Origin: Watersipora subatra
Lineage: Eukaryota
DNA length: 64,000 nt
NCBI RefSeq assembly: GCF_963576615.1
Contig: NC_088708.1
Location: 42,797,115 to 42,861,114, forward strand
Reading direction: 5' to 3'
Made by a program: the position numbers and the translations under genes
The notes under the pieces: model-generated
Database searches by the model: none
Seen by the model: the letters and a program-made list of their open reading frames with translations, nothing else
What the model was told of the DNA's origin: nothing
Shown here: in pieces, positions 1-64,000 of the stretch
Numbering within the stretch: position 1 is the first letter of the stretch
How the letters are laid out: each line of letters opens with the position of its first letter

Positions 1-1504
1 CTCACAACATTGATAGCATACTCGGCAGCGACTAGACGATATCTATAAGGTTGCACATCACTACTTTTGCTTCTTTTCTTTAATGCTAGTAAAAGTTTTC
101 CCTTTTCGATCTCTTTTGACAACCTTAATCAACATATATAAATAAATAATAATAAAATAAATAACAAAATAAAATAACATGATAAATAAAATGTAATAAA
201 TACATGTATTAAATTTTGCCACAATTCTGGCTTCAAGAACTAGCGAAAGGTCATTTAGTAGGCAATTGAGCCAATATGAAGGATATTTAGCTGTATGAAT
301 ATAGTTTGTGCTCGTCATTTTGGATTTTTCAGAGACAATATTGGTAGAAACTTCACATTTTGAAGACGTTCTGGTCATTTGCGATTCACAATTTTAAATT
401 CAACGTAAAATGAGAAACACTCAAAACGATGACGTTCCCAACAAGATATCCATATATGAGTTAGAGGTTTATTTATCGAGTAGATAAACTCCCTCTATAG
501 TTCCAGCATGCCATAAGTAGTTTCAGTCTGTTTGCTTCACTAAGTGTTTTATAAATTTTTACTTTTTTTACAGAAATTGAGTTTGTGTTAATAAAGTTGA
601 AAGATTGAACTCAAAGCTAGCTTGTTTGGTATAACCTGTTTAGAGTGTGTAAAAACAGCAAAACTGCTGATGATGTTGTTTATATAGAAATACAATTCTG
701 TTATCTTCTTTACAATTTATAATAGAGTGTATGACTCGATATAAACACTGTTCAATACTTATCAAACTGGTATAGACAGCCTACAAAATAACTAGTATAT
801 AGGTAAAGTTAATACAAAGTCTGGAAAAACTCTTGCTTCTGTAGAAATGTATTTAATATAAAACAGCCTTAATATTTGGTCTTGAGAGATAAACTAAATA
901 TAAAAGCCTTAATAATGTATATATACAATATAATACAACTATATATAATAATAGATAATCGGTAGAAAGATAGAGTTAAGATAAACCGCTAAGAAATGCG
1001 GAGCCCTAGGACTAGTTTAAAACATTGAATACTATTATTGCAGGTAATTGATAAATATGTACGTGTGTGCTGAGTGCTACTGCTCCCAGTGTGATAACCA
1101 ATTCTCACGTGCCACACAGTATATATTCCTATTCACGCTGTTCCCGTGCAACGCATCTATGGTTTTTCCTAGACACTTATGATTTTGTATAATTTAGCCT
1201 CGGAGAAGTATTGATAAGCCTCCTAGCAGAGGCTCAGCACCACCTGCAATGCAAGCTCCGCCTCTCAGTTTGAGCTTGGATTCTAAGGTAAACAGCCGTG
1301 CATGGAGCAAGCAAGAATTGCCTTTTAGTTAGCTATTTATGTAACAATTTTATTATGTTATGAATGAAGGCTGTTTGCTCATTGCATCAGCTTTGTATGT
1401 AGAGCTGTTTCATCTTTAAAATTGTTTTCATCTAATAGAATGGTAATATCTGTTTGACGTGACAAATAGACCAGGGCGGCGGAGTTTAGTAAGTATTTAT
1501 TAGA

Positions 1505-1725
1505 TCAGACTACAGTGTCAAACAGACTACAGTGTCAAACAGACTACAGTGTCAATTGAACTACAGTGTCAATCAGACTACAGTGTTAAACAGACTACAT
1601 TGTCAATCGGACTACAGTGTCAATTATACTACACAGTGTCAATCGGACTGCAGTGTCAATCAGACTCCAGGGTCATTCAGACTACAGGGTCAGCCAGACT
1701 ACTGGGTCATTCAGACTATAGCGTG
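1505..1725. repeat. 17-bp tandem repeat, ~12 copies (AGACTACAGTGTCAAAC)
   Basis: The period is visible directly. ORFs 1532-1914 are translations of this array. Confidence 0.85.
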
Positions 1726-2748
1726 AACCATGTTGATCACACCACAAGGTTAATCAGACTGCAACACTACAACATGTTTATAGTACATACCACAGTACAA
1801 CAGCAGTACTACTATATACTACTTCTGCTATATCTAACTATGATATGTAGTTACAAGACTTTAATATACCATGGGAATTTTGCAGTCAGTGTGGGTAGCC
1901 TTAGTTATCTGTGATATATCTGTTGTGACCTGTTCTTTTATATATTCCTTGTTGTGTTTGAGCAGACTTTCTTGAGACAGTGATCTCATTTCCAGACAGT
2001 CATGTGAATGTTTTTTTGTTTTGTATAATAATATAAGCAACAATGACGAGAGTCATGCATTTAGACAGAATAACTCTATTCTATCCATTTATGTTAAATA
2101 AGTCTTGGATAAGGCTGTAGATATATATAATCTCTGGGTAGCCCGTAAAGAAGTATAGGAACAATGGATAGCGCATTCGAGGCAAAATTCTAGGCTTGAA
2201 CTTTGAGTGCATAGCAAGCTTTGTCAACCAAAGCTATACCCATACAAATGTTTTGTCATACTATTCCGAGATGCTTTGAGACATTGTTTGCATATAAATT
2301 GTCCGTGTCAAGAAATTTCATTCAAAATGATATAATTCACACTGCAAATACAGGAAGTGAGACTTTTGAGCAATTCCACATTTCCTTATTGTAGCTGTAA
2401 GACTAGCTCCTTGTCCAGGTATAATATGTGTGTGCAACAAATAAACGATTTTACCTGTAAAATGTGATTGTAGACTATGCATGATACTGGTACTGGGTTG
2501 AAAGTGGAAAGCAAATTTGGAGGAAGCGGAGAGCCTGTGAAGACATACAGTGGCTCAAATAGAACTCGGTTTCCGACTACAATGAGAAAAGACATTTATG
2601 GAAGTATGTTACTTATTCGTTCGCCTTCCCTCATTCTGTGTCGATACTATATTTCATGCATGGAATTATGTTTTTATCATTTATTTATCTATTTCATCTG
2701 TGAAAGCATTTTTACAACGAACATTTTTGCTTGAGTTCAGATACCAAC

Positions 2749-2965
2749 ATGACTGAAATGGATGGATACAACCCCTTCAAAGGAAAAGCACCGGGTAATC
2801 CAGAGTTCTTTCCATATGGCAAACCAGGAGGTGGAGCTCCTCTTCGTGATAATAACGGGAAATCCCATGCTCAGAGACGTAATGTTGATTTTGCTCATGA
2901 AAGAGATTCCTCAGCTGAGATCAGCCAAAGGAGACGGGCTGCTGATGAATACCTGCATGAGCTAA
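2749..2965 (+). CDS. Exon 1 of an uncharacterized conserved protein (MTEMDGYNPFKGKAPGNPEFFPYGKPGGGAP...); first ATG at 2749
   Basis: The open frame runs from the ATG at 2749 to a GTGAGT donor at 2966, ending in phase 1. The ORF track's start at 2731 is a TTG. The phase matches the next exon. Confidence 0.55.
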
Positions 2966-3532
2966 GTGAGTTTTTTGATACTCTGCCAGTAACACTGACC
3001 TTGATTATTTGCACAGCCCTTTTAATGACACCATTTTATCTCATAATAGTACCCTGGCAGTCTAATGTGCTGTGAGAGATCCTCAGGTGTAATAATTATA
3101 CATACAACTATTCTGTAATGCAGCTGTTAGAGTGTTGGTCTACCATGTTGGAAGTCGTGAGATCAAATTGTGGATGTAGATGGATTTGGCTCTCATTATA
3201 GTAAATATTTGAGTCGATTTCTCGTGTCCTATCTTGTTGCATTTTAGCAAACTATTTTTTGGTTAGCCACAGGCCTTAATAAAAGTAGTGTTGGGTGTAT
3301 GCATTGATAGGAATAATGATACTAAGTAACCAATGCTACAATGCCCAACTAATATAATATAGTTTTTAGTGTGGGCTATGTGCTAGTCTTCCCTTGATGC
3401 TGTAGCTGACCTTTCTGCAGTGTTATTTGACTAATTTGTCAGTAGTTACAGCTACATATTCGTAATACTTTAGTTATAATCCGTTATAATAATTCGTTAT
3501 ACATAATCAATGTATAAATAATTTTGTTGTAG

Positions 3533-3594
3533 AAAGGGAAATGGCGGAACAACGGAGAGCGCGTAACGAAGCGAATGTAGAGCTGAGGGCTCCA
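3533..3594 (+). CDS. Exon 2 of the same gene (KREMAEQRRARNEANVELRAP)
   Basis: It has a ttgttgtag acceptor and a GTAAGT donor at 3595. Phase 1 in and phase 0 out are consistent with exons 1 and 3. Confidence 0.5.
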
Positions 3595-3681
3595 GTAAGT
3601 TATCTACTTTGTGGAACATATGCAATTATCAGAGTCGAGTCATTCGCGTACACATATAGCTTGTATCACACTTTATTTTAG

Positions 3682-3798
3682 ATAGGAGAACTCGCAACCA
3701 TTGTACAGAAGGGCAAGGTTGGATTTCCTAAACGGGATCCAGAAACTGGTGCAATCCTAAACCACCATCACAAGTTCTCTGATGTCACAAGGTCACAG
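3682..3798 (+). CDS. Exon 3 (IGELATIVQKGKVGFPKRDPETGAILNHHHKFSDVTRSQ)
   Basis: A ttttag acceptor precedes it and a GTATGT donor follows it. It is 39 codons with no stop, in phase 0. Confidence 0.5.
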
Positions 3799-4045
3799 GT
3801 ATGTCAGCGTGTCTACCCTCTATAACTCCTTTCCCGTTTTCAACCTTTAGACTAAATGTTTCAAACAGTATTATAAACCACACACAACCTTAAATACTGG
3901 TGTTGGGTTTAGATAACAATATCTGCTCAGTCTGTGCATAGTTGCCTCCTTGTTGCCCTTGTTAGCTTCTAGCTAGTACCTTTGTTAGTTTTCAAGATTG
4001 CATATTTTAATACAACTTGTTAAAAGTGATATATTATAATTGTAG

Positions 4046-4081
4046 AATGGTATTCCGGAGAGCAAGATGTTTGCTGGCCTC
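4046..4081 (+). CDS. Exon 4, a 12-codon micro-exon (NGIPESKMFAGL)
   Basis: It lies between a tgtag acceptor and a GTAAGT donor, and the phase is preserved. It is a small exon, so confidence is lower. Confidence 0.4.
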
Positions 4082-4324
4082 GTAAGTACTATCTGTATGG
4101 TTGAATGTCATGCTGTCATGGTAACTACAAAAACATTTTACAAACCATAACATTTATGTGCTAAACGTTCAACAAGTTATGCTTTTAGAAGGCTTATCTA
4201 GTTGTTGCCTAGTTAGCTAGCTATCTTTTGGACTGGTTCTATTCCTACGTCTCACATCAATGAAATTTTGTGCATTGATTCACTTTATTTTATCACCTAT
4301 TTGTGATGTCATTAATGCTTTTAG

Positions 4325-4576
4325 GGGGAAGGCAATCTAAGCAGCAGTCTTGATGCAAAGAACTACCACAATGAGCTGTCAAAGATTGCCGAGGAGAGGC
4401 ACAAAATGAGGCAGCTAGAAAGAGTGAGAGACACCCAGGAGGAGCTTAAGCATGGAGAAACTTGGAATGACTTTTGGGGAAAGCCAGGTGCAGGTGCTCC
4501 AAACAGCAAAGATCAGGTGTTTAAAAGGGCTAAATTTGACAATACTCTACACGGCAGGCAAGATAAGAATGGTTTG
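4325..4576 (+). CDS. Exon 5 (GEGNLSS...HGETWNDFWGKPGAGAPNSKDQVFKRAKFDNTLHGRQDKNGL)
   Basis: It is 84 codons between a cttttag acceptor and a GTGAGT donor. It contains a second GKPGxGAP motif like the one in exon 1. Confidence 0.6.
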
Positions 4577-4941
4577 GTGAGTGAAACTCTTTACATGTAT
4601 TCTTCTAACACCTGTGGGGTATTGTCTCATCAAGCACCTGCAGCTCTTGTCTCATTCCGTACTTGAAGCTATTATTATTGACACGTACGAATGTTGTCTT
4701 ATCAGACACCAGTTCCTCGCACATTACTCACCTGCAGTTCTTGTCCCGTCAAAACTGACAGGCCTTGTCTAATCACACACCATCTTTGGTTTCATGATAT
4801 GCATGTACCTGCAGATCTTGTTTAATTAATCATACATGTGTGGCTTTAGTCTCTTGTCTAATTCGAACATTTAAAACCACTTGCTGACAAGTTTCAACAA
4901 GGTATTCACTAAAATTTACATAAGATCTTTCATTTCTTCAG

Positions 4942-5070
4942 GTGATAATAAAAAACACTCCACAAGGAATCCACCAGCTAAACCCTGACCACTACTCAAA
5001 GTCAACCATACAGAGCAACCACGTTAACATGTTTGAGTTGCCGGTAGACAGACATCGGCGAGAACGACAG
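4942..5070 (+). CDS. Exon 6 (VIIKNTPQGIHQLNPDHYSKSTIQSNHVNMFELPVDRHRRERQ)
   Basis: It is 43 codons in phase 0, between a cttcag acceptor and a GTAAGT donor. Confidence 0.55.
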
Positions 5071-5488
5071 GTAAGTTTTTGTTAAAAGAAGATTTGCTCA
5101 TCATAACAGAGTATCCACTTACTGTGCTGCAGCAACTTCCCAAACTGATTTTCAAGCAGTTCAAACTGTTCACCTCTTTCAAATAAACAGCGACTTCAAA
5201 ACAACAACTAGCATTGTATAACTACCGGTATCCTCCCGTCAGCATTTGACTGGCAGTACTTGAACTGGCTGTTTAGACTTCTCTATGATACGATATTGGC
5301 AGCAACTTGTCTGTTTTTCTTCAAATGCCATTAGATTGAACAAAGCGATTTAAAGCATGGTAGTTTATTTACAAAGTTACACTATGGGTTACAATTTTAA
5401 ACAAATGTTTTTGTTCTGCAGATAGATTTATTCCATGCATACATGAAATTTCTCGATAATGTATATAGTTTTGATGTGTAAATTGCAG

Positions 5489-5536
5489 GTAGACTACCAC
5501 CCGTCAGCACCCTTTGCCACTGCTCTACCTAACTGA
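5489..5536 (+). CDS. Terminal exon 7 (VDYHPSAPFATALPN*); stop TGA at 5534-5536
   Basis: An aattgcag acceptor precedes it and an in-frame stop ends it. An AATAAA lies at 5902-5907, ~370 nt downstream. Confidence 0.5.
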   Translation, partial: VDYHPSAPFATALPN

Positions 5537-5901
5537 GATGCAGTTCAGACTAGAGAGATTACATCATTTAACCACCAGAGGATATTTTACTGCTTGCATT
5601 CAACATTTGCAGACTGTATATGATATTCTACGCCACATATTTCAGTGGTTTGTTTTGCCTCTCTAAGCCGGTTCTTTATTTAAAAAACCAAATATTTGTT
5701 AATATTTTTATACAAGATTTTCACAATTTTATAGTAACAGTATTTTCAGCATTTAATTCTAATAGACATCTTCTTTAGATTTGTTTGGGACTATAATTTG
5801 GCAGGTTTATTATTTTCTAAGAATTCTTCAAGCCCAGATAGCTCAACACACCTAGTCACTGTGTGCGATACAATGACGCTAATATTATTATTGTTATTCT
5901 A

Positions 5902-5907
5902 AATAAA
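5902..5907 (+). other. AATAAA polyadenylation signal candidate for the plus-strand gene
   Basis: The hexamer lies ~370 nt after the stop at 5536. Confidence 0.3.
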
Positions 5908-6241
5908 TGCTTTGTATAAATTTCTGTTGTAATTACACACTGTCGTTGTTTTGTGTGTTAAATCCTGGCCTATAGATGCTTACAACACTCGCTGTGTCAC
6001 TAGACGACTCTTCTATAATATAGAAATGTACGCAGGTATAATTTCAGCCATATATATATATATACATGTATAATACTGAACATGGCTACTACGCTGACAA
6101 CAGGCATACAAAATATATTAGGTTTGGACAGCCATGCGCTCGCAACACATTACTGTGTTATAAAATAATAAATATGAATTCTACTCTGAACCATGGCAAT
6201 TGTATAGTAGACATTGCCACAGAGTATGGAGAACGGCCATC

Positions 6242-6463
6242 TTAAATTTCTCCGAGTGCCTCCAACTCTTTACAGAACTTCTTGTGAGTAGGCCAATGAA
6301 GTTTTTGACAATTGTTTGAAGTGCAGTAAAATGCCAGCCGGCATCGTGTGCATTGTTTGGGCTGCCGACTGCCACAAACATGACAAACTTGTGCTTCAGC
6401 CGCTTTAACTCTGTTGCCGTTGATGGCATCAGTAAGCATGGCCACCGCGCTCGGACCGCTGCC
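6242..6463 (-). CDS. ANKMY2: ANKMY2 terminal coding exon with MYND zinc finger (GSGPSAVAMLTDAINGN...CHVCGSRQPKQCTRCRLAFYCTSNNCQKLHWPTHKKFCKELEALGEI*)
   Basis: The MYND C4-C2HC spacing is present and it matches human GSDPTAFSVLTQAITGQ...[41 protein letters not shown]. A ttttacag acceptor precedes it and the stop TAA lies at 6242-6244. Confidence 0.8.
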   Translation of the reverse strand, partial: GSGPSAVAMLTDAINGNRVKAAEAQVCHVCGSRQPKQCTRCRLAFYCTSNNCQKLHWPTHKKFCKELEALGEI

Positions 6464-6649
6464 CTGTAAAAGACAGTCAAACACGAATAATTTAGGTTAC
6501 CAGTAGGTTAGTTACTACATTAGCCTCCTTGAAGGTTTTGCAAAAGTGCTAGTTGTAGAAGAGAAAATTTCTGCATGTGAATAGCCCATGTTGGTAAGTG
6601 ATTAAAAAAATAACATGGTACTGGATTGCATTAAAAAACTGATCCGCTC

Positions 6650-6800
6650 ATGTTTTAGAATGATATAGCTATAGTGCAGTACTCCATCTACCGTAAAACC
6701 TTTATTCGAACGCCATGACGCTCTATTTTTCAACCCTTTCCTTAGAGTGGCGTTGTATTCTTCAAACACCTCGTCAGAATGTTGAGAAAATATATTTAAT
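6650..6800. repeat. Dispersed repeat copy, found again inverted at 47330-47460
   Basis: The sequence cgaacgccatgacgctctatttttcaaccctttcc matches the reverse complement of ggaaaggttgaaaaatagagcgccgtggc... at 47390-47440. Confidence 0.4.
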
Positions 6801-7860
6801 CCTTTCACGGGTGAATCGAAAGTCGCCTATACTTTGCACTCTCCTTCAGGCGGTTGAATATTAGACCTTTTGGATGCAAAAAATATGCTAACTTACCTCC
6901 AACTTATCTTAGATCTCTAAAAAAAATATGCGCGAGGAAGCTGATACGTGTTTCTACCAGTTGATATCTATTGCTTGCAATTAACCTACAATGATCTTAT
7001 AGCCTACATTGACATTTGTTGGAGCTTTCAAGTTTTTTATTTCATTGTAAAGTTGAAGGCATATTTTCATTTTATAACTATATATCACAAGGTTGCATAA
7101 ATGCTCATTGAACTCATCGATATGTTTGCTACAGTTTGCAGTGAAACTAACTTTTTGTGTGCAATAGAAGAGGAATGATGAGCGTCGATCCATTGTAAGC
7201 TGAGTTTAGATTACCGCAATCATGCTTTTAAACGATATGCTATAAATCTGCAAATTTATAAGTTTTACAATAATAATAATAGCCTATCAAATGCTACAAA
7301 TATATATTTAAGAACAAGTGACGTAAAAAAGCCATAATTATACATGCAGAAACAAAAATTAACATTTTAACATAAATAATAATTAACATAAACACTTTTG
7401 AAGGAAAAATATCAGCATCGTTTGCTCAGCCAGTTGTGTTCTGATTGTTGCTTCTGTTTGAAACCATTTCATATTCTTCGGGCTGTTCAATAACTTTCAC
7501 AGTGTCCTCCTGACTTCAAACCGCCTTCTGCACAGCTGAGTTAGTCGATATTAGCGACCAAACATTTTTAGCAGATAAAAACTTTTACGCGATGCACTTC
7601 ACTAGACACTTCTTGTGCGAATAAAAATAAACCGTGTGTAATTATAATAGTCTCAAAATGTTAGTCTCAAAATGCGAAAACTTTTTCTCACATACATCGA
7701 AGTATAAAACCGCATTAAAAAAGGAACCACTATTAGCCTGATACAGTTACCAATTATTTCTATGGTGTTTCAATCAAAGAAAAAACTACGATTAGTACGA
7801 TTTTGTGGACACTTATTTTGAACACTTGCTATGGTAGGTTTGTAAAGATTAAGAATGTCA

Positions 7861-8000
7861 AGTAGTGGCGTTCAAATGGAAGTGACATTCAATTAAAAGA
7901 TGGCTCTCTATTTTCCAACCGTTCTCACATAGTGGCGCTCAATTAAAGGTGGCGCTCAAATAGAGGTGGCATTCAAATGTAGGTGGCATTCAAATATAGG
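7861..8000. repeat. ~16-bp tandem repeat (GGTGGCRYTCAAATRT), ~6-8 copies
   Basis: The period is visible directly. Confidence 0.6.
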
Positions 8001-8255
8001 TTTTATGGTTTTTCCTCTTTTTAAAATTATTAAGTGATTAAATCTGTAAAATAATAATTTTCTAAAAATAGCCATAAACTCATGTATGAAATGATGACTG
8101 AGTGAGCTTATTAAATATTCCACAATAGATTTACAAAGCTTGTGTGCTTTTGCTTTGGCCTGTTGCACTATTTGTGTGACAAGGAGCGGCAAAAACCTGA
8201 AACATTTGAGCCGTGGTAAGCGCTGGTGCTAACAAGTGACGGCGCTACACCTAGC

Positions 8256-8698
8256 GGCACAATACCTACCTATGTCGGCACAATACCTACCTATGTCGGC
8301 ACAATACCTACCTATGTCGGCACAATACCTACCTATGTCGGTACAATACCTACCTATGTCGGCACAATACCTACCTATGTCGGTACAATACCTACCTATG
8401 TCGGCACAATACCTACCTATGTCGGCACAATACCTACCTATGTCGGCACAATACCTACCTATGTCGGCACAATACCTACCTATGTCGGTACAATACCTAC
8501 CTATGTCGGCACAATACCTACCTATGTCGGCACAATACCTACCTATGTCGGCACAATACCTACCTATGTCGGCACAATACCTACCTATGTCGGCACAATA
8601 CCTACCTATGTCGGCACAATACCTACCTATGTCGGCACAATACCTACCTATGTCGGCACAATACCTACCTATGTCGGCACAATACCTACCTATGTCGG
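8256..8698. repeat. 21-bp minisatellite, ~21 copies (GGCACAATACCTACCTATGTC), in an ANKMY2 intron
   Basis: The copies are near-perfect. The period of 21 is divisible by 3, so it gives ~200-aa ORFs in three frames on both strands (8226-8834, 8236-8766 and 8229-8879). Confidence 0.9.
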
Positions 8699-9232
8699 TA
8701 ATCTGTATAATTGTTATGATTGTTATGCTCGGTGTGGTGAGCTCCATAAGGCTTCTGAGGTGGTAAAAAAGAGACTGATTAACATGGTTGTAGGGTGTGT
8801 ATCTATTTTTGGCTTTAATGCTAACTACTGTTGATCTTGGGGGTTGGTTTTTTTCCTGATAGTGATAATAATAATGCATTCAGTTTATTGTAAATTATGT
8901 CTACCCTAGGACACTTATGTATTCGCCACATCTAACTTTCGCGTTTTCGCGGAGTCATCCTTTCGCGAAAATTTCATGTGCGAAACTAAACTATCATAAT
9001 GAACGAGCAAAAACGCGAAATTAAATAGCTTTGATCATTGATAGTCCAAAAAATAAATGGCAGCAAGCGATCAAATTGCATTATCGACCTCGCCCACACC
9101 ATTTTACCTGCGGTTCACAATTACAAACTAGTCCCAAATTGAAAGTTTTTTCTTATGGGTGAACCAAGCCCGTATTCCTTGGGGCAGCTGGCCGGCTGAG
9201 CCATCCCAACTTTTTAGGAACTTTTCGCGGCT

Positions 9233-9345
9233 ACACAGTAAATACAGTCAAACTCGGACAACTTGCCCTCTGATAAAATGTAACATTTCTTCCCAAACAC
9301 AAGGTTAACTCGAAAGGATTTTTTGGTCCGTTCCCACAATTCAAA
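9233..9345. mobile_element. 5' fragment of the same MITE family, inside an ANKMY2 intron
   Basis: The sequence tacagtcaaactcggacaacttgccctc...ggttaactcgaaaggattttttggtccgttcccaca is similar to the 5' ~110 bp of the element at 49241. Confidence 0.4.
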
Positions 9346-9941
9346 TTAGTCTATGATTCATTTACAGAAAACAATAGCAATTGAATTATAGAGGACTATC
9401 AGAAAAGACTGAGAGCAAGGAAAATTTAATGATGCAAATTCAGTTATGTAAACCGATGTAAAGATTTGTGCAACGGAAATTTCATATGAAAAATAAAAAA
9501 ACACTGTTAAAAATTAACAAATGAAAAGTAATCTATTATTGCATCTTGCATGCCTTCAATCTTTGATTTATATTTTTCAAAACTAAAACTCACTAACTTT
9601 CAATACCTGTTTAGCAGATATCAATTTTTTTCAGCTACCATTAGGATATCACAGAATAGTGAATTACCAAAATGTTGCAAATGCGATGTAAAAAGATTGA
9701 AAACCGCCTTTTTATGGCAATAGATTGCTAAAATTAGGTAGGACGGTTTGGCTAATCAAAGTAAGGAAACTTGGAGCAAATTATTGTTAGTTAAGGTGAG
9801 TTTTAAGCAACTGTGCATTACAGTTGTGATATAGCCTGAGTACCACAGAACCTTTAAGAGACTATACCATACATTGCACATCAACTATAGCGGTTCCCAG
9901 TGGAAAGCTACACATCTGCACAAGCTACACATTATGCTTAC

Positions 9942-10149
9942 AATCTCGTTTTCATTCATCCTTTTGAGCAGTTCACAAAAAACGCTGGAGCCTTTCTGTG
10001 GATATGATTTGAGAGTAGAGCGAACCAATTGGTCAACCTGGTCAAGAAGTCCATCGGAGGATCTGCCAGTGGCCAATCTAGAAACATTAGGAGAGCGGTT
10101 ATCGACAGAGAAACAGTAAGTAGCTCCTGAGATGGCCATAATAAACTTA
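9942..10149 (-). CDS. ANKMY2: ANKMY2 internal exon (...GRSSDGLLDQVDQLVRSTLKSYPQKGSSVFCELLKRMNENEI)
   Basis: It matches human GRASDGFPVYQEKIIRESIRKFPYCEATLLQQLVRSIAPVEI. It is 208 nt between an aataatag acceptor and a GTAAGC donor, entering in phase 2 and leaving in phase 0. Confidence 0.65.
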
Positions 10150-10257
10150 CTATTATTGAAGACTCTATGAGCAATGAGTGGGGTGTTAGCCCAGAGCAGC
10201 AGATGATTATCGCTTTCGTTACGGTTAGTCTATAAACACTGACAAAGGAAATCTCAC

Positions 10258-10466
10258 CTTTTAATAAAAGATTTCCCTGAGTCATTTTTGTCAGCCTTCT
10301 TAGTGTAGTCAATGACACAGGAAAGATAGTGAAACTTAAAAGACTGCGCCTCCTTTCCATCAGGAGGTGGTGTACTCGCCGCTGAGAGTTCATTAAGTAT
10401 TGCTATAAGATTCTTGCTCTCCGTTAGTAGTTCGGGGGTCTTGTGCAGCTCTCGTACCAAGTATAT
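10258..10466 (-). CDS. ANKMY2: ANKMY2 internal exon (IYLVRELHKTPELLTESKNLIAILNELSAASTPPPDGKEAQSFKFHYLSCVIDYTKKADKNDSGKSFIK)
   Basis: It matches human ...LVNENPLLTEEAALNKCYRVMDLI...AMKMHYISCIFQKCINFLKDGENKLDPLIK. A ttttag acceptor precedes it and a GTGAGA donor ends it in phase 2. Confidence 0.65.
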
Positions 10467-10982
10467 CTAAAATTGCAATTAACTTAAGTATTTGAACCAT
10501 TGCATGCGCATAATGAACTGTCTTAAGGAAATATGATATGAGAATATTAGAAACTGTGTCTGATAGATTTCTATTTTCAGCTTAGTCACTAAACTAAACG
10601 TAGATTTACCTTCCCTGTCTCGCTTTGATATATTCAACCACAGGCAACTACCATCTTCAACTCCACGCGATCGCTCATAACTATTAGCAGATGTAATAAA
10701 ACATTAAACTATATTATACTCCCAGGATAACTAAAATATGTAGCCTTTTCGAACTTCTTATAAAAATCGAGAATGCTCATTACAAGCAAAAGTCAAAATC
10801 GAACAGAAACCAGTTTCGATGACTATTGAAGCTTTGCTATCACAAAATTGTAACTAATGTTGATATGGTAACTTCATTAGGAATGCCTTCCAATGAAAAT
10901 CATGCGCAATAACGAAGCAAACACAATTCTTTTGGCAGTAGAAGTTCTCTTCCTACCTAATATCAACTAGATTCTACAAAAA

Positions 10983-11305
10983 ACATTGGGTAAAAATAAA
11001 AAAGACAGCACAGTGACAATACACTACAATAACATCGGGTATAACAAAGACAGCACAGTAACAATACACTTCAATAACATCGGGTATAATAAAGACAGCA
11101 CAGTGACAATACACTGCAATAACATCGGGTAAAACAAAGGCAGCATAGTGACAATACACTGCAATAACATCGGGTATAACAAAGGCAGCATAGCGACAAT
11201 ACACTGCAATAACATCGGGTATAACAAAGACAGTACAGTGGCAATACACTGCAAAAACATTGGGTATAACAAAGACAGTACAGTGACAATACGCTAGAAT
11301 AACAT
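10983..11305. repeat. 45-bp tandem repeat, ~7 copies
   Basis: The unit is ACATCGGGTATAACAAAGACAGCACAGTGACAATACACTGCAATA. ORFs 10974-11289 are translations of it. Confidence 0.85.
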
Positions 11306-12296
11306 AAAGCTTCTGGCTAGCCTGGTTGATAACAGACTGAATATTTAGGATTAAAAATAAAGATGTTTTCTGTGTTTACTAGTAAATGGCACCGCTGCTC
11401 GTGAGCAAACACTCCGAAAATACAAAAGATTATTCCACTTAAAAATGACTTCATATCACCTGCTTTGGGGCATGCTTCATACGAGTCAGTTTCCTTTGAC
11501 CACATAATTGCATACAGTCAGAGAAGATCGTAGGTCGCCAAATGTTATAAAATCTAGTTGGTTGTTTGTACTGAACCCGTAATAGGTCCACAGGCTAATA
11601 AATTGATAAGAGCCTTGTACGTACATTTAACTGATTTTAGTAGTTTATTGTCAAATTTGAGAAGTCAACAATTTTGTGGAGATGTATTAAAAAGTTTTTT
11701 AGTGATGAGATTTGTTTATAGGTTTGGTTAAAAATTGAAATTAAATTAACTTTTTAAACCTGACATCAGACATCGCGGCTGTAATTTTATATACATTGCT
11801 GTTTCTAAAAATCGAAAGATTTTTTCCAAGGATAAATTTTTCAAGAAAAGCATCTTGAAAAACAAAATCTTTGTAGCGTTATGTAATTTTTTGCGCGGTA
11901 GATTGTCTCCGGAAGGTTGTCTCCGAAAGGTTGTCTCTGAAATGCAAATGTTTGAAGCATGGAAACGGTAATTGTGTACCATTACTGTTACAAGAGGTGA
12001 AATTGCTGACTTACTGGGTGAAGATTGCAAGAAGAAATGAATGAATGGAATGGCTTCAGTAAATCTGGCTTCAACTTGGGTTTTGAGTCTTTTCCTACAA
12101 TATGGTAAATTTTTGGGATCACAACTTGAATATACATGTACAAACTTTGGTACATTTTTTACTATCGCAGAACTTTTATATATAAATAGACTCCATAAAA
12201 GCAAAAGATGTTACATGTAGAAACAGTTGATAAGGGAAAATGGAAGTATATAGATTGTTGAGCAAAAACTTGATAAAACATGACGTTTACAGGTTA

Positions 12297-12411
12297 TGGA
12301 TAATCTACTCAATGGGTGGATAACATACTCAATGGGTAGATAACCTACTCAATGGGTTGATAACCTACTCAATGGGTAGATAAGTAACTCAATGGGTAGA
12401 TAATCTACTGA
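12297..12411. repeat. 20-bp tandem repeat, ~6 copies (GGATAACCTACTCAATGGGT)
   Basis: The period is visible directly. Confidence 0.8.
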
Positions 12412-12770
12412 TGCACACTTACACACCTTATGTTTTATACACCAAATTCATTGACATTATGTGAATCTCTATCTACTATATAAACGACAAAAAATCTGTC
12501 TGTATATTTGTGTGTATATGTGTGTGTTAGTCTACCTTATAGAGCGGTCTTTCCTTTTTCGATTCAGTCGTACGAAGCGAACAAAATTAATATGAGTACC
12601 GTACTTTTCGGAGTATTAGACTTTTTTAATGATTTGAGCCATGCGGCTTATATAAGGGGGGCGGTTATTCTGCGGTTTTTTCTTTCAACCCTAGGGCGCA
12701 TTAACCGGAATTTCCGCTTAGTGCGCCTCTAGTGGTGAAAGAAAGCTTTTGTTTTCGCTTCGAAAATTAC

Positions 12771-13205
12771 CTACCAAAATTCTACTTCAAAATGGTAAGT
12801 ACTTCTCATTCATTGTTGTATTGTCTATGAATTGCCACGTCTCCACTACTTGAAAACGTTGCATTTGCCACTGTTGGTAATCGTAAACATGTTCATTTTC
12901 TTCCGCGGCTGAGTTACTTTTACTTTTTTTCCCGCTATGAGTATTACAGCTACTACAGAATTCGCACGGGTATTGCTACTGCGTTTTACCTACTAAATTT
13001 CTACTTCAAAAAGGTAAGAACTTTTCATTCATTGTTGGATTGTCTATGAATTGCCAAATCTCCACTATAATAGACGTTGCATTTGCCACTGTTGGTGATA
13101 GTAAACGTGTTCATTTCCTTCCGCAGCTGAGTTACTTCTATTTTTTTCCAGCTACAAGTACTACAGCTACTACAGAACTTGCACAGGTACTGCACGTTGC
13201 GATAG
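12771..13205. repeat. Tandem duplication of a ~220-bp unit (2 copies); each copy carries an ATG/AAG-GTAAGx donor-like site
   Basis: Copy 1 (ctaccaaaattctacttcaaaatgGTAAGTacttctcattcattgttg...) is ~85% identical to copy 2 (ctactaaatttctacttcaaaaagGTAAGAacttttcattcattgttg...). Confidence 0.7.
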
Positions 13206-14394
13206 GTGACGGTGAGAAGAAAGAGAGCAGCTGGTACCGACTTACTGTCAGCCTGCTTTAGCCATGGCCAGTTGTACATTGCCTGCTCAAAAGTAGGCAC
13301 AAGCCAAAACGGTTTGTTCATACACCCGGCAGAAAAACAAAAGATGTTGTTTATCCGCAAGTGTTGCGTTGAATTAACATTGTGTTATTGTTATGTCATG
13401 CTTGCATTAAATTAACATTATGTTATTTTTATATAATGCTTCGTTCCTCATGTTCTGCTATACGTACATATTATCCACATGCAGCATTTTCTCACATGTT
13501 TTTCAGTATATATATATATTTTCATGCATTCGTTTTCCTTATTTATCTCATTAAAAGGCTATCATGTTGGCATTATGTTTTATTATTGTAAGGTGCTAAT
13601 GCTGTCTGCTTTGACATCATACTGTCTGTGCTGTTATACATATAAATTTTATCAACAAAACCACATTACTGCTGCACTGTTTGGATATACCATGTCAAAA
13701 CGCAGGTTATAGACGAAGAACTGGTGAGCCATGATCAGTGTTTTAAGCATACATGTAGAAGTGTCCATTCAATAAATGCTGGTGATAGCAAAATATTTTG
13801 TAGAATTTCTTCAAAGATGCAAAATTTTTCAATACTGCCAGGTTGAAGAACTTCAGTTTGCCTAGCAATGTCAATTTCATTATCAGTTCTCTGTACAAAA
13901 AATAGGACAACTCCAATTTGAGTGGTTTGAGACTGATGCATTGTACATGTAGACTAGCTGTAAAATACAGTGCAGATTTCCATTGTTCTCCCAACATTAT
14001 TGAAATGTATGACTGCATATGTGTATGCATACACTGATCAAGGCAACAATTTTAGTAGACTGCATATTTGGAGCTGTTTTACAGTATGAAAGACAACTCT
14101 CAATAAATCGCTTGCTGTACGTGAATCTGTTCCCGTAGACATGTAATGTAGCTAATTTTAGACTACTGGTACTGAACTCACCATCTACTGACTAAGGAGA
14201 GACCTGTTACCGGTATGTATAATTTAGGCAATGAATCCCCTACCTCGCTTTAGAAAGTAGTTAAGTTGCTAAGTATAGCAATTTGAAAAAATTTGATAAT
14301 TGCTGATTAATTTATGAAACAGTAAAATATTTTCGTTCAAATTACTTGTTGTAGCTTGCACACAACAGGCAATCTATCAGACAATATCATATAG

Positions 14395-14490
14395 TCTATC
14401 AAAAAAAAGGCTTTTAGATCAAGGCTTACAGTTTACTGTAATGAGCCCTACAATCTACTAAAACAGGATTTGCAATCTATTAGAACAGAG
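14395..14490. repeat. Degenerate ~22-25-bp tandem repeat (..ACAATCTATTAGAACAGAGCTTATA..), also present at 16940-17125
   Basis: The same repeat family flanks a ~2.4-kb segment that contains the 39-bp array. Confidence 0.5.
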
Positions 14491-16471
14491 CTTATATGGG
14501 TAAGATTTTTTATTATGAGAATCGCCAGATTTCGGAACCTCTTTTAAAATTTGACTGAAAATATACTTCAACGGGTAATTTTGCATCAATGTTTTCTATT
14601 TTCATAATCTGCAAATTTTATTCCATCATAAACTGTACAATATAATGAATATCGACCAGAAATGAAACTATAATAAATGTTTTATTGGTCATTGATGGTT
14701 ATGTATCTATGAGTATTATTCAGTTTTATCATTGCTGTTCTCTGTGTAAAAATAAAATATAACTTATACAATGTTTTCAGAGTAAAGTGAAACAACTTTT
14801 GTTACCGTTTAAATATAATTCATAAGTACTTTAATATCCAACAGTTTTAGCATTCTTAATACAATAGAATAGAGTGTCCACGTTGTCCATTAAAATTGGC
14901 CACAACCAAAATAGGCTTACTCGTATAAATTATCATAATTACCTCACCACTCCATCCAGACTCCGGACAAACTTTTAGTAAAACACGACATTTGACAATT
15001 CTAAAAATCTTTTACAATAATAACTGGTTTAAAACACAGGCGTTACAAAAATATTTACATCGTAAACGTGACACTCTTATTCAACTATGATTATCTTGCC
15101 AGCATCGCGAATTTAAAATTATCCCAGTTTCCACCTTCAACAATGAAAAAAGAATTATATACTATTCTAGCAAAATAGAATATACTGAAAAACCGCAAAA
15201 GAGATTATTGCGAATAGCTTCCTATTGGTGTCAACATCCCTTATTAGATATAGCAATACTGATGAGGGTATGTATGAGCAGGGATGATCATCACAGTCGT
15301 TACTCTTTAGTGTACGTATGGCTACATTTCCGTGAGTGGTTTGCGATATGAAAAAAACATCAGGACTGGTAGTAAAGTATCATTTCAATTAAATTTTCTA
15401 TATAATATACTGTTTACTATGCGCTTGTCTTACACTAACAGGCAATATAATGTGCTTTTGAGATGTTCTTGTCATTTGTTATTCTCTTGATAAATAATGA
15501 TACAGAAAAGCAAACATTAACAAAATCAATCTTATTTTTAGCAATACAGATATTAATATAAATACTATATTGTTTCTTGTATTATATTATTCATGTACTC
15601 TTACATGAAATTGAATAGTATTTTTAAACATGATATCTAACAAATATTTCATATATACATTTGTATTATGTGTATTACCACATATTCATTATTTATTCGA
15701 TTTTAATTTACCATTTACATTTATTATATAAATAATAATCATTCAATTATTTATCAATATGATATAAAAGTACGTAGTAATAATAGCTATATTATTAATA
15801 ATTAATAAAAATGGTACAATACTACATTAAAACATCACCTCTTAAGCTCAGATTACAACTGCTACTAGTGAATATTTACTGTTCATATTCTATAAAATGT
15901 TTATTAGTAGTGTTTCAGATGTTAGTCGGCAAAAATTTTACCAGCCACAAAAGTTACTAATTTTTAGTCAATGGAGATGACAAGTAAATAAATTTTAAAT
16001 ATCGTTCAATAAATATAGATAGATTTATTGACTGCAGAATCTGGTAATTGCTGCAACTTTATTTGTCAACTATACATATCAAATCAAATCTCTATTAAAA
16101 ATCTATTACTACGAACAAATTAATTCCTTTGTAATATTCTACATTGTATAATAATAATTCAATACTGTATGACAAATGTGGATACAGATGTGTTGATACC
16201 TGCAAGTAAGCGTCGGAAGTGAACTATTTATTTAATTGTGAGTTGTCTCCTTTGTATCTAAGTTTTAGTGATTAGGATCAAGTATGCAAAGCACCGAAAC
16301 AGCGTACTATCCTTCTGCAAGTCAGTAAACACAAAGTGTCACTTCATGCTGTGCTACCGAGTTCACTAGTGTCTTATGGCTATCATACTGTCACAAGTGT
16401 TTGCATTCCTATGAGACGTCACAAAATTGTCAATACATCATGGACCAATAAAGTAATTTAAAAATTTTTTT

Positions 16472-16905
16472 TAATTCTAAATAGCTATAATGTTATATTA
16501 TGACATATTAAAATTCTAAATAGCTATAATGTTATATTATGACATATTAAAATTCTAAATAGCTATAATGTTATATTATGACATATTAAAATTCTAAATA
16601 GCTATAATGTTATATTATGACATATTAAAATTCTAAATAGCTATAATGTTATATTATGACATATTAAAATTCTAAATAGCTATAATGTTATATTATGACA
16701 TATTAAAATTCTAAATAGCTATAATGTTATATTATGACATATTAAAATTCTAAATAGCTATAATGTTATATTATGACATATTAAAATTCTAAATAGCTAT
16801 AATGTTATATTATGACATATTAAAATTCTAAATAGCTATAATGTTATATTATGACATATTAAATTTCTAAATAGCTATAATGTTATATTATGACATATTA
16901 AAATT
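16472..16905. repeat. 39-bp tandem repeat, ~11 near-identical copies
   Basis: The unit is AATTCTAAATAGCTATAATGTTATATTATGACATATTAA. Confidence 0.9.
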
Positions 16906-16939
16906 TGACAAAGTATGAAAAGCTTTTAAAATTCACAAA

Positions 16940-17125
16940 ATTTGACTCAAATAAAAAATCTTGCCCATATTCTATTAGAAAGAGCTTATAATCAGTTAAA
17001 ACAGAGTTTATAATCTATTAAAGTGAGGTTTACAATCTATCAGAACAGAGCTTATATTCTTTTAGAAAAGACTTGCAACCAATTCGGAGAGAGCCTAAAA
17101 TCTATAAGAACAGTGATTTAAAGTT
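16940..17125. repeat. Second block of the degenerate ~22-25-bp repeat
   Basis: See 14395-14490. Confidence 0.5.
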
Positions 17126-18607
17126 ATTAGACAGTTTTTAAAATATTACAACTATGTAAAAAAATAAATAAGCTAAAGGAATTTAAACAATAATGCAGCA
17201 AAATAATAAAAATACTATAAATAAAATCAATTTAAACTACATCCAGTGTAAGTGAAAGTAAGTTAAGCAGAAGCATATTTCTACCAGATGTTTTACCACT
17301 GAACTTACGTATTGTTGAGCCAACACTTCTATTCACACATCTCAAAGTTAAAGCAACATTAAAAACCCTTTTACTGAATAATTGTTATTAATTTGGTCTT
17401 TACATTTAATACAGAATAGTAGTATTTTTCTACATATTTCATATATACTTGTTTTGTTGCTATGTCATAGCCTCAAGAACAGAACAAACATAAAAGGATG
17501 CATCGTTATAAGAATAATTGTTGAAACATCAGTTTTTACATACAAAGTAAATATTAAAATGAATTAGCTTCAAATTTTGATATTTGGTTGTAAAACATAT
17601 ATTTAATGTGTCAAAATGTAGCAAATAAAGAGAAAACAACTCCTGATGACGCTGAAGAATATGCCTGTCATGTCTATACTTACAAATTAACAATAATGTT
17701 ATATATGCAGATAGAAACTCTCATAAACAAGTTTAAGAATATTCCTTTAATCATATGACCATTTTAGAGAAAGTTTTCCTGCCGTTTTTTTACATACAAA
17801 CCAAATATCAGTATGAATCAACTTGGCATGTTGAGGTTTGACTTTGACGTTTTAGTTGAAGAGTGAAAGACATAAGCTGTACTGGAATGAAAACTGTACC
17901 TTAATACTCAGCTGTCTCGCCACCAGTAACTGAAGCTTGGCATTCTATATTCTATATCTCATTCAAACTACCATCTTCCATGGATGAACAAATGTCAAAT
18001 TATTAATTACAGACAACCAATTCTTCAACTTACATTAAAGATGAACAAACCTGAATGTACGGAAAAATTTTCATACCATTATTATATATTACTAGCAGTA
18101 AGCCCGGTGCTGCCAGAGAAATCTTTAACACAAATTGCTACATTTCTTTCAAGACAATCCATGAAGGCATTAATTAAGGACATTGTACTTAATGCATGCT
18201 GCAGACGCATTGTTGAGTTTCTAATCAAATGGGTGTTTAAGAGGCTGGTTTCTCAGTAACTAGACAGAGTTTGAAAACCAAATATGTTTGGCAACCTGGT
18301 GGAAGGCACGAAGAGTGTGCGCGAGAAGCTTTGATAAAACTGGTTCAAAATGTTCACACAGACTTACAAGAACAAACAAACACACAAACAGACAAAGTGG
18401 TTTGTTGATAAGGCTTTAGAATTCTAATCATCACCAGTTTTCTGAGCTCTAGTCAAACCTTGCATATCATTGAAGCTGACAAGCCTCTCCATTTCTAGCC
18501 ATGAAAGACTTGCACCGATGTCTCTCACGCAGTCCAATAATAATCTCCTGATAGTCAACCATTTTTTTAATAATAGTAAAAGCTATGAAGCAGTAAAAGA
18601 AGAATAC

Positions 18608-18682
18608 CTGTGGTTTTGGTAAAGCGCTGCAACTTTTTCGACGGATAGAAGTTCATAATTACTCCTCCGATGTGGTGTTGTG
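18608..18682 (-). CDS. ANKMY2: ANKMY2 exon 5 (AQHHIGGVIMNFYPSKKLQRFTKTT)
   Basis: It matches human QHDCVTIINNFFPRERLDYYTKPQG. It is 75 nt between a cag acceptor and a GTATTC donor, with consistent phase. Confidence 0.7.
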
Positions 18683-18789
18683 CTGAAGAGATAAGAACTT
18701 ATAAGTAGCAAATCGACAAGAACAAGTATTAAAAAAAATATTTTAGTTTCAGTGCCAACAGGAGAGAGGATCCTGAATTATCAAACATA

Positions 18790-19395
18790 GAGTTTAAAGA
18801 GAAACCAATGTATCACCATATACAGCTATGGTATTCATAGAGTTAAGAAAATAACCAATACGTCGTCATATATAGCTGTAATATTCAGTTTAAGAGAAAC
18901 CAATGTATCCCCATATATAGCTATGGTATTCATAGAGTTAAGAAAATAACCAATACGTCGTCATATATAGCTGTAATATTCAGTTTAAGAGAAACCAATG
19001 TATCCCCAAATATAGCTATGGTATTCATAGAGTTAAGAAAATAACCAATACGTCGTCATATATAGCTGTAATATTCATAATTTAAGAGAAACCAATGTAT
19101 CACCATATACAGCTATGGTATTCATAGAGTTAAGAAAATAACCAATACGTCGTCATATATAGCTGTAATATTCATAGTTTAAGAGAAACCAATGTATCAC
19201 CATATACAGCTATGGTATTCATAGAGTTAAGAAAATAACCAATACGTCATCATATATAGCTGTAATATTCATAGTTTAAGAGAAACCAATGTATCACCAC
19301 ATACAGCTATGGTATTCGTAGAGTTAAGAAAATAACCAATACGTCATCATATATAGCTGTAATATTCATAGTTTAAGGAAAAACCAATGTATCAT
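18790..19395. repeat. ~48-bp tandem repeat organised as a ~96-bp two-variant higher-order repeat, ~6 higher-order copies
   Basis: The two variants ACCAATGTATCACCATATACAGCTATGGTATTCATAGAGTTAAGAAAATA and ACCAATACGTCGTCATATATAGCTGTAATATTCAGTTTAAGAGAA alternate. The array begins ~54 bp from the ANKMY2 exon 4 donor. Confidence 0.85.
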
Positions 19396-19448
19396 CGACT
19401 GTAAGCTGCAAGCTTCAATAATTTTATCTGCAAAAGCGACATTCTTAC

Positions 19449-19547
19449 CAACAAATGCTGCCATTTCTCCAGCTGTCCTGTTGACAGAATTCCGAACATC
19501 AACTTTTGCTCCTGCATCTAGCAGCATATTTACAACATTTTCATTAC
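19449..19547 (-). CDS. ANKMY2: ANKMY2 exon 4, ankyrin repeat (GNENVVNMLLDAGAKVDVRNSVNRTAGEMAAFVG)
   Basis: It matches human NKDITWVMLEAGAETDVVNSVGRTAAQMAAFVG. A cacag acceptor precedes it, a GTAAGA donor follows it, and the phase is consistent with its neighbours. Confidence 0.8.
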
Positions 19548-20301
19548 CTGTGAATACACAAAAATTAGGCTCAAGTGTAAAGCAATTTAACCAGCATCAT
19601 GCATGCTCTGGCAAAATGTAGGCACAAGTAGGCATCCAATCGATATGACAAAGTAATCGATTAAAATCTTAGACCGGAAGATAAACCTACCTAAATTACA
19701 TTTATAACGTTTAGACCAGTATTTAATGCACTGATGCATGGCCAAAGGCATCGTGCTGATGCAAGGGTGGAGACAAAGGTCAATCACAGATGTCAATGTT
19801 TTCTTTATTATGACTTAAATACTGTTATAATAATTTGAATGAACCTCAATGCTAAATGAATGCTAATTTTTAATCAAATCATACCTTGCACTGGTGATAT
19901 GCTTCCAAATGAATTTTTATGTTAAATGCTAATTAAAAATAACGATTTTTTAAGTTTAGTTGTATGAGACAAATGGTGTTTAAATGATGAACTTATCACA
20001 GCTGATAACTTTTACAAACTGAGAACTGAATTTGACAATAACAAAAATAGTGCATGAAGCGTAACTAATGCAAAGCATCACTGGATATAGTATCAACATC
20101 CCCTACTCACGCTAATGAAAGCTTGAGTAGGGGATGTTGGTACTGAATATCAGCTTGTATACCAAGGTCTAAGACCTCCACCTCCACCCTCCTCCTTTAA
20201 GATAACACAATGTAATTAATAGCATTGCAATACCACCACAGTTAACTATCCAAATTCATGTACTGATGTGATCATGTGAACATGTACAAAGCAGTTCAGA
20301 C

Positions 20302-20440
20302 CTGAAAGAGCTCCAAACATAAGCGCTGTGTATTTGTTTTCGTGTTTGTCAGAATTTACATCAGCTCCATGATCCAGTAGTATTTGGCACAGTTCCTCAT
20401 TACCTCTGAATGAGGCATGCTGGAGAGCAGTCATGCCGTT
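20302..20440 (-). CDS. ANKMY2: ANKMY2 exon 3, ankyrin repeats ([46 protein letters not shown])
   Basis: It has a classic ankyrin-repeat consensus and closely matches the recalled human ENGMTPLMHAAYKG...HGADVNCHQHEHGYTALMFAALSG. It lies between a ttttgcag acceptor and a GTCTGA donor. Confidence 0.8.
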
Positions 20441-20454
20441 CTGCAAAACAAGTA

Positions 20455-20635
20455 GCGTGTAACAGATAACATGTATCATGTAACGTATAACCTGTGGCAT
20501 GTAGCAGGTAACATTTAACAGGTAACATGTAACAAATAACCCATGGCATGTAGCAGGTAACATGTAGCATTTAACAGGTAACATGTAACAGATAACCCGT
20601 GGCATGTAGCAGGTAACATTTAACAGGTAGCGGAT
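20455..20635. repeat. ~60-bp tandem repeat, 3 copies, abutting the ANKMY2 exon 3 acceptor
   Basis: The unit aacaggtaacatgtaacaaataacccatggcatgtagcaggtaacatttaacagg is repeated. ORF 20246-20605(-) runs from the real ankyrin exon into this array. Confidence 0.7.
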
Positions 20636-21188
20636 ATCAAAGTTGGTTCAAGATTCAACGCGCTACCACAAAACTTCTTGCGTATGCTCAATACTAACTA
20701 TCTATAAACGCGAGTAATACTAGCGTACAAACTTGTGTTTAGTTAATATAATGAACAATAGAGACCTTCTAAAATCAAAAATTTACATCATAAGTTGAAC
20801 CTTTGTGTTAATAATAATTACTACAAGCAGATGCCTATAAAATCATGTAGTTAGTCTAAGAGTTTATGGAAATAAACAAACATAAAGAGAATATCTTCCC
20901 GTCATTGGATTATGAATATACATAAATCTTAAATGATGTCTCTACTCTCAGAGCTAAAAAATATAACAATTGCGCAAGCTTAGGTAACTAGGTACACCAG
21001 ATATTTTCTATAGATGAACAGATGATGAGACACTGGTCAATGCTGCCTATGTAACTATTCATGCCAACCTTTCATCACACCTACTTTTTATTATAACACG
21101 GTAAGTGCAGTACATTTTGTTTACTTCTCCCGATATTATCACAGATTGTGTCATAATGAGCTTAAAAATTGCAACTCTAAGCTACTAA

Positions 21189-21257
21189 CCATATCGACCA
21201 AATCCACATTGAAAGAAGGATTCTCTTCCAAAAATGTCTTCATCCCCATAGTATCAC
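21189..21257 (-). CDS. ANKMY2: ANKMY2 exon 2 (G)DTMGMKTFLEENPSFNVDLVDM
   Basis: A tattag acceptor precedes it and a GTTAGT donor follows it. The phase links exon 1 (phase 1) to exon 3 (phase 0). The peptide resembles human TVQEAGTLLSSKNVRVNCLDE. Confidence 0.5.
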
Positions 21258-21644
21258 CTAATAGGACGATATATGACAGATGCATAATGTTACAACAGCC
21301 AGCAATAAAAAACAGCGTGATATGGTTAAACAGCGTAGTTCCAAGTGAAAGTACAAAGTTCACATTGTTTTTATTAGGATTTGCTGACATCCTGTTTACA
21401 AGTTGCTTCTCAACAAATGTGCTGACGCTGTTTTTAATTCATAGCTACCTGCTATCTATGGCTCTCAGTTAGAGACAATTAATATTAAGCAAAAATAGGA
21501 AATCAATATCTTTGGTTTCTCTCCTACTCGAGCATAAGTGTGACGTCATCACAAATGAACAACAAATCTCTTGTATATGTTAACATTGCATTTTAATATT
21601 TCTATCGCTTATTAGAAATTAAAAACAATTTAAAAACCTCTTAC

Positions 21645-21717
21645 CTTTTCCATCTTCCACCATTGCTAACCATTTTTTCTCAAGCGGACTCTTTTCAGTT
21701 CCTGCAGCCGCAGCCAT
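21645..21717 (-). CDS. ANKMY2: ANKMY2 ortholog, first coding exon (MAAAAGTEKSPLEKKWLAMVEDGK)
   Basis: The ATG (reverse complement of 21715-21717) follows an in-frame TGA immediately upstream. A GTAAGA donor ends the exon in phase 1. The peptide aligns to the recalled human ANKMY2 N-terminus ...EEKELLEVIGKG. Confidence 0.6.
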
Positions 21718-22223
21718 TGTTCAGCAGAACAAGGATCTAGCGGATACATATATATGGCACAAACTGAAGTTTACTATTTCACTCCATCTGATAGCAGAAT
21801 CGTGCCTATTTACTTTGTAGCCATGGCACAACATAAATTAACATGCCCAGTTACGAAATTGCACACTTCACACAAAAGTATCCAAACATTTAAATATCTC
21901 GAAGTGTGAGAGGATTGAAGGTACTGGTGGAAGCATCTATATGAACATGAACAACATAAGCAAGGAATTTAAGAGCTCTACTTCTAACAAAAATGAAACA
22001 CGCCAAAGAAAGTAAGTACAGTATATATATTACAGAAGTTCCTTTCAGCCAGCAAAGACCTTCTTTGGCTGACTTCACAATCAATGCCCTTTTTTCTTAA
22101 ATGTTGGGAAGAGGTTTGGTGAAGGCCTAGTCATTTTTTACTCGATTGTTTGCAAGGATACCACCTGATAGCAAGATTGCTTTGTTCAGGTTTAGTCAAG
22201 GTTACGCAGAGTGGCCCTTAATC

Positions 22224-22405
22224 AGGCCTGCCAACCCAAGAGTGGGGCAATGCGTGAGACTTGGTTTTGGGGCAATTGATGTAGCACTGATAGATAGGAT
22301 ATATAAAATTGTGGAAATAAGGGGCAAAAATCTCACGCATTTTCATTTTTTCTTTTGTGTTATTGCGTGAGTCTCACGCCCAATGCGTGAGAGTTAGCAG
22401 GCCTG
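22224..22405. mobile_element. Small MITE-like element upstream of ANKMY2
   Basis: The ends read CAGGCCTGCCAAC...GCGTGAGAC and, on the other side, the reverse complement GTCTCACGC...GTTAGCAGGCCTG. Confidence 0.35.
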
Positions 22406-23205
22406 CTCTCAATGCAACGCTAGAATTCCATATGAAAGTGCTGTTGGTAGGGAAAAGCACATTCGAAAATCTGAACGCATCGTTTTCCTTTTTTGAAATT
22501 AATTTGAAAATTACTTATAATAAATATTGCAACTTGAAGCACAGTATGTCGGTTTTATTGCAGTTTTCATTTGTTATAAAGAAAAACACAATTAACCAGC
22601 CAGGAGCTAGGTTAAGCCAAGAATTGTTCATGCTAGGTAAATATATCGAAACGACCGCTCAAAATCTTCGACTCTGCCTTACTACAGACGAACAGGTCTC
22701 CACGAGGTCTTACATATGTTTGCAGTAATTTTGTGTCGTAATATACAGAGTATATTCACGTAAAATGAAATAAAGAGTCAATCTAAACTTCTGGTTCAGT
22801 GTACGATAGTTGGGCAATACGTACTATAAGTAATGGAGGATAGACATAGATCGGTTTACAAGCACACAGGTGCGGCACATCGGAAGTAAGTTGAGCTTGG
22901 GATTTTCAAGCTAGTTTTGTGATAATTATGTATAAAATACCGAACAAGCGAGGCGCTTCATCGGCGGAAGAAAAAGGGCTACGAAAACCGATCTTCCCAA
23001 CTAAATATCTTTCTCGCTAAAATGCTGGGTTCAGAGCTAGAAGCACTGCGCCACATCTCTTACACAAAAGAGACGATAACTCAAAGTCAAAGGTATATGT
23101 TGTCAACCAAATCACTGTACAGACTGTAGACAACAGGGGTTCCCAACCTTTTTCATTCAGTTCTCCCCATATACCTTTTCATAAATTTGATTCCCCAATC
23201 CCCAC

Positions 23206-25957
23206 TATGGTTGCCAGATGGATGAGCAAAAAATACAGGACATATTGTGGCTGGTAGTGGGTTCTGTATTTAAAAGTGTATAGTGTCTTGCATATAGTTA
23301 TATGGTAAATACATGATATGATGACATGATATATATACTAATATAATAATGATATACATGCATATAATGGTGTACGGTAGCGTATATTAGACCCTTGCTT
23401 AGTATACATTGTCTCTTCTTCTCTTCAGTCTTAGTCACAATATTTTGTTGATTGTCTACACTTTTTTAGCAATGCATCATCTTTTAATACAGCAGCATAA
23501 AACGCTTTGCAGTTTATTTTTCTATTGCATGCCACTTGCAGCTCTGATTTTATAAGTACAGTTGATGCTCTGTTTCTTTCTTTTGTCCATTTGACTGTCA
23601 TGAGTGAAAATACACACTCAGGGCCGGCATTGCTGGTTGGTATGGAGAGTATATATGATACAAGCTTAGTTGTTTCCGGAAATAGTGGTGCGCATTCAAG
23701 ATGTAACTCCACTTCTCAGCTGGGGAGCTTAAGGACTTGATGTTATCCCAGGGAGTTCTTCTGATACAGCTATGCTCCTCGTACAATAAATCCTCATCCA
23801 CATGGCTTAGATTGAGATCATTCTTTAAATCAAGCATGTGTTGGTAGCTAGAGATGCCTTCTATCAGTGCAAAATGAGTTGCTTTGTATGAATAAGAGTC
23901 TTCGGGGAAGTCAAACCATTTCTCTAGGCAGGCACTAGCTAAAAAAACATGAACAATTTTGCAATCTGCATTATTTGTATTGTAAGCTGTATGCATGTAT
24001 GTGACCTATTACGCTTTTTCTAACTTCTACCGATCCAAAATGTGTCACATAAAATGGCTGTTATTTTTGGAAGTGATCATTTATCATAGTATGCAGCATT
24101 ACACATACACACCATTGCCTAGGAATCCATGAAGATCTGTGATGATTATCCGGTGTTCATTGATGCTCAATTTACTCAATATTGTTCTCGCTGTACTACC
24201 AAAGAATTTGTCTTCCATTCTGTCTTTCAAGGAGCCTCTCAGTACATTCATAATGCCATAAAGCTCCATTATTGTACCATTGTTCTTCTCGAGTTGCAGA
24301 ACAGCCTTCTCAAATACTGTGGGAATATTTGATATAAAGCTCAGATAGAGTTCCACAATGCATTCCTTTGCTTGAGAATTGTCAGTCCCAACCATTTTGA
24401 GTTTCAGTAACTGTTTAACAGCAGTTGGTCAATCATCCTCGAGTGAGATAAAATAACTTTTCATTGCTAGTAAAACTTTCAGTAATCTCTCAACTGCAGG
24501 TTCTAATGACAGCCATCTTGTGGGCACATGTCTTAGTAGCTCACACCACTCTATATCAAGAAATTCATAAAACTCCTTGAGCTGCTGTCTTCGGCCTGCT
24601 GAAAAAGAAAAGTGATTGAAGACCCGTATTACTATTAACTCCACATCCACATCTAATTTGGAAGCAACATTCTTTAAGCAATTGTGCACGAGATGAGCAC
24701 AACAGTTAGCTTGTAGTAAGTTTGGTTGTTCTATCTTCAGATGTTGGTAAACAGAATGGTGCACTCCATAGTTCACAGATGCATTGTCAGCACTATACGC
24801 TGTCGCCTTCGACATGTCAATGTTGAATTTAGCTAGCGATTCCTGAACAGCTTTAGCTATGCTTATAGAGTCTTTTTTAGGGTCTTCATAGAAATCCAAT
24901 AAAACAGATTGAATGTCATCATGTGGTGTATAGAATCCCAGCATTACTGGAAACATTTCTTGGTTCCCTTTGTTACTAGCATCTCGCAATACTAAATGGT
25001 AGCAACCCATCTCGTAGTTTTTGCACAGCTGTACATACACTGTATGGTGCCAACACATTCTTGACAGTAGCCTCAGCTTTTGTTCGCCCACAAGATATCT
25101 GCTTTGCAACAACACTCCCAGAGTATATAATCCTATCCAATTTCATATCACAGTCCAATGAATTATAACTCAAGCTATGTTTCACTGTGTGAAATACTTT
25201 GGTAAGCTCAGCAGCAGTTATTTGACTTTGCTGAGAGCTTTCTGTAGAAGCAAAAAATGTAGACAACAGCTGATTATTTTTAGCTGAGCTTACACTTTTC
25301 TTATGGTACTTGGTTTCTTCATGCTGTTTAAGGTCCGCTGCTCCTGATGCGATGGAGAAGTCTTTGTTGCAAAGACTGCAGCGCACTTTGTATTTATCTC
25401 TGCTCACAGGCTTTATCCATATGAATTTCTTTTCCCATGTTTTGCTATATACTTTTAAGCGCTTGGATTTCTTTGGTGGAGTATTGTGAAGATCTTCAGC
25501 TGTCGAAGAACTTACCTCAGACATGCTGACTGATGAACTACCAAATTTATTGTGGGCTGTGGCTGAAAATTTCATAATTCGCTAGCACTTTCCTGAATCA
25601 ATGGGGTGGGAAGAGGCATTTCCCTTCTATCCATTGCCAACTCCACAATAGATAGAAGGGAAATTCCCACTAATTACAGCTGTTTGTTTGGCTGTAGTTA
25701 TATGCATAGATACCTATATTATATATCTATCAATCATCAATGGTTATTGTCATATAATATTCCAGTTGGCTCAATGACCAATACAGCTGCAATGGTTGTT
25801 GTATATGTATTACATGTACATGTATTTATAGAAAATAGTTACAGATACAAAATAACTCTCACCTGAAACTCAAATACAGGACAGTTAGGGTCAAATACAG
25901 AACACAGACCAAAAAAACAGGACTATCCTATCAAATACAGGACATCTGGCAACCCTA
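23206..25957 (-). mobile_element. hAT-superfamily DNA transposon, 2752 bp, with 15-bp terminal inverted repeats and an 8-bp target-site duplication
   Basis: The left terminus is TATGGTTGCCAGATG at 23206-23220. The right terminus at 25943-25957 is the reverse complement of TAGGGTTGCCAGATG, so the terminal inverted repeats match 14 of 15. The flanking 8-mers ATCCCCAC (23198-23205) and ATCCCCAT (25958-25965) are the expected hAT target-site duplication. The subterminal motif AAATACAGGACA occurs once at the left end and four times at the right end. The interior encodes a hAT transposase on the minus strand. Confidence 0.75.
23431..25575 (-). pseudogene. hAT transposase coding region, interrupted by at least three frame changes (decay or introns)
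   Basis: ORFs 24976-25575, 24429-25115, 24099-24395 and 23431-23712 are in different frames. The N-terminus carries a C2H2-like zinc finger (RCSLCNKDF...HEETKYHKK). The middle has YSADNASVN...CCAHLVHN and TRWLSL. The C-terminus has the hAT dimerisation motif SIPTSNAGPECVFSLM. Confidence 0.7.
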
Positions 25958-27184
25958 ATCCCCATACACTTTTAACCCACATGACTAAAAACAACCGATA
26001 CAAATTATAATCCCATTTTATTGTACATATCTAAACATGTAACAACATATTATTAATTTTTATACAGCATGCATACAACACTCAACAATGCATGACATTT
26101 GGCATGGCGGTGAATTGATTTATGACTAGGTTAACTTACTATCCAATCAAAATCTGGATGGATGTGTTCACATATATCTTGGTTCTGACTAGTAGCTCAT
26201 TATTAGCAGCTAGTGTTATAGATAAAACCAAAATGTTAAATGATGAAACCTAAACTCACACGGCACTGCAGGACGTAAATTATAAGTTTAACGAATCAAA
26301 CACCTCTCTGTTTCCCCCTTGTATATTAAAATTTCCACCCTAAAGTGGAATTCCTCCCTGGTTGGAAACCCCTGATATACGCTAAGTTGTCAAAAGCTGT
26401 TTGAAAATATTAGCCGTGTTTATTGTTGCTTGTAACCTGCTAGCTCAGCACGTAGATGTTTGAGCGCTTAAAAGACCTAGCATTTCATAGGAACTCTAGA
26501 ACAAGTCTATAAAGCCTTATCTTATGTATTTATATGCCTTGGCTGATTTCAACAAATTTGACAAAGCAATCTCGAGAGCCTACCTATTTATACCAATAGT
26601 AATCATACACAGTACTTAATTTCATTACATAGTAATCATATAATGAAACAATTCTACAAAAAACTCCCAATGAGGGGTACATTACGTTGAATATATACAT
26701 TCTTGTTGCATGAGAGCGAGTAAATAAAAAGTGCTTTAAAGTGGACTGTTTCAATTTATAAGTAGATGTTAATCCAGAGATACAAATACGTGTGAATATG
26801 TATACTCGAACAGAAATTCTTATAAAGCTCACTACTATATTTTTATTATATTCACAGCTCGTGAACATGAAAGAAGGCACAATGAAAACATTACAAAAAT
26901 TAAAAATAATTTAGATAAAAATCAAGCTACCAGGAAAAGTATTCACATTCAAAAGATGCACAGTAGACAAACACAAGGACAGGCATCATTTTATATGACT
27001 TGCTGAGCACCGTAAAAATATAACTTTATGCACGTGAATTCAGTGAGTGTCATTCAAAATGGTTTGTCAATGCTGCCTTGAATACTCCAGGGGACAGCTA
27101 TAGACTAATTCACTCGACTGCTGTGAAGCTTATCATAGACACACTAAGAACAATATAAAGTATAAAGTAAAGAACTTATAAAGT

Positions 27185-27343
27185 TTATGTATAAAACATA
27201 ATCTCTGGAATCTGACCGTCCTCAACTGAGGTGCCGTTATTGTTGCCAGCTGCGTACGAAAACTGAAACGATATTTTTCCACTAGTTGGAGACTCGTGGG
27301 TCACTTTTCTCAGTCCCTTACTTCCGTAATAGGAGTCGGGTCC
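27185..27343 (-). CDS. BTBD6: BTBD3/6 terminal exon ([52 protein letters not shown])
   Basis: It is a near-identical match to the BTBD3/6 C-terminus [54 protein letters not shown] gttttag acceptor precedes it in phase 0, and the stop TAA is the reverse complement of 27185-27187. Confidence 0.85.
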
Positions 27344-28744
27344 CTAAAACATTAACGACAAGGTTATGCGAATCCCAATAGACCATGTTCAAAACGCCCT
27401 AGCCAAATTAACTAACTAATCAATCAACTACTAAATTAAGGGTGCTTAAGGGTATAAACATGCTTATTAATTAATTAACGAGCTCACAATTAATTTATAT
27501 GAGCTGTTTTACTCAATGGCAATATGGCAAACACAATATGGCATGAAATTGTAAATGATGAACCATCTTATAAATACCGCAACAATTTTAACGAGGACAA
27601 TACGCTTTTAAACATGTTACATTATATTACAGGGTGATAACTGAATTTCAGACTAGATGCTTTCTTCACTGTTGGAACTCAAGCTAATGCCTTAATTTTA
27701 CTTTTATGCAGCATGTTATTAATCTAGAGCATTTGTGTGGGGAATATAACTCATTGTATGAAATATGGTTCGACCAATAACCATTTTTATTTCTATGCAG
27801 TGAACGACCAGCAAGACCCACCACTTTTTCACACTAAACTATCATTATAGAAACTACCACTTTGGAAAGTTGCATCTATTTTATGAAAAAAACATTCACT
27901 TTGTAAGAGCTAATAACTCCAAAACTGAATTTGGCCTGTGATGGTTGTAAAACCTGTCTATCAATCCAAGTGTTAAAATTGTTAAATCACTTCAGGTTTC
28001 TTAGGATTAAAAGTTACAAGGTAAAAAATAGTAAAAAAAACCTGATACAAATGTAAAAGTCATGAAAAGATTATATTGTCTTGAAAACAATTGAAATATT
28101 GTGATTAATGATTATTGTATCAAAACTAAAGAATGCCAACAACTGCTGTATATTGAGAGTATGCCGATTGCTGGACTTCATTTCAATAACACGCATTGCT
28201 TATAACTACAATAATTAGCCATCATTAAGGGCCACCCAAAAGTCCAGAGATAGCCTAGGTTTTCTGTGCTCTATTACTTGCTCTAAAGATAGGGAGAGAA
28301 GGTACAAATACTATGAAGACTATGATGTCAGGATGTTTTGGGCCAAAGATTACATTTAGCGGGAAAAACTTTTACGCTTTGCATTTGTGTTAAATGCTAG
28401 CATCAAAGTGTTGCTTTGCCAAAAAATTGTTTGGACGCTAACATCGACTAGTTCAGCAGTGCAAAAGTGTTGAGATCTAAAAACATTGTGGAAGGTATTG
28501 GACAACCAGAAGATGTTTGTTCCATCGAAAGCAACAATCACAACGCAGCTATCCAAGCAAATAATGCAAATATTTTTGTTTTACATACATTAATTTTTGT
28601 TTTTGCATGTATTATAAGTATGGTTCGTTTATGTCACCTGTTCATGAATATATATTTGTGGCATTTGATAAATTATCATTACATAACTTGTAAATTTGCA
28701 GACTTATAGTATACCAGATGAATGCCTAACGTTGCCTGAATAAC

Positions 28745-29310
28745 AAGTCTTTGCAAAAAAAATTTATTTTCATTTAACGTATAACAACAGTTACCATTCT
28801 AACTTTCCAACTCCATATCATGAGAAAAGTTTTTTGTGCAATTTGAATAAATTAGGAGAAAAGTAAAACAACTGTTAAGGTTTTTAAACATGGTCAAACA
28901 ACTGTAACTTTCCAACTTCATATCATGAGGGAAATGTTTGGTGCCTGTCAAATAAAGTAAAAAACAAAATGAAACAATTATAAAAGTGTTTAAATGTAAA
29001 TGTGAAATAATTAGCAAGTAATAGCAAAATTAAGTCTGTTTTGCTACGATTACAATAAAAAATGATTTGGTAATAATACAACCAATACGAACTGAGAGAA
29101 CAAAATAAAAATTCTGAATATGTTGAATTAATAATAACAGTTCGTGCATAGAAGTGTGTGTGTATAAAAAAGGTTACTGCTGCAGCATAAGCTATTCATC
29201 AATACTTTGAATACAACGATACTGGTACCTCTCGTTATGGGTACAAATGTACAAATGAGATATCGTAGTGTCTTTGTCTGGTATTTTGTCTGACCGAACA
29301 GAGACAGAAT
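28745..29310. repeat. Left copy of a ~500-bp dispersed repeat; it is inverted relative to the copy at 46630-47115 and contains an internal ~65-bp tandem duplication
   Basis: Its reverse complement matches 46640-47100 (cgttcggtcagacaaagacag...gtaccagtgtcgagaggtacc...). ORFs 29128-29355(-) and 46627-46923(+) encode the same peptide, which shows the identity. Confidence 0.6.
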
Positions 29311-29529
29311 GTAGAGGCTATTTCTACTCGATATAATAGAAGTGTAATGGCCCACTTGAAATTGAAATGGTACATTTAAAAATACAATTTAAAAAAATAG
29401 GTAATGGTAGCAAAAAACTAGTTTTTAAACAATTTCAAAAAATAACAAATGCAAAAGGTAATATTAGTTACTAATCAAAGGTGCACATTTAGTGTGTACT
29501 TTTTGGTATATGATAAGAGCGATAGAATG

Positions 29530-29615
29530 CCAAGGACTGTATTGCTCAGTGGTTAAATGCGTGGTTTGAAATTTACCATTGCAATCTCCGTGAGTTCAAA
29601 TCCAGCATGCAGGGA
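29530..29615 (+). repeat. tRNA-derived SINE-like segment, or a degenerate tRNA pseudogene
   Basis: It has an A-box-like TGCTCAGTGGTTAAATGCG and a B-box-like GAGTTCAAATCC. The stems do not pair as in a functional tRNA. Confidence 0.3.
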
Positions 29616-30111
29616 GCTATTCATTCTAAGGTTTTAACAGCTATAACTGGACAGGCAGAGATTTGAACAGACGACCAACTGAGATCTATATATATGTCTA
29701 TAGATTATTTGATAATCTGTATACGACCAAACCAAATCGTGATATACGGCCAAACCAAATCGTGATTAATGGCCAAACCAAATCGTGATATATCTATATC
29801 ACGACCAAACACTCGCCTCGCTCGTGTTTGTGATGGCATCATTGCAGTAATCTGATCTTACAATGGATCGACACTCGTAACTCCTCTTCTAATGCACTCA
29901 AAAAGCTAGTTTTGGCTGCAAACGTATTAATGAGTGCAATGAGCTTTTATGCAACATTGGTAAATAGAGACATAAAATAAAAATAAGTCTTCAAATTTAG
30001 AATGAAATAAAAATTGAAAGTTTCAACAAATTGCAAAGCAGGACACAGATTAATCATCGCAGGTTAATTGCAAGCTATAGATATCAACTGGTAGAGACAT
30101 TTCTCGGTTTA

Positions 30112-30117
<6 letters not shown>

Positions 30118-30162
<45 letters not shown>

Positions 30163-30440
30163 CTATATTTCCCAACTAGGAGGCTTCTATCAATATATAA
30201 TCCATGTTAGGAGGCTCTGAAAAATTAGGAGGCGTCCAGGGAGCCTCCTAATTCTAGCAGTGTTTATAGTGCTTACCAACCCTATAGAAGTATTTTAAAC
30301 ATGATTCCCATAATCGCCTTATATATCTATATTCATATATATGGAAAAGAGGAGACAACTCCAACAAAAATGTGTAATTTTCTATCAATAAATTATAAAC
30401 CCTAGGAGGCTCTTATATATGGAACTAGGAGGCATATCAA
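30118..30440. repeat. (TA)20 microsatellite followed by a cluster of CTAGGAGGC motifs
   Basis: (TA)n lies at 30118-30158. About eight TAGGAGGC motifs follow, up to 30440. The motif is the reverse complement of the satellite core GCCTCCTAA. Confidence 0.8.
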
Positions 30441-31954
30441 TTTTAAAACATTCTTACTTTTAACTGTTTTGGTATCGTTTCAGTTAATAGCACAATCTAT
30501 TTAAAAACATATTGCAATAAGTTTATGACTAAGCATCAGCAAATACAAAGAATTAGCAGCTATGTCGGATACAGTCAGTTTTGCTAATATTCATGATAGC
30601 TTTATTAGATTTGAGAAATAAAGTTGTATATTAACAAACTACAATACATTACAATTTATTTGCTGACCCTCTTTATAGTTTTCAAGACTGCCATTTAAGC
30701 ACTCCCTTTTTTGCAAGGTTTCTCATTGATCTGCTCTTTTTTGTGAAAATTCACAATAATTGCACATTATGGTTTCAACTGATGTTTAAGCATGGCTGTA
30801 GTAAAAGTTTAAATAAGTCTATAATCAGTACAATTCATATTTTCGATGCCGTTGCATCCAGCCACAAAATAAATATTTTTTTGAAACTTTGCATCCAAAC
30901 GCAATACCTGAGAGATGGTTTTTTAGTCGAAGAATTGATTTTTTAAATTTATTGAAGTAAAGTGGCAAAAGTATAACCACAGTATATAACAGCTAGAGAG
31001 ATGTGGCTGTTATAATGTTGCTGTGGCTGTTAGGACTATTAGTTCTTCACTCATGTAGTCTACTAGAGCTTGGTAGCAGCAGAATGACTACATGTAAGGG
31101 AGCAAGTCACATTCGGTAAGTTGTTCATGTTATTTTAGTCAATTTACAGTTTATTTACTTGAAACATACAGTTGTAGAAAAGCAGTATAAATTTTATTTA
31201 ATATTGAAATAGGACTAGCGTGAAAAAAGTATGTTTCAATTATTATAATTTTTAAGGAATGTAGCACAGAACACGTTTGATATATTTTTTACATCCGTTT
31301 ATGTCATCCAACTGCTGATATTGTTCTGCATAGAAAAGTCAAGAAAGGTCAGCATTATATTACCAAAAAGGAAAAAATCAAAACTTTTTGTAAAGTCCTA
31401 ATTTTTGACTTTATTATTGTTACACGAATGTTCAGTTTTGTAACATCAACACAGACACGCCAGCTGACAATTAATAGTTATTTTAGTGAATCAGTTAATT
31501 CTCCAACTTTAATCTATTTTCAGTTATTATTATTATAATTTTTGATGTTTTTTTATAATGATAAGTAACGTTATTAATGTGGTTCTACCAACAGTCAAAA
31601 CTGTTATTAGAATAACATGATCATAAAGTAATTGTATTATTGTTATCATGAATAGTGAGAGTTTGCGTATTTCAGTTATGATTTTGTAAGTAATAGTAGT
31701 ACATGCATAGGCATAAGCAAGTAAGTGGGTATATGCAGCCTTTGAATTTTGAAACTTTTAGTATTTAGTTTGAATCTTGTGTAGTAATTGTGTAGTAATT
31801 AAGAGCTTAGCTGTTTTATAGAGCTTCAGTAGTAGGAGGCAGACATTCAAGTTTGCCAAAAAAAACCTAACCAGTGAACTAAAATGTGTATTTTGCATTC
31901 ATTTTGGTTTGTATATCTGTTTATGCTACTTGAATTATCTTTTCATTTTTGTAG

Positions 31955-32041
31955 AAACTTGGTAAGCATTGTTGCCAAGATGGCATATTTATCAGATGGC
32001 AGAGAGTATTAGACAAAGTTGGATGTTCTTTTCTAGAAAAG
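31955..32041 (+). CDS. Diverged copy of the Tudor-like exon-like segment (KLGKHCCQDGIFIRWQRVLDKVGCSFLEK)
   Basis: The same acceptor and donor context (tttttgtag ... GTATGT) is present. It is 29 codons with no stop, but the Tudor signature is degraded. Confidence 0.2.
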
Positions 32042-35000
32042 GTATGTTGCTAATTACACGTTGGTTTGCATAAAAAATATGTCAAAATAATCAAGGTTTC
32101 ATCTACCGAAATTTATAATATTTTTTAACATATACATAATTATAGATTACAAACTATAAAACATTATATCAGTAAGGTTGTATTTTGAAATGTAGTAAAG
32201 TTTGACGTTTTGGCAAAGTCACTATGATAAGCAAAACTTTAAATTCACCAACACAAAATATACTGTACAAAGTTTTACTGTAACTAGCAAATGTATACCT
32301 GACGTAAGAATGTAACAGCATGCCCAAAAGTGGTTTTTCTTTGTATAGTTGCAAATAATCAATGACGCTTTAGTTATAGATAACTGCTGGATGAGAAGCA
32401 TTGATGGCCCACACCAAAGACTGATTTGCAGACATCAAATTAAAGGTATGCGATATTGCAATAAGTTGCTGTAAAATAGCACATTATACATGCGAGCCAA
32501 AAATTAGTGTAATAATTTGATATAGCCATAGCTTCAGTAAGAAAAGTTGTTAATTTTTACAGGCATTGTATTATTTAAACGCTTACATAAACCATTATGC
32601 CACTTTTGTGTTCTATTCATCTATTATTGGCAGATTACATAATATAAATAGCGCAAACCAATCAAAGGAATGTAGCATAGCAAAGAGATTTAGTATTGCT
32701 CTTCTTAGTCTTTATGAGTCATGGTTGCAATTGCTGAGCAATTGCATAATTATATAAAATGAATAGTTTTCCATGGTTACTCATTACCACTTTTAGTTAC
32801 TCAGTCAACACTGAGAGTAATTATCAGATTTGAGATATCATGTTTAGAGGCAGGAGATTGACAAATATTTTGTTGGTTTTTACTCTTACCCTACCGTATG
32901 CGAATTTATGCTAAATCTATCAGCAACTGCCGTATGCACATTTTTGCGAATTTTCCAACAATTGCGTGGTCACCTAATTTTATTATCCATTAAAAACATA
33001 ACGGATGATTTTAAAACTTTGATGGTATTGTCAGTGTGGTTCGAATATTTCTCTAATAGATTAGTCTAAGATAACCAAGCAGTTTCAAATTTTTTTTTGA
33101 GAATTTCCAAAATAAAAATGGACATTTTTTGTGTAAGTTTTGTTAAGTATCGCGCAAGTCAGAAAACATATAATTACTTACATGTATGTTGATGACACTA
33201 TAGTCAATTCAAATTCAGATTTTTGTGATTACACAGATAATTAAATTAGCAACAGTGACTCTGATGATAGTGAAAATAATAGTTTTTTAAGTGTAAGGGA
33301 CATTGTAGAGCATCCGTTTTAGCTTTGTAGCGATTGTAGCTTCACATAGCGTTAGCAATGCACAAAGTGAAGGTACATTGATTTTTGCATAGCACTATAT
33401 GTTAACATTTTAGCAAAATAAAATATATTACAAAAAGTTTATAGATAAACTTTGAAGTTGAAACAAAATAGTATACATGCTTCATGTACATATCATGAAG
33501 CTAAATTGGCAATTTTCGGTGAAATGGCTGGCGGTAGGCCGGTAGCTTAGTTTGTACATGGGTGGCAGTAAAAGGGTAAAGCTATAAAAGAATTAGAGAT
33601 ACAAGTGTATGTATTTCCTTTTAAATGATTTAGTGAACTTTGATGATTCAAGACAATGAGTTTGGCGAATGATATATATATATAAGATGCTGCTGAAGTT
33701 GCGCAATTCAACTCATGGCTTTTAATTATTACCTCAAAATGTTGAAAACACGCGATAGGAAGGGCCAGAACACTACTAAAACTCATAGTTACTCAAACCT
33801 GAAATACAGTAGGTTTTATACAAATTGCTGTACAATAACAAAACTGCAAAACTATTGGTTAAAATATAAATAGCAATATATATTATTATTTTTGGCCTTC
33901 GGTATCGGGCAGCATGTATGCAGTTTGTTTGCTGATGTTAACAAAAGTTTTACTAATAAGCTACATAATTTGCTCAATTATTTGTGTCAACTTTAAAATT
34001 TAAAACAAATGTAGTGTTAGCACTTTTAGGATATACTACAAACAACGCAGAGGAACTTTTTGTGGCATATGACTTGAATTTAAAAGTTCTCTGAAAATGC
34101 AACTTGTATTTGCCCATTTTAATACTTTAAAATGTCAAAGGGAGCTCATAATGAAAGCAACGTTAATATAATTTCAAGATGCTCAAATCGGTACGGATGT
34201 TATGTTGACAAACATTAAAAGGTCACTCTGTACTATGGCTAGTAAGTTTTTACATGTATTTAGATTTTGCATTGATGTTTTCAATTAGGTAGTGTAGGAA
34301 ATCTATTTACATTAGCTAAATTACCAGCATGTGCAATACCCAGCTTTGTTTCCTATCCATCCCAAACATTTTGCCAATGCTTATAATAATTCATTGCTCT
34401 TTTCAAATCTCATTTCTGAACCAAAGGTAGTTTTAGCAGTATAAGAACATATACTTCTCTTCCTATGGGTCTACTCACTTTTCTGTAGCAGCAAAGGCCA
34501 TTGTTTTTAAAAGGTCTGTAAGAATTGTATTACTTATTTTGACTTCCATTGGTGCTCGTAGCAAATATAATTTCAGTACAATTTGCATCAATAAAGTTAT
34601 TATTACTTGTTTGTAAAGTATTTGGAGCAAAACAATATTTTATGTGCACAGCAAACATTTTTGCTGCAAGCTTACCAAAACAAAATAAAACGTTTATTTT
34701 TATGTTACATTTTAATTAAACATCATGTTCTATTCAGTTATTGCTGTCAGTACTATGCAGTTATTGCTGTCAATGTTCTTTGTGCATTCTTGGCACACTT
34801 TTATGTTAAACTTCCAATGCATTAAACACTTTAGAAATAAAGTGTCCAAACAAGGATGCATAACATGAGATTTGTCACTGGCTTGTTTTGACCTATATCT
34901 AGCACTCTTTAGCCAAAGGTGTCTAGCTTTACTAAAATATTTGGTAGTGAAATTGTACATAAATTCATTGCCTGCATACACATCAATCATGATGCCTATG

Positions 35001-36135
35001 CTCTTATTATGTGTTCTACTATTGCCTGCTTAGCTAATTCACTTTCTACTTCTCAATAGCCTCAGCCTCCGAATGAAAGCTATTGTTGTTATTCCTATTC
35101 TTTGTAACTTTATAATGAAGGAGGTTGTGGTTGGGCAGCTCATTTGCTTTTCACTCTATTAGAAATATTGCAGCACAAGTATAACTGCAGTAATAAAATC
35201 TTCACAGAATTGCATAATGTGGTCTTATTCTCCAAGGTCTTCTCACTAGCAGAAATGACCTATGTACTTATGCAATTGTGGTTTGTGCTTAAAGTGACTC
35301 ATTCTCCTAATGTGGCATGGCTTTGCTATCTTCTTGCATGCTAGTCAATTGATTAAATAGATTGTAAGAAGCAAGCCAACCTCTCATTCCTACACAACCT
35401 AAAGACTTATCACATAAGTTCAACCTTCTAGCGAGATTGTAGCCGCTAAACATTTTGCTTTTTTCACGCGTCTAGCCATTCAGGGTTTTGCAGCAGCAGA
35501 AGAACAGACTAATCATGTCACAATTGGTATATTTGTTTGTCACAATTGTTTTATATTACTTTTGCCAATTTTGTCATTGAATTAATTGTACCATATTATG
35601 GTGAAAAGGCATCATGAAAAAGTATTTTACTTCGCCTCAATACCAATGCGAAAGGTTAGACCGGTAGTGGCCATTTTTGACCTTTAGGGCGAGCCACTTT
35701 AAATACTATATCTAAGCAACTTACTCATGTCATCAAATTGCGACGGCAAACAACAATGCATAGGTTTTCGCAGCTAATTTGGATTTGGATTTTACTGCCT
35801 TAATTGCAAGATCGTAATATTGTCAAGTTAAAAAGGTCAAGAAACCCCAACTTTATAATGCTAAAAGAATGAAATTATTACTAATTTTCATAAAATGATA
35901 ACTTTGTAATTATACACAAGGGTAGCTTTGTGAGATTAACCGACACACATTAAAATAGTTATGGTAACATATAGCTCAGTAGCCAGCAATTGATGAATAT
36001 CTGTGACTCTGTCGATGCTCCTAACTTTTGTAACTTTTTAAAAAGCATTAAAATAATTATGGATGCTTTTTATTCTGATTAGTAGTGTTAGCTGATTGAT
36101 AGCACCAAACAGGCAGAATTATTAGTAGCCTATAC

Positions 36136-37280
36136 TATACTGCCCTGAGCAAGCAAAACGCTGTATCTTGATATTTGTAAATTGTTCAGCACAAGCACAA
36201 ACGCGTTTTGGTCAAGCCTGGCATCAGTATTAGCAGTATTTTAGTTGTTTTTTTTTATTTATTATGGTGAGATATCCAACAATTTTTACTGAATTTTTTT
36301 TTCGTGAAACTTTAAAATCAAAGGAGTTATTTCACTTAGGGCATTTTGTTTGCTTAAATTGACAATTTACTAAGCTGGCACTAGGCAATCAAAACGCCCT
36401 ATCACTGCAGATAGGGCCTTTTGATTGCTTAATTGGACTGGTTTCTCATTGTTAGTTTGCCACAAGACCATTTGCCATGACTGGATTATCAAAGGATTAC
36501 AAGTTTAAATTCTGATATTAACCCGCAATTAGTCAACAAAATGATATATGTTGCAATTCCTATTACTCATCCAGTCAACACATGGATTAAAACCCTGTAA
36601 TAGCCATATTTAGCTCAAAAGTTAAGAGATGATCAAAGATCTAGGTATCCTTCAAACCAGATGTCATGAAATGAAAGGAATAAGTAAAATAGTAGTTTAA
36701 AAAAGATCAAACGCTTTTATTAAAAATAATTTAAAGCAAACAACTGAGTGCAATAATTTCAGTATTTTAAAAAAGCAAAACCTTCCAATGGACATGTAAT
36801 TAAAACAAATTTTTCATCAAATCTCTGAGTCGGATCTTTAAATCGAGACTTTTGTCACTTAGATATCGTCTTGTCATAATAAATATATTATGATAAAAAA
36901 TATAGCAATAAGATTGAGCACTTAGAAGTGCACTAGCTTGTATGAGCTGCCTTGAAACAACCAAATATATATGCTTCAGTTTCGCTTCCCTTTGTTTATA
37001 TACTCTTTGATTACATAATGCTTTTCATAATGTCAAACTTTGTGTATGTTCAGGCCAATCAAAACGCTGTATCTGCAAATAGAGCGCTTTGATTGCCACT
37101 TTATGTGTGGTAAATGTGGATAGGGCGTTTTGCACATTGTGAAATGTGCTATTTCTGGTGGTCTCAGATATATGAAATTTTGAGACATGTTAGATCTCAA
37201 CCTAAATTACATTGAAGCACAAAAAAGTAAATCTTGAAAAACTTGTCAGATAGGGCGTTTTGCTTGCTTAGGGCAGTATA
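36136..37280. mobile_element. MITE-like element (~1.15 kb) with ~26-bp terminal inverted repeats and internal perfect palindromes
   Basis: The left end TATACTGCCCTGAGCAAGCAAAACGC matches the reverse complement of the right end TATACTGCCCTAAGCAAGCAAAACGC at 25 of 26. There are internal hairpins at caatcaaaacgccctatcactgcagatagggccttttgattg (36379-36420) and caatcaaaacgctgtatctgcaaatagagcgctttgattg (~37055-37095). Confidence 0.5.
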
Positions 37281-37611
37281 AAGTTGTGATAATGTATTAT
37301 TTTCATTGTAATTAACAAGTTGATGCATTTTAGTCGTAATTTGATACGGATTTAAACTAGAGGCTGAGTCATAAGTAAGTGACTGGAGTAAATGAAATCC
37401 TTTAAATTGTTGAAGCTTTAAAATCTATGTTTCAATTTTGTAGAAGAATATCGCAAGAGATAAAATATTACTGCTTCATAGAATTTTAGTAATGGGAGGT
37501 AGGGACACGGGTTTGCTGAAAAACCTAAAAACAACAGGCATCTTTTGCATCACTTTTTAATCTGCATAACATCTGTTTGGGCTATTAAAATTGTTTTGCT
37601 TATTTTGGTAG

Positions 37612-37692
37612 AAACCTGGTCACCGCATCCAAGCACTATATCCACCAGATGGAAAATGGTACGAAGCACAGCTGGACGCTTTCTTGAAGGGG
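37612..37692 (+). CDS. Exon-like segment encoding a Tudor-domain-core-like peptide (KPGHRIQALYPPDGKWYEAQLDAFLKG)
   Basis: It lies between a ttttggtag acceptor and a GTATGT donor, 27 codons with no stop. The peptide fits the Tudor signature [C/I]-A-x-Y-x-x-D-G-x-W-Y-[R/E]-A. A diverged copy lies at 31955-32041. Confidence 0.3.
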
Positions 37693-40342
37693 GTATGTTG
37701 CTGATTAACGGTTAGTTTCCACAAGAGCGTGCCACATTAATAAAAGTTTTATTTCAAAAAATTTATAAGAAATAATATTACTATAAAATCTATGTTTGAA
37801 TGCCATGGCACTGCATTTTTTAACCCTTCCAATTATAGTGGCAAAAATTGTCGATTGTGCTTCATAATATATGTTCAATCTTTATTAGCTTCAACTCTAT
37901 CTAAAACCTTTTTGTTATAGATTTTATTTTTCCAACACGTTAAAAAATAGTACTATTCAAAAAACTTAATGCATTCCTACTTCGTGCATTGCTAATGCTA
38001 TGTGAAGCTACGATCCCTTCAAATCTCAAAAAACAATGCTCTACCATGTTCCTTACTCTTACAAAAACTATTACTTTGACCACCATTGGAGTCACTATTG
38101 GAGCTGCTACTTTAATTATATGTGTAATCACTAAAATCTTAATCCGTCAGTCATCAACAATCATCAATAATGTTATCAACATAAGTAATTATCTGTTTTC
38201 AATTCTGGATGTACTTGCGAAAGCTATAATAGCACTAAATATTTCAAAAATCAGAAAGAACAAATGTTTCTTTTTATGTTGAAAAGTCCTAAACAAAAAT
38301 TTAAAATTGCTTCGTGAGTTTAGGGTAATTTTACAGGGAAACTTTTGGACAACACTGTCAATACCCTAAAAAGTCTTAAAGACTGTTAGTTATGTTGTCA
38401 ACGAATAATAAAATTAAGTTACTACGCAATTGCCAGGAAATTCGCAACATGCACATATGCCGGTCGTCCATTGATTTCGCCTAAATGCGCATGCAGCGGT
38501 GAAAGGGTTAATAAAATATTATGTAATCTCTAATTGAATCCCCATTCATTTAAACGCCCCTCTACTAGACCTGTACTATAATAGATGACGGTTAAAGATA
38601 GAACGCCGCCGTTCAAGTGAACGTTACTTCTTTTGAAAAAAACACATAAAAAACTATATAACACACAAACTAAGCTGTGATTCAGTGATAACATATACAC
38701 TGGGCGCTGAGCTTGCAAAATGCCATCGTTAACTGCTTATTCTAATGCTGTAGCATGTGCAAGAAATTTTAGCCTCAAATAGTAGTACAGATTTCATCAT
38801 ATTTGCTAAACCGTTTTTTCATATATGCCGAACTATCAAGGCCGCTTAAACAATAAAATTATTATCAGCCTGATAGAGTTATTAATTATTTCCACGGTGC
38901 TGCTTTCAAAGCTTTAACGAAAACACTGTAAAGCTTAGAAGTTAGAAAACTCGCTTCAATATGCATTGACAAAAGTATTAATTGCTATTGTTGTAACTGA
39001 GTCATTGTTAGTAAAAATTTGTCAACATTTTTCTATCCATCCTGTCCAAAATCGGATCCAAAGATCAAAGAATGTTGAAGTCGCAGTCAGCTGGATGTGG
39101 TTGTCAATTAAAGGGTGACACTCTAGTTTTCAACACTTCTAGAATAGCACTCGAATGAACATGGCCTTCAAATTAAGATTCTACCTTATGTCAATTTAGC
39201 TGTATTTCAGAATGTTATAATATTGGAGTTTTGGGTCAAGGTTAAAATAGCAAGCATAACTTTGCAAATATTGACGCAACAAGATTTTAGTTTTAAATAA
39301 GGCTCTGCTTTCATATATTTGCAAATCACTAATGCATGAATTTAAAAAAAGAACCCAAGGGTATATTTCTCTTTGTGTAGTAGCATCTAATCGAAAATGC
39401 ATTGATTTTAAATAAGTGCAGAGTGACATACATGGATTATCAACACCGAAGAGTGATTTTCAGACATCAGATTAAATGTGGGTGATGCTATGATAAGTGG
39501 CTTTAAACTAACACAATGTACTAGGGAACCAAGCGTGATTATTTTGCTGTAGCTCAAATGCAGTATAAAAAATAAAGGTGTCTAACTTTTCAAGTATTTC
39601 AGTCAAATTCGTTGCCTACATAAATGCTGACACTAGTCTTTGTGTTCTGCTGCTGTCAGGTTACAAAACATAGCTCTCCTAGTCAGAGGCATTTAGGTAT
39701 CTAGAGCAATCTAGGCATTAGTGGTTTCAATGAACACCTGAACAATGGTGTTTAACCACATTGCTTGACCCCATAGGTCAAGTATTAGCCTAATTAATGA
39801 CTCAATAAATAGCTACCCAGTCAGGTCACACTAAGCTTAGCAGCAATCGTTCTGAACACTGGCCATTGAGACTGCTCAATGAATGTTAATCCTGATCATT
39901 TCTCTAATAATTTGAAGCAAATAGAAATCCAAACTGCTCTATCGCATGCATGCAAGTGGCACACCATTTAGTTTCATAATTAGCTACTAAAGTAGTATAT
40001 AGAAGTGGTCATCAAAATACCTTCTACAGTATATGTGTGTTTTGAATAACAATACATTGGTTAAGTATTATATTACTAAATGAGAAATGACACTAACGAG
40101 CATTAATGTCCTTATTGTTCACTTGTATCTTAGAAACCATCAATTCTGTTTTGACTTGCAGCACGTAAACCAGCTTATTTAACTTTTGAATGGAGCTGAG
40201 CAATGATATGTGATTCATCAAAGCCATAGCTTATCAGATTTTTATAAATGATAATTCACATTATTTACTATTTCAGTCAGCAGAAAACGGTAAAGTGCAG
40301 AGGAAATAGCAGAATTTGACAAGTACTGGACTGAAAAATCAG

Positions 40343-40467
40343 GCAAACTGCCAACAAGATCAGTGTTGGATGCTAAACACTCAACGCTGCCTAACAGAAG
40401 TGTTACAGTGATTCGGGCTCGAGCCAACAACTTGCTAAAGAAGGCTGCGAGAAAAAATGCCAGCTGA
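40343..40467 (+). CDS. Putative terminal coding exon of an unannotated plus-strand gene (…GKLPTRSVLDAKHSTLPNRSVTVIRARANNLLKKAARKNAS*)
   Basis: An AG acceptor lies at 40341-40342 and the ORF runs to TGA at 40465-40467. An AATAAA lies at 40516-40521, ~50 nt downstream. A paralogous unit at 41691-41871 keeps the same reading frame. Confidence 0.35.
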
Positions 40468-41690
40468 ATTTTTTATGTTGTTGAACCTTCTTATTATCAT
40501 TGCGTTGTATTTGTCAATAAATGTGCTCTTTTTGAAGACTAAAAGAGACCAACTCCGCAGTAATGCACTTGTATAGTTATTTTGTATCAAGCAGTCTTAG
40601 CTATTATTTTATGTACAGAAAATGTGCATAAAACAATGACTATGATAGATAATACAATACCGACAATAGATATTATCTGTTGTACTGCACTGTACACTAT
40701 GATGTATTATTCAAGAAACAAGCTCTAAGATAAATTATAATAATTCTTTTAAAGAAAAACTAAATATAAGGAAATATGCCGCAGCAGCCAGTCTACTGAC
40801 AACTTACTGTCAAACCGACAAGCCCAAAAAATTACTTAGAACGCTGTGCTTGACTAAAAACAATCAGAAATTCACTACACAATGAGAAATATATCTTTTT
40901 GGGTCATTTTCCAAATTTAAGTGAATGTGTCTGAGTAGAATGTTCTATCAATTTCTTGACAGTTCAGGGCATTATTATTACTGGTAAAATGTGAATAATA
41001 GCACTCAGTATTACTATTGATCAATAAAACCACCCAAAGTCAAGAGATCTAAAGTTAGAAAAAATTTGGTACTGTGCTGGGTCCAGCCCGACTGATCATT
41101 GCTAACAATAAATTGCAGTAAGAAAGAAGTTTTGAAAAGCGAAAATGCCCTCAAGATAGAATGTTATTGTATTTTTATTGGCTCTCTATGTGACATTAAG
41201 TTTTTCCCTGGGTTCTACATAGGCACAATGGGCTTGTTTGGAATCTACCCAATTTATGGTGCTGTGGTATTGCGCAGGTTTTGCAACCTGACACTCCATT
41301 CCCGAGTGGGGAAATGTTTTTACTTAACGTTCTAAGAGTGGCTTAAGATGAATAGAAAGACATTGCTGTTATTGTATGTTAGATTGAGTAACTAAGTATG
41401 TTGTGCAAGTAATTCATATTATTACTGTAGATAATATGCACAGCAAGCAAAAATGTGTGTGTTTCATTTTAGCAATCACAGTAACTGAGTTGCGTCCATG
41501 CATTGTTACCAACTAATTTTTTTTAAGTTTTTGTATGCAGTGCAGCAGCGATATGTGACTGAATAAGAAACTATAACATAGACCATATTTACAAATATTG
41601 AGTTACATTATTCGTTTATATTAGTGAGCAGAAAGTTATGCAGCCTAAAAGAAAATTGAGAGTTCAAAAAGCCATGATTGGAAGATTGAG

Positions 41691-41803
41691 GCAAACTACC
41701 AAAAATGCCAGAGCTGTATACTGTTAAAAGAAATTGGTGTTTGAAAATTATAATGATGACTTATGCCCGAGCCCACAACTTACTCAAGAAGCTGCAAAAT
41801 TAA
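41691..41803 (+). CDS. Paralogous putative terminal exon (GKLPKMPELYTVKRNWCLKIIMMTYARAHNLLKKLQN*)
   Basis: An AG acceptor lies at 41689-41690 and the stop TAA at 41801-41803. An AATAAA lies at 41866-41871. The exon and its upstream ~70 nt are similar to the 40343 unit. Confidence 0.35.
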
Positions 41804-42069
41804 ACTGGCAGCAGGGTCTTCTTGTTGTTGAGGCTTTTGTAATATCGCATTAAACTTGACGTCTGAATAAATTTACTCCGTTTGGTGACTAAGCAACGAC
41901 CATTCTATGGTACTTGACTAGTTGAATTTTTTAGTATCAAGCATGGTGGCTGTTGTTGTTTTAAATACAAATTTATTGATTCCTACGTTAAAGTTTAACA
42001 TACTATACAATATGTAGGTTCTAACAACAATTATTGTTGTTTTATACAGATTGTTGTTTTATTGTACAG

Positions 42070-45000
42070 ATTATAGCAGACTCTTAGTTGATCTATAAGT
42101 GATAGCAACATCCCAAATTATATGTAAGCCATGGCACCTCTGCATTGATATGTAAGTTATAGCAACCTCCTAAATGATATATAAATAACAGCAGCTTCCT
42201 AATTACTATATAATTCATTGCAGCCTCCTAACTGATATATAAATAGTAGCTACCAACTATATAAAATTCAAATTATAGTAAACTCTTTTGTGATCTATAA
42301 GTCATAGCAACATCCTAAATTCTATGTAACCCATAGCAACCACTGCAATGATATGTAAGTTATAGCAACCTCCTAAATGATATATAAATAGCAGCAGCCA
42401 CCTAGTTAATATATAATTCATAGCAGTCTCCTAACTGATATATAAATAGTACTGTAGCTACCAACTATATGAAATTCAAATTATAGCAAACTCTCAGGCG
42501 ATCTATAAGTGATAGCAGCATCCTAAATTATATGTAACCCATAGCAGCCTCTGCAATGATATGGAAGTTATAGAAACCTCTTAAATGATATATAAATAGC
42601 AGCAGCCTCCTAATTAATATATAATTCATTGCAGCCTCCTAACTGATATATAAATAGTAGCTACCAACTATATGAAATTCAAATTATAGTAAACTCTTAT
42701 GTGATCTATAAGTCATAGCAGCATCCTAAATTCTATGTAACTCATAGCAACCTCTGCAATGATATGTAAGTTATCGCAACCTCCTAAATGATGTAAAAAT
42801 AGCAGCAGCCTCCTAATTTATATATAATTCATTGCAGCCTACTAAATGATATATAGATAATATCTATCAACTATGGAAAATTCAAATTATAGCAAGGTCT
42901 TAGGTGATCTATAAGTGATAGCAACATCCTAAATTATATGTAACCCATAGCAGCCTCTGCAATGATATGTAAGTTATAGCAACCTCCTAATTGATATATG
43001 AATAGCAGCAGCCTCCTAATTAATATATAATTCATAGCAGCCTCTTAACTGATATATAAATAGTAGCTACCAACTATATGAAATTCAAATTGTAGTAAAC
43101 TCTTATGTGATCTATAAGTCATAGCAACATCCCAAATTATGTGTAACACATGGCACCTCTGCAATGATATGTGAGTTATAGCAACCTCTTAACTGATATA
43201 TAAATAGTACTGTAGCTACCAACTATATGAAATTCAAATTATAGCAGACTCTTAGTTGATCTATAAGTGATAGCAACATCCCAAATTATGTGTAACACAT
43301 GGCACCTCTGCAATGATATGTGAGTTATAGCAACCTCTTAAATGATATATAAATAGCACCAGCTTTCTAAGTAATATATAATTCATTGCAGCCTCCTAAC
43401 TGATATATAAATAGTAGCTACCAACTATATGAAATTCAAATTGTAGTAAACTCTTATGTGATCTATAAGTCATAGCAACATCCTAAATTCTATGTAACTC
43501 ATAGCAACCTCTGCAATGATATGTAAGATATAGCAACCTCCTAAATGATATATAAATATCAGCAGCCTCCTAATTAATATATAATCCATAGCAGCCTCCT
43601 AACTGATATATAAATAATAGCTATCAACTATGGAAAATCCAAATTATAGCAAGGTCTTAGGTGATCTATAAGTGACAGCATCATCCTAAATCATATGTAA
43701 CTCATACCAGCCTCTGCAATGATATGTAAGTTATAGCAACCTCCTAAATGATATATAAATAGCAGCAGCCTCCTAATTAATATATAATTCATAGCAGCCT
43801 ACTAACTGATATATAAATAACTGCTATCAACTATGGAAAATTCAAATTATAGCAAGGTCTTAGGTGATCTAAAAGTCATAGCAACATCCTAAATTCTATG
43901 TAACCCATAGCGACCTCTGCAATAATATGTAAGTTATAGCAACCTCCTAAATGATATATAAATAGCAGCAGCCTCCTAATTAATATATAATTCATAGCAG
44001 CCTCCTAACTGATATATAAATAATAGCTATAAACTATGAAAATTCAAATTATAGCAAGGTCTTAGGTGATCTATAAGTGATAGCAACATCCTAAATTCTA
44101 TGTAACCCATAGCAACCTCTGCAATGATATGTAAGTTCTAGCAACCTCCTAAACAATATATAAATATCAGCAGCCTCCTAATTAATATATAATTCATAGC
44201 AGCCTCCTAACTGATATATAAATAATAGCTATAAACTATGAAAATTCAAATTATAGCAAGGTCTTAGGTGATCTATAAGTGATAGCATCATCCTAAATTA
44301 TATGTAACTTATAGCAGCCTCTGCAATGATATGTAAGTTATAGCAACCTCCTAAATGATATATAAATATCAGCAGCCTCCTAATTAATATGTAATTCATA
44401 GCAGTCTCCTAACTGATATAGAAATAATAGCTATCAACGATGGAAAATTCAAAATATAGCAAGGTCTTAGGTGATGTATAAGTGATAGCATCATCCTAAA
44501 TTATATGAAACTCATAGCAGCCTTTGCAATGATATGTAAGTTATAGCAACCTCCTAAATGATATATAAATATCAGCAGCCTCCTAATTAATATATAATCC
44601 ATTGCACCCTCCTAACTGATATATAAATAATTGCTATCAACTATGGAAAATTCAAATTATAGCAAGGTCTTAGGTGATCTATAAGTGATAGCATCATCCT
44701 AAATTATATGTAACTTATAGCAGCCTCTGCAATGATATGTAAGTTATAGCAACCTCCTAAATGATATATAAATATCAGCAGCCTCCTAATTAATATGTAA
44801 TTCATAGCAGTCTCCTAACTGATATAGAAATAATAGCTATCAACGATGGAAAATTCAAAATATAGCAAGGTCTTAGGTGATCTATAAGTGATAGCATCAT
44901 CCTAAATTATATGAAACTCATAGCAGCCTTTGCAATGATATGTAAGTTATAGCAACCTCCTAAATGATATATAAATATCAGCAGCCTCCTAATTAATATA

Positions 45001-45830
45001 TAATCCATTGCACCCTCCTAACTGATATATAAATAATTGCTATCAACTATGGAAAATTCAAATTATAGCAAGGTCTTAGGTGATCTATAAGTGATAGCAT
45101 CATCCTAAATTATATGTAACTTATAGCAGCCTCTGCAATGATATGTAAGTTATAGCAACCTCCTAAATGATATATAAATATCAGCAGCCTCCTAATTAAT
45201 ATGTAATTCATAGCAGTCTCCTAACTGATATAGAAATAATAGCTATCAACGATGGAAAATTCAAAATATAGCAAGGTCTTAGGTGATCTATAAGTGATAG
45301 CATCATCCTAAATTATATGAAACTCATAGCAGCCTCTGCAATGATATGTAAGTTATAGCAACCTCCTAAATGATATATAAATATCAGCAGCCTCCTAATT
45401 AATATATAATCCATTGCACCCTCCTAACTGATATATAAATAATAGCTATCAACTATGGAAAATTCAAATTATAGCAAGGTCTTAGGTGATCTATAAGTGA
45501 TAGCATCATCCTAAATTATATGTAACTCATCGCAGCCTCTGCAATGATATGTAAGTTATAGCAACCTCCTAAATGATATGTAAGTTATAGCAACCTCCTA
45601 AATGATATATAAATATCAGCTGCCTCCTAATTAATATATAATCCATAGCAGCCTCCTAACTGATATATAGATAATTGCTACCAACTATGTGAAATTCAAA
45701 TTATATCAATTTCTCAAATGATCTATAAGTTATAGCAACATACTTTATTATATGTAAATCAGAGCAGCTTCTAAAAGAAACAAGTTATAGCAAACTCCTA
45801 AATGATATAAGTTACGGCATCTTACTAAAG
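42070..45830. repeat. Satellite array with a ~203-bp monomer (202-208 bp), ~18 copies, degenerate at the 3' edge; it contains three ~40-bp subrepeats built around GCAGCCTCCTAA
   Basis: The anchor gatctataagt recurs at 42090, 42292, 42500, 42703, 42905 and onward. The variants agtGatagc and agtCatagc alternate, which suggests a ~405-bp higher-order unit. The array lies inside the BTBD terminal intron. Confidence 0.9.
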
Positions 45831-46129
45831 GGTATGTAAGCTATGCCATGCTATGTAATGTTTCCATTGTAACTATTACATAAGTTACAATGGTAACATT
45901 CTAATTTATGTGTAATTTGTAGCAATCTGCTAACTGGTAATCATTATTTTTGCTTACTCATTGAGGTATGAATTATTTTACCTTCAAATTGATATGTAAT
46001 TTACAACAACCATCTAGACATTCTCCAAGTTTTGACAGTTTTTCTAGTATGCATATATACAAAGTATGATAAGGCGATGAATATATATTGTATGATACCA
46101 TATTCTCTTAAAATTTCCATAAAAATATA

Positions 46130-46291
46130 TAATAATTAGGAGGTGAATAAATATATATATATATCTACAATGTAGATAAATTAGACCATATAGGAGGCTT
46201 ACCCATATATATTTGCGTTAACTCCTAATCCCTTATATTCCGCAACCTCCTAACTGGTATATATTTATTCAACTCCTAACTCGGAAATATG

Positions 46292-46325
<34 letters not shown>
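46130..46325. repeat. Cluster of CCTCCTAA and TAGGAGG motifs followed by a (TA)15 microsatellite, a mirror image of 30118-30440
   Basis: The motifs lie at 46130-46290 and (TA)n at 46296-46325. Confidence 0.8.
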
Positions 46326-46326
<1 letters not shown>

Positions 46327-46629
46327 TTCTCAAAGTTCGTCTTCTGTTCTTCGGTATGTCCAGCTATAGCTATTAAAATTTTGGAATTGAAATTTCGCAA
46401 TCTGCTGCACTTGAACTCACGAAGATTGCAACCGCAGTTTTGCAATAAAATTCTCTAACCATGAGACCGCGAAAGCTCTTACAATTCATCGCTCCTACAC
46501 CCAAAATAACGCACTATTTGAAACGCCATGCATTCTACTAACTCTATGAAACATGATGCTTTTTTGCTTTTTTTTATCGTGAACTTCTAATTCCGGTTTT
46601 TCGTGAAGTTCAATTACTGAATCGCGGTG

Positions 46630-47115
46630 AAGGTCAATACTTTTTATGCGAACAATTCGTTCGGTCAGACAAAGACAGTCCGATATCCCATTTTTACATT
46701 TGTACCAGTGTCGAGAGGTACCAGTGTCGTCGTAGTCAAAGCTTTGATGGATAGCTTATGCTGGAACAGTAACTTTTTATACACACACACTTCTATGCAA
46801 GAATTGTTATTATTAATTCAACATATTCAGGATTTTTATTTTGTTTTCTCAGTTCGTATTAATTGTACATATCATTACCAAATCAGCTTTTATTGTAATC
46901 GTAGCAAAACAGACTTAATTTAGCAATTACTTGCTAATTATTTCACATTTACATCGAAACTCTTTTATAGTTGTTTTATTTTGTTTCTTAACTTATTTGC
47001 CCTGCACAAAACATTTCCCTCATGATATGAAGATTAAAAGTTACAGTTGTTTGACAAAGTTAGAAAACCTTCACAGTTGTTACAAATAAATTTTCTGTGC
47101 AGACTTTTTTATTAC
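46630..47115. repeat. Right copy of the ~500-bp dispersed repeat, inverted relative to 28745-29310
   Basis: See the left copy. The two copies bracket ~17.3 kb that includes the 203-bp satellite. Confidence 0.6.
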
Positions 47116-47329
47116 CAAGGCAATGCTGGGTAGTACAGCAATGCTGGGTAGTACAGCTAGTCAATCCAAATTTATTAAGACATTTCTGACAAGCTGGAGG
47201 TAAGTTAACAGATTTAATGCATCCAAAAGGTTTAATATCGCTCCACCGAAAAAGGAGGACAAAATATAGGCAACATTCACGTCGCCCGTAAAAGGGTTAG
47301 AATTATCTTCCCAAAATTCTGAAAAGCCA

Positions 47330-47460
47330 TTTGAAAAATACAACGCCATTCTCTATTCGAACGCCAGTCTCTATTTGAACGTCACCTCCAACTGACCGCC
47401 ACTATGGAAAGGTTGAAAAATAGAGCGCCGTGGCATTTAATTAGAGGTTTTACCGTAAGT
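47330..47460. repeat. Second copy of the dispersed repeat seen at 6650-6800
   Basis: It matches 6650-6800 in reverse complement. Confidence 0.4.
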
Positions 47461-48103
47461 TAAATCTATAGTTTATGTTAGGTTACATAGCATAGCGTCA
47501 TAAAAGAGTAGCGTACCAAACGTGTTGCTGTCAAGTCGCTCTATCACAGTCGATAACCGCAACCATCTGCCTTGAAGGAAAGAATTCCGCACCGCACATA
47601 ATAATGTTCCATTGTATTGCAAATCATAACCACTAGATAGATATTTGTTAGTTTGGTGAACTAGAACAATTAAAAATACGTTTTCCATCATAAGACCTTG
47701 TTTTTAAACAGCTTTTTAGAGGATGGGAACGGATTAATTTGTATTTAGATATTTTTTAAAGGAAAAATTGATTTGAGCTATGAGAGAATTGATGTACAAG
47801 CACGGTCCCGGAACACCTTAAGCTTGTATGTCGGGGTATGACTGTATACAACTTTTTTAAAAATGGGATTCTAGTCAAAGATTTTTAATAAACAGAGTGG
47901 AGGTCACAAAATAAAGGTAATCTATGACAGAAGCGAGTTAAGTGGCACTTACATGCTTATTTTGATGATGCTAAAGAATATAATACCCTCTACTATCAAG
48001 AAAAATTACATTAGTTATTTAAAAGAAATTAAAATACTGTTTTCCAATTGCCTGCTATCACTAAACTTTAGCTAATAGAACATGTCAAAAGAGATATACA
48101 GAC

Positions 48104-48250
48104 CTTGAGAGTTATGGCTGCAATGTAGTGAACGCAGGGGAGTATTTCAACAGGCTCTTTGAACATCAATCGGAATGTTGAGCTGCTTCCATCGCATGAG
48201 AAAGATGCGTCTGTTGAGCCCAGTACCCTCTGTGTGTCAGCGCTCAGAAT
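48104..48250 (-). CDS. BTBD6: BTBD3/6 exon 4, PHR (ILSADTQRVLGSTDASFSCDGSSSTFRLMFKEPVEILPCVHYIAAITLK)
   Basis: It matches [49 protein letters not shown]. It is 49 codons between a cacacag acceptor and a GTCTGT donor. Confidence 0.8.
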
Positions 48251-49007
48251 CTGTGTGAAAGTGAGAAGAAAATAATGTTTTAATAAACCCTGCAACAGAT
48301 TTCTGGTAAGGTCTTTGGAGGATAATTCAGCTCCAAGGTGTGAATTGGTAACAAAAACATCATAGTCGAATAAGAAGAGAATGATGCATAACTATTGACA
48401 ATATTGACCTTGAAGGACTACAATGTGAACTCACCAAACTTACACCGATATGAATAGAACAGTAAACCATTACCTGCGGAGAGATTCTTTAGTAAATTAA
48501 ACATATATATTATATCTATATCTTATATTACATTCTTATTGGTCAAGTTGATTTTGAGGATATTTGTAGCTTAAAAAGGCTAATATGTACGCTGAAGTGA
48601 GTACAGTAAAATGTTTACCAAAAAATGACAGAAAGCATGACAAGAAAATATGAGAAAATATAAAGAATGTGCAACAGGAGCATAAACGCATAAAATACAC
48701 AGAAGAGTAAAGATGAGAAAGAAGGAAAATACCGGCTTAACAAATGGAAGGAGTTTTATCAAAAACATAACAAGTGCCTTGTAGTGAATAGTGTATGGCA
48801 CGTGTTTCTTTGGTAAACCAACTGGCTGCTGAATGGTGTGTTACGTGTCTACAGAAATATCTTAAAATAGACTATAATTTTTCAAGTAAGGCATCAAGTT
48901 TCAATGTAATCAGGTTTCCTCAAAATTTTCAACACTGATATAATTACCATAATTAGGGTGTAATTCTAATTTGCATTGACATACATGAGTAAAAGAAAAA
49001 GCTATAC

Positions 49008-49156
49008 CTCAATAGTGGCTGAATATTCTGCAGCTCCGTGCACACTTCCATAGACACCGAATCCAGCAACAAATATTTTCTTTGTTACCAGAAACCTAGA
49101 ACAGACACTAGTAATTGACAAGGTCGCGTCTGCAGATCTATTGAGATGTTGGTACA
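49008..49156 (-). CDS. BTBD6: BTBD3/6 exon 3, PHR (VYQHLNRSADATLSITSVCSRFLVTKKIFVAGFGVYGSVHGAAEYSATIE)
   Basis: It matches [54 protein letters not shown]. It is 149 nt between a ctctag acceptor and a GTATAG donor; phase 1 in, phase 0 out. Confidence 0.75.
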
Positions 49157-49240
49157 CTAGAGCCTACAATAAATCTGACAGACTGTTTAGTTAGTAATTA
49201 TTAGAACACATTAAAACTACAGTGTCTATAATTACACATA

Positions 49241-49995
49241 CAGTGAAACTCGGATAACTCGCCCTCGGATATCTCGAACACATGGTTAACTCGAACGGAT
49301 TTGTTCGGTCTGTTCCCACGCAATGATAAATTGCTTTAGATAACTTGACCTCAACTTCGTTAACTCGAACAGTTTTTTTGCCCAACGGCTACCGAGACGG
49401 TTGTTATCGCTTTAGAATATGACTTTATTCCAAGCCATAGAGATAAACAACAACTTTTAGTAAGTTCTTAGGCGTCATTATTACCACTATCGGCAAAATA
49501 TTTTCGTTAACAACTTTTCTAAAGGTTTGCAAAAATCAAATTTTACCAAACATCCGCTAGAGGATAGCCTTCCGCAAGCACGGAGAACCAAGGTAACCGT
49601 CAGATAAACTTTTAAGAAAACTCAGCAAAACTGGTTTTTGTTAAAACGCTCAAAAGAAAATGATGTCCTTTTTCTGAGAGTTTCAACCGCGATAGGTTTT
49701 GCGTATTTTAATCTGAAAACGCCCTGGCAGTCACATCACCTAAAACAAACAAACGAATCTCAAGTAATAAAAGAAAAATATTTATATTTTCTGATAAAAA
49801 TTGTTAAAACATTACATGAGAGGTCCCTTAACTTGCAACAAGCAATCAATGCTTTTGATTTATATATAGTTTGTATATGTACTGATAAATACAATAATAC
49901 ATGCACTTGTGACAGTGTTCTCATAACTTGAATGCTCTGATAACTCAAACACTTTCTCTCGGTCCCATGGAGGTCGAGTTAGCCGAGTTTCACTG
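49241..49995. mobile_element. Tc1/mariner-derived non-autonomous element (MITE), 755 bp, with a TA target-site duplication
   Basis: The left end CAGTGAAACTCGGATAACTCGCCCTC and the right end, the reverse complement of CAGTGAAACTCGGCTAACTCGACCTC, are flanked by TA at 49239-49240 and 49996-49997. No ORF is present inside. Confidence 0.7.
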
Positions 49996-50524
49996 TACAT
50001 ATATATATAATTTTTGAAAGTTTTAGATTCATTCTTAGCCTTTTGCGAAACTAACTAGCGCCCTTGTCAGCATTTGGTAATCAACTTTAGTACAACATTA
50101 GTGTTAGTTCTAGATGACAACTAGTGTTTGTATTTGCAATTTAATGCACTAAGCCCTCGAGTTATAATGTCCCTGTTATACAATTTTTCCACCTTACGAA
50201 GTGGAACACAAAGGTTTTTCGTCCTCACCACACAAATCCTATTTCACCATATGAATTCAACAAAAATTTCGCTCGAAATTCAAATTTGGCAGTCTGTGTG
50301 CTTATTACGTCGAAATAACAAAGATGTCGATCCCCGAAAAACAGTGTACAGTAACATAATTAACATTGATAGTTTTTGCCTCCTCTCTGCTCTACCCACT
50401 AGGGTTGCACGATAGCTCGATAGTCGATAGTTGTCTTTCTCGATATGAATATGTTGCCTATTTTTAGCCTATCGAAACATCCGAACCAAATATATCGTTA
50501 TCGAATAATAACAAATAATATAAC

Positions 50525-51245
50525 CCGATAGTTATCGCCCTCGGATAGCTCGAACACATGGTTAACTCGCAACGGGTTTGTTTGGTCCGTTCCCACGCAA
50601 TGATAAATTGCTTTAGATAGCTCGACCTCAACTTAGTTAACTCGAACAGTTTTTTGCCCAGCGGCTACTACGACGGTTGTTATCGCTTTAGAATATCACT
50701 TTATTCCAAGCCATAGAGACAAACCTCAACTTTTAGTAGTTCTTAGACGTCGTTATTACCATCATCGGAAAAAACATTTTCGTTAACGACTTTTCTAAAG
50801 GTTTGCAAAAATCAAATTTTGCCAATCATCCGCTTAGCGATGGTCCTCCGAAAGCTAAAAAAAGTGAGCTAACCTTCGAATAAACTTACAGCCCCCTGTA
50901 AATCATTCCTGGGGGCTGTATATCATTGGTTAAAACGCTCAAAAAAGATGTCTTTTCTTCTGAGCATTTCAACAGCGATCAAGTTTGGCTAATTTTAATC
51001 TGAAAACGTCCTGGCAATCACATCACTTCAAACAAAAAACCAATCTCAAGTGATAGAAAAGTCTATACTTCCTGATGAATTTTTTTTAAACTCTACACTA
51101 GAAGCCTTTCAATTTGTAACAAGCCATCTATGCGTTTGATTTATATATATATAGTTTGTATATGTATATTTATCTACTAATAAATACATGGACTTGTGAC
51201 AGTGCTCTGATAACTTGAACGCTCTGATAACTCGAACACCTTTTC
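50525..51245. mobile_element. Second copy of the same MITE family, truncated or diverged at both ends
   Basis: It is about 80-85% identical to 49260-49960 by eye, reading ...ctcggatagctcgaacacatggttaactcg... It lacks the CAGTG termini. Confidence 0.55.
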
Positions 51246-51744
51246 CTATTCCTTCCCACAATCCTTGATCTTTTCAGGCACGATAATTCGATAGTTTTAC
51301 CAGCTGCCAAGTCACTCGATAACTATCGGTGAACTCTGTCTGCTCATTGATAATTCGATACTATCGCTATCGGTGGGACAACTCCAACGATAGCCAATAA
51401 CACCTTTTCAAACAACAAATGCCATCCCTACTACCCACTACATGCACCAGCTCAAGTCACTCCAGAGGTATAGTAATAAAATTCAGTTTTCCTTTTAATG
51501 GCCATTAAATGATTAAGCATGCGAGAGGTCGCTTTCGAGACAGCATCACTCGAGCTTTCTCGTTGAATTAGGTTAAAAAAGGTTTTAATGAGGTCGACTA
51601 AAAGTTATATTGAAAACGAAGCCGGAAACCGATAGGTGATAAAATTTTAGGCTGTGGCAAAATTATAGTTTAGTTTAGTAAAATACATGTACATACTAAA
51701 CTTATCTTTATGTGTGGGTTTAGTAAGCTAACTTCATTATTGTT

Positions 51745-52606
51745 AAAGGTTGACTTGCAACAAAATTCACATTACAGTTATTTGATATGAAAAGATTCAC
51801 CATGTCTTACTCTGTTGTGTTGTATGTGCAAAATATGTGGGAGTGTGATTACAAGCTCTTGCAGCCACACGAGATCGCCGTAGTTTGGATTCCCTTTCCA
51901 AAACGGCTCAAATGTAATGTAGTTGTGAGAGATGGTTTCTGTTTACACTTTCTTGCAACCTTATCCGTCGAAATATTTTCACGAATACTTGTATACTTCA
52001 CGCATTCAATAATAGTATGTCTATTGTTCTTATGCATCTGTTTTATCGTCATTGTAATGCTTTCAATTTTAGCACTGATATCTTATAACTTACCGTAAAA
52101 AATCGTTAAACTTTTTAACCTTAGCTTGAAGAAGTACATATCATTGTCTGATAATCATGACGAGCCTGTTGGTCACCTGTGATAATCGAAAAGTGCTGCA
52201 AAAATTATTTGCGAAGTATTGGGTCACATGATCAGATTACGACTTGACGATTGAATAATGCCGAAACAAAACTGTAAAGTATCGAGCATCTATATTTGAT
52301 ACGGGGTCTTCGGTAAAACCCGAAGTGTTTGTCATAAACTAGTACTATGATAAGTTTTATATTAAGCTTTGTATTGGCCTTTCAATTCACATGAGAACAT
52401 GCGTGACAAGACGATAACCAAATTTCGTGGTTACGTCATCGAAATAAAGAGATTCCAATCTACGGCGGCTTTTCGTTTTTGAGCTTTTAAGAGCTTGTAG
52501 TCACATTTCCACATATTTGGCACTTACAACACAACAGAGTAAGACATGGTGAATCTTTTGATACCAAATAACTGTAATGTGAATTTTGTTGCAAGTCAAC
52601 CTTTAA
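51745..52606. mobile_element. Foldback element: ~170-200-bp inverted arms around a ~500-bp core
   Basis: 51745-51905 is the reverse complement of 52395-52606 at about 88% identity (ggttgacttgcaacaaaattcacattacagttatttg...). Confidence 0.5.
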
Positions 52607-53196
52607 GTTCAAAGTCTATGTTATAAGTCTGTCTCGAAGGTAAGAACCCCCAACGGTACGTACTGCTACTACTGCACATACATGTTGTACATTGTAATGT
52701 TACATTTTATTGCAGATCTTAACCACTAACCACACTAAAGTTACTATAGGTAACTATAGTTTAAGGTTAACATAATACTTTGTTACCAAGTGTTAACATG
52801 TTCAGTACCTAGATAAAATTTTGATGATTTTTATCGGGAGATGTTTGCATTAAATATAATTACTATGGGTTTCTATACCAATTTATACGACATTTTCACT
52901 ATACGATGCCAACCCTGGAACAGATTAAATCATATGTCGAGGGCACACGGTACTCAGTGTTAGAATCAAAAATTTTCATGGTATTCTTTGTCTGTCTCCT
53001 TATACAGAACTACATATCAGTCTTCATTTATCTGAAGTTTCCTACTTGTCACGTTACAAACTGCTTTAGCGACAGTTTCTAATGAGATCTAATGATTACG
53101 CCATTGCTAAAATAACTCACTTTATTCGATCACTTGTGCCGCTATATCCCCAACGATGGTCCACCTGACAGAATCGTGAGACAACCTGTTCTTTAC

Positions 53197-53311
53197 CAGT
53201 CAAGCAACAGCGAGGAGTGATGGTGAATGAGATTTGTGGCTTAGGAGTGACGGTGAAGTAGAGAAAGAGTTCGACCAACTCCGAGTCTGTCAATATGTTA
53301 GATTGGGCTAC
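53197..53311 (-). CDS. BTBD6: BTBD3/6 exon 2, start of PHR domain ([38 protein letters not shown])
   Basis: It matches recalled BTBD6 [42 protein letters not shown]. A tgacag acceptor precedes it and a GTAAAG donor follows it; it enters in phase 0 and leaves in phase 1. Confidence 0.8.
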
Positions 53312-55088
53312 CTGTCACGAAGGATAAGGATAGGATCATCAACTGTGAATCACTCAAGTTTTAAACAGGTGTCGGTACCATTTCGCCTCTCAACATTTTT
53401 TATTTAAAATGTGTCTATGCAACAAGTGAAAGTATTTCGCTGACGCGAATTTAACTCTAGCGATCTACAAAACTGTTCGAACACACAAAACCAAGAGCGG
53501 CAGTAATGACAACCTTCCTAATACTGTAGTTTAACACTATGAACTAAACCCTTCATTGCATTGATGGAACGCAAACTGACACACCCCCAAATAAAAACAA
53601 CATATCTTCTATAGTCTTAATATACTAATTCAATCACGATGACTTATATTTGAAAAGCATCGGATTTGCTCACATACCTTTGTCAAACTTTTTATACTCT
53701 TTTTCATTTCTGGCAAATGCTAAGATTTATAGTACCACTATAAGCAGCAAACAGTATTCAGCATCTTTTAATATCATGAGGGCCAACTTAGAGAATCAAC
53801 ACCCGTGGTGATAACAAAAAGTATTGAGATTTTTTGCAAAACCGTATTTAAAAATGAAAATATTGGAACCTAAGGAAATTTTATTAGCAAGTAAAGGTAC
53901 ATAATTTTGATGTCGGCATTGTTTGCTTAGAATCAAACATTTTTATCAACTCAGAAAACGCAAAAGCCAAAAATATGATGTAATGCATGCGAAAACTGAG
54001 GAGAAACACTATTTGGCGTTACACCTGATTCGTTACCAAATATAGAATACTGAAACAATTTTAATAAAAAAGTAGAAAATATACTAAAAGATATGAAAAG
54101 ATAAAATGATTCATTGAATTTCTTGTCGAGCGTGCTTCAACTTGGTCTAATAAGTAATTGGGGAATAAAAGAAGTTTTTTATTTCAACAAAGCACAACAT
54201 TGAGGATTCCCTGACACGTTTTAGCTCAGTATTTCCACCGAATTTAATAAAAATGTCAACTCTTTAATATGAAAGGATATTTCTTTTAATAATAAATGAT
54301 AAATTTAGTAAATTTGTGAGATTTTCAAATCGATAGTCTGACCTAATGCTTAGTTAAAAATAAGAATTGTTTTCCTTATACATAGAATGTAAACTAGATC
54401 ACTCAAGCACTATTTAATCTGAAAGCTCTGTTATTTGGTCCATTCTATCATTTATAGATCAAAGACAGAACTTATATACGTACATTAAAAACAGTGCATG
54501 TATGAGTCAGACAGCCATATGCAGGCATAGAAAAACTTTATGATTGAAGCTTGAAGGCTAACTGACAGCACAAAAACTATTGCATTGACAGTAGCAAACA
54601 GCATTACAGAGATTTTTTGTATTTGTGGAATCAGCTTTGATCTTGTGATAAAATTATCTGCCATGCTGGATAAATAAAATGAAGTAATACGGCAACTACA
54701 TAGGGCAAATGTATTAAAATGCCGACCAACAGAAGTACTTTTGTTGCAAGTTCACATATAGGTTAATCATCGGCATTGACATCTACTAACAAAATGACCT
54801 TCCTATGTCAGTGCTTGGAGCTTACATCACGAGTGCTTTTGTTCTTCTATTATCAAAATCATTGCTGACAAAGATTATATAATTAATAATATATGCAAAT
54901 TCAAAATGCTATCAGTTAACCTTTAAGAGACATTGTAATGTGATAACCGAATTTAGGCTACTGATCCATAATACAAAATAAATTCTCTCTGTTTAAAGTG
55001 ACTCTTGGATTTTAACAAAGGAGTTGCTAGTAAATTATCACAGAGGGCAAGAGAGACAATTCGACCACGAAATAAGCTAGTCACTGAC

Positions 55089-56342
55089 CTGTACTGCAAA
55101 CTCCTCAACCGTCATTAATGGATAGCGAATCAGTCTAATAGCTTTGCCAAGTACTGTTCTTTGATTTTCGGCAGAAATCTCTAAATCCTGTTTGAGACAA
55201 GCATGCTCAGCCCATTTCGTCACAGCCGAGAACAGCTTACTTTCCCGAATGCCAAGTGAATCTCGTTCAAGTACAACGCATAGCGTCTCTAAGTCGATAT
55301 CAACAAAGCCATCGGATGAGAACGCTTCCGTTGTACATTTGTCTATAGAGTGCAAACACATCTTCTCGAGGACAGGCTCATCGAATAAACGAGCTTGTGT
55401 CAAAAGCATGAATACATTCTCACATTGAATATTGTCTTTTAGAAACTCGACGCATTCGTCTTCCAGGCGCGGTAGAGCATACTTTTTGGCGGTGTATAAT
55501 ATGGACATTACGGTCTCCGACTCAACGTTTATCTCATCTGTATAAATAAAACTGAGCATAGACTGAAAAGCTATTGGTTCAACATCTGGAATCTCTATCG
55601 CTGCCTCATCTATTGCTGCCTCATCCTCTACCGCCATCTGCGCCATCTGTCCATTAAACATGGCATTAAAGACAGCACTGCTCATACTCAGGACAAACTT
55701 GTGAGCCACAAATCTTTGAACCATTGGAACGACTGATGAGGATGAGGTCATTAGCAAGCTGCTACCACCCACTAAGAAAGTAACGTCAGACAAAGCGCCT
55801 GTGTTGAGCAAATACTGCAGCCGTGATTTTATAGAATGTTTGCTTGACTGCCAGTTATGTATAGGAGAAGGTTGCACCCCGTTAGCGGAATCTTGAGGAG
55901 TCGTGGCTTGAACTTTGTCATGGAGAATGAGTCCTAGACCACTCTGAAGCACCTCATCCGTAGTTGGCTCACAATCCGCCGATGGCGCCACGGCCATATT
56001 AGGAGATGAAAGCAATGATGGACTACCATTGCTTGTCGCGATTGATTCAACGGATGTGGTACGCCTAGTTGTTGCCTTGCGACAGTCATTACCATTTCCA
56101 AAATGGTTTTCCGGCAATTCCTCAGCTGAACATTCCGACTTCAAAGGATCATTTTTTGCTCGAAGTGTTAGGTTGCTAGAATGCTCTGACCTGTGGACTA
56201 TCCTTGGGTTGTTAGGTGAGAGGACGCCATCAGCAGCCGGGAGCCCGACATTGACTGGATTAAATTGTAGTGATTGAGGCCTCACCATTTCCACATCTGT
56301 TAAGTTCTCTTCAGCATCGGATTCACTTTCATACTCAGCCAT
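55089..56342 (-). CDS. BTBD6: BTBD3/BTBD6-family protein, exon 1: low-complexity N-terminus followed by BTB/POZ and BACK domains
   Basis: The ATG at 56340-56342 follows an in-frame TGA; the ORF track's start at 56351 is a GTG. The 418 codons contain SDVTFLVGG...RFVAHKFVLSMSSAVFNAMF...IEIPDVEPIAFQSMLSFIYTDEI...TVMSILYTAKKYALPRLEDECVEFL...FMLLTQARLFDEP...LGKAIRLIRYPLMTVEEFA, which matches BTB-BACK of BTBD3/6. A GTCAGT donor lies at 55088. Confidence 0.85.
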
Positions 56343-58799
56343 TACCAACACTCAATTAGATATCAGATTCAATAACTAAAACAGAACAGCAGATCTACAT
56401 GTAAGTGATTTTCAAGCAAAACATTTAACACTCATGACAGATCTGAAGTTTGTATAGCCTTTTGGTCATCTTCATAGTGTAATATTGCTATGTTATACTA
56501 ATTTAGTAGTTTTTTTTTAGCAAAGCTGACAACTAGCTGATGTAATTATGATATTTTCTGTGTTTAATGCAATAATACGTGAATAGTCTATACTAATATA
56601 ACATTGCTCCATCATTTAAGTTCATACTAGACCAGGCAAGAAGTTTTACAATGCAATAGATATCATTGGCACAATTCTCAAGTAAAATCTAGTCTGGCCT
56701 GCCTCAAATGAACCAATAAATATATTTGTTGACACAATATATAACACAAAAACTTTATTGTCCACAGTTGGCTTGTAGCAGCTACATATTTTTTGGCTTT
56801 CATTACTATTGTATGCCAAATGCTCAAAATAAACCTCTAGATTTGAAATCACCCATAATTTAAGGCTGGACTTTTACTGTGATGTCAAAACTTGGTTATT
56901 TCATCAACAGACACATGCTTACACTGCGTAATCATGGCAACACCTCTACTAAAGTTGGTAGGCTCAAATACATCTATGGTGAGCCATGATTACCTCTACA
57001 TATATGACAAAGAGAATGACCAGATTAATGACATAATGCAATGAAAATTATTCCACGACCAAATGTGCGGAGCGAAGTTTGAGAGTTTTTATGATAAATG
57101 CATGTGCACACACCTTACGAAAATTATTCATCAACAACGTCGCAATCCCTCGTTTCGAAATCTCATCAACAAATTTAACCATCATTTTGTAGAGTCGTTT
57201 AAGTATAATAACGATACAAAACACAAATAAACCTATTAAAATATATTACCATGTTTTTGAAAAGTGTCGACAGTATCTTAAAACTTACTCATCTGAGCGG
57301 ATTATACACAAATAGACAGATTTATTCGGCCGAAAATCGTTATTAAAACTTGCTAAGCCTTACTTTTATCAAAGTTAAGACCGGAAATTAAAACGCCGAG
57401 CGACAGAGAATAGAACGATTAAGTCGTGCGCATTTCACGAAAAAATAATGTGCACATTTCACCAGTCTATAGCATTGTCGAATTGCCGAAGGTTTCTGTA
57501 ATTAACGTAAGAGTACTGAAATCGTTTCTTTTTTGCCGATTTCAAAGTAACTGATATTTTAGACACTTTTGAGTACTTTGGTATTCTAACATATGTCCAA
57601 CGTAGTGTAAGTAAAGGAAATGACGATGATATTTTTTTTAACGATTCTTATGAGATTATTACAATATTTAATTATAAGTTTGTATGACTACGGAACAATG
57701 ACTACGTAGTACAGATTTTCTAAAAATCTATATAAAAATCACAACTTCTTGATATTGTTAGCTATGATGTTTTGAAATGTAAATAAAATTGTGCATTGGT
57801 CTTATATTATTACTATATTAATAATATTGGTTATTCTAATACTATTAGTGCATTTTACTTCTAATATTGGCCAATATTGCATTTCTCCTATTGCAGGGGA
57901 GAGATATAAACATATAATCTTTTCCTTTCATTATTGCTATTTGTTGTATATAATAACACCCCCACCCAAGACATTACAGCTACCATTGCAGTTATCCTAT
58001 TGCACTGCAGTGCCATTTCTACCATTTCTGCCTCTTTACCCTGTGGTCTAATGATACTAGCGATCTGGTGACCGATTGTGTTTTGGAGAGAAAGGGGGTA
58101 AGTAGTGGCTAGAAAAATTAGTTGATAGAATTTAAGTCAATTACAAAAATAGTTAGGATTACAATTAATTTAAGTACTGAAATTGATAAGAGCGTAAAGC
58201 TAGATATATTCAGATAGAAAGAAATTGCTTGCTCTACTGTCAGCTTTACCAGCTATACGTGTAGAAGGTATAACAGTTTTAACGTGTATGGGTCGTATGG
58301 GTTGGGATATCGAGGATACTAATTCTACTGATAATGCTTTAGCCTTGTCAAGATTGGCTTATGAAACTGAAAAAACTAGAAATATTAAAGCCATAAAATT
58401 TGTTAATGTAGTTAGGCATCTGGCAACGGATGAGCATGCATATTGAATAAGAGCTGGGAGTTTAAGAGAGAACATGAAGTTGGGAGCCAATAATTGGGAG
58501 TCTAGAACACCCGATAGGGAAAGAAGGTCGTATGACTATAATAGGCATTAAGGGATTAGTAAAAAAAATTCTGGTGAATACTGACTCTTTAATAGAAATC
58601 AGTGTTTGCTTAAACGGAGAAGAAATTATAATAAAATTATTTTTTTAGAAAGGATAGTCTTAGATTTGAAGATAGCCCTATATATAGGATAGATTCGCCT
58701 AGGCAAAACTATTCACCTAAGAAATGCGACTCACCTAAGAAATGTGACTCACCTGTGAGAGACAATAGAAATAAGGAGAGACGTTCCTCTCATAGAGAA

Positions 58800-61270
58800 T
58801 ATGGATTGTTACTCTTAACAAACTAGTCATGAGATTAGAAATTCTCCTGTCAGGCTTTATACACCTAGACCTACAACAGTAAGTTCAATGAATCAGGCTA
58901 CAAAAGAGATGGAGTATACTTTATCTAGCAGGTTAATACAGCTAACAGAAAAAACCACTGATTGGTGTTCAGGGATAACTATTGCACCAAAGTCAGGTGA
59001 TAAGATATGAATATGTGTTTATCATACCTAGAATATCTGATATGTTATGTGAATTGTACAAAGGGTTGTGTTTTCAAAGTTAGTTGCTAATTTCATCAGC
59101 GCCAGAGTATTTCCTAAAAGTTATAGATAAAGTTTTGAAAGGTTTAGAAGATACCACACACTTAATAGATGACATTCTAGTATATGGTAAGAATATTAGT
59201 GAACAGCGGTGATGTTTGTGTAAAATATAACAAAGAATCACCAGTAAACAGTTTGGCATGACTTTAAGAAAGGAAAATAGTGAGTTTGACAGTGATGAGG
59301 TCATATTGTGAAAGGACGGTACGTCGACCCGGCTAAGACCAACTCGGCACAACACAAAACAGCCTGGCTTGAAGCAGCTATCCACGGGTCACGCATAAGG
59401 AGACGAAGCCTCCTTTCGAAGGTTTGGATAAAAGGTACAAGCAAGACGAGAAAGAGCATAGCCCATTTGCGCTTGCTTGTGAACTGTTACATGTTTCTAT
59501 ACTGTATTCATAAGCTTAGCAAATATATATATATGAAACTTGAAGCGGACAGAGTTATTCATTTGAGTTCATGTGGAGATTATAAAGGTGGCAACACAAA
59601 ACCTTTACAATATTGTTAGTGGTTCTGGAATCAAACTAGATCCTAGTAATTAAGATCCTAGTAAAATGAATGCCATTGTAGACATTTTAATGTCTATTTG
59701 TAAAAATGAGCCTGAGATGTTTACTGGTACGATGAACTATTTGATGAAGTTAAATAATAAGCTTGGTAGTTTCTATGTTCAATTTTATGAAGTGTCTGGA
59801 AGCAAATTAGAATGGTATTGAGGCCCTGACCAATGTGATGCTTTTCAAAAAATCTACAAAGAGATATCTAGTACTCCTGTACTATATACGGTTCGATTAG
59901 ATAAAATCTAGAGTAACTGCTGACTCTAGTAAAACTCCTTGAGGCAACATTGTTACAATGTAAAGGTAATAATTGGTAGCAGCCGATAGAACACACTTCC
60001 AGGAAAATGTCTGCAGCTGAACTTAGATATACTATGGAAGAAAAAGCTTTGGATATAAATTGGGTTATGTGAAAAGTTCACCTATTCTCTAGTTAGACAT
60101 AAATTTGAAATAGAAACTAGCCATAGGTCATTTATTGCTGTTCTAGGCACAAAAACTGATCTAAATTACCTATTAGACAATATTAGAGTCAAGATAAGAC
60201 TTACTAGATATGGTTTTAATATATTCCATACACCCTGTAAGGATCTGTTACTGATGCTCTTAGTAGACCTAATGGCAGTATGAAACAATGAGATTTATAA
60301 AGGTGTAATAAGATTGATATTTATGCTAATGCCACAGTTTCCTCATCGGTTTATGTTTATGGTGACATCAAAGATGAGGAAATTAGTAATGAGGCAAGAA
60401 TAGACATGAATGTGCAGAAATGTATGGAGTATATGGATACTAGGTCACTCGATAAAGTGGAAAACTTATTTAAAGAACTAATAGCATTTTGCGGTGCAAG
60501 AGAAAAATTATCTATGTAAAATAACTAATTGTTATACGACTCTAGAATCTATATGCCAGTGTCTTAAGAGGTTTGGATATTTGGAGTTATGTCATCAGGG
60601 GATTACTGAGTCAACGAGCAACACAACACTTTTGGTGGCCTGGTTTATGAAAGGATATTGCAGAAGTGTATTATGAATTTTGGGGCCAAGCTTTAACCAA
60701 TGGTTGAGCACGAATGACCTTCTAGACCATGGAAACTATTGATTCTGACATCTTTAATGGAGAGTTTATCTTGTGCTGATAGATCATCACTCCAAATAGA
60801 TAGAGGCTTTGTACACTAAGTGCTCAAACTTTTGGATTATAGATATCATTCAATTCCTGTTCTTATGCTTTAGCTTTCATAATGTTATTAGGTTGGACAA
60901 TAGTAGTTGTTACATAGTGATACAGGAAATATGGTTCCAATGTAGGATATACTATAACGACTAGTAATTCATTAGGCCAATGGTTTAGCTGGAAGTTTGG
61001 TAAAAACTTGAATGTTTGCGAAAAAAATATGACCATAAAGTTGTGGCCATGCTGGCATATGCGACTACAATCCGTTGGTTGCAACTACGCTACTGGTGTT
61101 CGGACGAGCTGGTGGATCTTCTTTGGAAATTTCAACTGGAAGTGTGGTGGTTTACAAACAATTTGAGAAAAATGAAACAAGAAAATGCAAAAAAAACTAT
61201 AGTTTCCAAGTTAGAATTATTAGAACCTTGTCTATTAGTTTATGTCGAAACTCCTAATAATGGTTAGATT
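58800..61270 (+). mobile_element. Decayed Ty3/gypsy-like LTR-retrotransposon pol region (RT, RNase H, integrase), with stops and frameshifts
   Basis: Translations show RT motifs (ITIAPKSGDKI, LIDDILVYGKN), an RNase H-like block (GSGIKLDP...AFQKIY...EKELLAI.., TDH-like FEIETSHRSF, YGFNIFHTPCKDLLLM) and an integrase-like YLVLIDHHSK..IEAL, all across multiple frames. Confidence 0.6.
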
Positions 61271-61739
61271 GTTTTGAAAAAAAAATTCACCTAGAAGTTA
61301 TTGGGTACAAGTCAGCATAAGTGAATTGAGTAGAAATGGACAACATCTAGTCAATTTGACTTGAATAAAGCTGGAGATTGCTAGAGCATAACGATTATAA
61401 TAGCTATTTTTTCTGAATATTGCTCTTCAGGGAAAGATGATTCTGTGTGATAATGACTCTTTGTCTCATCAATATATCACAAATTATATCATTGTTGAGA
61501 ATATTGTTAATACTTCTTACTTACCGAGCATGAAGATCCTATAAATGGTCAAAATATTGCTGTTGAGTTACCTTTGCGTAATGTTGATCACAACGTTTAA
61601 GATAAACCTTTTCCTGTACAAACGAGTTAATGGAAACGTTACAGTTACGAGAAATGAACAGGTTAGCCATGCAATGAGAAGAGATGATATGAGCTATTAA
61701 AAGTAACTTTGTTTCAGTTCTAGAGGTACTAGGAAACAC

Positions 61740-62150
61740 TGATATGGTGCGTTCGAGATCTGGTGGCGAGCCTGGAGAAGCAGGCGAGCCAGACAGTGGT
61801 AATGGCATAGAAAAAAAGGAGTGATGAGAGAACTGGCTGGTGGCAAAGGTGCAAGAAAAGTTGGTAGTTTGGACAGTAAAAGAGCGAATACAAGTTGATG
61901 ATGAAAATGAAAGCTGAGGGTACCATAGTCTTGCAAAAAAGTGATAAGGCTACTGAACGTTAAGCTACAGATGGTAATGGCAAGACTAAGATTGGGGACT
62001 CGAAAGGCAATATCTGATATAAGGTATGTCAATCTATGATGAATAATTATGCAGCTGAATGTGAAAGTAGTGCATGCAAGAAATGTAACATGAAAGGTCA
62101 CTGGGTTATGGACTGTCCCAAAATGTGTTAATGGCGTGGACAACATGGGC
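61740..62150 (+). mobile_element. Retroelement gag-like fragment with a CCHC zinc knuckle (CKKCNMKGHWVMDCP)
   Basis: The zinc-knuckle pattern C-x2-C-x4-H-x4-C lies at ~62075-62125. It sits downstream of the pol remnant, which is the wrong order for a single element, so it is probably a second or rearranged copy. Confidence 0.4.
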
Positions 62151-64000
62151 ATGTGAAAAAATGATAAAGCCAGTTTTCCAGTAGCCCAACATGTTAAGTT
62201 GACCTGACCCAGTTTGAAGGATTTCTGCCTTTACTACTGCTCAAAGTGATCATGACACATCTTCTGTAAAATACGTTAAAATAGTAGCTGGTATCTACTC
62301 TGCCGCTCTATTCCTTTGACAACTAATGTATATAGTTGTTAAGGTTTTTGAGTCAAATACAGTTATCTGCACAAACTATTTCAGCTTCTGATAGGTTGTA
62401 GCAACTTTGAAGAGCTACACACAGCCTAGAGGTGCAAGAAGCAGTTTATTCAACTTTAGCATGTAAATTTGGTACATCGAACCTATGCTATGTAATGGGA
62501 AGCTGCAACATGCTTGGCTTGACAATACATAACCATAGAACTTTCATTATGCAATTGAAATCTGTTGCTACGTGATGCTACTGGTTACTAATGATGATGC
62601 AACTAAAGACCCCAATAGCTCACGACTGAGGTGGACAATTTCGAACAAAAAAGAAAATGTGATATAATGATGGAAGAGTAACAAAGAGTGGAAGTCGACA
62701 ATGACCTCTATGTCTATGACATTTAAATAATGCCAACGACTTTAGATGTCACCAGCCTATAGACCTAGATGACACAGACAACATAAAATCTAATTGTTTA
62801 TCAATTCTACATATAAATAAGTGCATTAAAATGAACGTGCATGAGGGGTACTTCTACAAACACAAAATTAATGTTGCTATTGGATAAAATATTTTAGTTT
62901 TTAAATCTGCATAGTTAGAAGAGGCCTTCAAACAGCTTCCTAGATCCTAGGTTATTAGAAGTTTAAAAATTGTTACGTCATTAGTTGCAGTTATTATGAG
63001 CATGTAGTTTTGATAAGGTACTACAATATGAAAAATTCCCATATTACTAGATCAAAAAAGCTACTCATACACGTTTGAAATCACATAAGGTGTACATGCT
63101 ACTTCTTTGCATGCAAAATGGAGAGAAACTCTATGAGTTTAAGAATCCTACCAACTATGCTGCTGATATGGCTGTCAGATAAGTATATTGTAATAAACAG
63201 GAATAAAGATGACACAAGAGTTGAACTCATCATCTATGAATACTGCGGCACACCAAAATTGGAATCTTCATTGTACGTAGAAAAAAATGGGCCTAAGCCT
63301 AATGACTGACAATTGGAACTGAGCAAATGAACAGAGACTACTTATACAAAATTGATAAGTTAACTTAACAATTCTCTTAGAAATTGCTAAGTTAACTTCT
63401 CTGTGGCAACAATTAAGGTAGTGCCACAGCTTGCTGAAAAATCTTCTAAAACAAAATGTGGCAGCAAAAGAAGCAATACTGCTCAAGCAATAGTTGTAAC
63501 AAGGATTTTTCAATAGACTATTATTACCTAATAGCTATTTTTGTAAAATGTAAGTCGAAAAATTTTGATGGATGCAATACCGAAAATTCTCAAAAAAGTA
63601 TCGAGATAAAATGGTCAAGAAATGCTTAATAAATGGCTACAGAGAGGGGAGTAAAAAGTAACCAGGGGTAAAAACTTTGGCTGCATGTTGAGAGATACAA
63701 ACCACACCCAAATGTCACACAGTGAAACAAAAAAGTTTAAATTAAGGGACGCCTTTACAATTAGCAAAAACACCAAAAATATTTAAAAACACCTTTGGCA
63801 ATAGAGAGGTCAATGAAACTACACTAGACATAAATCACCAAATCATCACCATTTTTTGTAAGCCATGCAAAGCCAAGCAGCAAACAACTGTTCTAGTAGC
63901 CCTTTTCCAGGCATGGGGACGCTATTGCCGTTTAGCAATAGTGCTGACAATGGGCGAAGCAACAGTTATTTTGCCATACCAATATATTTTTCTAAGTGAT

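What the first reader, a model, noticed from the sequence alone, without database searches (positions are those of the whole stretch)
6242..21717. ANKMY2 ortholog: eight exons recovered over 15.5 kb with at least six unrelated tandem arrays in its introns, and at least one middle exon still missing
The N-terminal ankyrin exons and the C-terminal MYND exon align well to recalled human ANKMY2. The exon phases show that at least one exon (equivalent to human ~LDKEPKLPPKLAGPLHKIITTTNLHPV) must lie between 10466 and 18608, and I could not find it by eye. That interval holds the 39-bp, 20-bp, 45-bp and 220-bp arrays. Two arrays abut splice sites: the ~60-bp repeat immediately 5' of the exon 3 acceptor (20441 onward) and the 96-bp higher-order array 54 bp into intron 4. 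The predicted protein stops right after the MYND finger (…KELEALGEI*). The human protein has a longer acidic tail.
Basis: partly seen in the sequence, partly recalled or inferred. Interest (0 to 1): 0.5.

Follow-up and report, generated by a model that had tools for sequence, protein, structure and literature searches.

The report
Ordinary ANKMY2 gene, missing exon found

Summary
On the minus strand, 21717-6242 carries a single ANKMY2/DAF-25 ortholog. The missing exon is at 12094-12015 (80 nt, GKDSKPKLKPDLLKPFHSFISSCNLHP). It enters in phase 1 and leaves in phase 0, which closes the frame gap. [quoted passage not shown]

Best database hits are ANKMY2 proteins at 38-42% identity (E ~1e-78). Seven of eight introns sit at the same alignment column and phase as in a limpet, a scallop and a sea cucumber. 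A neighbouring gene is about 100% identical to a Watersipora subatra protein, so the window is most likely from chromosome 1 of that bryozoan.

The short C-terminus is real in the sequence: 9 residues follow the last zinc ligand. It is at the low end of the ortholog range (2-142) but not unique.

Six solid tandem arrays (21, 45, 20, 39, 97 and 56 bp), some minor ones and a two-copy 218-bp duplication lie in the introns. They are mutually unrelated and cover 17% of the gene. The rest of the window is also repeat-rich.

Lineage-specific details are one lost intron, a 2-codon exon-boundary shift and a C-x4-C spacing in the MYND finger. Interest is low.

The parts
21645..21717 (-). Exon 1, 73 nt of CDS. 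Start ATG at 21717-21715, with an in-frame TGA two codons upstream. The donor is GTAAGA and the exon ends in phase 1.
   Evidence: the N-terminus aligns with ortholog N-termini
21190..21257 (-). Exon 2 (68 nt), the N-terminal cap of the ankyrin domain. Ends in phase 0.
   Evidence: intron positions match Lottia, Mizuhopecten and Holothuria
20447..20629 (.). Degenerate 56-bp (21-bp sub-period) tandem array in intron 2. It ends 6 nt from the exon 3 acceptor, so the 3' splice region of intron 2 lies in its last unit.
20302..20440 (-). Exon 3 (139 nt), ankyrin repeats. The length is identical to the Lottia, scallop and sea cucumber exon.
   Evidence: (76 tblastn HSPs, best E 2e-18)
19449..19547 (-). 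Exon 4 (99 nt), ankyrin repeat.
   Evidence: (60 HSPs, best E 5e-11)
18791..19394 (.). 97-bp x6.2 higher-order tandem array (two subunits of about 48 bp, 72% alike). It fills 79% of intron 4 and starts 54 nt after the exon 4 donor.
18608..18682 (-). Exon 5 (75 nt), AQHHIGGVIMNFYPSKKLQRFTKTT. Ends in phase 1.
   Evidence: 24 HSPs
16473..16905 (.). 39-bp x11 tandem array, 99% matches, in the AT-rich part of intron 5.
12767..13193 (.). Two-copy tandem duplication, period about 218 bp, 85-91% identity, in intron 5.
12299..12409 (.). 20-bp x5.6 tandem array in intron 5, about 200 nt upstream of the new exon 6 on the sense strand.
12015..12094 (-). The acceptor is ttgtAG in phase 1, and the donor is GTAAGT in phase 0.
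   Evidence: 27 ortholog tblastn HSPs; homologous to the 86-nt exon of Lottia, Mizuhopecten and Holothuria; the residues fold at pLDDT 76-95 in the AlphaFold model
10996..11305 (.). 45-bp x6.9 tandem array in intron 6.
10258..10466 (-). Exon 7 (209 nt), helical middle region. Starts in phase 0 and ends in phase 2.
9942..10077 (-). Exon 8 (136 nt), helical middle region. The length is identical to the Lottia exon.
8255..8698 (.). 21-bp x21 tandem array, 98% matches, in intron 8.
6242..6463 (-). Exon 9 (222 nt). It holds the linker, the whole MYND finger (CHVCGSRQPKQCTRCRLAFYCTSNNCQKLHWPTHKKFC), then KELEALGEI and the stop TAA at 6244-6242. It corresponds to two exons in the mollusc and echinoderm orthologs.
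   Evidence: (56 HSPs, best E 8e-15)

Best explanation
The region is one intact protein-coding gene on the minus strand. It is the Watersipora subatra (Bryozoa) ortholog of ANKMY2/DAF-25, with nine exons and a 366-aa product: three N-terminal ankyrin repeats, a family-specific helical middle region and a C-terminal MYND zinc finger.

By homology (inferred, not tested here), it acts as an adaptor or chaperone needed to deliver membrane guanylyl and adenylyl cyclases to cilia.

The gene structure is the ancestral bilaterian one, with three lineage-specific changes:
- The phase-0 intron that splits the MYND finger elsewhere is lost.
- The exon 6 donor lies 2 codons earlier.
- The K/E/D-rich C-terminal tail is absent.

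The intronic tandem arrays are independent, mostly young minisatellites of a repeat-rich genome. They are most likely neutral passengers rather than parts of the gene's function.
For: Gene model:
- Nine exons, all with AG acceptors and GT donors. The phase chain is 1,0,1,1,1,0,2,0 and the ORF is 1101 nt.
- Pfam hits: Ank_2 at E 5e-15 (residues 30-113) and zf-MYND at E 9e-9 (residues 320-357).

Family assignment:
- The 56 best database hits all carry both ankyrin and zf-MYND Pfam domains, and most that have a source name are called ANKMY2. They come from molluscs, echinoderms, vertebrates, arthropods, cnidarians and flatworms, at 33-42% identity over 85-99% of the query, with best E 6e-78. The next hits are generic ankyrin proteins at E 2e-28 or weaker.
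- The model aligns collinearly with 16 orthologs from start to stop.
- tblastn of the 56 orthologs finds one set of exons only, including 27 HSPs at 12104-11991.

Gene structure:
- I reconstructed exact exon-intron structures for Lottia, Mizuhopecten and Holothuria ANKMY2. Seven of eight introns are in the same alignment column and phase. Exon sizes 139, 99, 75, 209 and 136 nt are identical to Lottia.

Protein integrity:
- The query keeps 65 of 82 positions conserved in at least 85% of orthologs (79%). That is similar to the mite (78%), tapeworm (78%) and fly (83%) orthologs.
- The AlphaFold2 model has mean pLDDT 88.3 and pTM 0.86, with the exon 6 residues folded.

Source organism:
- The BTBD1-like protein of W. 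subatra maps at 94-100% identity (near-identical) over five exons at 56342-27188. Its source contig of 79,350,317 bp matches the 79.35 Mb length of chromosome 1 (PMC12902671).

Function of the family:
- DAF-25/Ankmy2 is required for ciliary localisation of a guanylyl cyclase (PMC2991253).
Against: No transcript evidence could be consulted, so the splice junctions are predictions.

No W. subatra ANKMY2 protein appears in either protein collection. The model therefore could not be compared with an existing annotation. The adjacent plus-strand gene is absent too, so this absence says little.

The protein is rather divergent: 40% identity, an Ala instead of the invariant Gly at residue 127, and C-x4-C where 72 of 72 homologs with a recognisable MYND finger have C-x3-C. 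Some functional change cannot be excluded.

The function was not tested.
Confidence: 0.9

Rival explanations
1. The exons belong to two different genes: an ankyrin-repeat gene at 21717-18608 and a separate MYND gene at 10466-6242.
For: A 6.5-kb AT-rich intron, full of repeats, separates the two halves. The frame did not close without the missing exon.
Against: Exon 6 at 12094-12015 bridges the halves in the correct phases. The middle region, which is neither ankyrin nor MYND, is ANKMY2-specific and aligns collinearly with orthologs. Intron positions across the whole gene match orthologs. The whole chain folds as one unit with pTM 0.86.
Confidence: 0.02
2. The locus is a decaying or functionally shifted copy: a pseudogene in the making, or a paralog. 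It has lost the acidic tail, changed a zinc-ligand spacing and accumulated minisatellites because constraint is relaxed.
For: Identity to every ortholog is only about 40%. The invariant Gly127 is replaced by Ala. The C-x4-C spacing is unique. The tail is 9 residues, at the low end of the range. No annotated W. subatra protein was found in the collections.
Against: The ORF is intact across nine exons, with canonical splice sites and no frameshift or stop. All eight MYND zinc ligands and 79% of family-conserved positions are kept, as in other fast-evolving lineages. The predicted fold is confident. Short tails occur in other orthologs: 2, 3, 9, 12 and 13 residues. C. elegans DAF-25 is a functional ortholog with only 388 aa and 32% identity to mouse (PMC2991253). 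Bryozoan genomes are known to be strongly rearranged (PMC11789643); that their proteins also evolve fast is my own recollection and was not checked.
Confidence: 0.06
3. The intronic tandem arrays are functional, for example as splicing regulators, small-RNA sources or enhancers, and are concentrated in this gene for that reason.
For: Two arrays abut splice sites, at 6 nt and 54 nt. Array count is mildly enriched in the gene, p = 0.011 post hoc. Several arrays are 96-99% homogeneous.
Against: The arrays share no sequence with one another. There is no Rfam or tRNA hit. A 3.7-kb 203-bp satellite sits in an intron of the neighbouring BTBD1-like gene, and other arrays lie outside genes. Tandem arrays are therefore a regional or genomic trait. 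Canonical splice signals are intact next to the arrays.
Confidence: 0.04

Closest known systems
ANKMY2 (vertebrates) / DAF-25 (C. elegans): ankyrin repeat and MYND domain-containing protein 2
   Same: The architecture is the same: three ankyrin repeats, a helical middle region and a C-terminal MYND finger. Similarity is collinear over the full length. The gene structure is shared with mollusc and echinoderm orthologs, with 7 of 8 introns in the same column and phase.
   Different: Identity is only about 40%. There are 9 residues after the MYND finger, against a median of 62 in the 53 first-search homologs with a recognisable MYND. Zinc ligands 5 and 6 are spaced C-x4-C, against C-x3-C in 72 of 72 homologs. 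The MYND-splitting intron is absent. The exon 6 donor lies 2 codons earlier. Gly127 is replaced by Ala.
Short-tailed ANKMY2 orthologs: P0013 (360 aa, Logan SRR8690377), P0312 (371 aa), the Galendromus occidentalis protein P0053 (344 aa), and Crassostrea virginica isoform X3, P0012 (371 aa)
   Same: These proteins also end 2-18 residues after the last MYND cysteine. A tail-less ANKMY2 is therefore not unique.
   Different: They come from unrelated lineages, so the tail was probably lost or shortened independently. All of them keep C-x3-C.
Intronic minisatellites (VNTR-type tandem repeats) of animal genomes
   Same: The arrays are head-to-tail, with units of 17-97 bp and 4-21 copies. Several show high within-array identity, and one has a higher-order (2-subunit) structure.
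   Different: Nothing distinctive was found. Length polymorphism, the defining population-level property, could not be tested.

Membership tests
ANKMY2 / DAF-25 | N-terminal block of ankyrin repeats (three) | tested here: met
   Pfam Ank_2 E 5.1e-15 (residues 30-113), Ank E 3.4e-13, Ank_4 and Ank_3, all above their curated cut-offs. Helix pairs H52-58/H62-70, H86-93/H96-104 and H119-125/H129-137 appear in the model.
ANKMY2 / DAF-25 | C-terminal MYND zinc finger with all eight ligands (C4-C2HC) | tested here: met
   Pfam zf-MYND E 9e-9, 35.7 bits against a cut-off of 22.7, profile positions 1-39 of 39. Ligands C320, C323, C331, C334, C340, C345, H353 and C357 are present. One deviation: ligands 5 and 6 are spaced by 4 residues instead of 3.
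ANKMY2 / DAF-25 | Full-length collinear similarity, including the family-specific middle region; best hits are ANKMY2 and nothing else | tested here: met
   The 56 best hits all carry both ankyrin and zf-MYND domains, and most that have a source name are called ANKMY2. E runs from 6e-78 to 1e-45 with 85-99% query coverage. The next hits are generic ankyrin proteins covering 28% of the query or less. See also alignment A1.
ANKMY2 / DAF-25 | Shared gene structure (intron positions and phases) with orthologs | tested here: met
   Seven of eight introns are in the same column and phase as Lottia, Mizuhopecten and Holothuria. One is shifted by 2 codons in the same phase. One ancestral intron is missing.
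ANKMY2 / DAF-25 | One-to-one orthology (reciprocal best hit; no second copy in the genome) | not testable with these tools
   Only this 64-kb window of the genome is available. There is a single set of exons within the window.
ANKMY2 / DAF-25 | Transcribed and spliced as modelled | not testable with these tools
   No RNA-seq access. No W. subatra ANKMY2 protein or transcript is in the collections.
ANKMY2 / DAF-25 | Required for ciliary localisation of membrane cyclases | not testable with these tools
   Known for C. elegans and mouse (PMC2991253; titles). Inferred here by homology only.
Minisatellites / VNTRs | Head-to-tail arrays of units of about 10-100 bp | tested here: met
   TRF rows; in-register copies.
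Minisatellites / VNTRs | Copy-number polymorphism between haplotypes or individuals | not testable with these tools
   This would need the alternate haplotype assembly (GCA_963576605.1, named in PMC12902671) or population reads.

The most novel reading that the evidence does not exclude
Bryozoan ANKMY2 may have a remodelled C-terminal module. It has no acidic tail, a MYND finger with a C-x4-C spacing not seen in 72 other family members, and a fused MYND exon. Together these could change which partners the MYND finger binds. Separately, the very stable 90-nt hairpin in intron 3 (20075-20160) could be an undescribed intronic microRNA precursor.
Probability: 0.12. Interest if true: 0.3.

Novelty: new member of a known kind. 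Interest (0 to 1): 0.12.

Why it matters
The main value is for annotation. The report gives a complete, evidence-backed nine-exon model of a conserved cilia-trafficking gene in an under-studied phylum, and no protein for it was found in two very large collections.

It also shows that the ancestral bilaterian exon-intron structure of ANKMY2 is retained in a bryozoan, a phylum whose chromosomes are reported as heavily scrambled. The structure differs by one clear intron loss and one small exon-boundary shift.

Nothing here challenges current knowledge. The tandem arrays illustrate how minisatellite-rich these introns are, and why an 80-nt exon in a 6.5-kb repeat-filled intron is easy to miss.

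Tried and rejected
Look-ups of P0121 and P0032 found nothing on record. I therefore obtained no annotated genomic context for W. subatra.

2. The exhaustive representative search was dominated by giant multi-ankyrin proteins. Its 20 or so single-stretch full-length hits were all 40% identical or less, so no closer (for example bryozoan) ortholog exists in that collection.

3. I searched for a hidden tail exon. No ORF rich in E/D/K/S/Q lies on the minus strand downstream of 6242. There is no usable donor between the last Cys codon and the TAA; the only candidate is a poor GTTGGA. Poly(A)-signal-like hexamers start at 5811. tblastn with low-complexity filtering off found no minus-strand hit below 6242.

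4. I tested whether the arrays belong to transposons. There is no cross-similarity between arrays and no substantial dispersed copies; two minor arrays each have one 48-bp hit elsewhere. No terminal inverted repeats flank them. No long ORFs lie in the introns other than repeat-derived ones.

5. Rfam (gathering threshold) and ARAGORN found nothing over the whole window. A permissive Rfam scan around the intron 3 hairpin gave only generic hairpin matches far below the gathering scores.

6. A single weak plus-strand tblastn hit at 13336-13548 (one of 56 queries, E 6e-4) was dismissed as chance given the number of queries.

7. The PDB sequence search found only generic ankyrin proteins and DARPins, with no solved ANKMY2 relative.
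Full report
**What is there**

At 12158-11991 the frame reads ...GKDSKPKLKPDLLKPFHSFISSCNLHPV...

Reading the splice sites base by base gives a nine-exon model. Coordinates are high to low on the minus strand:

| Exon | Coordinates | Length (nt) |
|---|---|---|
| 1 | 21717-21645 | 73 |
| 2 | 21257-21190 | 68 |
| 3 | 20440-20302 | 139 |
| 4 | 19547-19449 | 99 |
| 5 | 18682-18608 | 75 |
| 6 | 12094-12015 | 80 |
| 7 | 10466-10258 | 209 |
| 8 | 10077-9942 | 136 |
| 9 | 6463-6242 | 222 |

- Every intron is GT...AG.
- The phases run 1,0,1,1,1,0,2,0.
- The CDS is 1101 nt, a 366-aa ORF ending in TAA at 6244-6242.
- The new exon 6 enters in phase 1 and leaves in phase 0.
- An in-frame TGA lies two codons upstream of the ATG at 21717.

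**Is it ANKMY2, and is it one gene?**

- **Domains.** Pfam finds ankyrin repeats (Ank_2 E 5e-15, residues 30-113) and a complete MYND finger (E 9e-9, residues 320-357).
- **Database hits.** The 56 best hits among 5.8 billion cluster representatives all carry both ankyrin and zf-MYND domains, and most that have a source name are called ANKMY2. They come from molluscs, a sea cucumber, vertebrates, arthropods, corals and a tapeworm. Identity is 33-42% over 85-99% of the query, with best E 6e-78. After them the list drops to generic ankyrin proteins at E 2e-28 or weaker, covering less than a third of the query.
- **Collinearity.** A 17-sequence alignment is collinear from the N-terminus to the MYND finger, including the family-specific helical middle region.
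- **One set of exons.** tblastn of the 56 orthologs against the whole window finds one set of exons on the minus strand. It gives 27 HSPs at 12104-11991 (best E 4e-4, 52% identity over 31 residues, which is good for an 80-nt exon) and nothing convincing elsewhere.

**Gene-structure test**

I fetched the genomic loci of the Lottia gigantea, Mizuhopecten yessoensis and Holothuria leucospilota orthologs. I then reconstructed their exact exon-intron structures from the annotated proteins.

On a four-way protein alignment, seven of the eight W. subatra introns fall in the same column and phase as in the other species. Holothuria lacks one of these seven. Exons 3, 4, 5, 7 and 8 have the same lengths as in Lottia (139, 99, 75, 209 and 136 nt).

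Exon 6 is 80 nt here and 86 nt in the three outgroups. The local donor CCA|GTAAGT lies two codons before the usual ...PVK| boundary, in the same phase. This conserved structure rules out the two-gene alternative and independently validates exon 6.

An AlphaFold2 model built on the alignment folds as one unit, with mean pLDDT 88.3 and pTM 0.86. The exon 6 residues (about 152-178) score pLDDT 76-95.

**Source organism**

The long ORF at 55080-56351 on the minus strand is 100% identical to 'BTB/POZ domain-containing protein 1-like [Watersipora subatra]'. That 612-aa protein maps at 94-100% identity over five exons from 56342 to 27188.

Its source contig is 79,350,317 bp long. [quoted passage not shown] The window is therefore most likely from W. 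subatra chromosome 1.

No W. subatra ANKMY2 protein is present in either protein collection. The adjacent plus-strand gene is missing too, so this reflects collection coverage and is not evidence that the gene is unannotated or dead.

**The short C-terminus**

The ORF stops 9 residues after the last zinc ligand (KELEALGEI*).

- Among 53 first-search ANKMY2 homologs with a recognisable MYND finger, the tail is 2-128 residues with a median of 62. Five have 18 residues or fewer. Among 19 further representatives the range is 3-142.
- C. elegans DAF-25, a functional ortholog, has 388 residues against 440 in mouse (PMC2991253).
- No tail-like ORF or plausible donor exists downstream, and poly(A)-signal-like hexamers begin at 5811.

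The short tail is real in the sequence and unusual, but it has precedents.

Two further lineage-specific features turned up:

- **Intron loss.** Lottia, Mizuhopecten and Holothuria all have a phase-0 intron inside the MYND finger (...CK(Y/M)|(L/V)(Q/R)YC...). W. subatra has none, so exon 9 is a fusion of two ancestral exons. This is most simply explained as an intron loss.
- **Zinc-ligand spacing.** Ligands 5 and 6 are spaced C-x4-C (CTSNNC), whereas all 72 other homologs examined have C-x3-C.

The protein keeps 79% of the positions conserved in at least 85% of orthologs. That is similar to the mite, tapeworm and fly proteins, so it looks like a fast-evolving but constrained ortholog.

**The tandem arrays**

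TRF confirms six solid arrays and several minor ones within the introns:

| Unit | Copies | Coordinates | Intron | Note |
|---|---|---|---|---|
| 56/21 bp | about 3 (56-bp unit) / 8.7 (21-bp unit) | 20447-20629 | 2 | ends 6 nt from the exon 3 acceptor |
| 97 bp | 6.2 | 18791-19394 | 4 | starts 54 nt into the intron and fills 79% of it; unit is two subunits of 47 and 50 bp, 72% alike |
| 39 bp | 11 | 16473-16905 | 5 | 99% matches |
| 20 bp | 5.6 | 12299-12409 | 5 | |
| 45 bp | 6.9 | 10996-11305 | 6 | |
| 21 bp | 21 | 8255-8698 | 8 | 98% matches |

- The '220-bp array' is only a two-copy duplication at 12767-13193.
- The arrays share no sequence with one another and have no substantial dispersed copies in the window.
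- No terminal inverted repeats flank them.
- They cover 17.3% of the gene against 8.2% of the rest of the window. Ten of 20 distinct arrays lie in the gene's 24% of the window (p = 0.011, post hoc).
- The neighbouring BTBD1-like gene carries a 3.7-kb, 203-bp (7 x 29 bp) satellite in its last intron. Intronic tandem arrays are thus a trait of this genomic region, and probably of the genome.
- I found no sign of function. Rfam and tRNA scans are empty, and the canonical splice signals next to the arrays are intact.

**How it most likely works**

Shown here: an intact ORF, the domain set, family membership, conserved gene structure and a confident fold.

Inferred from homology: the protein acts like DAF-25/ANKMY2, a MYND- and ankyrin-containing factor needed for ciliary localisation of membrane guanylyl and adenylyl cyclases (PMC2991253; later mouse work listed).

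Inferred: the arrays are neutral minisatellites.

**Verdict**

This is an ordinary ortholog of a known gene in a published genome. Interest is low.

Noticed in passing
window 20075-20160 (arms 20089-20113 / 20120-20144), intron 3 of the ANKMY2 gene: A near-perfect hairpin with 25-nt arms, 92% complementary, and a 6-nt gap. The 96-nt stretch 20070-20165 folded on the sense (minus) strand gives -44.1 kcal/mol, z = -8.2 against shuffles. It is single-copy in the window and shaped like a pre-miRNA. It matches no known Rfam family; only generic hairpin hits appear, far below the gathering scores.
   Followed up: partly
window 42070-45809: A 3.7-kb satellite with a 203-bp period, about 18 copies and 87-92% matches. 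It is built from seven 29-bp subunits (higher-order structure). It lies in the 20.7-kb last intron of the BTBD1-like gene.
   Followed up: partly
window 56342-27188, minus strand: A BTB/POZ domain-containing protein 1-like gene with five coding exons (56342-55083, 53314-53120, 49097-49005, 48253-48104, 27343-27188). It is 94-100% identical to a Watersipora subatra RefSeq protein, which identifies the source genome. Hits at 62-69% identity from unnamed ENA/Logan contigs are the next closest relatives.
   Followed up: yes
window 24432-25581, minus strand: Two overlapping long ORFs (237 and 201 aa) in different frames. The only domain hit is a weak BED zinc-finger match (E 0.002, below the cut-off). 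By recollection the second ORF resembles hAT-type transposase cores, so this may be a frameshifted transposon remnant between ANKMY2 and the BTBD1-like gene. This is not established.
   Followed up: partly
window 2704-3072 and 4325-4663, plus strand: Two exon-like ORFs of a gene convergent with ANKMY2. Each carries a GKPG(G/A)GAP motif. There is no Pfam match, and the only homologs are seven short unnamed metagenome/Logan fragments at 59-83% identity. It is an uncharacterised, possibly bryozoan-restricted gene.
   Followed up: partly
window 6328-6345 (codons for CTSNNC in exon 9): The MYND finger has a one-residue insertion between zinc ligands 5 and 6 (C-x4-C). All 72 other ANKMY2 homologs examined have C-x3-C.
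   Followed up: partly
window 12015/12014 (exon 6 donor) and 6463-6242 (exon 9): Gene-structure changes relative to Lottia, Mizuhopecten and Holothuria. The exon 6 donor lies 2 codons earlier (CCA|GTAAGT where the others read ...PVK|GT). The phase-0 intron inside the MYND finger is absent, which I read as an intron loss.
   Followed up: yes
window 1504-1718: A 17-bp x12.5 tandem array (82% matches) outside the gene, upstream of the plus-strand neighbour's exons.
   Followed up: no
window 14000-18000: The central part of intron 5 is markedly more AT-rich (26-29% G+C) than the rest of the window (about 34-38%).
   Followed up: no

What the first reader, a model, noticed from the sequence alone, without database searches (positions are those of the whole stretch)
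23198..25965. Structurally complete hAT insertion with intact 8-bp TSD (ATCCCCAY) between the BTBD 3' end and the ANKMY2 promoter
The termini read TAGGGTTGCCAGATG on the right (in reverse complement) and TATGGTTGCCAGATG on the left, a single mismatch and the canonical hAT TAGGG start. The flanking 8-mers are 7 of 8 identical. Together with the transposase motifs (C2H2-like finger, RWLSL, hAT-C dimerisation), this indicates a relatively recent insertion ~1.5 kb upstream of the ANKMY2 start codon. The transposase reading frame is split into at least four frames. That could be early decay or genuine introns.
Basis: partly seen in the sequence, partly recalled or inferred. Interest (0 to 1): 0.55.

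Follow-up and report, generated by a model that had tools for sequence, protein, structure and literature searches.

The report
Decayed hAT transposon upstream of ANKMY2
This is an ordinary full-length but coding-dead copy of a cut-and-paste hAT DNA transposon. It sits about 1.5 kb upstream of an ANKMY2-like gene, and a near-identical copy with an intact transposase gene exists in another public dataset.

Summary
A 2,752-bp element (23206-25957) has 15-bp terminal inverted repeats matching 14/15 (TATGG.../TAGGGTTGCCAGATG). Its flanking 8-mers match 7/8 (ATCCCCAC/ATCCCCAT). This joint layout is expected 0.025 times per shuffled window.

The minus strand carries a hAT transposase gene. The repaired 640-aa product passes Pfam Dimer_Tnp_hAT. 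Its AlphaFold model (pLDDT 85) matches only Hermes transposase in the PDB (E 2.4e-10).

A second copy (L002, 94% identical) starts its homology exactly at TAGGG, next to unrelated flank. That fixes the terminus.

L002 encodes an intact 641-aa protein once a 174-nt GT-AG segment is removed. A third copy (L003) has this segment at 176 nt, so only splicing joins its two open frames. The intron is therefore genuine.

The window copy also carries three private lesions: a 2-bp deletion, a TGC>TGA nonsense codon and a 1-bp deletion. Its private divergence is 4%, with a neutral substitution pattern. It is full-length but non-autonomous, and only moderately recent.

It lies 1,489 bp upstream of the putative ANKMY2-like start codon (minus strand). 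This is a new member of a known kind, of low interest.

The parts
23198..23205 (.). Left copy of the 8-bp target site duplication (ATCCCCAC)
   Evidence: It matches 25958-25965 at 7/8 and lies directly against the TIR.
23206..23220 (+). Left terminal inverted repeat TATGGTTGCCAGATG (the 3' end relative to the transposase gene). Position 3 is T where the other end has G.
   Evidence: (I11). The L002 copy aligns through CATCTGGCA before its contig ends 6 bp short.
23229..23271 (.). Left subterminal repeats: AAATACAGGACA (23231-23242) and the inverted GTTCTGTATTT (23258-23271). Probable transposase (BED finger) binding sites.
   Evidence: (D1, I18). Both are conserved in L002. That they bind transposase is inferred from Hermes (PMC10368747).
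23431..23938 (-). Transposase exon 2, including the hAT C-terminal dimerisation region, the catalytic-E motif (NAGPECVFS) and the TAA stop at 23433-23431. It is broken by a private 1-bp deletion between 23694 and 23693.
   Evidence: Pfam Dimer_Tnp_hAT. Profile match to the Hermes C-terminus.
23939..24112 (-). Genuine phase-1 intron of 174 nt (GTGTGT...TTTTTTTAG).
   Evidence: GT-AG is conserved in three copies. It is 176 nt in L003, so only splicing joins the frames there. Between L002 and L003 it is 83% identical, against 93-95% for the exons.
24113..25524 (-). Transposase exon 1, from the probable start ATG at 25524 (MSEVSSS...). It holds the CCHH finger, the DDE residues D182 and D247, the CxxH motif and RWLSL. 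It is broken by a private 2-bp deletion between 24984 and 24983 and by a private TGC>TGA nonsense codon at 24429-24431.
   Evidence: The upstream ATG at 25575 is ATA in L002.
25615..25667 (.). Palindrome with 22-nt arms (91% complementary) in the 5' untranslated region of the element. Role unknown.
   Evidence: I2. Conserved in L002.
25870..25944 (.). Right subterminal repeats: three copies of AAATACAGGACA / AAATACAGAACA.
   Evidence: (D1). All 4 matches in the 64-kb window lie within 90 bp of the element ends, against 0.71 expected by chance. Conserved in L002.
25943..25957 (-). Right terminal inverted repeat (reverse complement TAGGGTTGCCAGATG). This is the 5' end relative to the transposase gene.
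   Evidence: Homology with the independent copy L002 begins exactly at this T.
25958..25965 (.). Right copy of the 8-bp target site duplication (ATCCCCAT)

Best explanation
The interval is one full-length but non-autonomous copy of a hAT-superfamily cut-and-paste DNA transposon (2,752 bp).

What is shown:
- It is intergenic and on the same strand as the downstream gene. Its left end is 1,489 bp upstream of the putative start codon of an ANKMY2-like gene.
- The family's two-exon gene encodes a transposase of about 640 aa. The protein has an N-terminal CCHH finger, a DDE catalytic core of the Hermes type and a C-terminal hAT domain.
- This copy cannot make transposase. It carries a 2-bp deletion next to the first catalytic Asp, a TGC>TGA nonsense codon and a 1-bp deletion before the C-terminal domain.
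- It has drifted neutrally by about 4% since it shared an ancestor with the intact copy L002.

What is inferred from Hermes and other hAT elements:
- The transposase binds the AAATACAGGACA-type subterminal repeats through its zinc finger and pairs the two 15-bp termini.
- It excises the element with hairpin formation on the flanking DNA.
- It reinserts the element across an 8-bp staggered cut, which on repair gives the ATCCCCAY duplication seen here.
- Because the termini and subterminal repeats survive, an intact relative in the same genome might still move this copy. The G>T change at position 3 of the left terminus may hinder that.
For: 1. The TIR and TSD geometry is exact. As a joint configuration it is rare, at 0.025 per shuffled window.
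2. The subterminal repeats are confined to the two ends: 4 of 4 window matches, against 0.71 expected.
3. The conceptual protein aligns over 94-99% of its length with 620-680-aa animal hAT proteins, at E down to 1e-144.
4. 33 of 34 family members pass Pfam Dimer_Tnp_hAT. The repaired window protein scores 22.5 bits and the intact L002 protein 27.7 bits, against a cut-off of 21.4.
5. The family profile hits Hermes transposase in the PDB at E 1.6e-7.
6. The AlphaFold model of the repaired window protein has pLDDT 85.1. It matches Hermes chains only: E 2.4e-10, about 530 aligned columns, TM 0.60 by target.
7. D182, D247, C275, H278, R337, W338 and E579 are invariant or nearly invariant in the family alignment.
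8. Copy L002 is 94.2% identical over elrc (reverse complement of 23206-25957) positions 1-2746. Homology starts exactly at TAGGG and the flank is unrelated to the window.
9. L002 is intact after intron removal, giving 641 aa.
10. L003 confirms the intron.
11. The three lesions are private to the window copy.
12. dN/dS between L002 and L003 is 0.18. The window's private codon changes are 15 synonymous to 28 nonsynonymous. L002's are 5 to 0.
13. Private divergence is 4.05% for the window and 0.47% for L002.
Against: - No empty site and no second copy with both ends could be obtained. The left boundary therefore rests on TIR symmetry, the TSD and L002 homology reaching to 6 bp from the end.
- The left terminus TATGG violates YARNG at position 3.
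- The TSD is 7/8 and lies in a C-rich, locally repetitive target, which raises the chance of a flanking match somewhat.
- Pfam zf-BED is below threshold (17-18 bits against 20.6).
- DUF4371 was not found in my own scans.
- The source organisms of L001-L003 are unknown. Whether an intact copy coexists with this one in the same genome is therefore not shown.
Confidence: 0.95

Rival explanations
1. The copy is recent and still autonomous. On this view the apparent frame breaks are all introns, and the copy encodes working transposase.
For: One of the interruptions is indeed an intron. The element is full length relative to L002.
Against: The other three breaks are a 2-bp deletion, a TGC>TGA change and a 1-bp deletion. 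All three fall in sequence that is continuous coding DNA in L002 and L003, and in distant homologues. They have no splice signals or extra sequence. Private substitutions amount to 4% and are neutral in pattern.
Confidence: 0.01
2. It is a domesticated hAT-derived host gene of the ZBED, ZNF862 or GTF2IRD2 type, not a transposon.
For: Some database homologues are named 'zinc finger protein 862-like'. A weak precomputed hit to the FAM200-GTF2IRD2-like family was seen on P0001, and a faint one on P0045.
Against: TIRs, TSD and subterminal repeats are all present. Several copies exist at unrelated loci. The ORF at this locus is broken three times.
Confidence: 0.01
3. The inverted repeat and flanking repeat are chance matches around an older transposase fragment. 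The true element boundaries lie elsewhere, for example at the outer CAGGGGTTYCCAACC pair (23134 and 26374).
For: 15-nt inverted repeats with one mismatch are common here, with 281 in the window. An outer inverted-repeat pair with a YARNG terminus brackets the element, with 0.03 expected by chance.
Against: L002 homology begins exactly at TAGGG and does not extend into the window's flank. At the other end it runs to within 6 bp of 23206. The outer pair has flanking 8-mers matching only 4/8. The sequence between the outer pair and the hAT termini has no match in L001-L003. The outer pair is better read as an older short element into which this hAT inserted.
Confidence: 0.02
4. The element arrived here as part of a segmental duplication rather than by transposition. 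On this view the 8-bp repeat is incidental.
For: The target is locally repetitive. TCCCCAT-type motifs occur at 23164, 23191 and 23199 (D10 and D19).
Against: No flank homology in register extends beyond the 8-mers. There is no second copy of the element or its flanks in the 64-kb window. The flank of L002 is unrelated to the window.
Confidence: 0.02

Closest known systems
Hermes (Musca domestica hAT transposon; PDB 2BW3, 4D1Q, 6DWW, 8SJD)
   Same: The overall transposase fold is shared (Foldseek E 2.4e-10, about 530 columns). So is the C-terminal ...S.P.S.A..ER.FS... catalytic-E and dimerisation motif, with a weaker match (3.7 bits) at the RW motif. Both have an 8-bp TSD, short imperfect TIRs and asymmetrically arranged subterminal repeats (PMC10368747). 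The window's TSD, ATCCCCAC, fits Hermes's nTnnnnAn preference.
   Different: Only about 15% sequence identity. At the sequence-profile level only the C-terminal 50-77 residues align. The TIR sequence differs (TAGGGTTGCCAGATG, 15 bp, against 17 bp in Hermes). The zinc finger here is CCHH; Hermes's is CCHC. This family has an intron. The 8-mer next to L002 (CATTGTTG) does not fit nTnnnnAn.
TcBuster and the Buster group of hAT elements
   Same: Size and layout are nearly the same. TcBuster is 2,750 bp with a 636-aa transposase and short TIRs. Active Buster elements are 2.5-3.0 kb, encode 597-677 aa and have 14-16-bp TIRs (PMC12637253). The family profile aligns with TcBuster over 386 columns, from the zinc finger through D, D, CxxH and RW (E 5.8e-8).
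   Different: Neither available flanking 8-mer fits the Buster consensus nnnTAnnN (PMC3517528): ATCCCCAC in the window and CATTGTTG in L002. Identity is about 18%. No phylogeny was built, so membership of Buster, Ac or Tip is undecided.
Ac of maize and BuT2 of Drosophila buzzatii (hAT elements with introns)
   Same: In both, the transposase gene is interrupted by introns. BuT2 is 2,775 bp with 12-bp TIRs, 8-bp TSDs, five exons and a 643-aa protein (PMC3942097). From my own knowledge, Ac's termini are CAGGGATGAAA and TAGGGATGAAA, one end starting TAGGG and the two ends differing by one base. That resembles the pattern here.
   Different: This family has a single 174-176-nt intron. More distant homologues are continuous at that position (P0002). 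There is no detectable sequence relationship beyond the superfamily motifs.

Membership tests
hAT superfamily of DNA transposons | 8-bp target site duplication directly flanking the termini (PMC3942097, PMC3014272) | tested here: met
   ATCCCCAC and ATCCCCAT match 7/8 and abut both TIRs. The joint TIR plus TSD configuration is expected 0.025 times per shuffled window.
hAT superfamily of DNA transposons | Short TIRs (10-25 bp) with the terminal motif YARNG (PMC3942097, PMC3014272) | tested here: met
   The TIRs are 15 bp and match 14/15. The right end, TAGGG, fits YARNG, and so does the same end of L002. The left end, TATGG, departs at position 3. This is probably a private G>T change, but it cannot be checked because L002 stops 6 bp short.
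hAT superfamily of DNA transposons | Transposase with the C-terminal hAT dimerisation domain (Pfam PF05699) | tested here: met
   The repaired window protein scores 22.5-22.6 bits and the intact L002 protein 27.7 bits, against a cut-off of 21.4. 33 of 34 homologues match. The raw, frameshifted ORF alone scores 20.8 bits, just below the cut-off.
hAT superfamily of DNA transposons | DDE catalytic core of the Hermes type, with an inserted helical domain carrying the RW motif, plus CxxH | tested here: met
   The model has pLDDT 85.1. Its only significant PDB matches are Hermes chains (E 2.4e-10, TM 0.60 by target). D182, D247, C275, H278, R337, W338 and E579 are conserved in 34 sequences.
hAT superfamily of DNA transposons | N-terminal BED-type zinc finger | tested here: inconclusive
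   Pfam zf-BED scores 17.3-18.5 bits, below the 20.6 cut-off. However, C49, C52, H68 and H74 are invariant. The model shows three strands followed by a helix at residues 37-69.
hAT superfamily of DNA transposons | Repeated element whose copies end at the TIRs and have unrelated flanks | tested here: met
   Homology with L002 begins at base 1 of the right TIR, and its flank is unrelated to the window. L001 and L003 are internal fragments of further copies. Only one terminus could be tested in this way.
hAT superfamily of DNA transposons | An empty site (flanks joined with a single 8-mer) in another haplotype or species | not testable with these tools
   The host genome is not in any searchable DNA collection.
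Buster family of hAT | TSD consensus nnnTAnnn (PMC3517528) | tested here: inconclusive
   Neither ATCCCCAC (window) nor CATTGTTG (L002) has TA at positions 4-5. Two sites cannot test a statistical consensus.
Buster family of hAT | Transposase groups with Buster elements in a phylogeny | not tested
   No reference set was available.
Ac family of hAT | TSD consensus nTnnnnAn (stated for Hermes in PMC10368747) | tested here: inconclusive
   The window TSD ATCCCCAC fits (T at position 2, A at position 7). The L002 8-mer CATTGTTG does not.

The most novel reading that the evidence does not exclude
The family may be currently active in its host or hosts.
- Copy L002 has an intact 641-aa transposase, only 0.47% private divergence and no private nonsynonymous changes.
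- The lineage is under purifying selection (dN/dS 0.18).
- The window copy keeps both termini and the subterminal repeats, so it could be moved in trans.
- If the family is active, it would be an uncharacterised single-intron animal hAT element of TcBuster-like size, and a possible candidate for a gene-transfer tool.
- The copy is on the same strand as the ANKMY2-like gene and 1.5 kb upstream of it. It could supply read-through transcription or regulatory sequence to that gene.
Probability: 0.3. Interest if true: 0.3.

Novelty: new member of a known kind. Interest (0 to 1): 0.15.

Why it matters
It matters little beyond annotation. The interval should be masked as a hAT DNA transposon pseudocopy, not called as four or five small genes. 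The 174-nt intron should be recorded in the family consensus. The element should be noted as an insertion in the ANKMY2-like upstream region.

The only wider interest is that an apparently intact, selectively maintained relative exists (L002). The family may therefore still be mobile somewhere.

Tried and rejected
- Pfam on the raw ORF pieces gave only sub-threshold hits.
- phmmer of the single conceptual protein against PDB sequences found nothing. A family profile was needed.
- DUF4371, PF27046 and PF27073 appear among the precomputed database labels. None was reproduced by my own hmmscan at E up to 10. I dropped them as evidence.
- The JGI metagenome protein-pattern scan found no further copies.
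- Exact 23-nt terminal-sequence scans of the metagenome, prokaryote genome and viral collections also found none.
- The C-terminal protein search gave only L002 and L003. No copy with the left terminus plus flank was obtained.
- L001 is a fragment covering only positions 806-1823 of the element (plus-strand numbering from 23206), about 90% identical. It has no TIR.
- A third TIR-like site at 27238 (2 mismatches) was treated as chance.
- The afdb50 fold library was unavailable.
- Exact-sequence look-ups of the window's BTB ORF, tried in order to identify the host, found nothing.
- The apparent donor at the start codon (ATGTCTGAG|GTAAGT) is not conserved in L002 (GAGGCAAGT). I rejected it as an intron.
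Full report
**Observation**

- The left terminus, 23206-23220, reads TATGGTTGCCAGATG.
- The right terminus, 25943-25957, reads CATCTGGCAACCCTA, whose reverse complement is TAGGGTTGCCAGATG. The two match 14/15 (pair I11).
- The 8-mers immediately outside are ATCCCCAC (23198-23205) and ATCCCCAT (25958-25965), matching 7/8.

The inverted repeat alone proves little.
- The real window holds 281 pairs of 15 nt with at most 1 mismatch, 0.5-6 kb apart. Dinucleotide shuffles hold about 54.
- Three other such pairs lie in this same 3.6-kb region.

The joint configuration is rare. An inverted repeat directly flanked by 8-mers matching at least 7/8 occurs twice in the real window. It occurs 0.025 times per shuffle, in 1 of 40 shuffles.

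The motif AAATACAGGACA, with at most 1 mismatch, occurs four times in the 64 kb. All four lie within 90 bp of the element's ends, against 0.71 expected. An inverted copy sits at 23258-23271 (I18). This is the subterminal-repeat layout typical of hAT ends.

**Coding content**

The transposase gene is on the minus strand. Below, "elrc" means coordinates on the reverse complement of 23206-25957, so that window position = 25958 − elrc.

tblastn with 44 database homologues shows the coding sequence runs in two frames. It starts in frame 2 and moves to frame 3 at elrc ~974. It continues in frame 3 across an in-frame TGA at elrc 1527-1529.

It resumes in frame 3 after a 174-nt gap. It moves back to frame 2 at elrc ~2265 and stops at elrc 2525-2527.

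With these breaks repaired, the 640-aa product aligns over 94-99% of its length with 620-680-aa hAT proteins. These come from fishes, salamanders, turtles, beetles, aphids and flies, at 34-43% identity and E down to 1e-144.

Evidence that this is a hAT transposase:
- The repaired product passes Pfam Dimer_Tnp_hAT at 22.5 bits, against a cut-off of 21.4.
- 33 of 34 aligned relatives also pass.
- The family profile finds Hermes transposase among PDB sequences at E 1.6e-7.
- An AlphaFold model of the repaired window protein has pLDDT 85.1 and pTM 0.75.
- That model matches only Hermes chains among solved structures: E 2.4e-10, about 530 aligned columns, TM 0.60 by target.
- The alignment conserves a CCHH finger (C49, C52, H68, H74), D182, D247, C275xxH278, R337-W338 and E579. 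These correspond to the zinc finger, the DDE triad, the CxxH motif and the RW motif of hAT enzymes.
- zf-BED itself stays below its Pfam threshold. I could not reproduce DUF4371.

**Other copies**

Three related contigs were recovered through the protein index.

L002 (ENA ERZ25072730, 4,863 bp):
- It is 94.2% identical to the element over elrc 1-2746. The contig ends 6 bp before the far terminus.
- Homology begins exactly at the T of TAGGGTTGCCAGATG. The 2.1 kb upstream has no similarity to the window.
It also fixes that boundary to the base.

L003 (Logan SRR30685189, 1,718 bp) is an internal piece of a third copy, 88% identical.

L001 (ENA ERZ6864376) holds a 1-kb fragment, 90% identical to the window.

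No copy was found in JGI metagenomes, prokaryote genomes or viral contigs.

**Intron or decay? Both**

The intron:
- In L002, removing one 174-nt segment with GT...AG ends (GTATGT...TTTTTTCAG) leaves an uninterrupted 641-aa ORF.
- The same segment in the window is 24112-23939 on the minus strand (GTGTGT...TTTTTTTAG). Removing it restores ...FLGN-A-SACLEKWFDF.... This matches, residue for residue in length, the continuous FLDTAISYIEKWFDF of the distant homologue P0002.
- In L003 the segment is 176 nt. The upstream ORF is in frame 1 and the downstream ORF in frame 3, so only splicing at the conserved GT/AG joins them.
- Between L002 and L003 the segment is 83% identical. The exons are 93-95% identical and the 3' untranslated region 75%. 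The segment therefore evolves like non-coding DNA.
- I conclude that it is a genuine phase-1 intron.

The decay. The other three breaks are private to the window copy:
- a 2-bp deletion (GT) between 24984 and 24983, in the Ser codon just before the first catalytic Asp;
- TGC (Cys) changed to TGA at 24429-24431;
- a 1-bp deletion between 23694 and 23693.

A 3-bp in-frame deletion is also present. The upstream ATG at 25575 is ATA in L002, so the real start is probably the ATG at 25524.

**Age and selection**

- dN/dS between L002 and L003 is 0.18, so the family's transposase has been under purifying selection.
- Changes private to the window copy are 15 synonymous to 28 nonsynonymous, close to neutral. 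Those private to L002 are 5 to 0.
- Over 1,704 aligned sites, private divergence is 4.05% for the window copy, 0.47% for L002 and 7.39% for L003.
- Together with one mismatch in the TIR and one in the TSD, this describes an insertion that is full-length but clearly ageing. It is not very recent.

**Mechanism**

Shown: the anatomy (TSD, TIRs, subterminal repeats, a two-exon transposase gene) and the Hermes-type fold.

Inferred from Hermes and other hAT elements (PMC10368747, PMC3942097):
- The zinc finger binds the subterminal repeats, which are arranged asymmetrically at the two ends.
- The DDE site cuts at the termini.
- Integration across an 8-bp stagger creates the duplication.

This copy makes no transposase. 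It retains the cis sites, so it could be mobilised in trans if an intact relative is present. The left terminus TATGG departs from the YARNG motif (PMC3014272) at position 3, which may reduce that ability.

**Context**

- The ANKMY2-like gene is on the minus strand, to the left of the element.
- Its ankyrin exons are at 20443-20300 and 19563-19441.
- A plausible first exon begins at the ATG at 21717 (MAAAAGTEKSPLEKKWLAMVEDGK) and ends at a canonical AAG|GTAAGA donor.
The transposase gene has the same orientation as ANKMY2.
- A BTB+BACK exon lies at 55077-56351 on the minus strand. I did not map that gene's 3' end.

**Comparison with known families**

Membership of the hAT superfamily is met on every defining feature I could test. 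These are the 8-bp TSD, short YARNG TIRs, the hAT C-terminal domain, the Hermes-type fold and multiple copies ending at the TIR.

The subgroup is undecided.
- The family profile aligns with TcBuster over 386 columns (E 5.8e-8). It aligns with Hermes over only 50.
- The element's size (2,752 bp, 640 aa, 15-bp TIR) is almost that of TcBuster (2,750 bp, 636 aa; PMC12637253).
- The two available target 8-mers do not show the Buster nnnTAnnn pattern (PMC3517528). Only the window's fits nTnnnnAn.
- Introns in hAT transposase genes are well known, for example in BuT2 (PMC3942097).

**Verdict**

I rate it a new member of a known kind, because I could not check it against Repbase or Dfam. Interest is low.

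The most novel reading left open is that the family is still active, judging from the intact, barely diverged L002 copy.

Noticed in passing
window 49241-49995 (also 50535-51245 and 9245-9337): A second element with the TIR plus TSD layout. It is 755 bp with about 26-nt TIRs (CAGTGAAACTCGGMTAACTCG..., 92%; the terminus CAGTG fits YARNG). Its flanking 8-mers are TACACATA and TACATATA (7/8). An 80%-identical copy lies 1.3 kb downstream and a fragment at 9245-9337. It is probably a non-autonomous hAT-type MITE family.
   Followed up: partly
window 23134-23148 and 26360-26374: The inverted pair CAGGGGTTCCCAACC / CAGGGGTTTCCAACC brackets the hAT element. These are the only two matches in the window, with 0.03 expected by chance. 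Without the hAT and its TSD the bracketed piece would be 481 bp. The hAT may therefore have inserted into an older short hAT-like element. The outer flanking 8-mers match only 4/8, and no other copy was found.
   Followed up: partly
window 25615-25667: A palindrome with 22-nt arms (91% complementary, 9-nt spacer) lies in the element's 5' untranslated region, just upstream of the transposase start. It is conserved in L002. Its role is unknown; it could be a promoter or regulatory site, or a protein-binding site.
   Followed up: no
window 6248-21717 (minus strand): The ANKMY2-like gene is transcribed on the minus strand. Exons were detected at 21717-~21649, 20443-20300, 19563-19441, 18680-18603, 12095-12012, 10466-10314 and 6463-6248. 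The Ank and zf-MYND domains were confirmed by Pfam.
   Followed up: partly
window 55077-56351 (minus strand): A long 424-aa exon encodes BTB (89 bits) and BACK (43 bits) domains. Its downstream exons and 3' end, somewhere between about 26 kb and 55 kb, were not mapped.
   Followed up: partly
L002 2112-4863 (ENA ERZ25072730): An apparently intact, possibly autonomous copy of the same hAT family. It encodes a 641-aa transposase after splicing and has only 0.47% private divergence. Its source organism is unknown.
   Followed up: yes
window 27238-27252: TATTGTTGCCAGCTG resembles the element's TIR with 2 mismatches, 1.3 kb to the right of the element. No partner was looked for, and I treated it as chance.
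   Followed up: no

Follow-up and report, generated by a model that had tools for sequence, protein, structure and literature searches.

Can a coding exon that lies more than 20 kb from its nearest neighbour, with a tandem array and other repeats in between, be the true end of the gene to which it has been assigned, and if so, how did an intron of that size come to occupy this position? The question is raised by a minus-strand gene of the bryozoan Watersipora subatra, which we analysed within a 64-kb stretch of DNA, hereafter the window. Taken together, our data most probably describe a BTBD1/2 ortholog whose ancient last intron has been swollen by non-coding repeats, and which is passively transcribed and normally spliced.

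The gene model and its family

Using tblastn together with splice modelling, we obtained a minus-strand gene of five coding exons that are separated by GT-AG introns and span 29.2 kb, in agreement with the five exons and the extent of ~29 kb proposed in an earlier, sequence-only reading of this DNA. Coding exon 1 (55089-56342, 1254 nt) carries the ATG at 56342 and encodes a disordered N-terminus as well as the BTB and BACK domains, and coding exon 2 (53121-53311) contributes 191 nt. The PHR domain begins in coding exon 3 (49008-49095, 88 nt; like the first two exons, placed by tblastn of the NCBI protein P0001 and the GT-AG model), continues in coding exon 4 (48104-48250, 147 nt, with the donor CTCAAG/gtctgt) and receives its C-terminal third from coding exon 5 (27185-27343), which has the acceptor tgttttag/GGACCC and consists of 52 codons and a TAA stop. 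This model reproduces 612 of the 612 residues of P0001 and is the sole GT-AG solution to do so, which bears out the previously proposed gene ends at 27185 and 56342 and the two exons at 27185-27343 and 48104-48250. The complete BTB-BACK-PHR protein expected at that time was also recovered, but with 612 aa rather than ~607 aa. The gene is already annotated at NCBI, and the BTBD1-like model given there for W. subatra is consistent in itself.

The family to which the gene had been assigned, BTBD3/6, was not borne out. BTBD3 and BTBD6 share the BTB-BACK-PHR architecture, and Pfam detects all three domains in the protein (PHR at 1.7e-49, covering profile positions 1-151 of 151, BTB at 7.2e-25 and BACK at 2e-10); however, the W. 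subatra protein resembles BTBD1/2 much more closely. In each of two protein searches, every named protein in the list of 120 matches was BTBD1, BTBD2 or BTBD1/2, and neither search had a BTBD3 or BTBD6 protein among its listed matches. Human BTBD2 is 68% identical to the C-terminal 194 aa, and the structure of its PHR domain (3NO8) matches the PHR region with an E-value of 1.3e-74, whereas the sole BTBD6 match was to an isolated BTB domain (2VKP, E 4.5e-19, 71 bits). Best matches, domains and gene structure thus identify the gene as the apparent W. subatra ortholog of BTBD1/BTBD2. By analogy with what is known of the family, the protein may act as a CUL3-type substrate adaptor.

The last exon and its distant junction

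The join of 48104 to 27343 is the one used by the NCBI protein model, to which our model is 100% identical, and it is also spanned by a transcript from a related species (L001), a 2,318-bp intronless contig with an uninterrupted 618-aa open reading frame that reads through the junction without a break (...AAVTLKGPDSFYG...). A search with the C-terminal 194 aa returned orthologs of other taxa and no W. subatra transcript contig over the junction. The annotated model, the related-species transcript and the conservation of the sequence nevertheless suggest that W. subatra RNA is spliced from 48104 to 27343. Between exon 5 and the related-species transcript, identity amounts to 94% at the protein level and 79% at the DNA level, and 27 codons differ synonymously; the exon is under purifying selection.

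The distance of 20.8 kb, which is ~20-150 times that found in orthologs, could be taken as a sign that the gene truly ends elsewhere and that the exon at 27185-27343 represents either a stray fragment of a paralog or an artefact of the assembly. We regard this as extremely improbable. Since the Pfam PHR match over positions 1-151 of 151 covers residues 463-611, the domain is complete only with exon 5; moreover, exon 5 is used by the NCBI model, has a proper acceptor and a conserved phase, and carries the mark of selection described above. It is also the only exon of its kind in the window. A last-exon profile built from 113 orthologs and run against all six-frame stretches of the window gave a single match, at 27188-27343 with an E-value of 1.5e-34, the next best being at E 2.4, and tblastn of P0001 at E-values of up to 10 revealed no other BTBD exon copies in the window. 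Among the outcomes that, according to the sequence-only reading, would speak against its gene model are a closer alternative terminal exon and a separate paralog fragment at 27185-27343, and neither applies; no such closer exon is present in the window by either search, and the exon is unaccompanied by any further BTBD exons. We therefore keep exon 5 as the end of the BTBD1/2 gene.

Contents of the terminal intron

The terminal intron, intron 4, extends from 27344 to 48103 on the minus strand and measures 20,760 nt, as had been estimated (~20.7 kb); it is in phase 0 and interrupts the protein at TLK/GPDS. The MITEs that had been placed in this intron are represented there by one non-autonomous element with terminal inverted repeats (TIRs) at 36136-37280, while the other candidate, at 51743-52606, sits in intron 2. 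The former is 1,145 bp long, which exceeds the usual MITE size, has 33-nt TIRs that are 91% complementary (0 such matches are expected by chance), contains internal palindromic sub-repeats, occurs once in the window and has no Pfam match. If its TIR starts at TACTGCC, a TA adjoins both ends, which in AT-rich DNA is weak evidence of a target-site duplication. The element in intron 2 is MITE-like, with a length of 864 bp, 118-bp arms that are 94% identical by blastn and alignable to about 150 nt, and TTAA at both ends. The same intron also holds a ~700-bp repeat in two copies of like orientation (49259-49955 and 50535-51243, together spanning 49259-51243), which are 81% identical to each other.

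In addition to these repeats, plus-strand exon-like units with polyA signals had been described for intron 4, and we found nothing that would single them out. An independent transcription unit within the intron, for example a plus-strand antisense lncRNA or another nested gene, is conceivable, given that the Ensembl annotation of the W. subatra genome includes 17,199 non-coding genes (PMC12902671), so that an overlap between a stretch of 20 kb and one of them is a realistic possibility, and given that polyA hexamers do exist on the plus strand. However, AATAAA occurs 27 times in sense and 31 times in antisense orientation, which is near the ~28 per strand that we estimate from base composition; the longest open reading frame in the intron is below 100 aa; no Pfam match, whether to transposases, reverse transcriptases or remnants of host genes, was obtained for any open stretch of at least 40 aa on either strand of intron 4; and neither Rfam families nor tRNAs were found in the whole window. 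As the units had moreover been described without coordinates, we consider such a gene within the intron unlikely. Elsewhere in the window, at about 60 kb, a weak RT_RNaseH remnant was recovered with Pfam in the same way, and the scan is thus able to detect decayed elements.

The intron had further been described as containing an ~18-kb block bounded by inverted repeats. Inverted copies of ~420 bp are indeed present (28865-29285 on the plus strand against 47085-46665 on the minus strand), accompanied by two small patches, but they do not enclose a delimited unit. The left copy has sharp boundaries and aligns with 47081-46666 over 418 bp at 87% identity, and the right copy lies about 0.9 kb from the end of the tandem array discussed below. 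Since the two inverted segments are separated by 17.4 kb and one adjoins the array, it might seem that the array was brought into the intron by a single large mobile element or in one step of insertion or inversion. Yet the homologous segment is short and sharply bounded, the flanks of both copies match a different mosaic of repeat segments located at 6.7-8.0 kb, outside the gene, and the array motif is absent beside the other arm. Nor does Pfam detect a transposase or other protein remnant inside, and no target-site duplication was seen at the junction examined: when the repeat at 28.7-29.8 kb was compared with its copy at 7.2 kb, the boundaries proved too degraded to define one. The arms are two short repeat copies, each in a different repeat context, and delimit no single unit; an origin of the block in one event is most improbable. 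A large composite transposon was rejected on the same features, that is, the size and identity of the arms, their contexts and the lack of protein remnants between them. We treat the arms as two copies of an interspersed repeat.

A further component of the intron is the tandem array at 42070-45809, which we delineated with TRF, motif scans and a monomer identity matrix and which confirms the ~3.8-kb array of a 203-bp repeat reported earlier. It measures 3,740 bp, with a period of 203 and a sub-period of 29. Some 18 monomers of 203 bp, built from seven diverged 29-bp subunits apiece, make up the array along with one 149-bp variant monomer; every copy has the same orientation. By motif scans, the repeat is absent from the rest of the 64-kb window, and its commonest 29-mer had 0 matches in public metagenome contigs. 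According to the monomer identity matrix, the youngest part of the array (44338-45555) consists of three copies of a 406-bp dimer, in which alternate monomers are 99-100% identical. The array is thus a higher-order repeat with a recent amplification of the 406-bp dimer, which shows that it is still turning over within the intron. It has the head-to-tail arrangement, homogenised copies and higher-order structure of a satellite, while being known here from one locus only. Its transcribed (sense) strand is nearly free of splice-site and polyA motifs, with 1 AATAAA, 0 AGGTA and 2 TTTTAG.

A functional array, which would modulate the host gene via chromatin or small RNAs or slow down elongation, has some appeal in that the array is young, with ongoing homogenisation, and in that a role of this kind appears to have been reported for TCAST1 in Tribolium (PMC4537270). 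However, neutral unequal exchange also yields recent homogenisation, no feature of the sequence indicates a function, and the last introns of four orthologs (about 130-960 nt) are far too short to accommodate such an array. A function is therefore highly improbable, and we assume the array to be neutral, without a demonstrated role. More speculatively, the 203-bp repeat might be a member of a satellite family that occurs throughout the genome, perhaps in association with centromeres, and of which one euchromatic copy is actively expanding in the intron of an essential gene and measurably affects the elongation, splicing or chromatin of BTBD1/2. Although we consider this very unlikely, the locus would in that case offer a natural test of how an intron that was ancestrally compact (~130 nt in the close relative) tolerates invasion by a satellite.

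Growth of the intron and comparison with known systems

The phase-0 boundary at TLK/GPDS and a last exon of 52-53 codons are common to Lingula, Gigantopelta and Branchiostoma, which represent three other phyla, as well as to a compact close relative (L005), and the position of this intron inside the PHR domain is accordingly ancient. The orthologous last intron measures ~388 nt in Lingula, ~956 nt in Gigantopelta, ~416 nt in Branchiostoma and ~133 nt in the close relative, and because the same intron remains this small in all four, its expansion is lineage-specific. The genome of W. subatra is large, at 783.7 Mb; 16,835 of its genes code for proteins, and its transcripts are 10.5 kb long on average (PMC12902671). 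By our own arithmetic, about 46 kb of genome are available to each protein-coding gene, and a gene of 29 kb is therefore large, but not exceptional. Judged by the size of the genome, its number of genes and the average length of its transcripts, the intron thus seems to be ordinary for this genome.

In the model that we favour, the last intron would have lengthened in the Watersipora lineage from some hundreds of bases to 20.8 kb by accumulating non-coding repeats, which include short interspersed repeats, one or more non-autonomous TIR transposons and the 203-bp array. The latter may have expanded in place by unequal exchange, the latest step proceeding as the 406-bp dimer. The whole intron, including the array, would be passively transcribed within the pre-mRNA and then spliced out in the ordinary way, with 48104 joined to 27343.

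The locus is a BTBD1/2-type gene with a repeat-swollen last intron, real but ordinary, and beyond annotation hygiene, in which the family label is corrected from BTBD3/6 to BTBD1/2, it matters little. It does provide one clean, quantified case of intron inflation at a conserved position, from ~130-960 nt elsewhere to 20,760 nt. Current understanding is left unchallenged, as animal genomes commonly contain long introns filled with repeats as well as tandem arrays within introns.

When set beside BTBD1 and BTBD2, the W. subatra protein has the same three-domain architecture of BTB, BACK and C-terminal PHR, and its gene has the same terminal intron position as the brachiopod, gastropod and amphioxus orthologs. 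It differs in a long, poorly conserved N-terminal extension of ~170 aa and in a gene span of 29 kb, as opposed to 2.5-10.5 kb in the orthologs examined.

Transcription through a satellite array had been considered unusual, but there is ample documentation of tandem repeats and satellites within introns elsewhere. The dispersed satellite repeats of Tribolium show an enrichment in introns, with 1416 intronic elements (PMC5844308), and in Drosophila, the transcription of Y-linked genes passes through satellite introns of megabase size (PMC6508621). With the TCAST families of Tribolium (PMC5844308, PMC4675708) and dispersed human alpha satellite (PMC7719264), the W. subatra array shares its head-to-tail organisation, a monomer length typical of satellites, a higher-order structure and a location inside the intron of an expressed gene; the W. 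subatra repeat differs in that it is known from one locus, and its status as a satellite depends on its genome-wide abundance. The Y-linked fertility genes of Drosophila (PMC6508621) likewise contain tandem repeats that must be transcribed before the exons can be joined. Their introns, however, consist of megabases of simple satellite and require a dedicated expression programme, whereas W. subatra has a 3.7-kb array in a 21-kb intron, which lies well within the ordinary range of splicing.

Gene model and family assignment

The 424-aa ORF at 55077-56351, which encodes the N-terminus with its BTB and BACK domains, retrieved a 612-aa NCBI protein (P0001) at 100% identity in a database search, and the gene is thus already annotated in NCBI. 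By tblastn, this protein fell on the window as five minus-strand segments, and an exhaustive scan of GT/GC-AG sites at most 15 nt from these segments left a single model reproducing 612/612 residues. The BTBD1/2-type coding exons of this unique GT-AG model lie on the minus strand at 56342-55089, 53311-53121, 49095-49008, 48250-48104 and 27343-27185, separated by introns of 1,777, 4,025, 757 and 20,760 nt, all four of them GT-AG. Translation of 48104-48250 and 27185-27343 cleanly gave the PHR-domain peptides ILSADTQRVLGSTDASF...AAITLK and one ending in EIMFYT*, respectively. The sequence-only reading was exact on the gene ends, on both exon intervals and on the intron of ~20.7 kb, and a complete protein is indeed encoded by five exons, with a length of 612 aa instead of the claimed ~607.

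That reading had labelled the gene a BTBD3/6 ortholog, because the architecture is common to both groups. Among the best 120 matches of the N-terminal search, as of the C-terminal search, the named proteins were BTBD1, BTBD2 or "BTBD1/2" throughout. The C-terminal 194 aa of P0001 are 68% identical to human BTBD2, and the solved PHR domain of human BTBD2 (3NO8) was matched at E 1.3e-74, whereas the sole BTBD6 entry matched was the BTB domain 2VKP, at 71 bits. Judged by these similarities, the gene is a BTBD1/2 ortholog and not a BTBD3/6 ortholog. As a member of this family, the protein presumably acts as a CUL3 adaptor.

Several lines of evidence tie the distant exon 5 to this gene. The PHR domain is incomplete without it, since the full-length Pfam profile (1-151 of 151) aligned to residues 463-611 of P0001, and intron 4 (27344-48103) has conventional splice sites (donor CTCAAG|gtctgt, acceptor tgttttag|GGACCC). 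A 2,318-bp Logan contig of run SRR4125604, with an uninterrupted 618-aa ORF that is 62% identical over exon 1, crosses the exon 4/exon 5 junction unbroken (...AAVTLKGPDSFYGGKG...) and therefore represents transcript-like sequence from a relative. At the protein level exon 5 is 94% identical to this contig, at the DNA level only 79%, and 27 codons with an unchanged amino acid differ synonymously, which argues for purifying selection on exon 5. The last-exon peptides of 113 orthologs were built into a profile HMM, which, run on all six-frame open stretches of the window, gave one match, at 27188-27343 (E 1.5e-34), the runner-up being noise (E 2.4), and tblastn at E <= 10 found no further BTBD exon copies in the window. 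Hence neither a closer last exon in the window nor a sign of a stray paralog fragment emerged, and 27185-27343 is very probably the true last exon. For W. subatra itself, the annotated model and conservation support the 48104-to-27343 junction, and splicing in tissue would be expected from them.

Intron 4 across species

Orthologous loci were compared in Lingula anatina, Gigantopelta aegis, Branchiostoma lanceolatum and three metagenome/Logan contigs (L005-L007) of a closer relative, probably another bryozoan, with 96% protein identity in the last exon. The coding break at TLK|GPDS, followed by a last exon of 52-53 codons, is common to all loci compared, and the intron position is thus ancient. 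The last intron measures ~388 nt in L. anatina (coding span 2.5 kb), ~956 nt in G. aegis (6.5 kb), ~416 nt in B. lanceolatum (10.5 kb) and ~133 nt in L005, versus 20,760 nt in W. subatra (29.2 kb), a 20- to 150-fold growth specific to the Watersipora lineage. The ortholog on L005 (10346-13720; also on L006 and L007, from marine metagenome and Logan contigs) is compact; its six coding segments fit into 3.4 kb, and it has an additional intron inside the region equivalent to Watersipora exon 1. The W. subatra genome comprises 783.7 Mb and 16,835 protein-coding genes, whose transcripts average 10.5 kb (PMC12902671). By our arithmetic each gene has ~46 kb of genome to itself, by which measure a 29-kb gene is largish, not an outlier in kind.

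Repeat content of the intron and its surroundings

The reported 203-bp repeat array inside the last intron was confirmed at 42070-45809, where its 3,740 bp make up 18% of intron 4. Its ~18 monomers, 203 bp long and built from seven diverged 29-bp subunits apiece, are accompanied by one deletion variant of 149 bp; all share one orientation, and the repeat was not found elsewhere in the 64-kb window. Alternate monomers in the right half of the array (44338-45555) show 99-100% identity, a 406-bp dimer having been amplified three times, which is the signature of recent local unequal exchange; the array is young and has recently turned over. With 1 AATAAA, 0 AGGTA and 2 TTTTAG on the transcribed strand, it is nearly devoid of cryptic processing signals. 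Downstream, the gene is followed by several minisatellites of high homogeneity, at 8255-8698 (21 bp x 21, 98%), 16473-16905 (39 bp x 11, 99%), 18791-19394 (97 bp x 6, 96%) and 10996-11305 (45 bp x 7, 90%), and with young tandem arrays so abundant across the region, the intronic array is no isolated oddity. GC content at 14-18 kb is only 26-29%.

Intron 4 also holds a 1,145-bp element (36136-37280) whose 33-nt terminal inverted repeats are 91% complementary, where none is expected by chance; TA adjoins both ends, palindromic sub-repeats lie inside, and these features identify it as a putative non-autonomous TIR transposon. Intron 2 contains an 864-bp TIR-bearing element with TTAA ends (51743-52606; terminal inverted repeats of 118 bp, 94% by blastn, alignable to ~150 nt) and a pair of ~700-bp direct repeats. 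The proposed ~18-kb block bounded by inverted repeats held only in part: inverted copies of ~420 bp do exist (28865-29285 versus 47085-46665, 87% identical, sharp edges), but beyond them homology extends only to a pair of short stretches at (TA)n tracts, and the flanks of each copy share different segments with a repeat mosaic at 6.7-8.0 kb, outside the gene. A single 18-kb element was therefore rejected in favour of ~420-bp copies in chance opposite orientation. Beside both copies, (TA)n microsatellites bordered by short homologous sequence lie at 30110-30159 and 46294-46325, and a third tract (6050-6080) lies near the mosaic.

Antisense exons with polyA signals in intron 4 had been over-read. 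Pfam (E <= 0.01) gave no match to any of the 148 open stretches of at least 40 aa on both strands of the intron, by a procedure sensitive enough to pick up, at ~60 kb, the weak RNase H trace left by a decayed retroelement. No Rfam family or tRNA was found anywhere in the 64-kb window. AATAAA occurs 27 times in sense and 31 times in antisense, against ~28 expected by our own estimate from base composition, so that such signals are uninformative.

The heavily decayed retroelement pol lies on the plus strand within 58000-62000, just upstream of the gene start (motif ELRYTMEEKALDINWV at ~60.02 kb; RT_RNaseH, E 0.004, below cut-off), where GC skew is strongly positive (0.18-0.23). On the minus strand, 1.6 kb past the BTBD1/2 stop codon, lie three ORFs of 199, 228 and 132 aa (23598-25575), two overlapping in different frames. 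Their only match, a BED zinc finger, is below threshold (E 0.0021), and they may be the remains of a BED/hAT-type transposase or else a gene not yet recognised. An ankyrin-repeat exon at 20246-20629 (minus strand; Pfam Ank_2, 3e-9), whose ORF runs upstream into a 21/49/56-bp tandem repeat (20447-20629), is probably part of a neighbouring gene.

Intron growth and known parallels

Gene structure and its conservation were observed directly, as were the content of the intron and the recent turnover of its array; for the growth of the intron, a passive reading is best supported. An ancestrally short phase-0 intron would have gathered interspersed repeats and one TIR element, and a tandem array would have been seeded in it, still growing by unequal exchange and presumably neutral. 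RNA polymerase II would transcribe through the entire intron, and the spliceosome would join 48104 to 27343. What is mildly useful here is that the lineage-specific inflation of this conserved intron could be put in numbers, together with evidence for a young tandem array.

The notion that transcription through a satellite array is unusual proved unfounded, as intronic satellite-like arrays are well documented (PMC5844308, PMC4675708, PMC7719264, PMC6508621). The introns of Tribolium castaneum are enriched for dispersed satellite repeats (1416 intronic versus 957 intergenic elements; PMC5844308), and arrays of satellite-typical monomer length abound in the euchromatin of this species (PMC4675708). 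Human alpha-satellite copies are scattered through euchromatin (PMC7719264), and transcription of Drosophila kl-3 and kl-5 passes through satellite introns of megabase size (PMC6508621). Compared with these cases, the 3.7-kb array in the 21-kb intron of W. subatra is modest.

What the first reader, a model, noticed from the sequence alone, without database searches (positions are those of the whole stretch)
28745..47115. Mirror-symmetric ~18.4-kb block: ~500-bp inverted copies at both ends, then inward-facing (TA)n plus TAGGAGG/CCTCCTAA clusters, enclosing the 203-bp satellite
The order on the left is repeat copy (28745-29310), then (TA)20 and a TAGGAGGC cluster (30118-30440). On the right it is the mirror image: a CCTCCTAA/TAGGAGG cluster and (TA)15 (46130-46325), then the inverted repeat copy (46630-47115). 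The motif clusters share the core of the satellite monomer (GCAGCCTCCTAA). This could be a very large composite or foldback-type element, a palindromic rearrangement, or the degenerate flanks of a once larger satellite that was split by a ~12-kb insertion.
Basis: seen in the sequence. Interest (0 to 1): 0.65.

Follow-up and report, generated by a model that had tools for sequence, protein, structure and literature searches.

The report
Nested repeats around transposon-born satellite
The mirror-image block in this bryozoan (Watersipora subatra) chromosome is real, but it is best read as repeats inserted into repeats: a 16-kb foldback-like element, whose end repeats grew into the 203-bp satellite, landed in the TA tract of one of two oppositely oriented copies of a ~1-kb repeat, which is an ordinary kind of genome history.

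Summary
The inverted copies are about 0.85–1 kb (28714–29722 and 46326–47177, 83% identical). The only two long (TA)n runs in the window sit at mirrored positions. TAGGAGG clusters flank a 3.7-kb satellite whose 203-bp unit is 7 x 29 bp. The window is Watersipora subatra, on the longest scaffold.

The 18.4-kb block does not behave as one element. An uninterrupted paralog of its flanks (6689–7602) shows the flank is split into three pieces, with one outer copy (RS+) between pieces a and b and everything else between b and c. A perfect 10-bp direct repeat, AGACATTTCT, brackets only 30105–47177. RS+ reads straight through the point where the other copy (RS−) is interrupted, so a 16.1-kb unit (30160–46293) lies inside the TA tract of RS−.

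That unit has 67-nt terminal inverted repeats made of satellite-type subunits and no coding capacity. The array merges into its right arm and ends abruptly on its left.

Best reading: a nested-insertion pile containing a foldback-like non-autonomous element that seeded a satellite, as Tetris did in Drosophila virilis. Genome-wide copy number could not be tested. Interest is low to moderate.

The parts
6689..7602 (-). Uninterrupted paralog ('copy A') of repeat X. Pieces a, b and c are contiguous here, so it serves as a paralogous empty site for the block.
   Evidence: blastn pairs 6744-6925~47352-47171, 6938-7225~30110-29836 and 7236-7602~28713-28389. Global alignment to the reconstructed flank. 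79.8% identity, no conserved ORF. No terminal inverted repeats.
28332..28713 (+). X-a: left piece of the host repeat X.
28714..29722 (+). RS+: left copy of a ~1-kb interspersed repeat. The most conserved core is 28867-29280. It has an internal 105-bp duplication (28793-28854 / 28898-28959) and its own short TA tract at 29686-29705. The 3' limit is approximate.
   Evidence: No tRNA or Rfam match. Only a non-significant 6-nt flanking repeat, GTATAC.
29720..29835 (+). 23-bp minisatellite (3.2 copies, 29720-29792) plus spacer between RS+ and X-b. Origin unresolved: either an expanded X sequence or the RS+ tail.
29836..30104 (+). X-b: middle piece of host repeat X, collinear with a and c. Its last 10 nt (30095-30104, AGACATTTCT) are the left copy of the putative target-site duplication.
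30105..30159 (-). Distal end of RS−, cut off from the rest of RS− by the 16-kb unit: 9 nt (rc GATAAACCG, compare GATAATCTG in RS+) plus the left half of its TA tract, (TA)23-25.
   Evidence: The 9-nt homology is weak on its own. The assignment rests on the duplication and on the X-b/X-c adjacency in copy A.
30160..30432 (+). Left arm of the 16.1-kb unit. The terminal inverted repeat is 30165-30231. The arm holds six TAGGAGG-bearing satellite-type subunits, five of them inverted relative to the array.
30433..42069 (.). Non-coding middle of the unit, a mosaic of old repeats. 31318-32614 has a split copy at 35817-39648. Inverted arms lie at 32854-33516 / 37844-38530 (69%). 40175-40617 matches 41519-41969, and 38804-39173 matches 7673-7961.
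   Evidence: No ORF of 90 aa or more. No Pfam hit on any stop-free stretch of 50 aa or more. Repeats.
42070..45809 (+). Satellite array. The 203-bp monomer is seven diverged 29-bp subunits. There are about 18 monomers, most homogeneous at 44193-45410 (97%), with a 149-bp variant at 43034-43410 and an abrupt left edge.
45810..46293 (+). Decaying satellite units (45810-45990) running into the right arm. Motifs lie at 46137-46278 and the terminal inverted repeat at 46222-46290.
46294..46325 (.). (TA)16: the right half of the TA tract of RS−.
46326..47177 (-). RS−: body of the right copy of the ~1-kb repeat, inverted. It includes an 18-bp tandem duplication at 47120-47157.
47178..47457 (+). X-c: right piece of host repeat X. 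Its first 10 nt (47178-47187, AGACATTTCT) are the right copy of the putative target-site duplication.

Best explanation
The block is a pile of insertions, not one mirror-symmetric element.

Step 1 (shown): a ~0.9-kb non-coding repeat X existed here as one piece, as its paralog at 6689-7602 still does.

Step 2 (repeat shown, mechanism inferred): two copies of a ~1-kb interspersed repeat, RS, entered X at two sites 270 bp apart, tail to tail. RS− entered between X-b and X-c and made the 10-bp duplication AGACATTTCT. RS+ entered between X-a and X-b and left no readable duplication.

Step 3 (shown): 16.1 kb of DNA (30160-46293) then came to lie inside the TA tract near the 3' end of RS−. This split the tract into (TA)23-25 and (TA)16 and stranded the last ~9 nt of RS− beside X-b. 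That is why a (TA)n run appears on the left at all.

Step 4 (anatomy shown, mobility inferred): the 16.1-kb unit is a non-autonomous, foldback-like DNA transposon. Its ends are 67-nt inverted repeats built of 23-31-nt units, each carrying CCTCCTA(A) next to a TATATA stretch, in the same +,+,+,− order from each tip. It has no coding capacity. It would be moved in trans by a transposase that binds these reiterated units and prefers TA-rich targets. Part of its length may come from later insertions.

Step 5 (inferred): the subterminal units of the right arm were amplified by unequal exchange or replication slippage into a 29-bp array. Seven diverged units then became the 203-bp higher-order repeat that was homogenised.

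The outer 'mirror' is therefore a coincidence of two same-family insertions plus a split TA tract. The inner mirror is a genuine pair of transposon ends.
For: Self-comparison shows X pieces a, b and c contiguous at 6689-7602 but separated in the block by 1.1 kb and 17.07 kb. The X copies are 79.8% identical and non-coding.

AGACATTTCT occurs only twice in the window, at 30095 and 47178, which are exactly the two edges of the 17-kb extra DNA. Only 0.9% of random window pairs of that size share a 10-mer.

With 30160-46293 removed, RS− aligns collinearly with RS+ at 82.9% over 871 columns, running into a TA tract native to both.

The inner TIR is 30165-30231 against 46290-46222, 54 of 74 columns. 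It scores 42, against 22 +/- 2.7 for shuffles (maximum 32) and 25 for the direct-orientation control.

Motif orientation is five of six inverted on the left and all array copies in the other orientation.

Both arms match the satellite's subunit 7-to-1 junction beyond the core: the left arm only when inverted (40), the right arm and the decay zone in array orientation (37 and 33). Controls and the DNA left of the array score at background.

The unit has no ORF of 90 aa or more and no Pfam domain.

There is precedent: Tetris, a non-autonomous foldback element whose TIR tandem repeats expanded into kb-size satellite arrays (PMC4079207), and MITE-to-satellite routes reviewed in PMC12628747.
Against: Only this one locus could be examined. 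No second copy of RS, of the inner TIR or of the satellite exists in the 64-kb window, so multi-copy status and mobility are inferred rather than shown.

The target-site duplication of the 16-kb unit cannot be read because both flanks are (TA)n. Its TIR is short (67 nt, 73%) and is itself made of satellite-like units, so the direction of derivation (TIR to satellite, or satellite to ends) is not fixed.

RS+ has no significant flanking duplication, only a 6-mer, and the class of RS is unknown.

Two same-family insertions 270 bp apart in opposite orientation is a coincidence that needs a fairly abundant family.

16 kb is very large for a non-coding TIR element, so some of it may have arrived later.
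Confidence: 0.62

Rival explanations
1. The whole 28.7-47.2 kb block is one Tetris-like modular foldback transposon. The RS copies would be the outer 'flanking domains' of its long TIRs, the (TA)n and unit clusters or satellite the tandem-repeat domain, and 30.4-42 kb the middle domain. The present copy would be rearranged on its left side.
For: The layout resembles Tetris closely: an outer TIR domain of up to 866 bp, then ~220-bp tandem repeats, a non-coding middle, and 8-10 bp TSDs. A 10-bp direct repeat exists here. The order RS, TA, units is mirrored on both sides.
Against: X-b, which is collinear with X-a and X-c in the paralog, lies between RS+ and the left (TA)n. The 10-bp repeat lies inside RS+ rather than outside it, and no repeat of 7 nt or more brackets the whole block. 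RS+ has its own TA tract and continues past it, so the left (TA)23-25 is a second tract that does not belong to RS+. Rescuing the model needs an ad hoc swap of RS+ and X-b with both orientations kept.
Confidence: 0.1
2. RS+ is not an independent insertion. It is a local inverted duplication of RS−, made by fold-back or template-switch repair, and placed 270 bp away. The 16-kb unit is a separate later insertion, as in the main model.
For: The copies are close together, lie in opposite orientation and are 83% identical. RS+ has no significant target-site duplication. No third RS copy exists in the 64 kb.
Against: RS+ and RS− begin within ~25-45 nt of the same point. Much of that offset is an 18-bp tandem duplication in RS−. 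Both end just after the same TA tract, as copies of a discrete element would. RS− has a perfect 10-bp duplication, so the family can insert. An arbitrary segmental copy would be expected to carry some flank with it, and none is seen.
Confidence: 0.15
3. Satellite first. A 29-bp array arose in or next to the TA tract. An inversion then flipped its left end and about 12 kb of unrelated DNA inserted into it. On this reading the inverted 'TIRs' are array remnants and nothing here was ever a transposon.
For: The TIRs are built of satellite-type units. The interior is a mosaic of old repeats that could have arrived piecemeal. No transposase remnant was found.
Against: The two tips match each other from within 3-5 nt of the TA runs and share the same +,+,+,− unit order. 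The array's left edge is abrupt, with no decayed units, whereas a split array should leave array-orientation remnants on the left. The model needs an inversion whose breakpoint coincides with the TA tract.
Confidence: 0.1
4. A once larger satellite was simply split by a ~12-kb insertion, with no inversion.
For: The same core motif occurs on both sides of the 12 kb.
Against: Five of the six left-hand motifs, and the best gapped alignment of the left arm, are in the opposite orientation to the array: 40 inverted against 26 in array orientation, where 26 is background.
Confidence: 0.03

Closest known systems
Tetris, a foldback transposon of Drosophila virilis (Dias et al. 2014, PMC4079207)
   Same: It is non-autonomous with no ORFs. 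Its inverted ends contain tandem repeats, and its middle domain is variable and non-coding. The TIR repeats (~220 bp) amplified into kb-size satellite-like arrays, and repeat number differs between arms and alleles. The inner 16.1-kb unit here works the same way on the evidence.
   Different: Tetris TIRs are long (up to 1,735 bp) with an 866-bp outer domain, whereas here the matching tips are 67 nt. The array is on one arm only, with about 130 subunits against 6. Tetris has readable 8-10 bp TSDs, but here the flanks are (TA)n and cannot be read. There is no sequence similarity, and this is a different phylum. Multi-copy status is shown for Tetris and not here.
Drosophila melanogaster FB (foldback) elements
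   Same: The ends are built of short reiterated units, the arms are often unequal in length, and pairs of ends can carry large non-coding or foreign DNA (established knowledge of the family, not tested here).
   Different: FB arms are hundreds of bp to several kb of 10/20/31-bp repeats on both sides, with 9-bp TSDs (from memory). Neither feature could be shown here.
Tandem-repeat-bearing MITEs: Xenopus miDNA4 (Tc1/mariner) and Xstir, and Donax trunculus tandem-repeat MITEs (reviewed in PMC12628747)
   Same: A short-TIR non-autonomous element carries an internal satellite whose copy number expands and can outgrow the element. Insertion into a TA-rich target fits the TA target of Tc1/mariner elements (established knowledge).
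   Different: Those elements are miniature, whereas this unit is 16.1 kb. In miDNA4 the repeat is thought to be captured, whereas here it is homologous to the TIR units themselves.
Helitron/Helentron-borne tandem repeats of bivalves and Drosophila (reviewed in PMC12628747; PMC8268682)
   Same: Short satellite arrays sit inside non-autonomous mobile elements scattered in euchromatin.
   Different: Helitrons lack TIRs and have 5'-TC...CTRR-3' ends with a 3' hairpin. The unit here has inverted ends reading GAACTATATTTCC... and ...GGAAATATGGG.
Ordinary nested transposon insertions ('TE graveyards')
   Same: Repeat-in-repeat-in-repeat structure that can be reconstructed from paralogous empty sites.
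   Different: Nothing essential differs. The accidental symmetry is what drew attention.

Membership tests
Foldback transposons (FB / Tetris type): inner unit 30160-46293 | Inverted termini composed of reiterated short units or tandem repeats | tested here: met
   The 67-nt TIR scores 42 against 22 +/- 2.7 for shuffles. Both arms carry CCTCCTA-type units in the same +,+,+,− order, and these are homologous to the satellite subunits.
Foldback transposons (FB / Tetris type): inner unit 30160-46293 | Long TIRs (hundreds of bp to kb) on both sides that make up much of the element | tested here: not met
   Arm-to-arm alignment stops after 67-74 columns. Unit-bearing arms are about 270 nt on the left against about 4.2 kb on the right. 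The 11.6-kb middle dominates.
Foldback transposons (FB / Tetris type): inner unit 30160-46293 | Target-site duplication of 8-10 bp (Tetris) or 9 bp (FB) | tested here: inconclusive
   Both flanks are (TA)n, so a duplication of any length made of TA cannot be distinguished.
Foldback transposons (FB / Tetris type): inner unit 30160-46293 | Non-autonomous copies lack ORFs | tested here: met
   No ORF of 90 aa or more. No Pfam hit on any stop-free stretch of 50 aa or more.
Foldback transposons (FB / Tetris type): inner unit 30160-46293 | Several genomic copies sharing the termini, with insertion polymorphism | not testable with these tools
The metagenome, prokaryote-genome and viral scans found nothing. 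There is no second copy in the window.
   No shared direct k-mer of 7 nt or more between 28690-28740 and 47120-47200. The 10-mer pairs 30095 with 47178 instead.
   X-b (29836-30104) lies between the arms, yet it is the native middle of the host repeat, collinear with X-a and X-c in the paralog.
Tc1/mariner-type MITE carrying a satellite (miDNA4-like) | TA target-site duplication and short TIRs | tested here: inconclusive
   The unit lies inside a TA tract, which is consistent, and its TIRs are short. The TA duplication cannot be resolved, and the tips do not read like the canonical Tc1/mariner termini that I recall.
Tc1/mariner-type MITE carrying a satellite (miDNA4-like) | Miniature size (under about 1 kb without the array) | tested here: not met
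   The unit is 16,134 bp, and 12.4 kb without the array.
Helitron/Helentron with internal tandem repeats | 5'-TC ... CTRR-3' ends, a 3' hairpin and no TIRs | tested here: not met
   The ends read GAACTATATTTCC... and ...GGAAATATGGG and are inverted repeats.
tRNA-derived SINE (for RS) | tRNA-related head with pol III A and B boxes at the 5' end | tested here: not met
   By eye, 29520-29615 has box-like strings. ARAGORN finds no tRNA, and Rfam finds nothing at gathering score or at E<=1. The stretch also lies ~800 nt from the RS 5' end.
Satellite DNA with higher-order repeat structure | Head-to-tail monomers, with a higher-order unit more homogeneous than its subunits | tested here: met
   The 29-bp period shows 63% matches, against 87-92% for the 203-bp period. 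Monomers are 84-98% identical to the consensus.

The most novel reading that the evidence does not exclude
RS, the TA tract, the CCTCCTA-unit arms and the 203-bp satellite together are the modules of a recurrent Tetris-like foldback family in Watersipora, and this copy is merely rearranged. That would be the first foldback family, and the first transposon-born satellite, described in the phylum Bryozoa. Such elements might contribute to the unusually scrambled bryozoan karyotype reported in PMC11789643 by providing dispersed inverted repeats.
Probability: 0.1. Interest if true: 0.45.

Novelty: new member of a known kind. Interest (0 to 1): 0.25.

Why it matters
The finding matters mainly as a worked example. 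A striking 18-kb mirror symmetry dissolves into ordinary nested insertions once paralogous empty sites inside the same window are used.

The part that survives is a foldback-like element whose end repeats are continuous with a 29-bp / 203-bp higher-order satellite. It adds a lophotrochozoan (bryozoan) case to the known route from transposon ends to satellite DNA. My literature searches found no description of transposons or satellites for this phylum.

If the family proves abundant, it would be useful for repeat annotation of the Darwin Tree of Life bryozoan assemblies. Its dispersed inverted repeats would also be candidate substrates for rearrangement.

Tried and rejected
(1) tRNA-derived SINE for RS. 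Box A/B-like strings are visible at 29520-29615, but ARAGORN and Rfam at gathering score and at E<=1 find nothing. Rejected. The only Rfam 'hits' were mir-297 on the TA run, a low-complexity artefact.

(2) Coding remnants in the 16-kb unit. There is no ORF of 90 aa or more. Pfam on all 49 stop-free stretches of 50 aa or more finds nothing.

(3) Sampling more of the W. subatra genome to count copies. The BTB protein P0001 is not in the contig index. The hAT-like ORF returned no Watersipora paralogs. Exact-pattern scans for the satellite and the RS core found nothing in metagenome contigs, prokaryote genomes or viral contigs.

(4) An ungapped PWM of the 29-mer found no unit outside the array at 10 bits or more. 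This was misleading, because the flank units differ by 1-6 nt indels. Gapped alignment recovers them.

(5) X as a transposon whose internally deleted derivative is copy A, which would rescue a 19-kb composite. X has no terminal inverted repeats in either copy and no ORF. Rejected.

(6) The 32854-33516 / 37844-38530 inverted pair as the TIRs of a nested 5.7-kb element. The right arm sits inside a split copy of another old repeat, while the left arm sits beside the intact copy. They look like two independent old insertions, and no clean termini or duplication are visible. Left open.

(7) A target-site duplication for RS+. Only the 6-mers GTATAC and TTGCAG are shared, which is not significant.

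(8) Inversion by recombination between RS+ and RS−. Undoing it would invert X-b relative to X-a and X-c, which is less parsimonious. Rejected by reasoning.

Full report
**Source of the window.** A 424-aa BTB/BACK exon at 55077-56351 (−) is 100% identical to 'BTB/POZ domain-containing protein 1-like [Watersipora subatra]', which lies on a 79,350,317-bp record. That is the longest scaffold of assembly tzWatSuba1.1, GCA_963576615.1 (783.7 Mb, 11 chromosomes). An alternate haplotype is deposited as GCA_963576605.1 (PMC12902671). The window is 29-39% G+C, rich in minisatellites and has few long ORFs, so this is eukaryotic non-coding DNA.

**Checking the observation.**
- The inverted copies are found as three collinear arms, 28867-29280 against 46666-47081, at 85-94%. 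blastn gives one 418-nt match at 87%, E=4e-145.
- A more sensitive search extends the pair to 28725/28867-29705 against 47130-46307.
- TRF reports only two period-2 arrays in the 64 kb, at 30110-30159 and 46294-46325.
- TAGGAGG occurs 51 times against 2.9 expected. Forty-one sites lie in the array, all reading CCTCCTA on the + strand. Nine of the ten others lie at 30177-31839 and 46137-46252.
- The satellite (42070-45809) has a 203-bp period at 87-92% matches over a 29-bp period at 63%. The 203-mer is seven diverged 29-mers, and monomers are 84-98% identical to their consensus.

**What the self-comparison adds.** A stretch at 6689-7602 matches, in inverted orientation, three separated pieces around the block:
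- 28332-28713, which I call X-a;
- 29836-30110, X-b;
- 47171-47457, X-c.

In the paralog the three pieces are contiguous, at 79.8% identity, with no conserved reading frame. The block is therefore a copy of a ~0.9-kb repeat X that contains two stretches of extra DNA. The first is 1.1 kb between a and b (28714-29835). It holds the left inverted copy (RS+) and a 23-bp minisatellite. The second is 17.07 kb between b and c. It holds the left (TA)n, the motif clusters, the satellite, the right (TA)n and the right inverted copy (RS−). So the two ~1-kb copies do not bracket one insertion. A native piece of the host repeat lies between RS+ and everything else.

**The 10-bp repeat.** AGACATTTCT occurs exactly twice in the window, at 30095-30104 and 47178-47187. 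These are the two edges of the 17-kb extra DNA. In a control, 173 of 20,000 random window pairs of the same sizes (0.9%) shared a 10-mer. I read this as a target-site duplication. In contrast, no direct repeat of 7 nt or more brackets RS+...RS− as a whole, RS+ has only non-significant 6-mers at its own edges, and X has no terminal inverted repeats in either copy.

**A second paralogous empty site.** When 30160-46293 is removed and the two sides are joined, RS− aligns collinearly with RS+ at 82.9% over 871 columns. The alignment runs into a TA tract that both copies possess: about (TA)4-5 plus TA-rich sequence at 29686-29705 in RS+, and the two long runs in RS−. After the left run come 9 nt (rc GATAAACCG, compare GATAATCTG after the tract in RS+) and then the duplication. 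The 9-nt match is weak on its own.

The simplest reading is that RS is a discrete ~1-kb repeat ending shortly after a TA tract. RS− inserted between X-b and X-c, and 16,134 bp later came to lie inside its TA tract. The left (TA)23-25 therefore belongs to RS− and not to RS+. This removes the apparent pairing of 'repeat copy plus (TA)n' on the left. I could not determine the class of RS. The tRNA-like look of 29520-29615 is not supported by ARAGORN or Rfam.

**The inner unit.**
- Its tips, starting 3-5 nt from the TA runs, form an inverted repeat: 30165-30231 against 46290-46222, 54 of 74 columns. The score is 42, against 22 +/- 2.7 for shuffles (maximum 32) and 25 for the direct-orientation control.
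- Each arm carries CCTCCTA(A)-type units. Read inward from each tip, the orientations run +,+,+,−.
- Gapped alignment shows the units are homologous to the satellite beyond the 7-nt core. Both arms best match the same two-subunit stretch, the subunit 7-to-1 junction.
- The left arm matches only when inverted (40, against 26 in array orientation). The right arm scores 37, and the decaying zone at 45810-45990 scores 33 in array orientation.
- Shuffles give 20-22 +/- 2-3. Five control regions, and the 300 nt to the left of the array, score at background.
- The array is thus continuous with the right arm, decays into it, and ends abruptly at 42070.
- The middle (30433-42069) has no ORF of 90 aa or more and no Pfam match on any stop-free stretch of 50 aa or more.
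- The middle is a mosaic of old repeats at 61-71% identity. It includes an inverted pair at 32854-33516 / 37844-38530 and a stretch related to DNA next to the X paralog.

**Mechanism.**
- Shown: the order of nesting (X, then RS−, then the 16.1-kb unit), the inverted termini made of satellite-type units, the lack of coding capacity, and the polarity of the array.
- Inferred: the unit is, or began as, a non-autonomous foldback-like DNA transposon moved in trans by a transposase that recognises the reiterated units and targets TA-rich DNA. The right arm's subterminal units were then amplified by unequal exchange or slippage, and a seven-unit block became the homogenised 203-bp higher-order repeat. 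Some of the 11.6-kb middle may have arrived by later insertions.
- Also inferred: RS+ and RS− are independent insertions. Both copies have nearly the same 5' start once an 18-bp tandem duplication in RS− is discounted, and both end just after the TA tract, as copies of a discrete element would. A local inverted duplication cannot be excluded.

**Rivals.** Tetris of Drosophila virilis has an outer TIR domain of up to 866 bp, then ~220-bp tandem repeats, a non-coding middle and 8-10 bp duplications. It fails on the position of the duplication, on X-b lying inside the left arm, and on RS+ having its own TA tract. The 'split satellite' reading fails on orientation. A 'satellite first, then inversion and insertion' reading is not excluded. 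It is less economical, because the two tips match from the TA runs inward with the same unit order, and the array leaves no remnants in array orientation on the left.

**Comparison with known systems.** The inner unit works like Tetris and like tandem-repeat-bearing MITEs such as Xenopus miDNA4 and Xstir or the Donax trunculus elements (PMC4079207; PMC12628747). I cannot file it as a member of the foldback class in the strict sense. Long TIRs on both sides are not present, the duplication cannot be read, and multi-copy status is untestable here. It is not a Helitron or Helentron, because its ends are inverted repeats and lack TC...CTRR. It is not miniature. I found no description of transposons or satellites in Bryozoa.

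**Limits.** All inference comes from one 64-kb window. The assembly could not be queried. The hAT-like ORF did not lead to other Watersipora loci. Scans of metagenome, prokaryote-genome and viral collections found nothing.

**Verdict.** The single-element interpretation of the 18.4-kb block is not supported. The inner 16.1 kb is a plausible foldback-like element that seeded a higher-order satellite. This is a new member of a known kind, of low to moderate interest.

Noticed in passing
24429-25575 (-): Two overlapping reading frames (228 and 199 aa) of a frameshifted hAT-like transposase relic. There is a weak zf-BED match (E=0.002, below Pfam's cutoff). The relic is 42-56% identical to DUF4371 / hAT-dimerisation proteins of coelacanth, spiders, flies and fish, and 80% identical to an unnamed ENA protein on a 2.8-kb contig.
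   Followed up: partly
20246-20629 (-): An ankyrin-repeat exon (Ank_2, E=3e-9). Its upstream part, in the same ORF, runs into a 21/49/56-bp minisatellite (20447-20629), so the repeat may be translated or may mark an exon edge.
   Followed up: no
8255-8698; 16473-16905; 18791-19394; 10996-11305; 1504-1718: An unusual density of nearly perfect minisatellites in the left 20 kb: 21 bp x21 (98%), 39 bp x11 (99%), 97 bp x6 (96%), 45 bp x7 (90%) and 17 bp x12.5. I did not examine whether each sits inside a mobile element as the 203-bp satellite does.
   Followed up: no
51743-51860 / 52489-52606: A 118-nt inverted repeat, 94% complementary, with arms 628 nt apart. It is a compact MITE- or foldback-like structure, much younger-looking than anything in the block.
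   Followed up: no
49259-49958 and 50535-51245: A ~700-nt direct repeat at about 80% identity with a start-to-start spacing of ~1277 nt. It could be a tandem duplication or the two ends of an element.
   Followed up: no
7673-7961 and 38804-39173; 7863-7990 and 47342-47442: The DNA immediately beside the X paralog is related (64-71%) to a stretch inside the 16-kb unit, in direct orientation, and also to the distal end of X-c, which carries 17-18-bp tandem repeats. This suggests further old repeat families shared between the two loci. It is not explained by the nested-insertion model, and it does not contradict it.
   Followed up: partly
31318-32614 vs 35817-36128 + 37293-37768 + 39183-39648; 40175-40617 vs 41519-41969: Ancient direct duplications (61-64%) inside the 16-kb unit. 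The second copy of the 1.3-kb unit is itself split by two insertions, one of which contains the right arm of the 32854/38530 inverted pair.
   Followed up: partly
43034-43410: A 149-bp variant period inside the satellite, a 203-mer lacking about two 29-bp subunits. It marks the junction between an older, more diverged left part of the array (87% matches) and the homogeneous right part (92-98%).
   Followed up: no
58000-62000: A strong positive GC skew (+0.18 to +0.23) over 4 kb just beyond the BTB gene. It is the largest skew excursion in the window.
   Followed up: no

What the first reader, a model, noticed from the sequence alone, without database searches (positions are those of the whole stretch)
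40250..41900. Two tandem paralogous 'terminal exon plus AATAAA' units antisense inside the BTBD intron, preserving a reading frame despite strong nucleotide divergence
Both units have an AG acceptor, ~40 codons ending …SGKLP…[Y/I]ARA[H/N]NLLKK…*, and then an AATAAA ~50-60 nt after the stop (40516 and 41866). Similarity extends ~70 nt upstream of the acceptor and ~100 nt past the polyA signal. The conserved frame and C-terminal motif across copies that are only ~65-70% identical suggest the units are, or recently were, coding. They could be alternative or duplicated 3' ends of an unannotated nested gene, possibly the same one as the Tudor-like exon-like segments at 31955 and 37612.
Basis: inference. 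Interest (0 to 1): 0.55.

Follow-up and report, generated by a model that had tools for sequence, protein, structure and literature searches.

The report
Decayed duplicate last exons, orphan gene
The two units are real, very old duplicates of the last exon (with poly-A signal) of a small, unannotated Myb/SANT-like gene family seen so far only in bryozoan-like DNA. Both copies carry stop codons inside the conserved exon, so this is most likely an ordinary gene relic in a greatly expanded intron.

Summary
The window comes from Watersipora subatra chromosome 1. The finding lies antisense in the 20.76-kb last intron of a BTBD1-like gene.

Both units are true homologues. An HMM built only from five foreign homologues scores unit A at 82 bits and unit B at 24.5 bits, against at most 7 bits for shuffles, and finds nothing else in the window. 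The homologues are single-exon ORFs on short marine metagenome contigs. They share the same acceptor position and phase, and the stop follows the domain. The domain is a roughly 55-aa three-helix fold, weakly Myb/SANT-like.

The claim of a preserved frame is only partly true:
- In unit A the codon of the conserved first Trp is TAA, five codons after the acceptor. All three frames stop within 14 codons, leaving 57 clean codons stranded.
- Unit B has three in-frame TGA codons and keeps only 7 of 12 invariant residues.
- A versus B shows no codon-level constraint: pN 0.40, pS 0.53, flat codon-position identity, and coding sequence no more conserved than its flanks.

The orthologous intron in a related species is 136 nt and empty, so the block is a lineage-specific insertion.

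Verdict: non-processed pseudogene relics, with unit A inactivated only recently. Interest is low.

The parts
40175..40600 (+). Unit A. It comprises the 3' end of an intron, the terminal exon, the 3' UTR, the poly-A signal and about 70 nt downstream, all homologous to unit B.
   Evidence: blastn blocks and MAFFT alignment.
40275..40276 (+). Canonical AG acceptor of unit A, preceded by the pyrimidine tract ttatttactatttc. Its position and phase are the same as in the foreign homologues.
   Evidence: Sequence, compared with L001, L003, L004 and L006.
40277..40467 (+). Exon A, homologous to the family's Myb/SANT-like domain exon. It reads (x)SRKR-TAA-SAEEIAEFDKYWTEKSGKLPTRSVLDAKHSTLPNRSVTVIRARANNLLKKAARKNAS-TGA.
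   Evidence: It scores 82.1 bits against an HMM of the foreign homologues, and 75.5 bits in the six-frame scan. phmmer against 1.84 billion proteins gives four hits, best E=1.4e-8.
40291..40293 (+). In-frame TAA at the position of the family's conserved first Trp, five codons after the acceptor. The other two frames also stop within 14 codons.
   Evidence: Translation, alignments A3 and A6, and a direct read.
40299..40300 (+). A weak alternative AG acceptor (gtgcAG) 24 nt downstream, in the same phase. It would skip the TAA but lose the first 8 codons. It is preceded by a purine-rich tract.
   Evidence: Direct read. Its use is inference only.
40516..40521 (+). AATAAA of unit A, 48 nt after the TGA stop.
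   Evidence: It aligns with the AATAAA of unit B. L001 has an AATAAA about 55 nt after its stop.
41519..41943 (+). Unit B, the decayed paralogue of unit A.
41625..41803 (+). Exon B (acceptor AG at 41623-41624). It reads (x)SRKLCSLKEN*EFKKP*LED*GKLPKMPELYTVKRNWCLKIIMMTYARAHNLLKKLQN*. There are TGA codons at 41657-59, 41675-77 (the second conserved Trp) and 41687-89. Seven of 12 invariant residues are kept.
   Evidence: It scores 24.5 bits against the HMM of foreign homologues.
41866..41871 (+). AATAAA of unit B, 62 nt after the TAA stop.
37612..37692 (+). T2 exon-like segment. The sequence is tag|KPGHRIQALYPPDGKWYEAQLDAFLKG|gtatgt, 27 codons, phase 0 at both ends. It is a possible upstream exon of the same relic gene.
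   Evidence: It is duplicated as T1, with block 31709-32118 matching 37367-37768 at 66%.
39384..39477 (+). X2 exon-like segment. The sequence is tag|HLIENALILNKCRVTYMDYQHRRVIFRHQIK+T|gtgggt. Its donor is in phase 1, which matches the phase-1 acceptor of unit A.
   Evidence: Block 32334-32500 matches 39366-39532 at 71%.
31955..32041 (+). T1, the decayed copy of T2. In the homologous frame it has a frameshift and two stops (…AYLSDGREY*TKLDVLF*K).
32349..32445 (+). X1, the copy of X2. It is still open in the homologous frame (LQIINDALVIDNCWMRSIDGPHQRLICRHQIK+G|gtatgc).
27344..48103 (-). The last intron of the host BTBD1-like gene (20,760 nt), which contains everything listed above. The orthologous intron in a related species is 136 nt.
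30100..47170 (.). A 17.07-kb block holding all the relics, a 3.7-kb satellite and an inverted 1.1-kb repeat copy. It interrupts an older dispersed repeat that is contiguous at 6744-7602.

Best explanation
**What the units are**
Units A and B are DNA-level duplicates that keep their intron ends, so they are not retrocopies. Each holds the last exon, 3' UTR and poly-A signal of a small gene. That gene encodes a roughly 55-residue three-helix, Myb/SANT-like domain with the consensus RKxW(T)xEExxxFxKxWxxxSGKLPxxxxLxxxxxxLPxRSxxxLRARASNLLR. The family is unannotated. It is known here only from five single-exon ORFs on short marine metagenome contigs, and these are probably bryozoan DNA.

**How they got here**
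In Watersipora subatra the copies lie on the plus strand, inside a 17-kb lineage-specific block. That block inflated the last intron of the minus-strand BTBD1-like gene from about 0.1 kb to 20.8 kb. The block also holds two copies each of two upstream exon-like segments (T and X), a satellite and dispersed repeats. The picture is a patchwork of old segmental duplications of one intron-bearing gene, followed by decay.

**Current state (inferred: both non-coding)**
- Unit B died long ago. It has three TGA codons and has lost five of the 12 invariant residues.
- Unit A was kept under protein-level selection until recently. It has 12 of 12 invariant residues and no indel in 57 codons.
- Unit A now has TAA at the conserved first Trp, five codons past its only good acceptor. 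Any transcript spliced there would end translation before the domain.

**Effect on the host gene (from established poly-A signal biology)**
The AATAAA signals are on the strand opposite to BTBD and would not affect the host mRNA.

**Shown versus inferred**
- Shown: homology, exon structure, disabling codons, lack of codon-level constraint between the copies, and the lineage-specific size of the intron.
- Inferred: the order of duplication events, absence of expression, and the bryozoan origin of the homologues.
For: **Family membership of both units**
- An HMM built from foreign sequences alone scores A at 82.1 bits and B at 24.5 bits. Shuffles reach at most 7.0 and 5.2 bits. The six-frame scan finds only these two sites.
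- The exhaustive phmmer search gives four hits, E from 1.4e-8 to 4.3e-6, all 61-79 aa. The profile search returns these four plus P0005, all from metagenome sources.

**Same gene architecture in the homologues**
- The acceptor directly precedes xx-(A/C)GA-AAA-xxx-TGG in the same phase. The stop follows the domain, and small upstream exons with GT or GC donors are present.

**Disabling codons**
-.

**No codon-level constraint between A and B**
- pN is 0.40 and pS 0.53. From GKLP to the stop, pN is 0.425 and pS 0.388.
- Codon-position identities are 0.59, 0.57 and 0.54.
- The coding sequence is 57% identical and the flanks 53-67%. My chi-square on the counts gives about 3.9 with 3 df, which is not significant.

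**Lineage-specific insertion**
- BTBD exon 1 is 100% identical to the W. subatra RefSeq BTBD1-like protein.
- The orthologous intron is 136 nt in L007-L009, and those loci hold no SANT or T/X match.
- The 17-kb block interrupts a repeat that is contiguous elsewhere in the window.

**Co-duplication of upstream exon-like segments**
- They are duplicated at similar divergence and their splice phases chain.

**Not annotated**
- The unit A peptide finds no candidate among 5.8 billion proteins, although the W. subatra RefSeq BTBD protein is in that collection.

**Domain fold**
- AF2 predicts three helices with mean pLDDT 77.
- hhalign against a Myb/SANT alignment gives P=4.8e-4 over the full domain.
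Against: - Unit A is remarkably clean apart from one codon, so it may still be in use or may be a haplotype-specific null allele.
- There are no gaps in 191 nt of aligned exon, against five gap events in about 235 nt of flank. My Poisson estimate is P about 0.02. This suggests both copies kept their frame for some time after duplication.
- X1 and X2 are both still open and differ mostly by conservative replacements.
- Expression could not be tested.
- Copy number in the whole genome could not be tested. A functional parent copy, or a repeat family, is therefore not excluded.
Confidence: 0.65

Rival explanations
1. Unit A is still the working last exon of an unannotated nested gene, and unit B is a dead spare copy. 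The TAA would be avoided in one of three ways. The in-phase acceptor 24 nt downstream (AG at 40299-40300) could be used. The assembled haplotype could carry a null allele. Or, much less likely, the codon is recoded.
For: - Unit A keeps 12 of 12 invariant residues and has 57 codons with no stop or indel.
- It is 42-53% identical to the foreign homologues, as close as they are to each other.
- The alternative acceptor is exactly 24 nt downstream, so the phase is kept.
- Unit A has a poly-A signal at the same distance after the stop as L001 does.
- T2 and X2 are open and phase-compatible.
Against: - The canonical acceptor is strong, while the alternative one follows a purine-rich tract.
- X2's donor leaves a T, and T+AG gives TAG at the alternative acceptor.
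- Skipping would remove the conserved RKxW start of the domain.
- The open frame holds no ATG.
- No annotated protein contains the peptide.
Confidence: 0.2
2. The units are the 3' ends of a repetitive mobile element, or gene fragments carried around by one, present in many copies in the genome.
For: - The units lie in a 17-kb insertion block full of repeats and next to a satellite.
- Inverted 1.1-kb repeats sit near the block edges.
- Two paralogous family members occur in one metagenome sample: P0001 and P0003 in ERZ23499014.
Against: - Only two adjacent copies exist in the 64 kb.
- In 15 billion proteins the family has five clusters, each with 1-3 member sequences and on 1-2 contigs. Transposon proteins normally recur in large numbers.
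- No transposase, RT or integrase domain is present.
- The intron position is conserved among homologues only 31-53% identical, which is typical of a cellular gene.
- No terminal repeats or target-site duplications bound the units.
Confidence: 0.1
3. The similarity between the two units, and the open frames, are chance in AT-rich intron sequence.
For: - Overall identity is 57%, against 53 +/- 2% for random intron pairs.
- A 57-codon ORF is not rare at 34% GC.
- AATAAA is expected about once per 0.8 kb per strand (my estimate from base composition).
Against: - Both units match an HMM built from unrelated foreign sequences (82 and 24.5 bits; shuffles reach at most 7).
- The blastn blocks are collinear, with E=1.7e-5.
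- The acceptors and AATAAA signals lie at aligned positions.
Confidence: 0.01

Closest known systems
Non-processed (duplicated) pseudogenes or decayed exon duplicates nested in introns
   Same: - They arose by DNA-level duplication and keep their intron ends, acceptor and poly-A signal.
- They are homologous to a conserved coding family.
- They carry premature stops.
- Codon divergence between the copies looks neutral.
- They lie antisense inside a host-gene intron.
   Different: - Unit A carries a single lesion and is otherwise perfectly conserved.
- No parent gene is annotated.
- The upstream exon-like segments are duplicated in a non-tandem order (T1, X1, T2, X2, A, B).
Myb/SANT-like DNA-binding or histone-tail-binding domains (Pfam PF00249), e.g. 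the ZZZ3 Myb-like domain, PDB 2yum
   Same: - The domain is about 50-55 residues with three predicted helices.
- It opens with W-[ST]-x-E-E.
- LPxR[ST] precedes helix 3.
- The third helix is basic.
- hhalign aligns the full domain (P=4.8e-4).
- The top Foldseek hit is the ZZZ3 Myb-like domain.
   Different: - It scores 11-12 bits against the Pfam cut-off of 24.4.
- All Foldseek E-values exceed 0.5, and homeodomains fit equally well.
- The third conserved Trp is replaced (RASNLL).
- The insert between helices 1 and 2 (xxSGKLP) is specific to this family.
Tandem alternative terminal exons / alternative polyadenylation units
   Same: Two consecutive units on one strand, each made of acceptor, coding tail, stop and AATAAA.
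   Different: Neither unit is open from its acceptor. Unit B is degenerate. No transcript evidence exists.

Membership tests
Small Myb/SANT-like orphan family (P0001-P0005; defined here) | Significant sequence match to a profile built from the other members | tested here: met
   Unit A scores 82.1 bits and unit B 24.5 bits. Shuffles reach at most 7.0 and 5.2 bits. phmmer E=1.4e-8 against 1.84 billion proteins.
Small Myb/SANT-like orphan family (P0001-P0005; defined here) | Terminal exon with a phase-1 acceptor just before (N/S)RKxW, and the stop soon after the domain | tested here: met
   The acceptor position and phase are the same in A, B, L001, L003, L004 and L006.
Small Myb/SANT-like orphan family (P0001-P0005; defined here) | Uninterrupted reading frame through the domain (that is, a functional member) | tested here: not met
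   Unit A has TAA at the conserved Trp. Unit B has three TGA codons.
Myb/SANT domain (Pfam PF00249) | Score at or above the Pfam gathering threshold | tested here: not met
   The best scores are 11-11.8 bits (E 0.28-0.48) against a cut-off of 24.4, for three of six sequences.
Myb/SANT domain (Pfam PF00249) | Three-helix homeodomain-like fold with a profile-level match | tested here: inconclusive
   AF2 predicts helices at 11-20, 31-40 and 46-66, with pLDDT 77. The Foldseek top hit is the ZZZ3 Myb-like domain at E=0.55, and homeodomains reach TM 0.6-0.67.
Non-processed pseudogene | Homology to a coding exon, with intron and splice structure retained | tested here: met
   plus the acceptor comparison.
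Non-processed pseudogene | Disabling mutations and no codon-level constraint | tested here: met
   The stops are shown. pN is 0.40 against pS 0.53, and codon-position identity is flat. This test cannot separate the A lineage from the B lineage.
Non-processed pseudogene | No productive transcript or protein | not testable with these tools
   This needs RNA-seq from PRJEB62167 (paper PMC12902671).
Transposable element 3' end | Many dispersed copies | tested here: inconclusive
   Only two adjacent copies exist in the 64 kb. The family is very rare in the protein collections. The whole genome is not searchable here.
Transposable element 3' end | Element-type protein domains or terminal repeats | tested here: not met
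   Pfam finds no transposase or RT domains. No TIR, LTR or TSD bounds the units.
   Pfam gives no hit. The PDB phmmer best hits are a GAS7 domain at E=0.65 and the TDRD3 Tudor at E about 1, each over 26 residues only. Single-sequence AF2 gives one long helix, which is uninformative.

The most novel reading that the evidence does not exclude
Unit A would be the live 3' exon of an unannotated, bryozoan-restricted gene for a small Myb/SANT-like protein, perhaps joined to the T2/X2 exons, nested antisense in BTBD1-like. The TAA would be bypassed by the in-phase acceptor 24 nt downstream, or would be a heterozygous null allele. Unit B would be a decayed former alternative terminal exon.
Probability: 0.15. 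Interest if true: 0.35.

Novelty: new member of a known kind. Interest (0 to 1): 0.15.

Why it matters
The finding matters little beyond annotation.
- It documents a small Myb/SANT-like protein family that is absent from annotated proteomes. Only five clusters appear among 15 billion proteins, all on metagenome contigs that probably derive from bryozoans.
- It shows how one W. subatra intron grew about 150-fold by insertion of gene relics, satellite DNA and repeats.
- It is a caution that a conserved-looking tail peptide followed by AATAAA can be a recently dead exon.

If unit A proved to be expressed, it would add one lineage-restricted nested gene to the bryozoan catalogue.

Tried and rejected
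**Homologue searches**
- A word-indexed protein search with the 57-aa peptide found no candidate.
- Two metagenome-contig scans with family alignments found nothing.

**Domain and structure searches**
- Pfam on the unit peptides gave only noise: Pet127, Pec_lyase_N and EF-hand_15, all below cut-off.
- A PDB sequence profile search gave nothing relevant.
- The 'Tudor-like' reading of the T/X segments has no support from Pfam, PDB or AF2.

**Context look-ups**
- Looking up the genomic context of the W. subatra BTBD protein failed because the gene is not on record.
- The minus-strand gene call on L001 is spurious. It has five stops in the standard code.

**Scans of the whole intron**
- Rfam and tRNA scans found nothing.
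- No other plus-strand ORF of 45 codons or more looked protein-like by eye; none was searched against any library.

**Readings rejected**
- Chance similarity is rejected by the HMM test.
- A retrocopy is rejected because the intron ends and acceptors are retained.
- Functional tandem alternative terminal exons are rejected because neither unit is open from its acceptor.
- A-to-I recoding of UAA to UGG was considered. It needs two edits and nothing supports it.
Full report
**Source and context**

The 424-codon minus-strand ORF at 55077-56351 is 100% identical to the NCBI protein 'BTB/POZ domain-containing protein 1-like [Watersipora subatra]' (612 aa). That protein lies on a 79,350,317-bp record. 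This equals the longest scaffold of assembly tzWatSuba1.1, GCA_963576615.1 (PMC12902671).

tblastn with BTBD C-terminal probes places the remaining exons on the minus strand at about 53120-53308, 49005-49118, 48104-48253 and 27188-27343. The splice sites were read directly: CTCAAG|gtctgt at 48104, and ttttag|GGACCC at 27343. The last intron is therefore 27344-48103, or 20,760 nt.

**Checking the observation**

The two units are real.
- blastn of unit A against the window finds unit B as two collinear blocks: 40417-40593 vs 41765-41943 (68% over 184 nt, E=1.7e-5) and 40175-40286 vs 41519-41634 (67% over 116 nt). No other copy is found.
- The acceptors (AG at 40275-76 and 41623-24) and the AATAAA hexamers (40516-21 and 41866-71) lie at aligned positions.

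Over the whole 600-nt MAFFT alignment, identity is 57%. Random 600-nt intron pairs aligned in the same way give 53 +/- 2%.

**What the exon encodes**

The word-indexed search found nothing. An exhaustive phmmer run of the 57-aa peptide against 1.84 billion representative proteins gave four hits with E from 1.4e-8 to 4.3e-6. All are 61-79 aa. A profile search returned these four and added P0005, a close variant of P0003. All come from ENA, JGI or Logan metagenome contigs of 0.5-1.9 kb.

The consensus is RKxW(T)xEExxxFxKxWxxxSGKLPxxxxLxxxxxxLPxRSxxxLRARASNLLR.

On those contigs the ORF is clearly a terminal exon of an intron-bearing eukaryotic gene.
- It begins right after a pyrimidine tract and an AG, in the same phase as in the window: ag|GT AAC AGA AAA GCT TGG in L003, ag|AT AAC AGA AAA AAG TGG in L006, ag|GT AGA AAA AGA TGG in L004, and ag|TA CGA AAA CGT TGG in L001.
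- The stop follows the domain. L001 has an AATAAA about 55 nt later.
- Small upstream exons with GT or GC donors are visible.
- Conceptual splicing in L001 gives an 88-aa protein (my reading).

The domain fold is weakly Myb/SANT-like.
- AF2 on the six-sequence alignment predicts three helices with mean pLDDT 77.
- The best Foldseek matches are the ZZZ3 Myb-like domain and homeodomains, but all have E>0.5.
- Pfam Myb_DNA-binding reaches only 11-12 bits against a cut-off of 24.4.

I therefore call it Myb/SANT-like. Membership of PF00249 is not established.

**State of the two copies**

An HMM built only from the five foreign sequences scores unit A at 82.1 bits and unit B at 24.5 bits. Five hundred shuffles of each reach at most 7.0 and 5.2 bits. 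A six-frame scan of the whole window finds only 40276-40467 and 41618-41803. Both units therefore descend from this coding exon.

The exon is 63 codons long, and neither copy is open across it.

Unit A:
- It reads ag|TC AGC AGA AAA CGG TAA AGT GCA GAG..., so the codon of the conserved first Trp is TAA (40291-93).
- The other two frames stop after 10 and 13 codons (my reading).
- After the TAA come 57 clean codons that keep all 12 family-invariant residues.

Unit B:
- It has TGA at 41657, at 41675 (the second conserved Trp) and at 41687.
- It has lost five of the 12 invariant residues.
- It ends five codons earlier than unit A.

- Nei-Gojobori pN is 0.40 and pS 0.53 overall. From GKLP to the stop, pN is 0.425 and pS 0.388.
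- Identity by codon position is 0.59, 0.57 and 0.54.
- The coding sequence (57%) is no better conserved than the intron end (67%), the 3' UTR (53%) or the downstream flank (60%). My chi-square on those counts is about 3.9 with 3 df.

One hint of past constraint remains. There are no gaps in 191 exon columns, against five gap events in about 235 flank columns. My Poisson estimate is P about 0.02.

Unit B has TGC where unit A has TAA. An ancestral Tyr codon (TAC) would make each a single step. This is inference.

**Surroundings**

Other plus-strand pieces are duplicated at similar divergence.
- T1 (31709-32118) matches T2 (37367-37768) at 66%.
- X1 (32334-32500) matches X2 (39366-39532) at 71%.
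- A 0.6-kb repeat lies in opposite orientations at 32898-33457 and 37889-38492.

T2 (37612-37692) and X2 (39384-39477) are open. Their phases chain into unit A: phase 0, then 0 to 1, then 1. T1 is broken in the homologous frame, while X1 is still open. The order T1, X1, T2, X2, A, B fits one gene copy lying inside the last intron of another. It also fits two separate duplications. I could not distinguish these.

'Tudor-like' is unsupported. In the foreign contigs, the exons just upstream of the domain exon are different short exons. The link between T/X and A/B is therefore plausible but unproven.

**Origin by insertion**

A related species is represented by metagenome loci L007-L009. Its last two BTBD exons are 86% and 98% identical in protein to those in the window. 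Its orthologous last intron is only 136 nt (ACTAAAG|gtttgc ... gacag|GGACCA), and the 17-18 kb loci L007-L008 contain no match to the family or to T/X.

Within the window, a dispersed repeat that is contiguous at 6744-7602 is collinear with three intron pieces: 47352-47171, 30099-29836 and 28713-28389. The intron copy therefore carries a 17.07-kb block (30100-47170) and a 1.12-kb block. The 17-kb block holds all the relics and a 3.7-kb satellite at 42070-45809 (29-nt subunit, 203-nt higher-order unit). It also holds one copy of a 1.1-kb repeat, whose inverted partner is the 1.12-kb block.

Rfam and tRNA scans of the intron are empty.

The closest BTBD orthologue (P0007, 69%) and a family member (P0005) occur in the same metagenome sample. 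This suggests that the homologues are bryozoan DNA.

**Interpretation**

- Best explanation (0.65): non-processed pseudogene relics of a lineage-restricted small Myb/SANT-like gene. They were carried into, or duplicated within, an expanding intron. Unit B is long dead, and unit A was inactivated recently by a nonsense codon.
- Rival (0.2): unit A is still used, either through the weak in-phase acceptor 24 nt downstream (40299-40300) or because the TAA is an allele of the assembled haplotype. Against this, X2's donor leaves a T, giving TAG at that acceptor. The acceptor context is also purine-rich, and no annotated protein contains the peptide.
- Rival (0.1): part of a multi-copy mobile element. 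The rarity of the family, the conserved intron position and the lack of element features argue against it. The whole genome could not be searched, so it is not excluded.
- Chance similarity is excluded.

**Novelty and score**

This is a new, unannotated member of well-known kinds: a decayed duplicated exon, and a Myb/SANT-like orphan family. It would not surprise a specialist. Interest is 0.15.

Noticed in passing
window 27344-48103 vs L007 13429-13564: The last intron of the BTBD1-like gene is 20,760 nt here. It is 136 nt in the closest metagenome-derived relative, a roughly 150-fold lineage-specific expansion.
   Followed up: yes
window 6744-7602 vs 47352-47171, 30099-29836, 28713-28389: A dispersed repeat that is contiguous at 6.7-7.6 kb is split inside the intron by a 17.07-kb block and a 1.12-kb block. 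This gives an 'empty-site' comparison for the nested insertions.
   Followed up: partly
window 28867-29280 (+29579-29705) and 47081-46666 (+46431-46307): Two inverted copies of a 1.1-kb repeat (87% over 418 nt) lie near the edges of the insertion block. The second segment holds a B-box-like GAGTTCAAATCC stretch, but ARAGORN calls no tRNA.
   Followed up: partly
window 42070-45809: A 3.7-kb satellite starts about 125 nt after unit B. It has a 29-nt subunit and a 203-nt higher-order repeat (87-92% matches).
   Followed up: partly
window 32898-33457 and 38492-37889: A 0.6-kb repeat occurs in opposite orientations (71%), one copy after X1 and one between T2 and X2. It is probably an independent small mobile element.
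   Followed up: no
window 23431-25575 (- strand): A broken hAT-type transposase relic. zf-BED scores 18.5 bits and the hAT dimerisation domain 20.8 bits, both just under the Pfam cut-offs. The ORF is split into at least five pieces.
   Followed up: partly
window 20246-20605 (- strand): An exon-like ORF with ankyrin repeats (Ank_2, 37.6 bits). It belongs to a neighbouring gene downstream of BTBD1-like.
   Followed up: no
window 8226-8880: A 21-nt tandem array is open in several frames on both strands, for example (GTIPTYV)n. This produces spurious 176-216-aa ORFs.
   Followed up: no
window 49259-49958 and 50535-51245: An 80%-identical direct duplication of about 0.7 kb inside another BTBD intron.
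   Followed up: no
L002/L003 (ERZ23499014, ERZ23498713) and L006: One metagenome study (WANG22-1, SAMN08714533) holds two family members about 52% identical to each other. It also holds the closest BTBD orthologue (P0007, 69%), so there is substantial bryozoan-like DNA in those samples.
   Followed up: partly

What the first reader, a model, noticed from the sequence alone, without database searches (positions are those of the whole stretch)
42070..45830. ~203-bp satellite (~18 monomers, GCAGCCTCCTAA subrepeats, alternating G/C variants suggesting a dimeric higher-order repeat) embedded in a gene intron
The monomer length is in the nucleosomal range and the variants alternate, which is typical of heterochromatic or pericentromeric satellites. 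Here the array sits inside an intron of a conserved gene. The internal ~40-bp subrepeats all contain CCTCCTAA, and the same core seeds the flanking motif clusters at 30160-30440 and 46130-46290. This suggests the satellite was born locally from a short motif.
Basis: seen in the sequence. Interest (0 to 1): 0.55.

Follow-up and report, generated by a model that had tools for sequence, protein, structure and literature searches.

The report
Layered tandem repeat in bryozoan intron
A 3.8-kb run of head-to-tail 203-bp repeats, each built from seven 29-bp units, sits in a greatly enlarged intron of a bryozoan BTBD1-like gene, next to one arm of a long inverted repeat; it is real but an ordinary kind of repetitive DNA with no sign of function.

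Summary
TRF finds a 203-bp array at 42070-45641 (about 18 monomers), trailing into degenerate copies up to about 46016. Two details need correcting. The subrepeat is 29 bp, not about 40 bp (203 = 7 x 29, in register), and only 3 of the 7 units carry the exact CCTCCTAA core. A 406-bp dimeric higher-order repeat is clear in m12-m17 (99.6% identity at lag 2, 94.1% at lag 1). An older A/B alternation marks m1-m8.

The window is Watersipora subatra chromosome 1. The array lies in the last intron (27344-48103, GT..AG) of a BTBD1-like gene on the minus strand. The same intron is 136 bp in the closest available homologue.

The two "flanking motif clusters" are not independent seeds. They are homologous inner ends of a long inverted repeat (28725-30231 against 47130-46222), each placed just inside a (TA)n tract. 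The array continues the right-hand cluster in the same orientation.

Best reading: a non-coding, foldback-like repeat block enlarged the intron, and one arm's motif units later expanded in place in steps, 29 to 203 to 406 bp. Genome-wide copy number could not be tested. This is a new example of a known kind, of low to moderate interest.

The parts
42070..45699 (+). Core tandem array: 18 monomers of about 203 bp, each made of seven 29-bp units (nnnATAGCAnCCTCCTAAnTGATATATAA). The C-rich strand is written. The host gene is on the opposite strand.
   Evidence: TRF; monomer alignment and identity matrix; consensus and unit split; profile hits.
44250..45467 (+). Young 406-bp dimeric higher-order repeat, three copies (m12-m17).
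   Evidence: m12, m14 and m16 are 100% identical. m13 and m15 are 100% identical. Lag-2 identity is 99.6% against 94.1% at lag 1.
42070..43642 (+). Older, more diverged part (m1-m8, 85-94% identical) with A/B alternation at diagnostic sites. It includes the 149-bp monomer m6 (43089-43237), which lacks 58 bp, that is 2 x 29.
45700..46016 (+). Decaying right edge: a degenerate monomer (about 62% identity) followed by degenerate 29-bp units.
   Evidence: m19; nhmmer hits at 45701-45809 (E 1.8e-15), 45806-45939 (E 1.8e-8) and 45988-46016 (E 1.8, marginal).
46222..46290 (-). Right inner end of the inverted repeat: ATATTTCC followed by three TTAGGAG(G) units, read inward on the minus strand. The wider motif cluster spans 46130-46290.
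   Evidence: Local alignment with 30165-30231 scores 42, against 20.6 +/- 2.8 (maximum 36) for shuffles; exact motif hits; nhmmer hit at 46242-46266, E 0.053.
46294..46325 (.). (TA)16 tract inside the right arm.
   Evidence: TRF.
46307..47130 (-). Right arm of the long inverted repeat (outer part).
   Evidence: 28867-29705 against 47081-46307: 71% over 851 nt, E 6e-132. 28725-28885 against 47130-46957. The sub-stretch 28867-29280 against 47081-46666 is 87% identical.
28725..29705 (+). Left arm of the long inverted repeat (outer part).
30110..30159 (.). (TA)25 tract inside the left arm.
   Evidence: TRF.
30165..30440 (+). Left inner end of the inverted repeat (30165-30231), followed by a looser cluster of TTAGGAGG / CTAGGAGG units. 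There is no tandem array on this side.
   Evidence: nhmmer hit at 30166-30218(-), E 0.023.
28389..47457 (.). 19-kb composite repeat block. Its end pieces L (28389-28713), M (29836-30110) and R (47171-47457) lie next to each other in a short third copy at 6689-7602 (minus orientation).
   Evidence: 6938-7225 against 30110-29836 (77%, E 3e-56). 7236-7602 against 28713-28389 (67%, E 2e-40). 6744-6925 against 47352-47171 (74%, E 8e-33). 6689-6742 against 47457-47404.
27344..48103 (-). Last intron (20,760 nt, GT..AG) of the BTBD1-like gene. The flanking exons are 48104-48253 and 27188-27343.
   Evidence: tblastn of P0001; splice sites read directly.

Best explanation
The array is non-coding passenger DNA. 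It is a three-level tandem repeat (29-bp unit, then a 203-bp heptamer, then a 406-bp dimer) that expanded in place from a small cluster of CCTCCTAA-type units.

**Where the cluster came from (inferred).** The cluster is the inner end of one arm of a long, foldback-like inverted repeat with no coding capacity. This block accounts for most of the enlargement of the last intron of the W. subatra BTBD1-like gene.

**How the array grew (inferred).** Growth was by out-of-register exchange or replication slippage, first between 29-bp units, then between 203-bp monomers, and most recently between 406-bp dimers. The whole array is transcribed as part of the intron and spliced out.

**What is shown.** The nesting, the higher-order repeat, the inverted-repeat context, the intron position, and the small size of the same intron in a homologue.

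**What is inferred.** The order of events, the transposon origin of the block, and neutrality.
For: - **Nesting.** Seven in-register 29-bp units per monomer have mean identity 0.67, against 0.22-0.35 when slid. TRF finds period 29 across the whole array.
- **Length variants are multiples of 29.** m18 is +29 bp. m6 lacks 58 bp. This is the footprint of unequal exchange between subunits.
- **Recent amplification.** 406-bp copies are 99-100% identical, while the two monomer types differ by 6%. The arms of the inverted repeat are only 71-87% identical. So the array was homogenised after the arms diverged.
- **Polarity.** The right edge decays through degenerate monomers and units towards the motif cluster and the (TA)16 tract. 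The units are in the same orientation as the cluster.
- **Homologous clusters.** Both clusters lie just inside a (TA)n tract, with three TTAGGAG units at matching spacing. Only one arm carries an array.
- **No coding signal.** No ORF of 55 aa or more lies in the array. Only short stop-to-stop frames lie elsewhere in the intron, with no credible Pfam hit. There are no tRNA or Rfam matches.
- **Intron size.** The intron is 20,760 nt, against 0.75-4 kb for the gene's other introns. The same intron position in the closest homologue on record is 136 bp, with no monomer or intron similarity.
- **One bounded block.** L, M and R pieces that lie next to each other in a 0.9-kb copy at 6689-7602 bracket the 19-kb block in the same order.
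Against: - No target-site duplication or clean termini could be defined. L and R are not inverted copies of each other. The left arm carries a 400-bp piece (29706-30109) that the right arm lacks. The block is therefore not demonstrated to be a transposon and may be a nest of several elements.
- Only one arm has the array, unlike classical foldback elements.
- The left boundary of the array (42069/42070) is abrupt and has no homologue beside the left-arm cluster. Part of the history, such as a deletion or a further insertion, is missing.
- Genome-wide copy number is unknown. If 203-bp monomers are common elsewhere, 'expanded in place' would be wrong.
- The homologue with the 136-bp intron comes from unidentified metagenome contigs (68% protein identity). 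It dates the expansion only loosely.
Confidence: 0.6

Rival explanations
1. The 203-bp array was not born here. It is the internal tandem-repeat module of a mobile, non-autonomous DNA element, either Helentron/HINE-like or Tetris-like. That element carries such arrays to many loci, and this is one inserted copy.
For: - Read on the minus strand, the order is: left body, then the (TA)16 microsatellite, then a variable spacer of about 280-350 bp, then the tandem array, then a short flank with an 8-bp-stem hairpin. This is the layout described for Cg_HINE elements.
- A second arm with the same body, (TA)n and motif cluster exists.
- A related short copy lies 21 kb away.
Against: - No 11-12-bp subterminal inverted repeats were found between the presumed ends.
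- The hairpin is not significant (z = -1.78; 10 of 200 shuffles fold as well).
- The sequence beyond the array has no counterpart next to the other arm's cluster.
- No monomer occurs elsewhere in the 64 kb.
- The flanks here are kb-sized, not 50-100 bp.
Confidence: 0.25
2. It is an outlying piece of a major heterochromatic or (peri)centromeric satellite of W. subatra that became lodged in a euchromatic intron.
For: - The monomer length is in the nucleosomal range, and a higher-order repeat is present.
- The genome note says some centromeric repeats could not be placed. Their sequence is not given.
Against: - The array is only 3.8 kb and lies between the exons of an intact gene.
- It grades into degenerate 29-bp units and a homologous motif cluster. 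This ties its origin to the local inverted repeat.
- The window holds many other short-period arrays, so tandem repeats are 10.7% of it. This one is the largest of a continuum.
Confidence: 0.07
3. The array has a function for its host gene. For example, the roughly 45 UUAGGAGG words in the pre-mRNA might bind splicing factors that help process a 20-kb intron, or the array might position nucleosomes.
For: Only that the sense transcript would carry the G-rich UUAGGAGG words at a regular spacing. This is an inference with no test behind it.
Against: - The homologue has a 136-bp intron with nothing similar.
- Monomers differ by up to 15%, and length variants are tolerated.
- There is no RNA-family match.
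Confidence: 0.05
4. The 100%-identical 406-bp copies are an assembly artefact, with the array mis-expanded or collapsed.
For: Perfect repeats are the hardest sequence to assemble.
Against: - The assembly is from PacBio HiFi reads at 39x with QV 63.
- Mean read length is about 6 kb (13.3 Gb from 2.2 M reads), which exceeds the 1.2-kb identical stretch and the 3.8-kb array.
- The older monomers carry many unique substitutions.
Confidence: 0.03

Closest known systems
Tetris / foldback elements of Drosophila virilis and their TIR-220 repeats (PMC4079207)
   Same: - Non-coding element with long inverted arms: an outer unique domain, then tandem repeats of about 200 bp further in, and a variable middle domain.
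- Repeat number differs between arms and copies.
- The internal repeats expand into kb-size satellite-like arrays.
- Short deletion derivatives exist (DAIBAM there; the 0.9-kb L-M-R copy here).
   Different: - Here only one arm has an array.
- No 8-10-bp target duplication or matching termini were found.
- A (TA)n tract lies within each arm.
- The middle is 11.6 kb.
- There is no evidence of mobility, and no sequence similarity was tested or expected.
Cg_HINE, Helentron-derived non-autonomous elements carrying satellite-like arrays in the oyster Crassostrea gigas (PMC7492417)
   Same: - The order is left flank, microsatellite, variable spacer (10-500 bp), tandem array, short right flank.
- The arrays are short and dispersed in gene-rich DNA of a lophotrochozoan.
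   Different: - The defining subterminal inverted repeats were not found, and the 3' palindrome is not significant.
- The flanks here are kb-sized and form a long inverted repeat.
- The microsatellite is (TA)n rather than 3-8-nt motifs.
Euchromatic satellite-like tandem repeat families such as Cast1-Cast9 of Tribolium castaneum (PMC4675708)
   Same: - Arrays with satellite-like monomer lengths (one or two nucleosomes) lie in euchromatic arms, some in introns.
   Different: - Those are abundant families, about 4.3% of the genome. Abundance here is unknown.
- The monomer here is 203 bp, against about 170 or 340 bp.
Classical hierarchical satellites: mouse major satellite (234 bp built from shorter sub-repeats) and dimeric alpha-satellite higher-order repeats (my own knowledge, not checked here)
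   Same: - Nested periodicities are produced by successive rounds of unequal exchange.
- Higher-order copies are far more alike than the neighbouring monomers within them.
   Different: - Those form megabase centromeric or pericentromeric arrays. This one is 3.8 kb inside an intron, with its presumed seed still visible alongside.

Membership tests
Satellite DNA in the strict sense | Head-to-tail monomers of about 150-400 bp with high mutual identity | tested here: met
   18 monomers of about 203 bp, 85-100% identical.
Satellite DNA in the strict sense | Higher-order repeat structure (optional but typical) | tested here: met
   406-bp dimer, 99.6% identity at lag 2 against 94.1% at lag 1.
Satellite DNA in the strict sense | Long arrays and high genomic abundance | not testable with these tools
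   There is one 3.8-kb array in the window and no other copy in 64 kb. The metagenome and viral scans found nothing, and those collections do not represent this genome.
Satellite DNA in the strict sense | Heterochromatic or (peri)centromeric location | tested here: inconclusive
   The array lies in an intron of an intact conserved gene, with other genes within 64 kb. Its position relative to the centromere of chromosome 1 is unknown.
Foldback / Tetris-like DNA transposon | Long terminal inverted repeats | tested here: met
   28725-30231 against 47130-46222, 71-87% identical, E down to 6e-132. The left arm has a 400-bp extra piece.
Foldback / Tetris-like DNA transposon | Tandem repeats forming part of the inverted arms | tested here: inconclusive
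   The right arm continues into the 203-bp array. The left arm has only about 6 loose motif units.
Foldback / Tetris-like DNA transposon | Target-site duplication (8-10 bp) at defined termini | tested here: inconclusive
   The homology boundaries are diffuse. No convincing direct repeat was seen on reading the ends.
Foldback / Tetris-like DNA transposon | Multiple copies or deletion derivatives in the genome | tested here: inconclusive
   There is one short L-M-R copy at 6689-7602 in the same order. The rest of the genome was not available.
Helentron-derived HINE | Left flank ending in a microsatellite, then a variable spacer, then central tandem repeats | tested here: met
   (TA)16 at 46294-46325, a spacer of about 280-350 bp, then the array, read on the minus strand. 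The definition is taken from PMC7492417.
Helentron-derived HINE | 11-12-bp 5' and 3' subterminal inverted repeats | tested here: not met
   No shared inverted word of 8 nt or more lies between 41950-42075 and 47380-47500, or between 41950-42075 and 46290-46420.
Helentron-derived HINE | 3' palindrome able to form a stem-loop | tested here: inconclusive
   An 8-bp stem (AACAACAA / TTGTTGTT) lies at about 42013-42031. The fold z-score is only -1.78.
Helentron-derived HINE | Right flank conserved among copies | tested here: not met
   The array's far flank (41700-42069) has no counterpart beside the other arm's cluster.

The most novel reading that the evidence does not exclude
This locus may catch a satellite at birth in a phylum where, as far as the held literature shows, no satellite DNA has been described. 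Under this reading, a foldback-like non-coding transposon of Watersipora carries short CCTCCTAA-type units at the inner ends of its arms. One arm has just stepped from a 29-bp minisatellite to a nucleosome-sized 203-bp monomer and then to a 406-bp higher-order repeat. The same family would be seeding 203-bp arrays, possibly including the unplaced centromeric repeats, elsewhere in the genome.
Probability: 0.2. Interest if true: 0.45.

Novelty: new member of a known kind. Interest (0 to 1): 0.25.

Why it matters
The locus is a clean worked example of two things. First, it shows how a short motif cluster becomes a nucleosome-sized repeat with higher-order structure, with every intermediate stage still readable. 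Second, it shows how repeat blocks can inflate one intron about 150-fold. Bryozoan repeats are essentially undescribed, so the monomer consensus is a useful probe for surveying the W. subatra assembly. It does not challenge current ideas about satellite DNA.

Tried and rejected
- **Copies in public collections.** I scanned for monomer words twice in metagenome contigs and once in viral contigs. All three scans gave 0 hits. These collections do not represent this genome, so the negative says nothing about abundance.
- **Protein look-up route.** The exact W. subatra protein is not in the contig index, so neighbouring assembly sequence could not be fetched.
- **tRNA or SINE origin of the arms.** A-box- and B-box-like words at 29540-29610 caught my eye. 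ARAGORN and Rfam, including a permissive local search, found nothing. This is kept only as a passing remark.
- **Coding remnants in the intron.** The ten longest stop-to-stop frames gave no credible Pfam hit. A sub-threshold Ribosomal_L27e hit was not confirmed by tblastn.
- **HINE or Helentron membership.** Subterminal repeats are absent and the hairpin is not significant.
- **Two independent inverted insertions of one element.** I rejected this as the simplest model. The short copy at 6689-7602 joins L, M and R in the same order and orientation as the outer ends of the 19-kb block.
- **Literature.** No paper on bryozoan satellite DNA and no paper containing the motif words was found.
- I chose not to spend a large protein-database search on the arms' spurious ORFs. 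This species' unannotated ORFs appear not to be in that collection: the P0001 cluster has a single member.
Full report
**Observation.** TRF reports a 203-bp period at 42070-43207 and 43178-45641 (87-92% matches, best score 4060). It also reports a 29-bp period across 42071-45809. Anchoring on a conserved word splits the region into 18 monomers plus a degenerate 19th. Fifteen monomers are 202-203 bp long. The exceptions are m2 at 208 bp, m6 at 149 bp and m18 at 232 bp. A profile built from the good monomers matches continuously from 42070 to 45939, and marginally to 46016. Elsewhere in the 64 kb it gives only two borderline hits, at 30166-30218 (minus strand, E 0.023) and 46242-46266 (E 0.053). 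The array is therefore real, at the stated coordinates, and far beyond chance.

**Internal anatomy.** The 203-bp consensus cuts exactly into seven in-register 29-bp units of the form nnnATAGCAnCCTCCTAAnTGATATATAA.
- Mean identity between units is 0.67, against 0.22-0.35 when one partner is slid.
- Only units 4-6 carry the exact CCTCCTAA core, at a spacing of 29, 29, 145.
- The two large length variants are multiples of the unit. m18 has one extra unit (+29). m6 lacks two units (-58). This is what out-of-register exchange between subunits would produce.

A third level sits on top of the 203-bp monomer. m12, m14 and m16 are identical to each other, and m13 and m15 are identical to each other, with m17 at 99%. 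In m12-m17, identity is 99.6% at lag 2 and 94.1% at lag 1. That is a 406-bp dimer in three copies at 44250-45467. They are older, at 85-94% identity. The right edge decays gradually, whereas the left edge at 42069/42070 is abrupt.

**Host and gene.** A 424-aa ORF at 55077-56351 (minus strand) is 100% identical to the BTB/POZ domain-containing protein 1-like of the bryozoan Watersipora subatra, on a 79.35-Mb record. That record is chromosome 1 of the HiFi assembly tzWatSuba1.1. tblastn places the five coding exons on the minus strand at these positions:

| Exon | Coordinates |
|---|---|
| 1 | 56342-55083 |
| 2 | 53314-53120 |
| 3 | 49097-49005 |
| 4 | 48253-48104 |
| 5 | 27343-27188 |

The last intron, 27344-48103, has GT and AG ends and is 20,760 nt long. 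The other introns are 0.75-4 kb.

The closest homologue on record (P0018, 68% identity, from unidentified metagenome contigs) has an intron at the same codon, but it is 136 bp long. It shows no similarity to the monomer or to the W. subatra intron.

**Context: a long inverted repeat.** Self-comparison shows that 28725-29705 and 47130-46307 are inverted copies. They are 71% identical over 851 nt (E 6e-132), with an 87% stretch over 418 nt.
- Each arm then carries a (TA)n tract, at 30110-30159 and 46294-46325.
- Just inside each tract lies a roughly 67-bp homologous segment, ATATTTCC followed by three TTAGGAG units. The pair 30165-30231 against 46290-46222 scores 42, against 20.6 +/- 2.8 for shuffles.
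They are homologous inverted copies, not independent local seeds.
- On the right arm the units continue, in the same orientation, through degenerate 29-bp units into the array. On the left arm there are only about six loose units.
- The left arm also has a 400-bp piece (29706-30109) that the right arm lacks.

A third, short copy at 6689-7602 joins three pieces. They match 28389-28713 (L), 29836-30110 (M) and 47171-47457 (R), in the same order and orientation as on the plus strand of the window. The 19-kb span 28389-47457, which is 92% of the intron, therefore behaves as one bounded composite block with a short deletion-type relative. It does not behave as two unrelated insertions.

The block has no coding signal.
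- No ORF of 55 aa or more lies in the array.
- Elsewhere in the intron there are only short frames with no credible domain hit.
- There is no tRNA or Rfam match.

**Most likely history and mechanism.** The steps below are inferred from the anatomy.
1. A non-coding, foldback-like repeat block came to occupy the last intron.
2. Its arms diverged to 71-87% identity.
3. On one arm, the 22-30-bp-spaced motif units became a 29-bp minisatellite.
4. A seven-unit block was then amplified as a 203-bp monomer.
5. Most recently, a 406-bp dimer was amplified three times, giving the 99-100% identical copies.

Each step is ordinary unequal exchange or replication slippage. The array is transcribed within the intron and removed by splicing, and nothing suggests a function. 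I put this reading at 0.6.

**Rivals.**
- The array may have arrived ready-made inside a mobile carrier (0.25). On the minus strand the order microsatellite, spacer, array, short flank matches oyster Cg_HINE elements. However, the defining subterminal repeats are absent, the hairpin is not significant, and the far flank is not shared with the other arm.
- An outlier of a major centromeric satellite (0.07).
- A function for the host gene (0.05).
- An assembly artefact (0.03).

The last three have little support. See the rival entries for details.

**Comparison with known systems.** The architecture most resembles Tetris, a foldback element of Drosophila virilis. Its long inverted arms contain approximately 220-bp tandem repeats that expand into satellite-like arrays, and it has a short deletion relative, DAIBAM. 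Membership is not shown here: one arm lacks the array, and no termini or target duplications were found. Euchromatic and intronic satellite-like families are also well documented in Tribolium and oysters. No paper on bryozoan satellite DNA was found in the held library.

**Limits.** It could not be answered, because the searchable DNA collections do not hold this genome. The transposon class of the block is also unresolved.

**Verdict.** This is a real, neatly layered intronic tandem repeat tied to a long inverted repeat. It is a new example of a known kind, with interest 0.25.

Noticed in passing
window 27344-48103, against L001 13429-13564: The last intron of the BTBD1-like gene is 20,760 nt here but 136 bp at the same codon in the closest homologue on record (unidentified metagenome contigs). 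That is roughly a 150-fold difference, nearly all due to the 19-kb repeat block.
   Followed up: yes
window 23431-25575 (minus strand): Frameshifted remnants of a hAT-type transposase lie between the BTBD1-like gene and an ankyrin-repeat gene. The BED zinc finger and hAT dimerisation hits score just under the Pfam cut-offs.
   Followed up: partly
window 8255-8698, 10996-11305, 16473-16905, 18791-19394, 1504-1718: The window is 10.7% tandem repeats. There are several very homogeneous minisatellites: 21 bp x21 at 98%, 39 bp x11 at 99%, and 97 bp x6 at 96%. The 97-bp unit itself looks like a dimer of about 47 + 50 bp. Stepwise doubling may be common in this genome.
   Followed up: partly
window 32898-33457 and 37889-38492: A second inverted-repeat pair (71% over about 600 nt, 4.4 kb apart) is nested in the middle of the same intron. 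It has no coding signal.
   Followed up: no
window 49259-49958 and 50535-51245; 51743-51897 and 52446-52606: A direct repeat (80% over 726 nt) and a short inverted repeat (86%) lie inside intron 2 of the same gene.
   Followed up: no
window 29540-29610 and 46400-46500 (minus strand): Words resembling polymerase III A and B boxes (TTGCTCAGTGG ... GAGTTCAAATCC) occur in both arms, hinting at a tRNA-derived SINE component. ARAGORN and Rfam found nothing, so this rests on my reading alone.
   Followed up: partly
window 6689-8001: The short L-M-R copy has clusters of a 17-18-bp motif of the GCGCCAC..TATTTGA type at both sides (6689-6760 and 7863-8001). The same motif occurs at the R end of the big block (47342-47457).
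   Followed up: no
window 20246-20629 (minus strand): An ankyrin-repeat exon of a neighbouring gene is directly abutted by a 21/49/56-bp tandem repeat. The mechanical ORF reads through that repeat.
   Followed up: no
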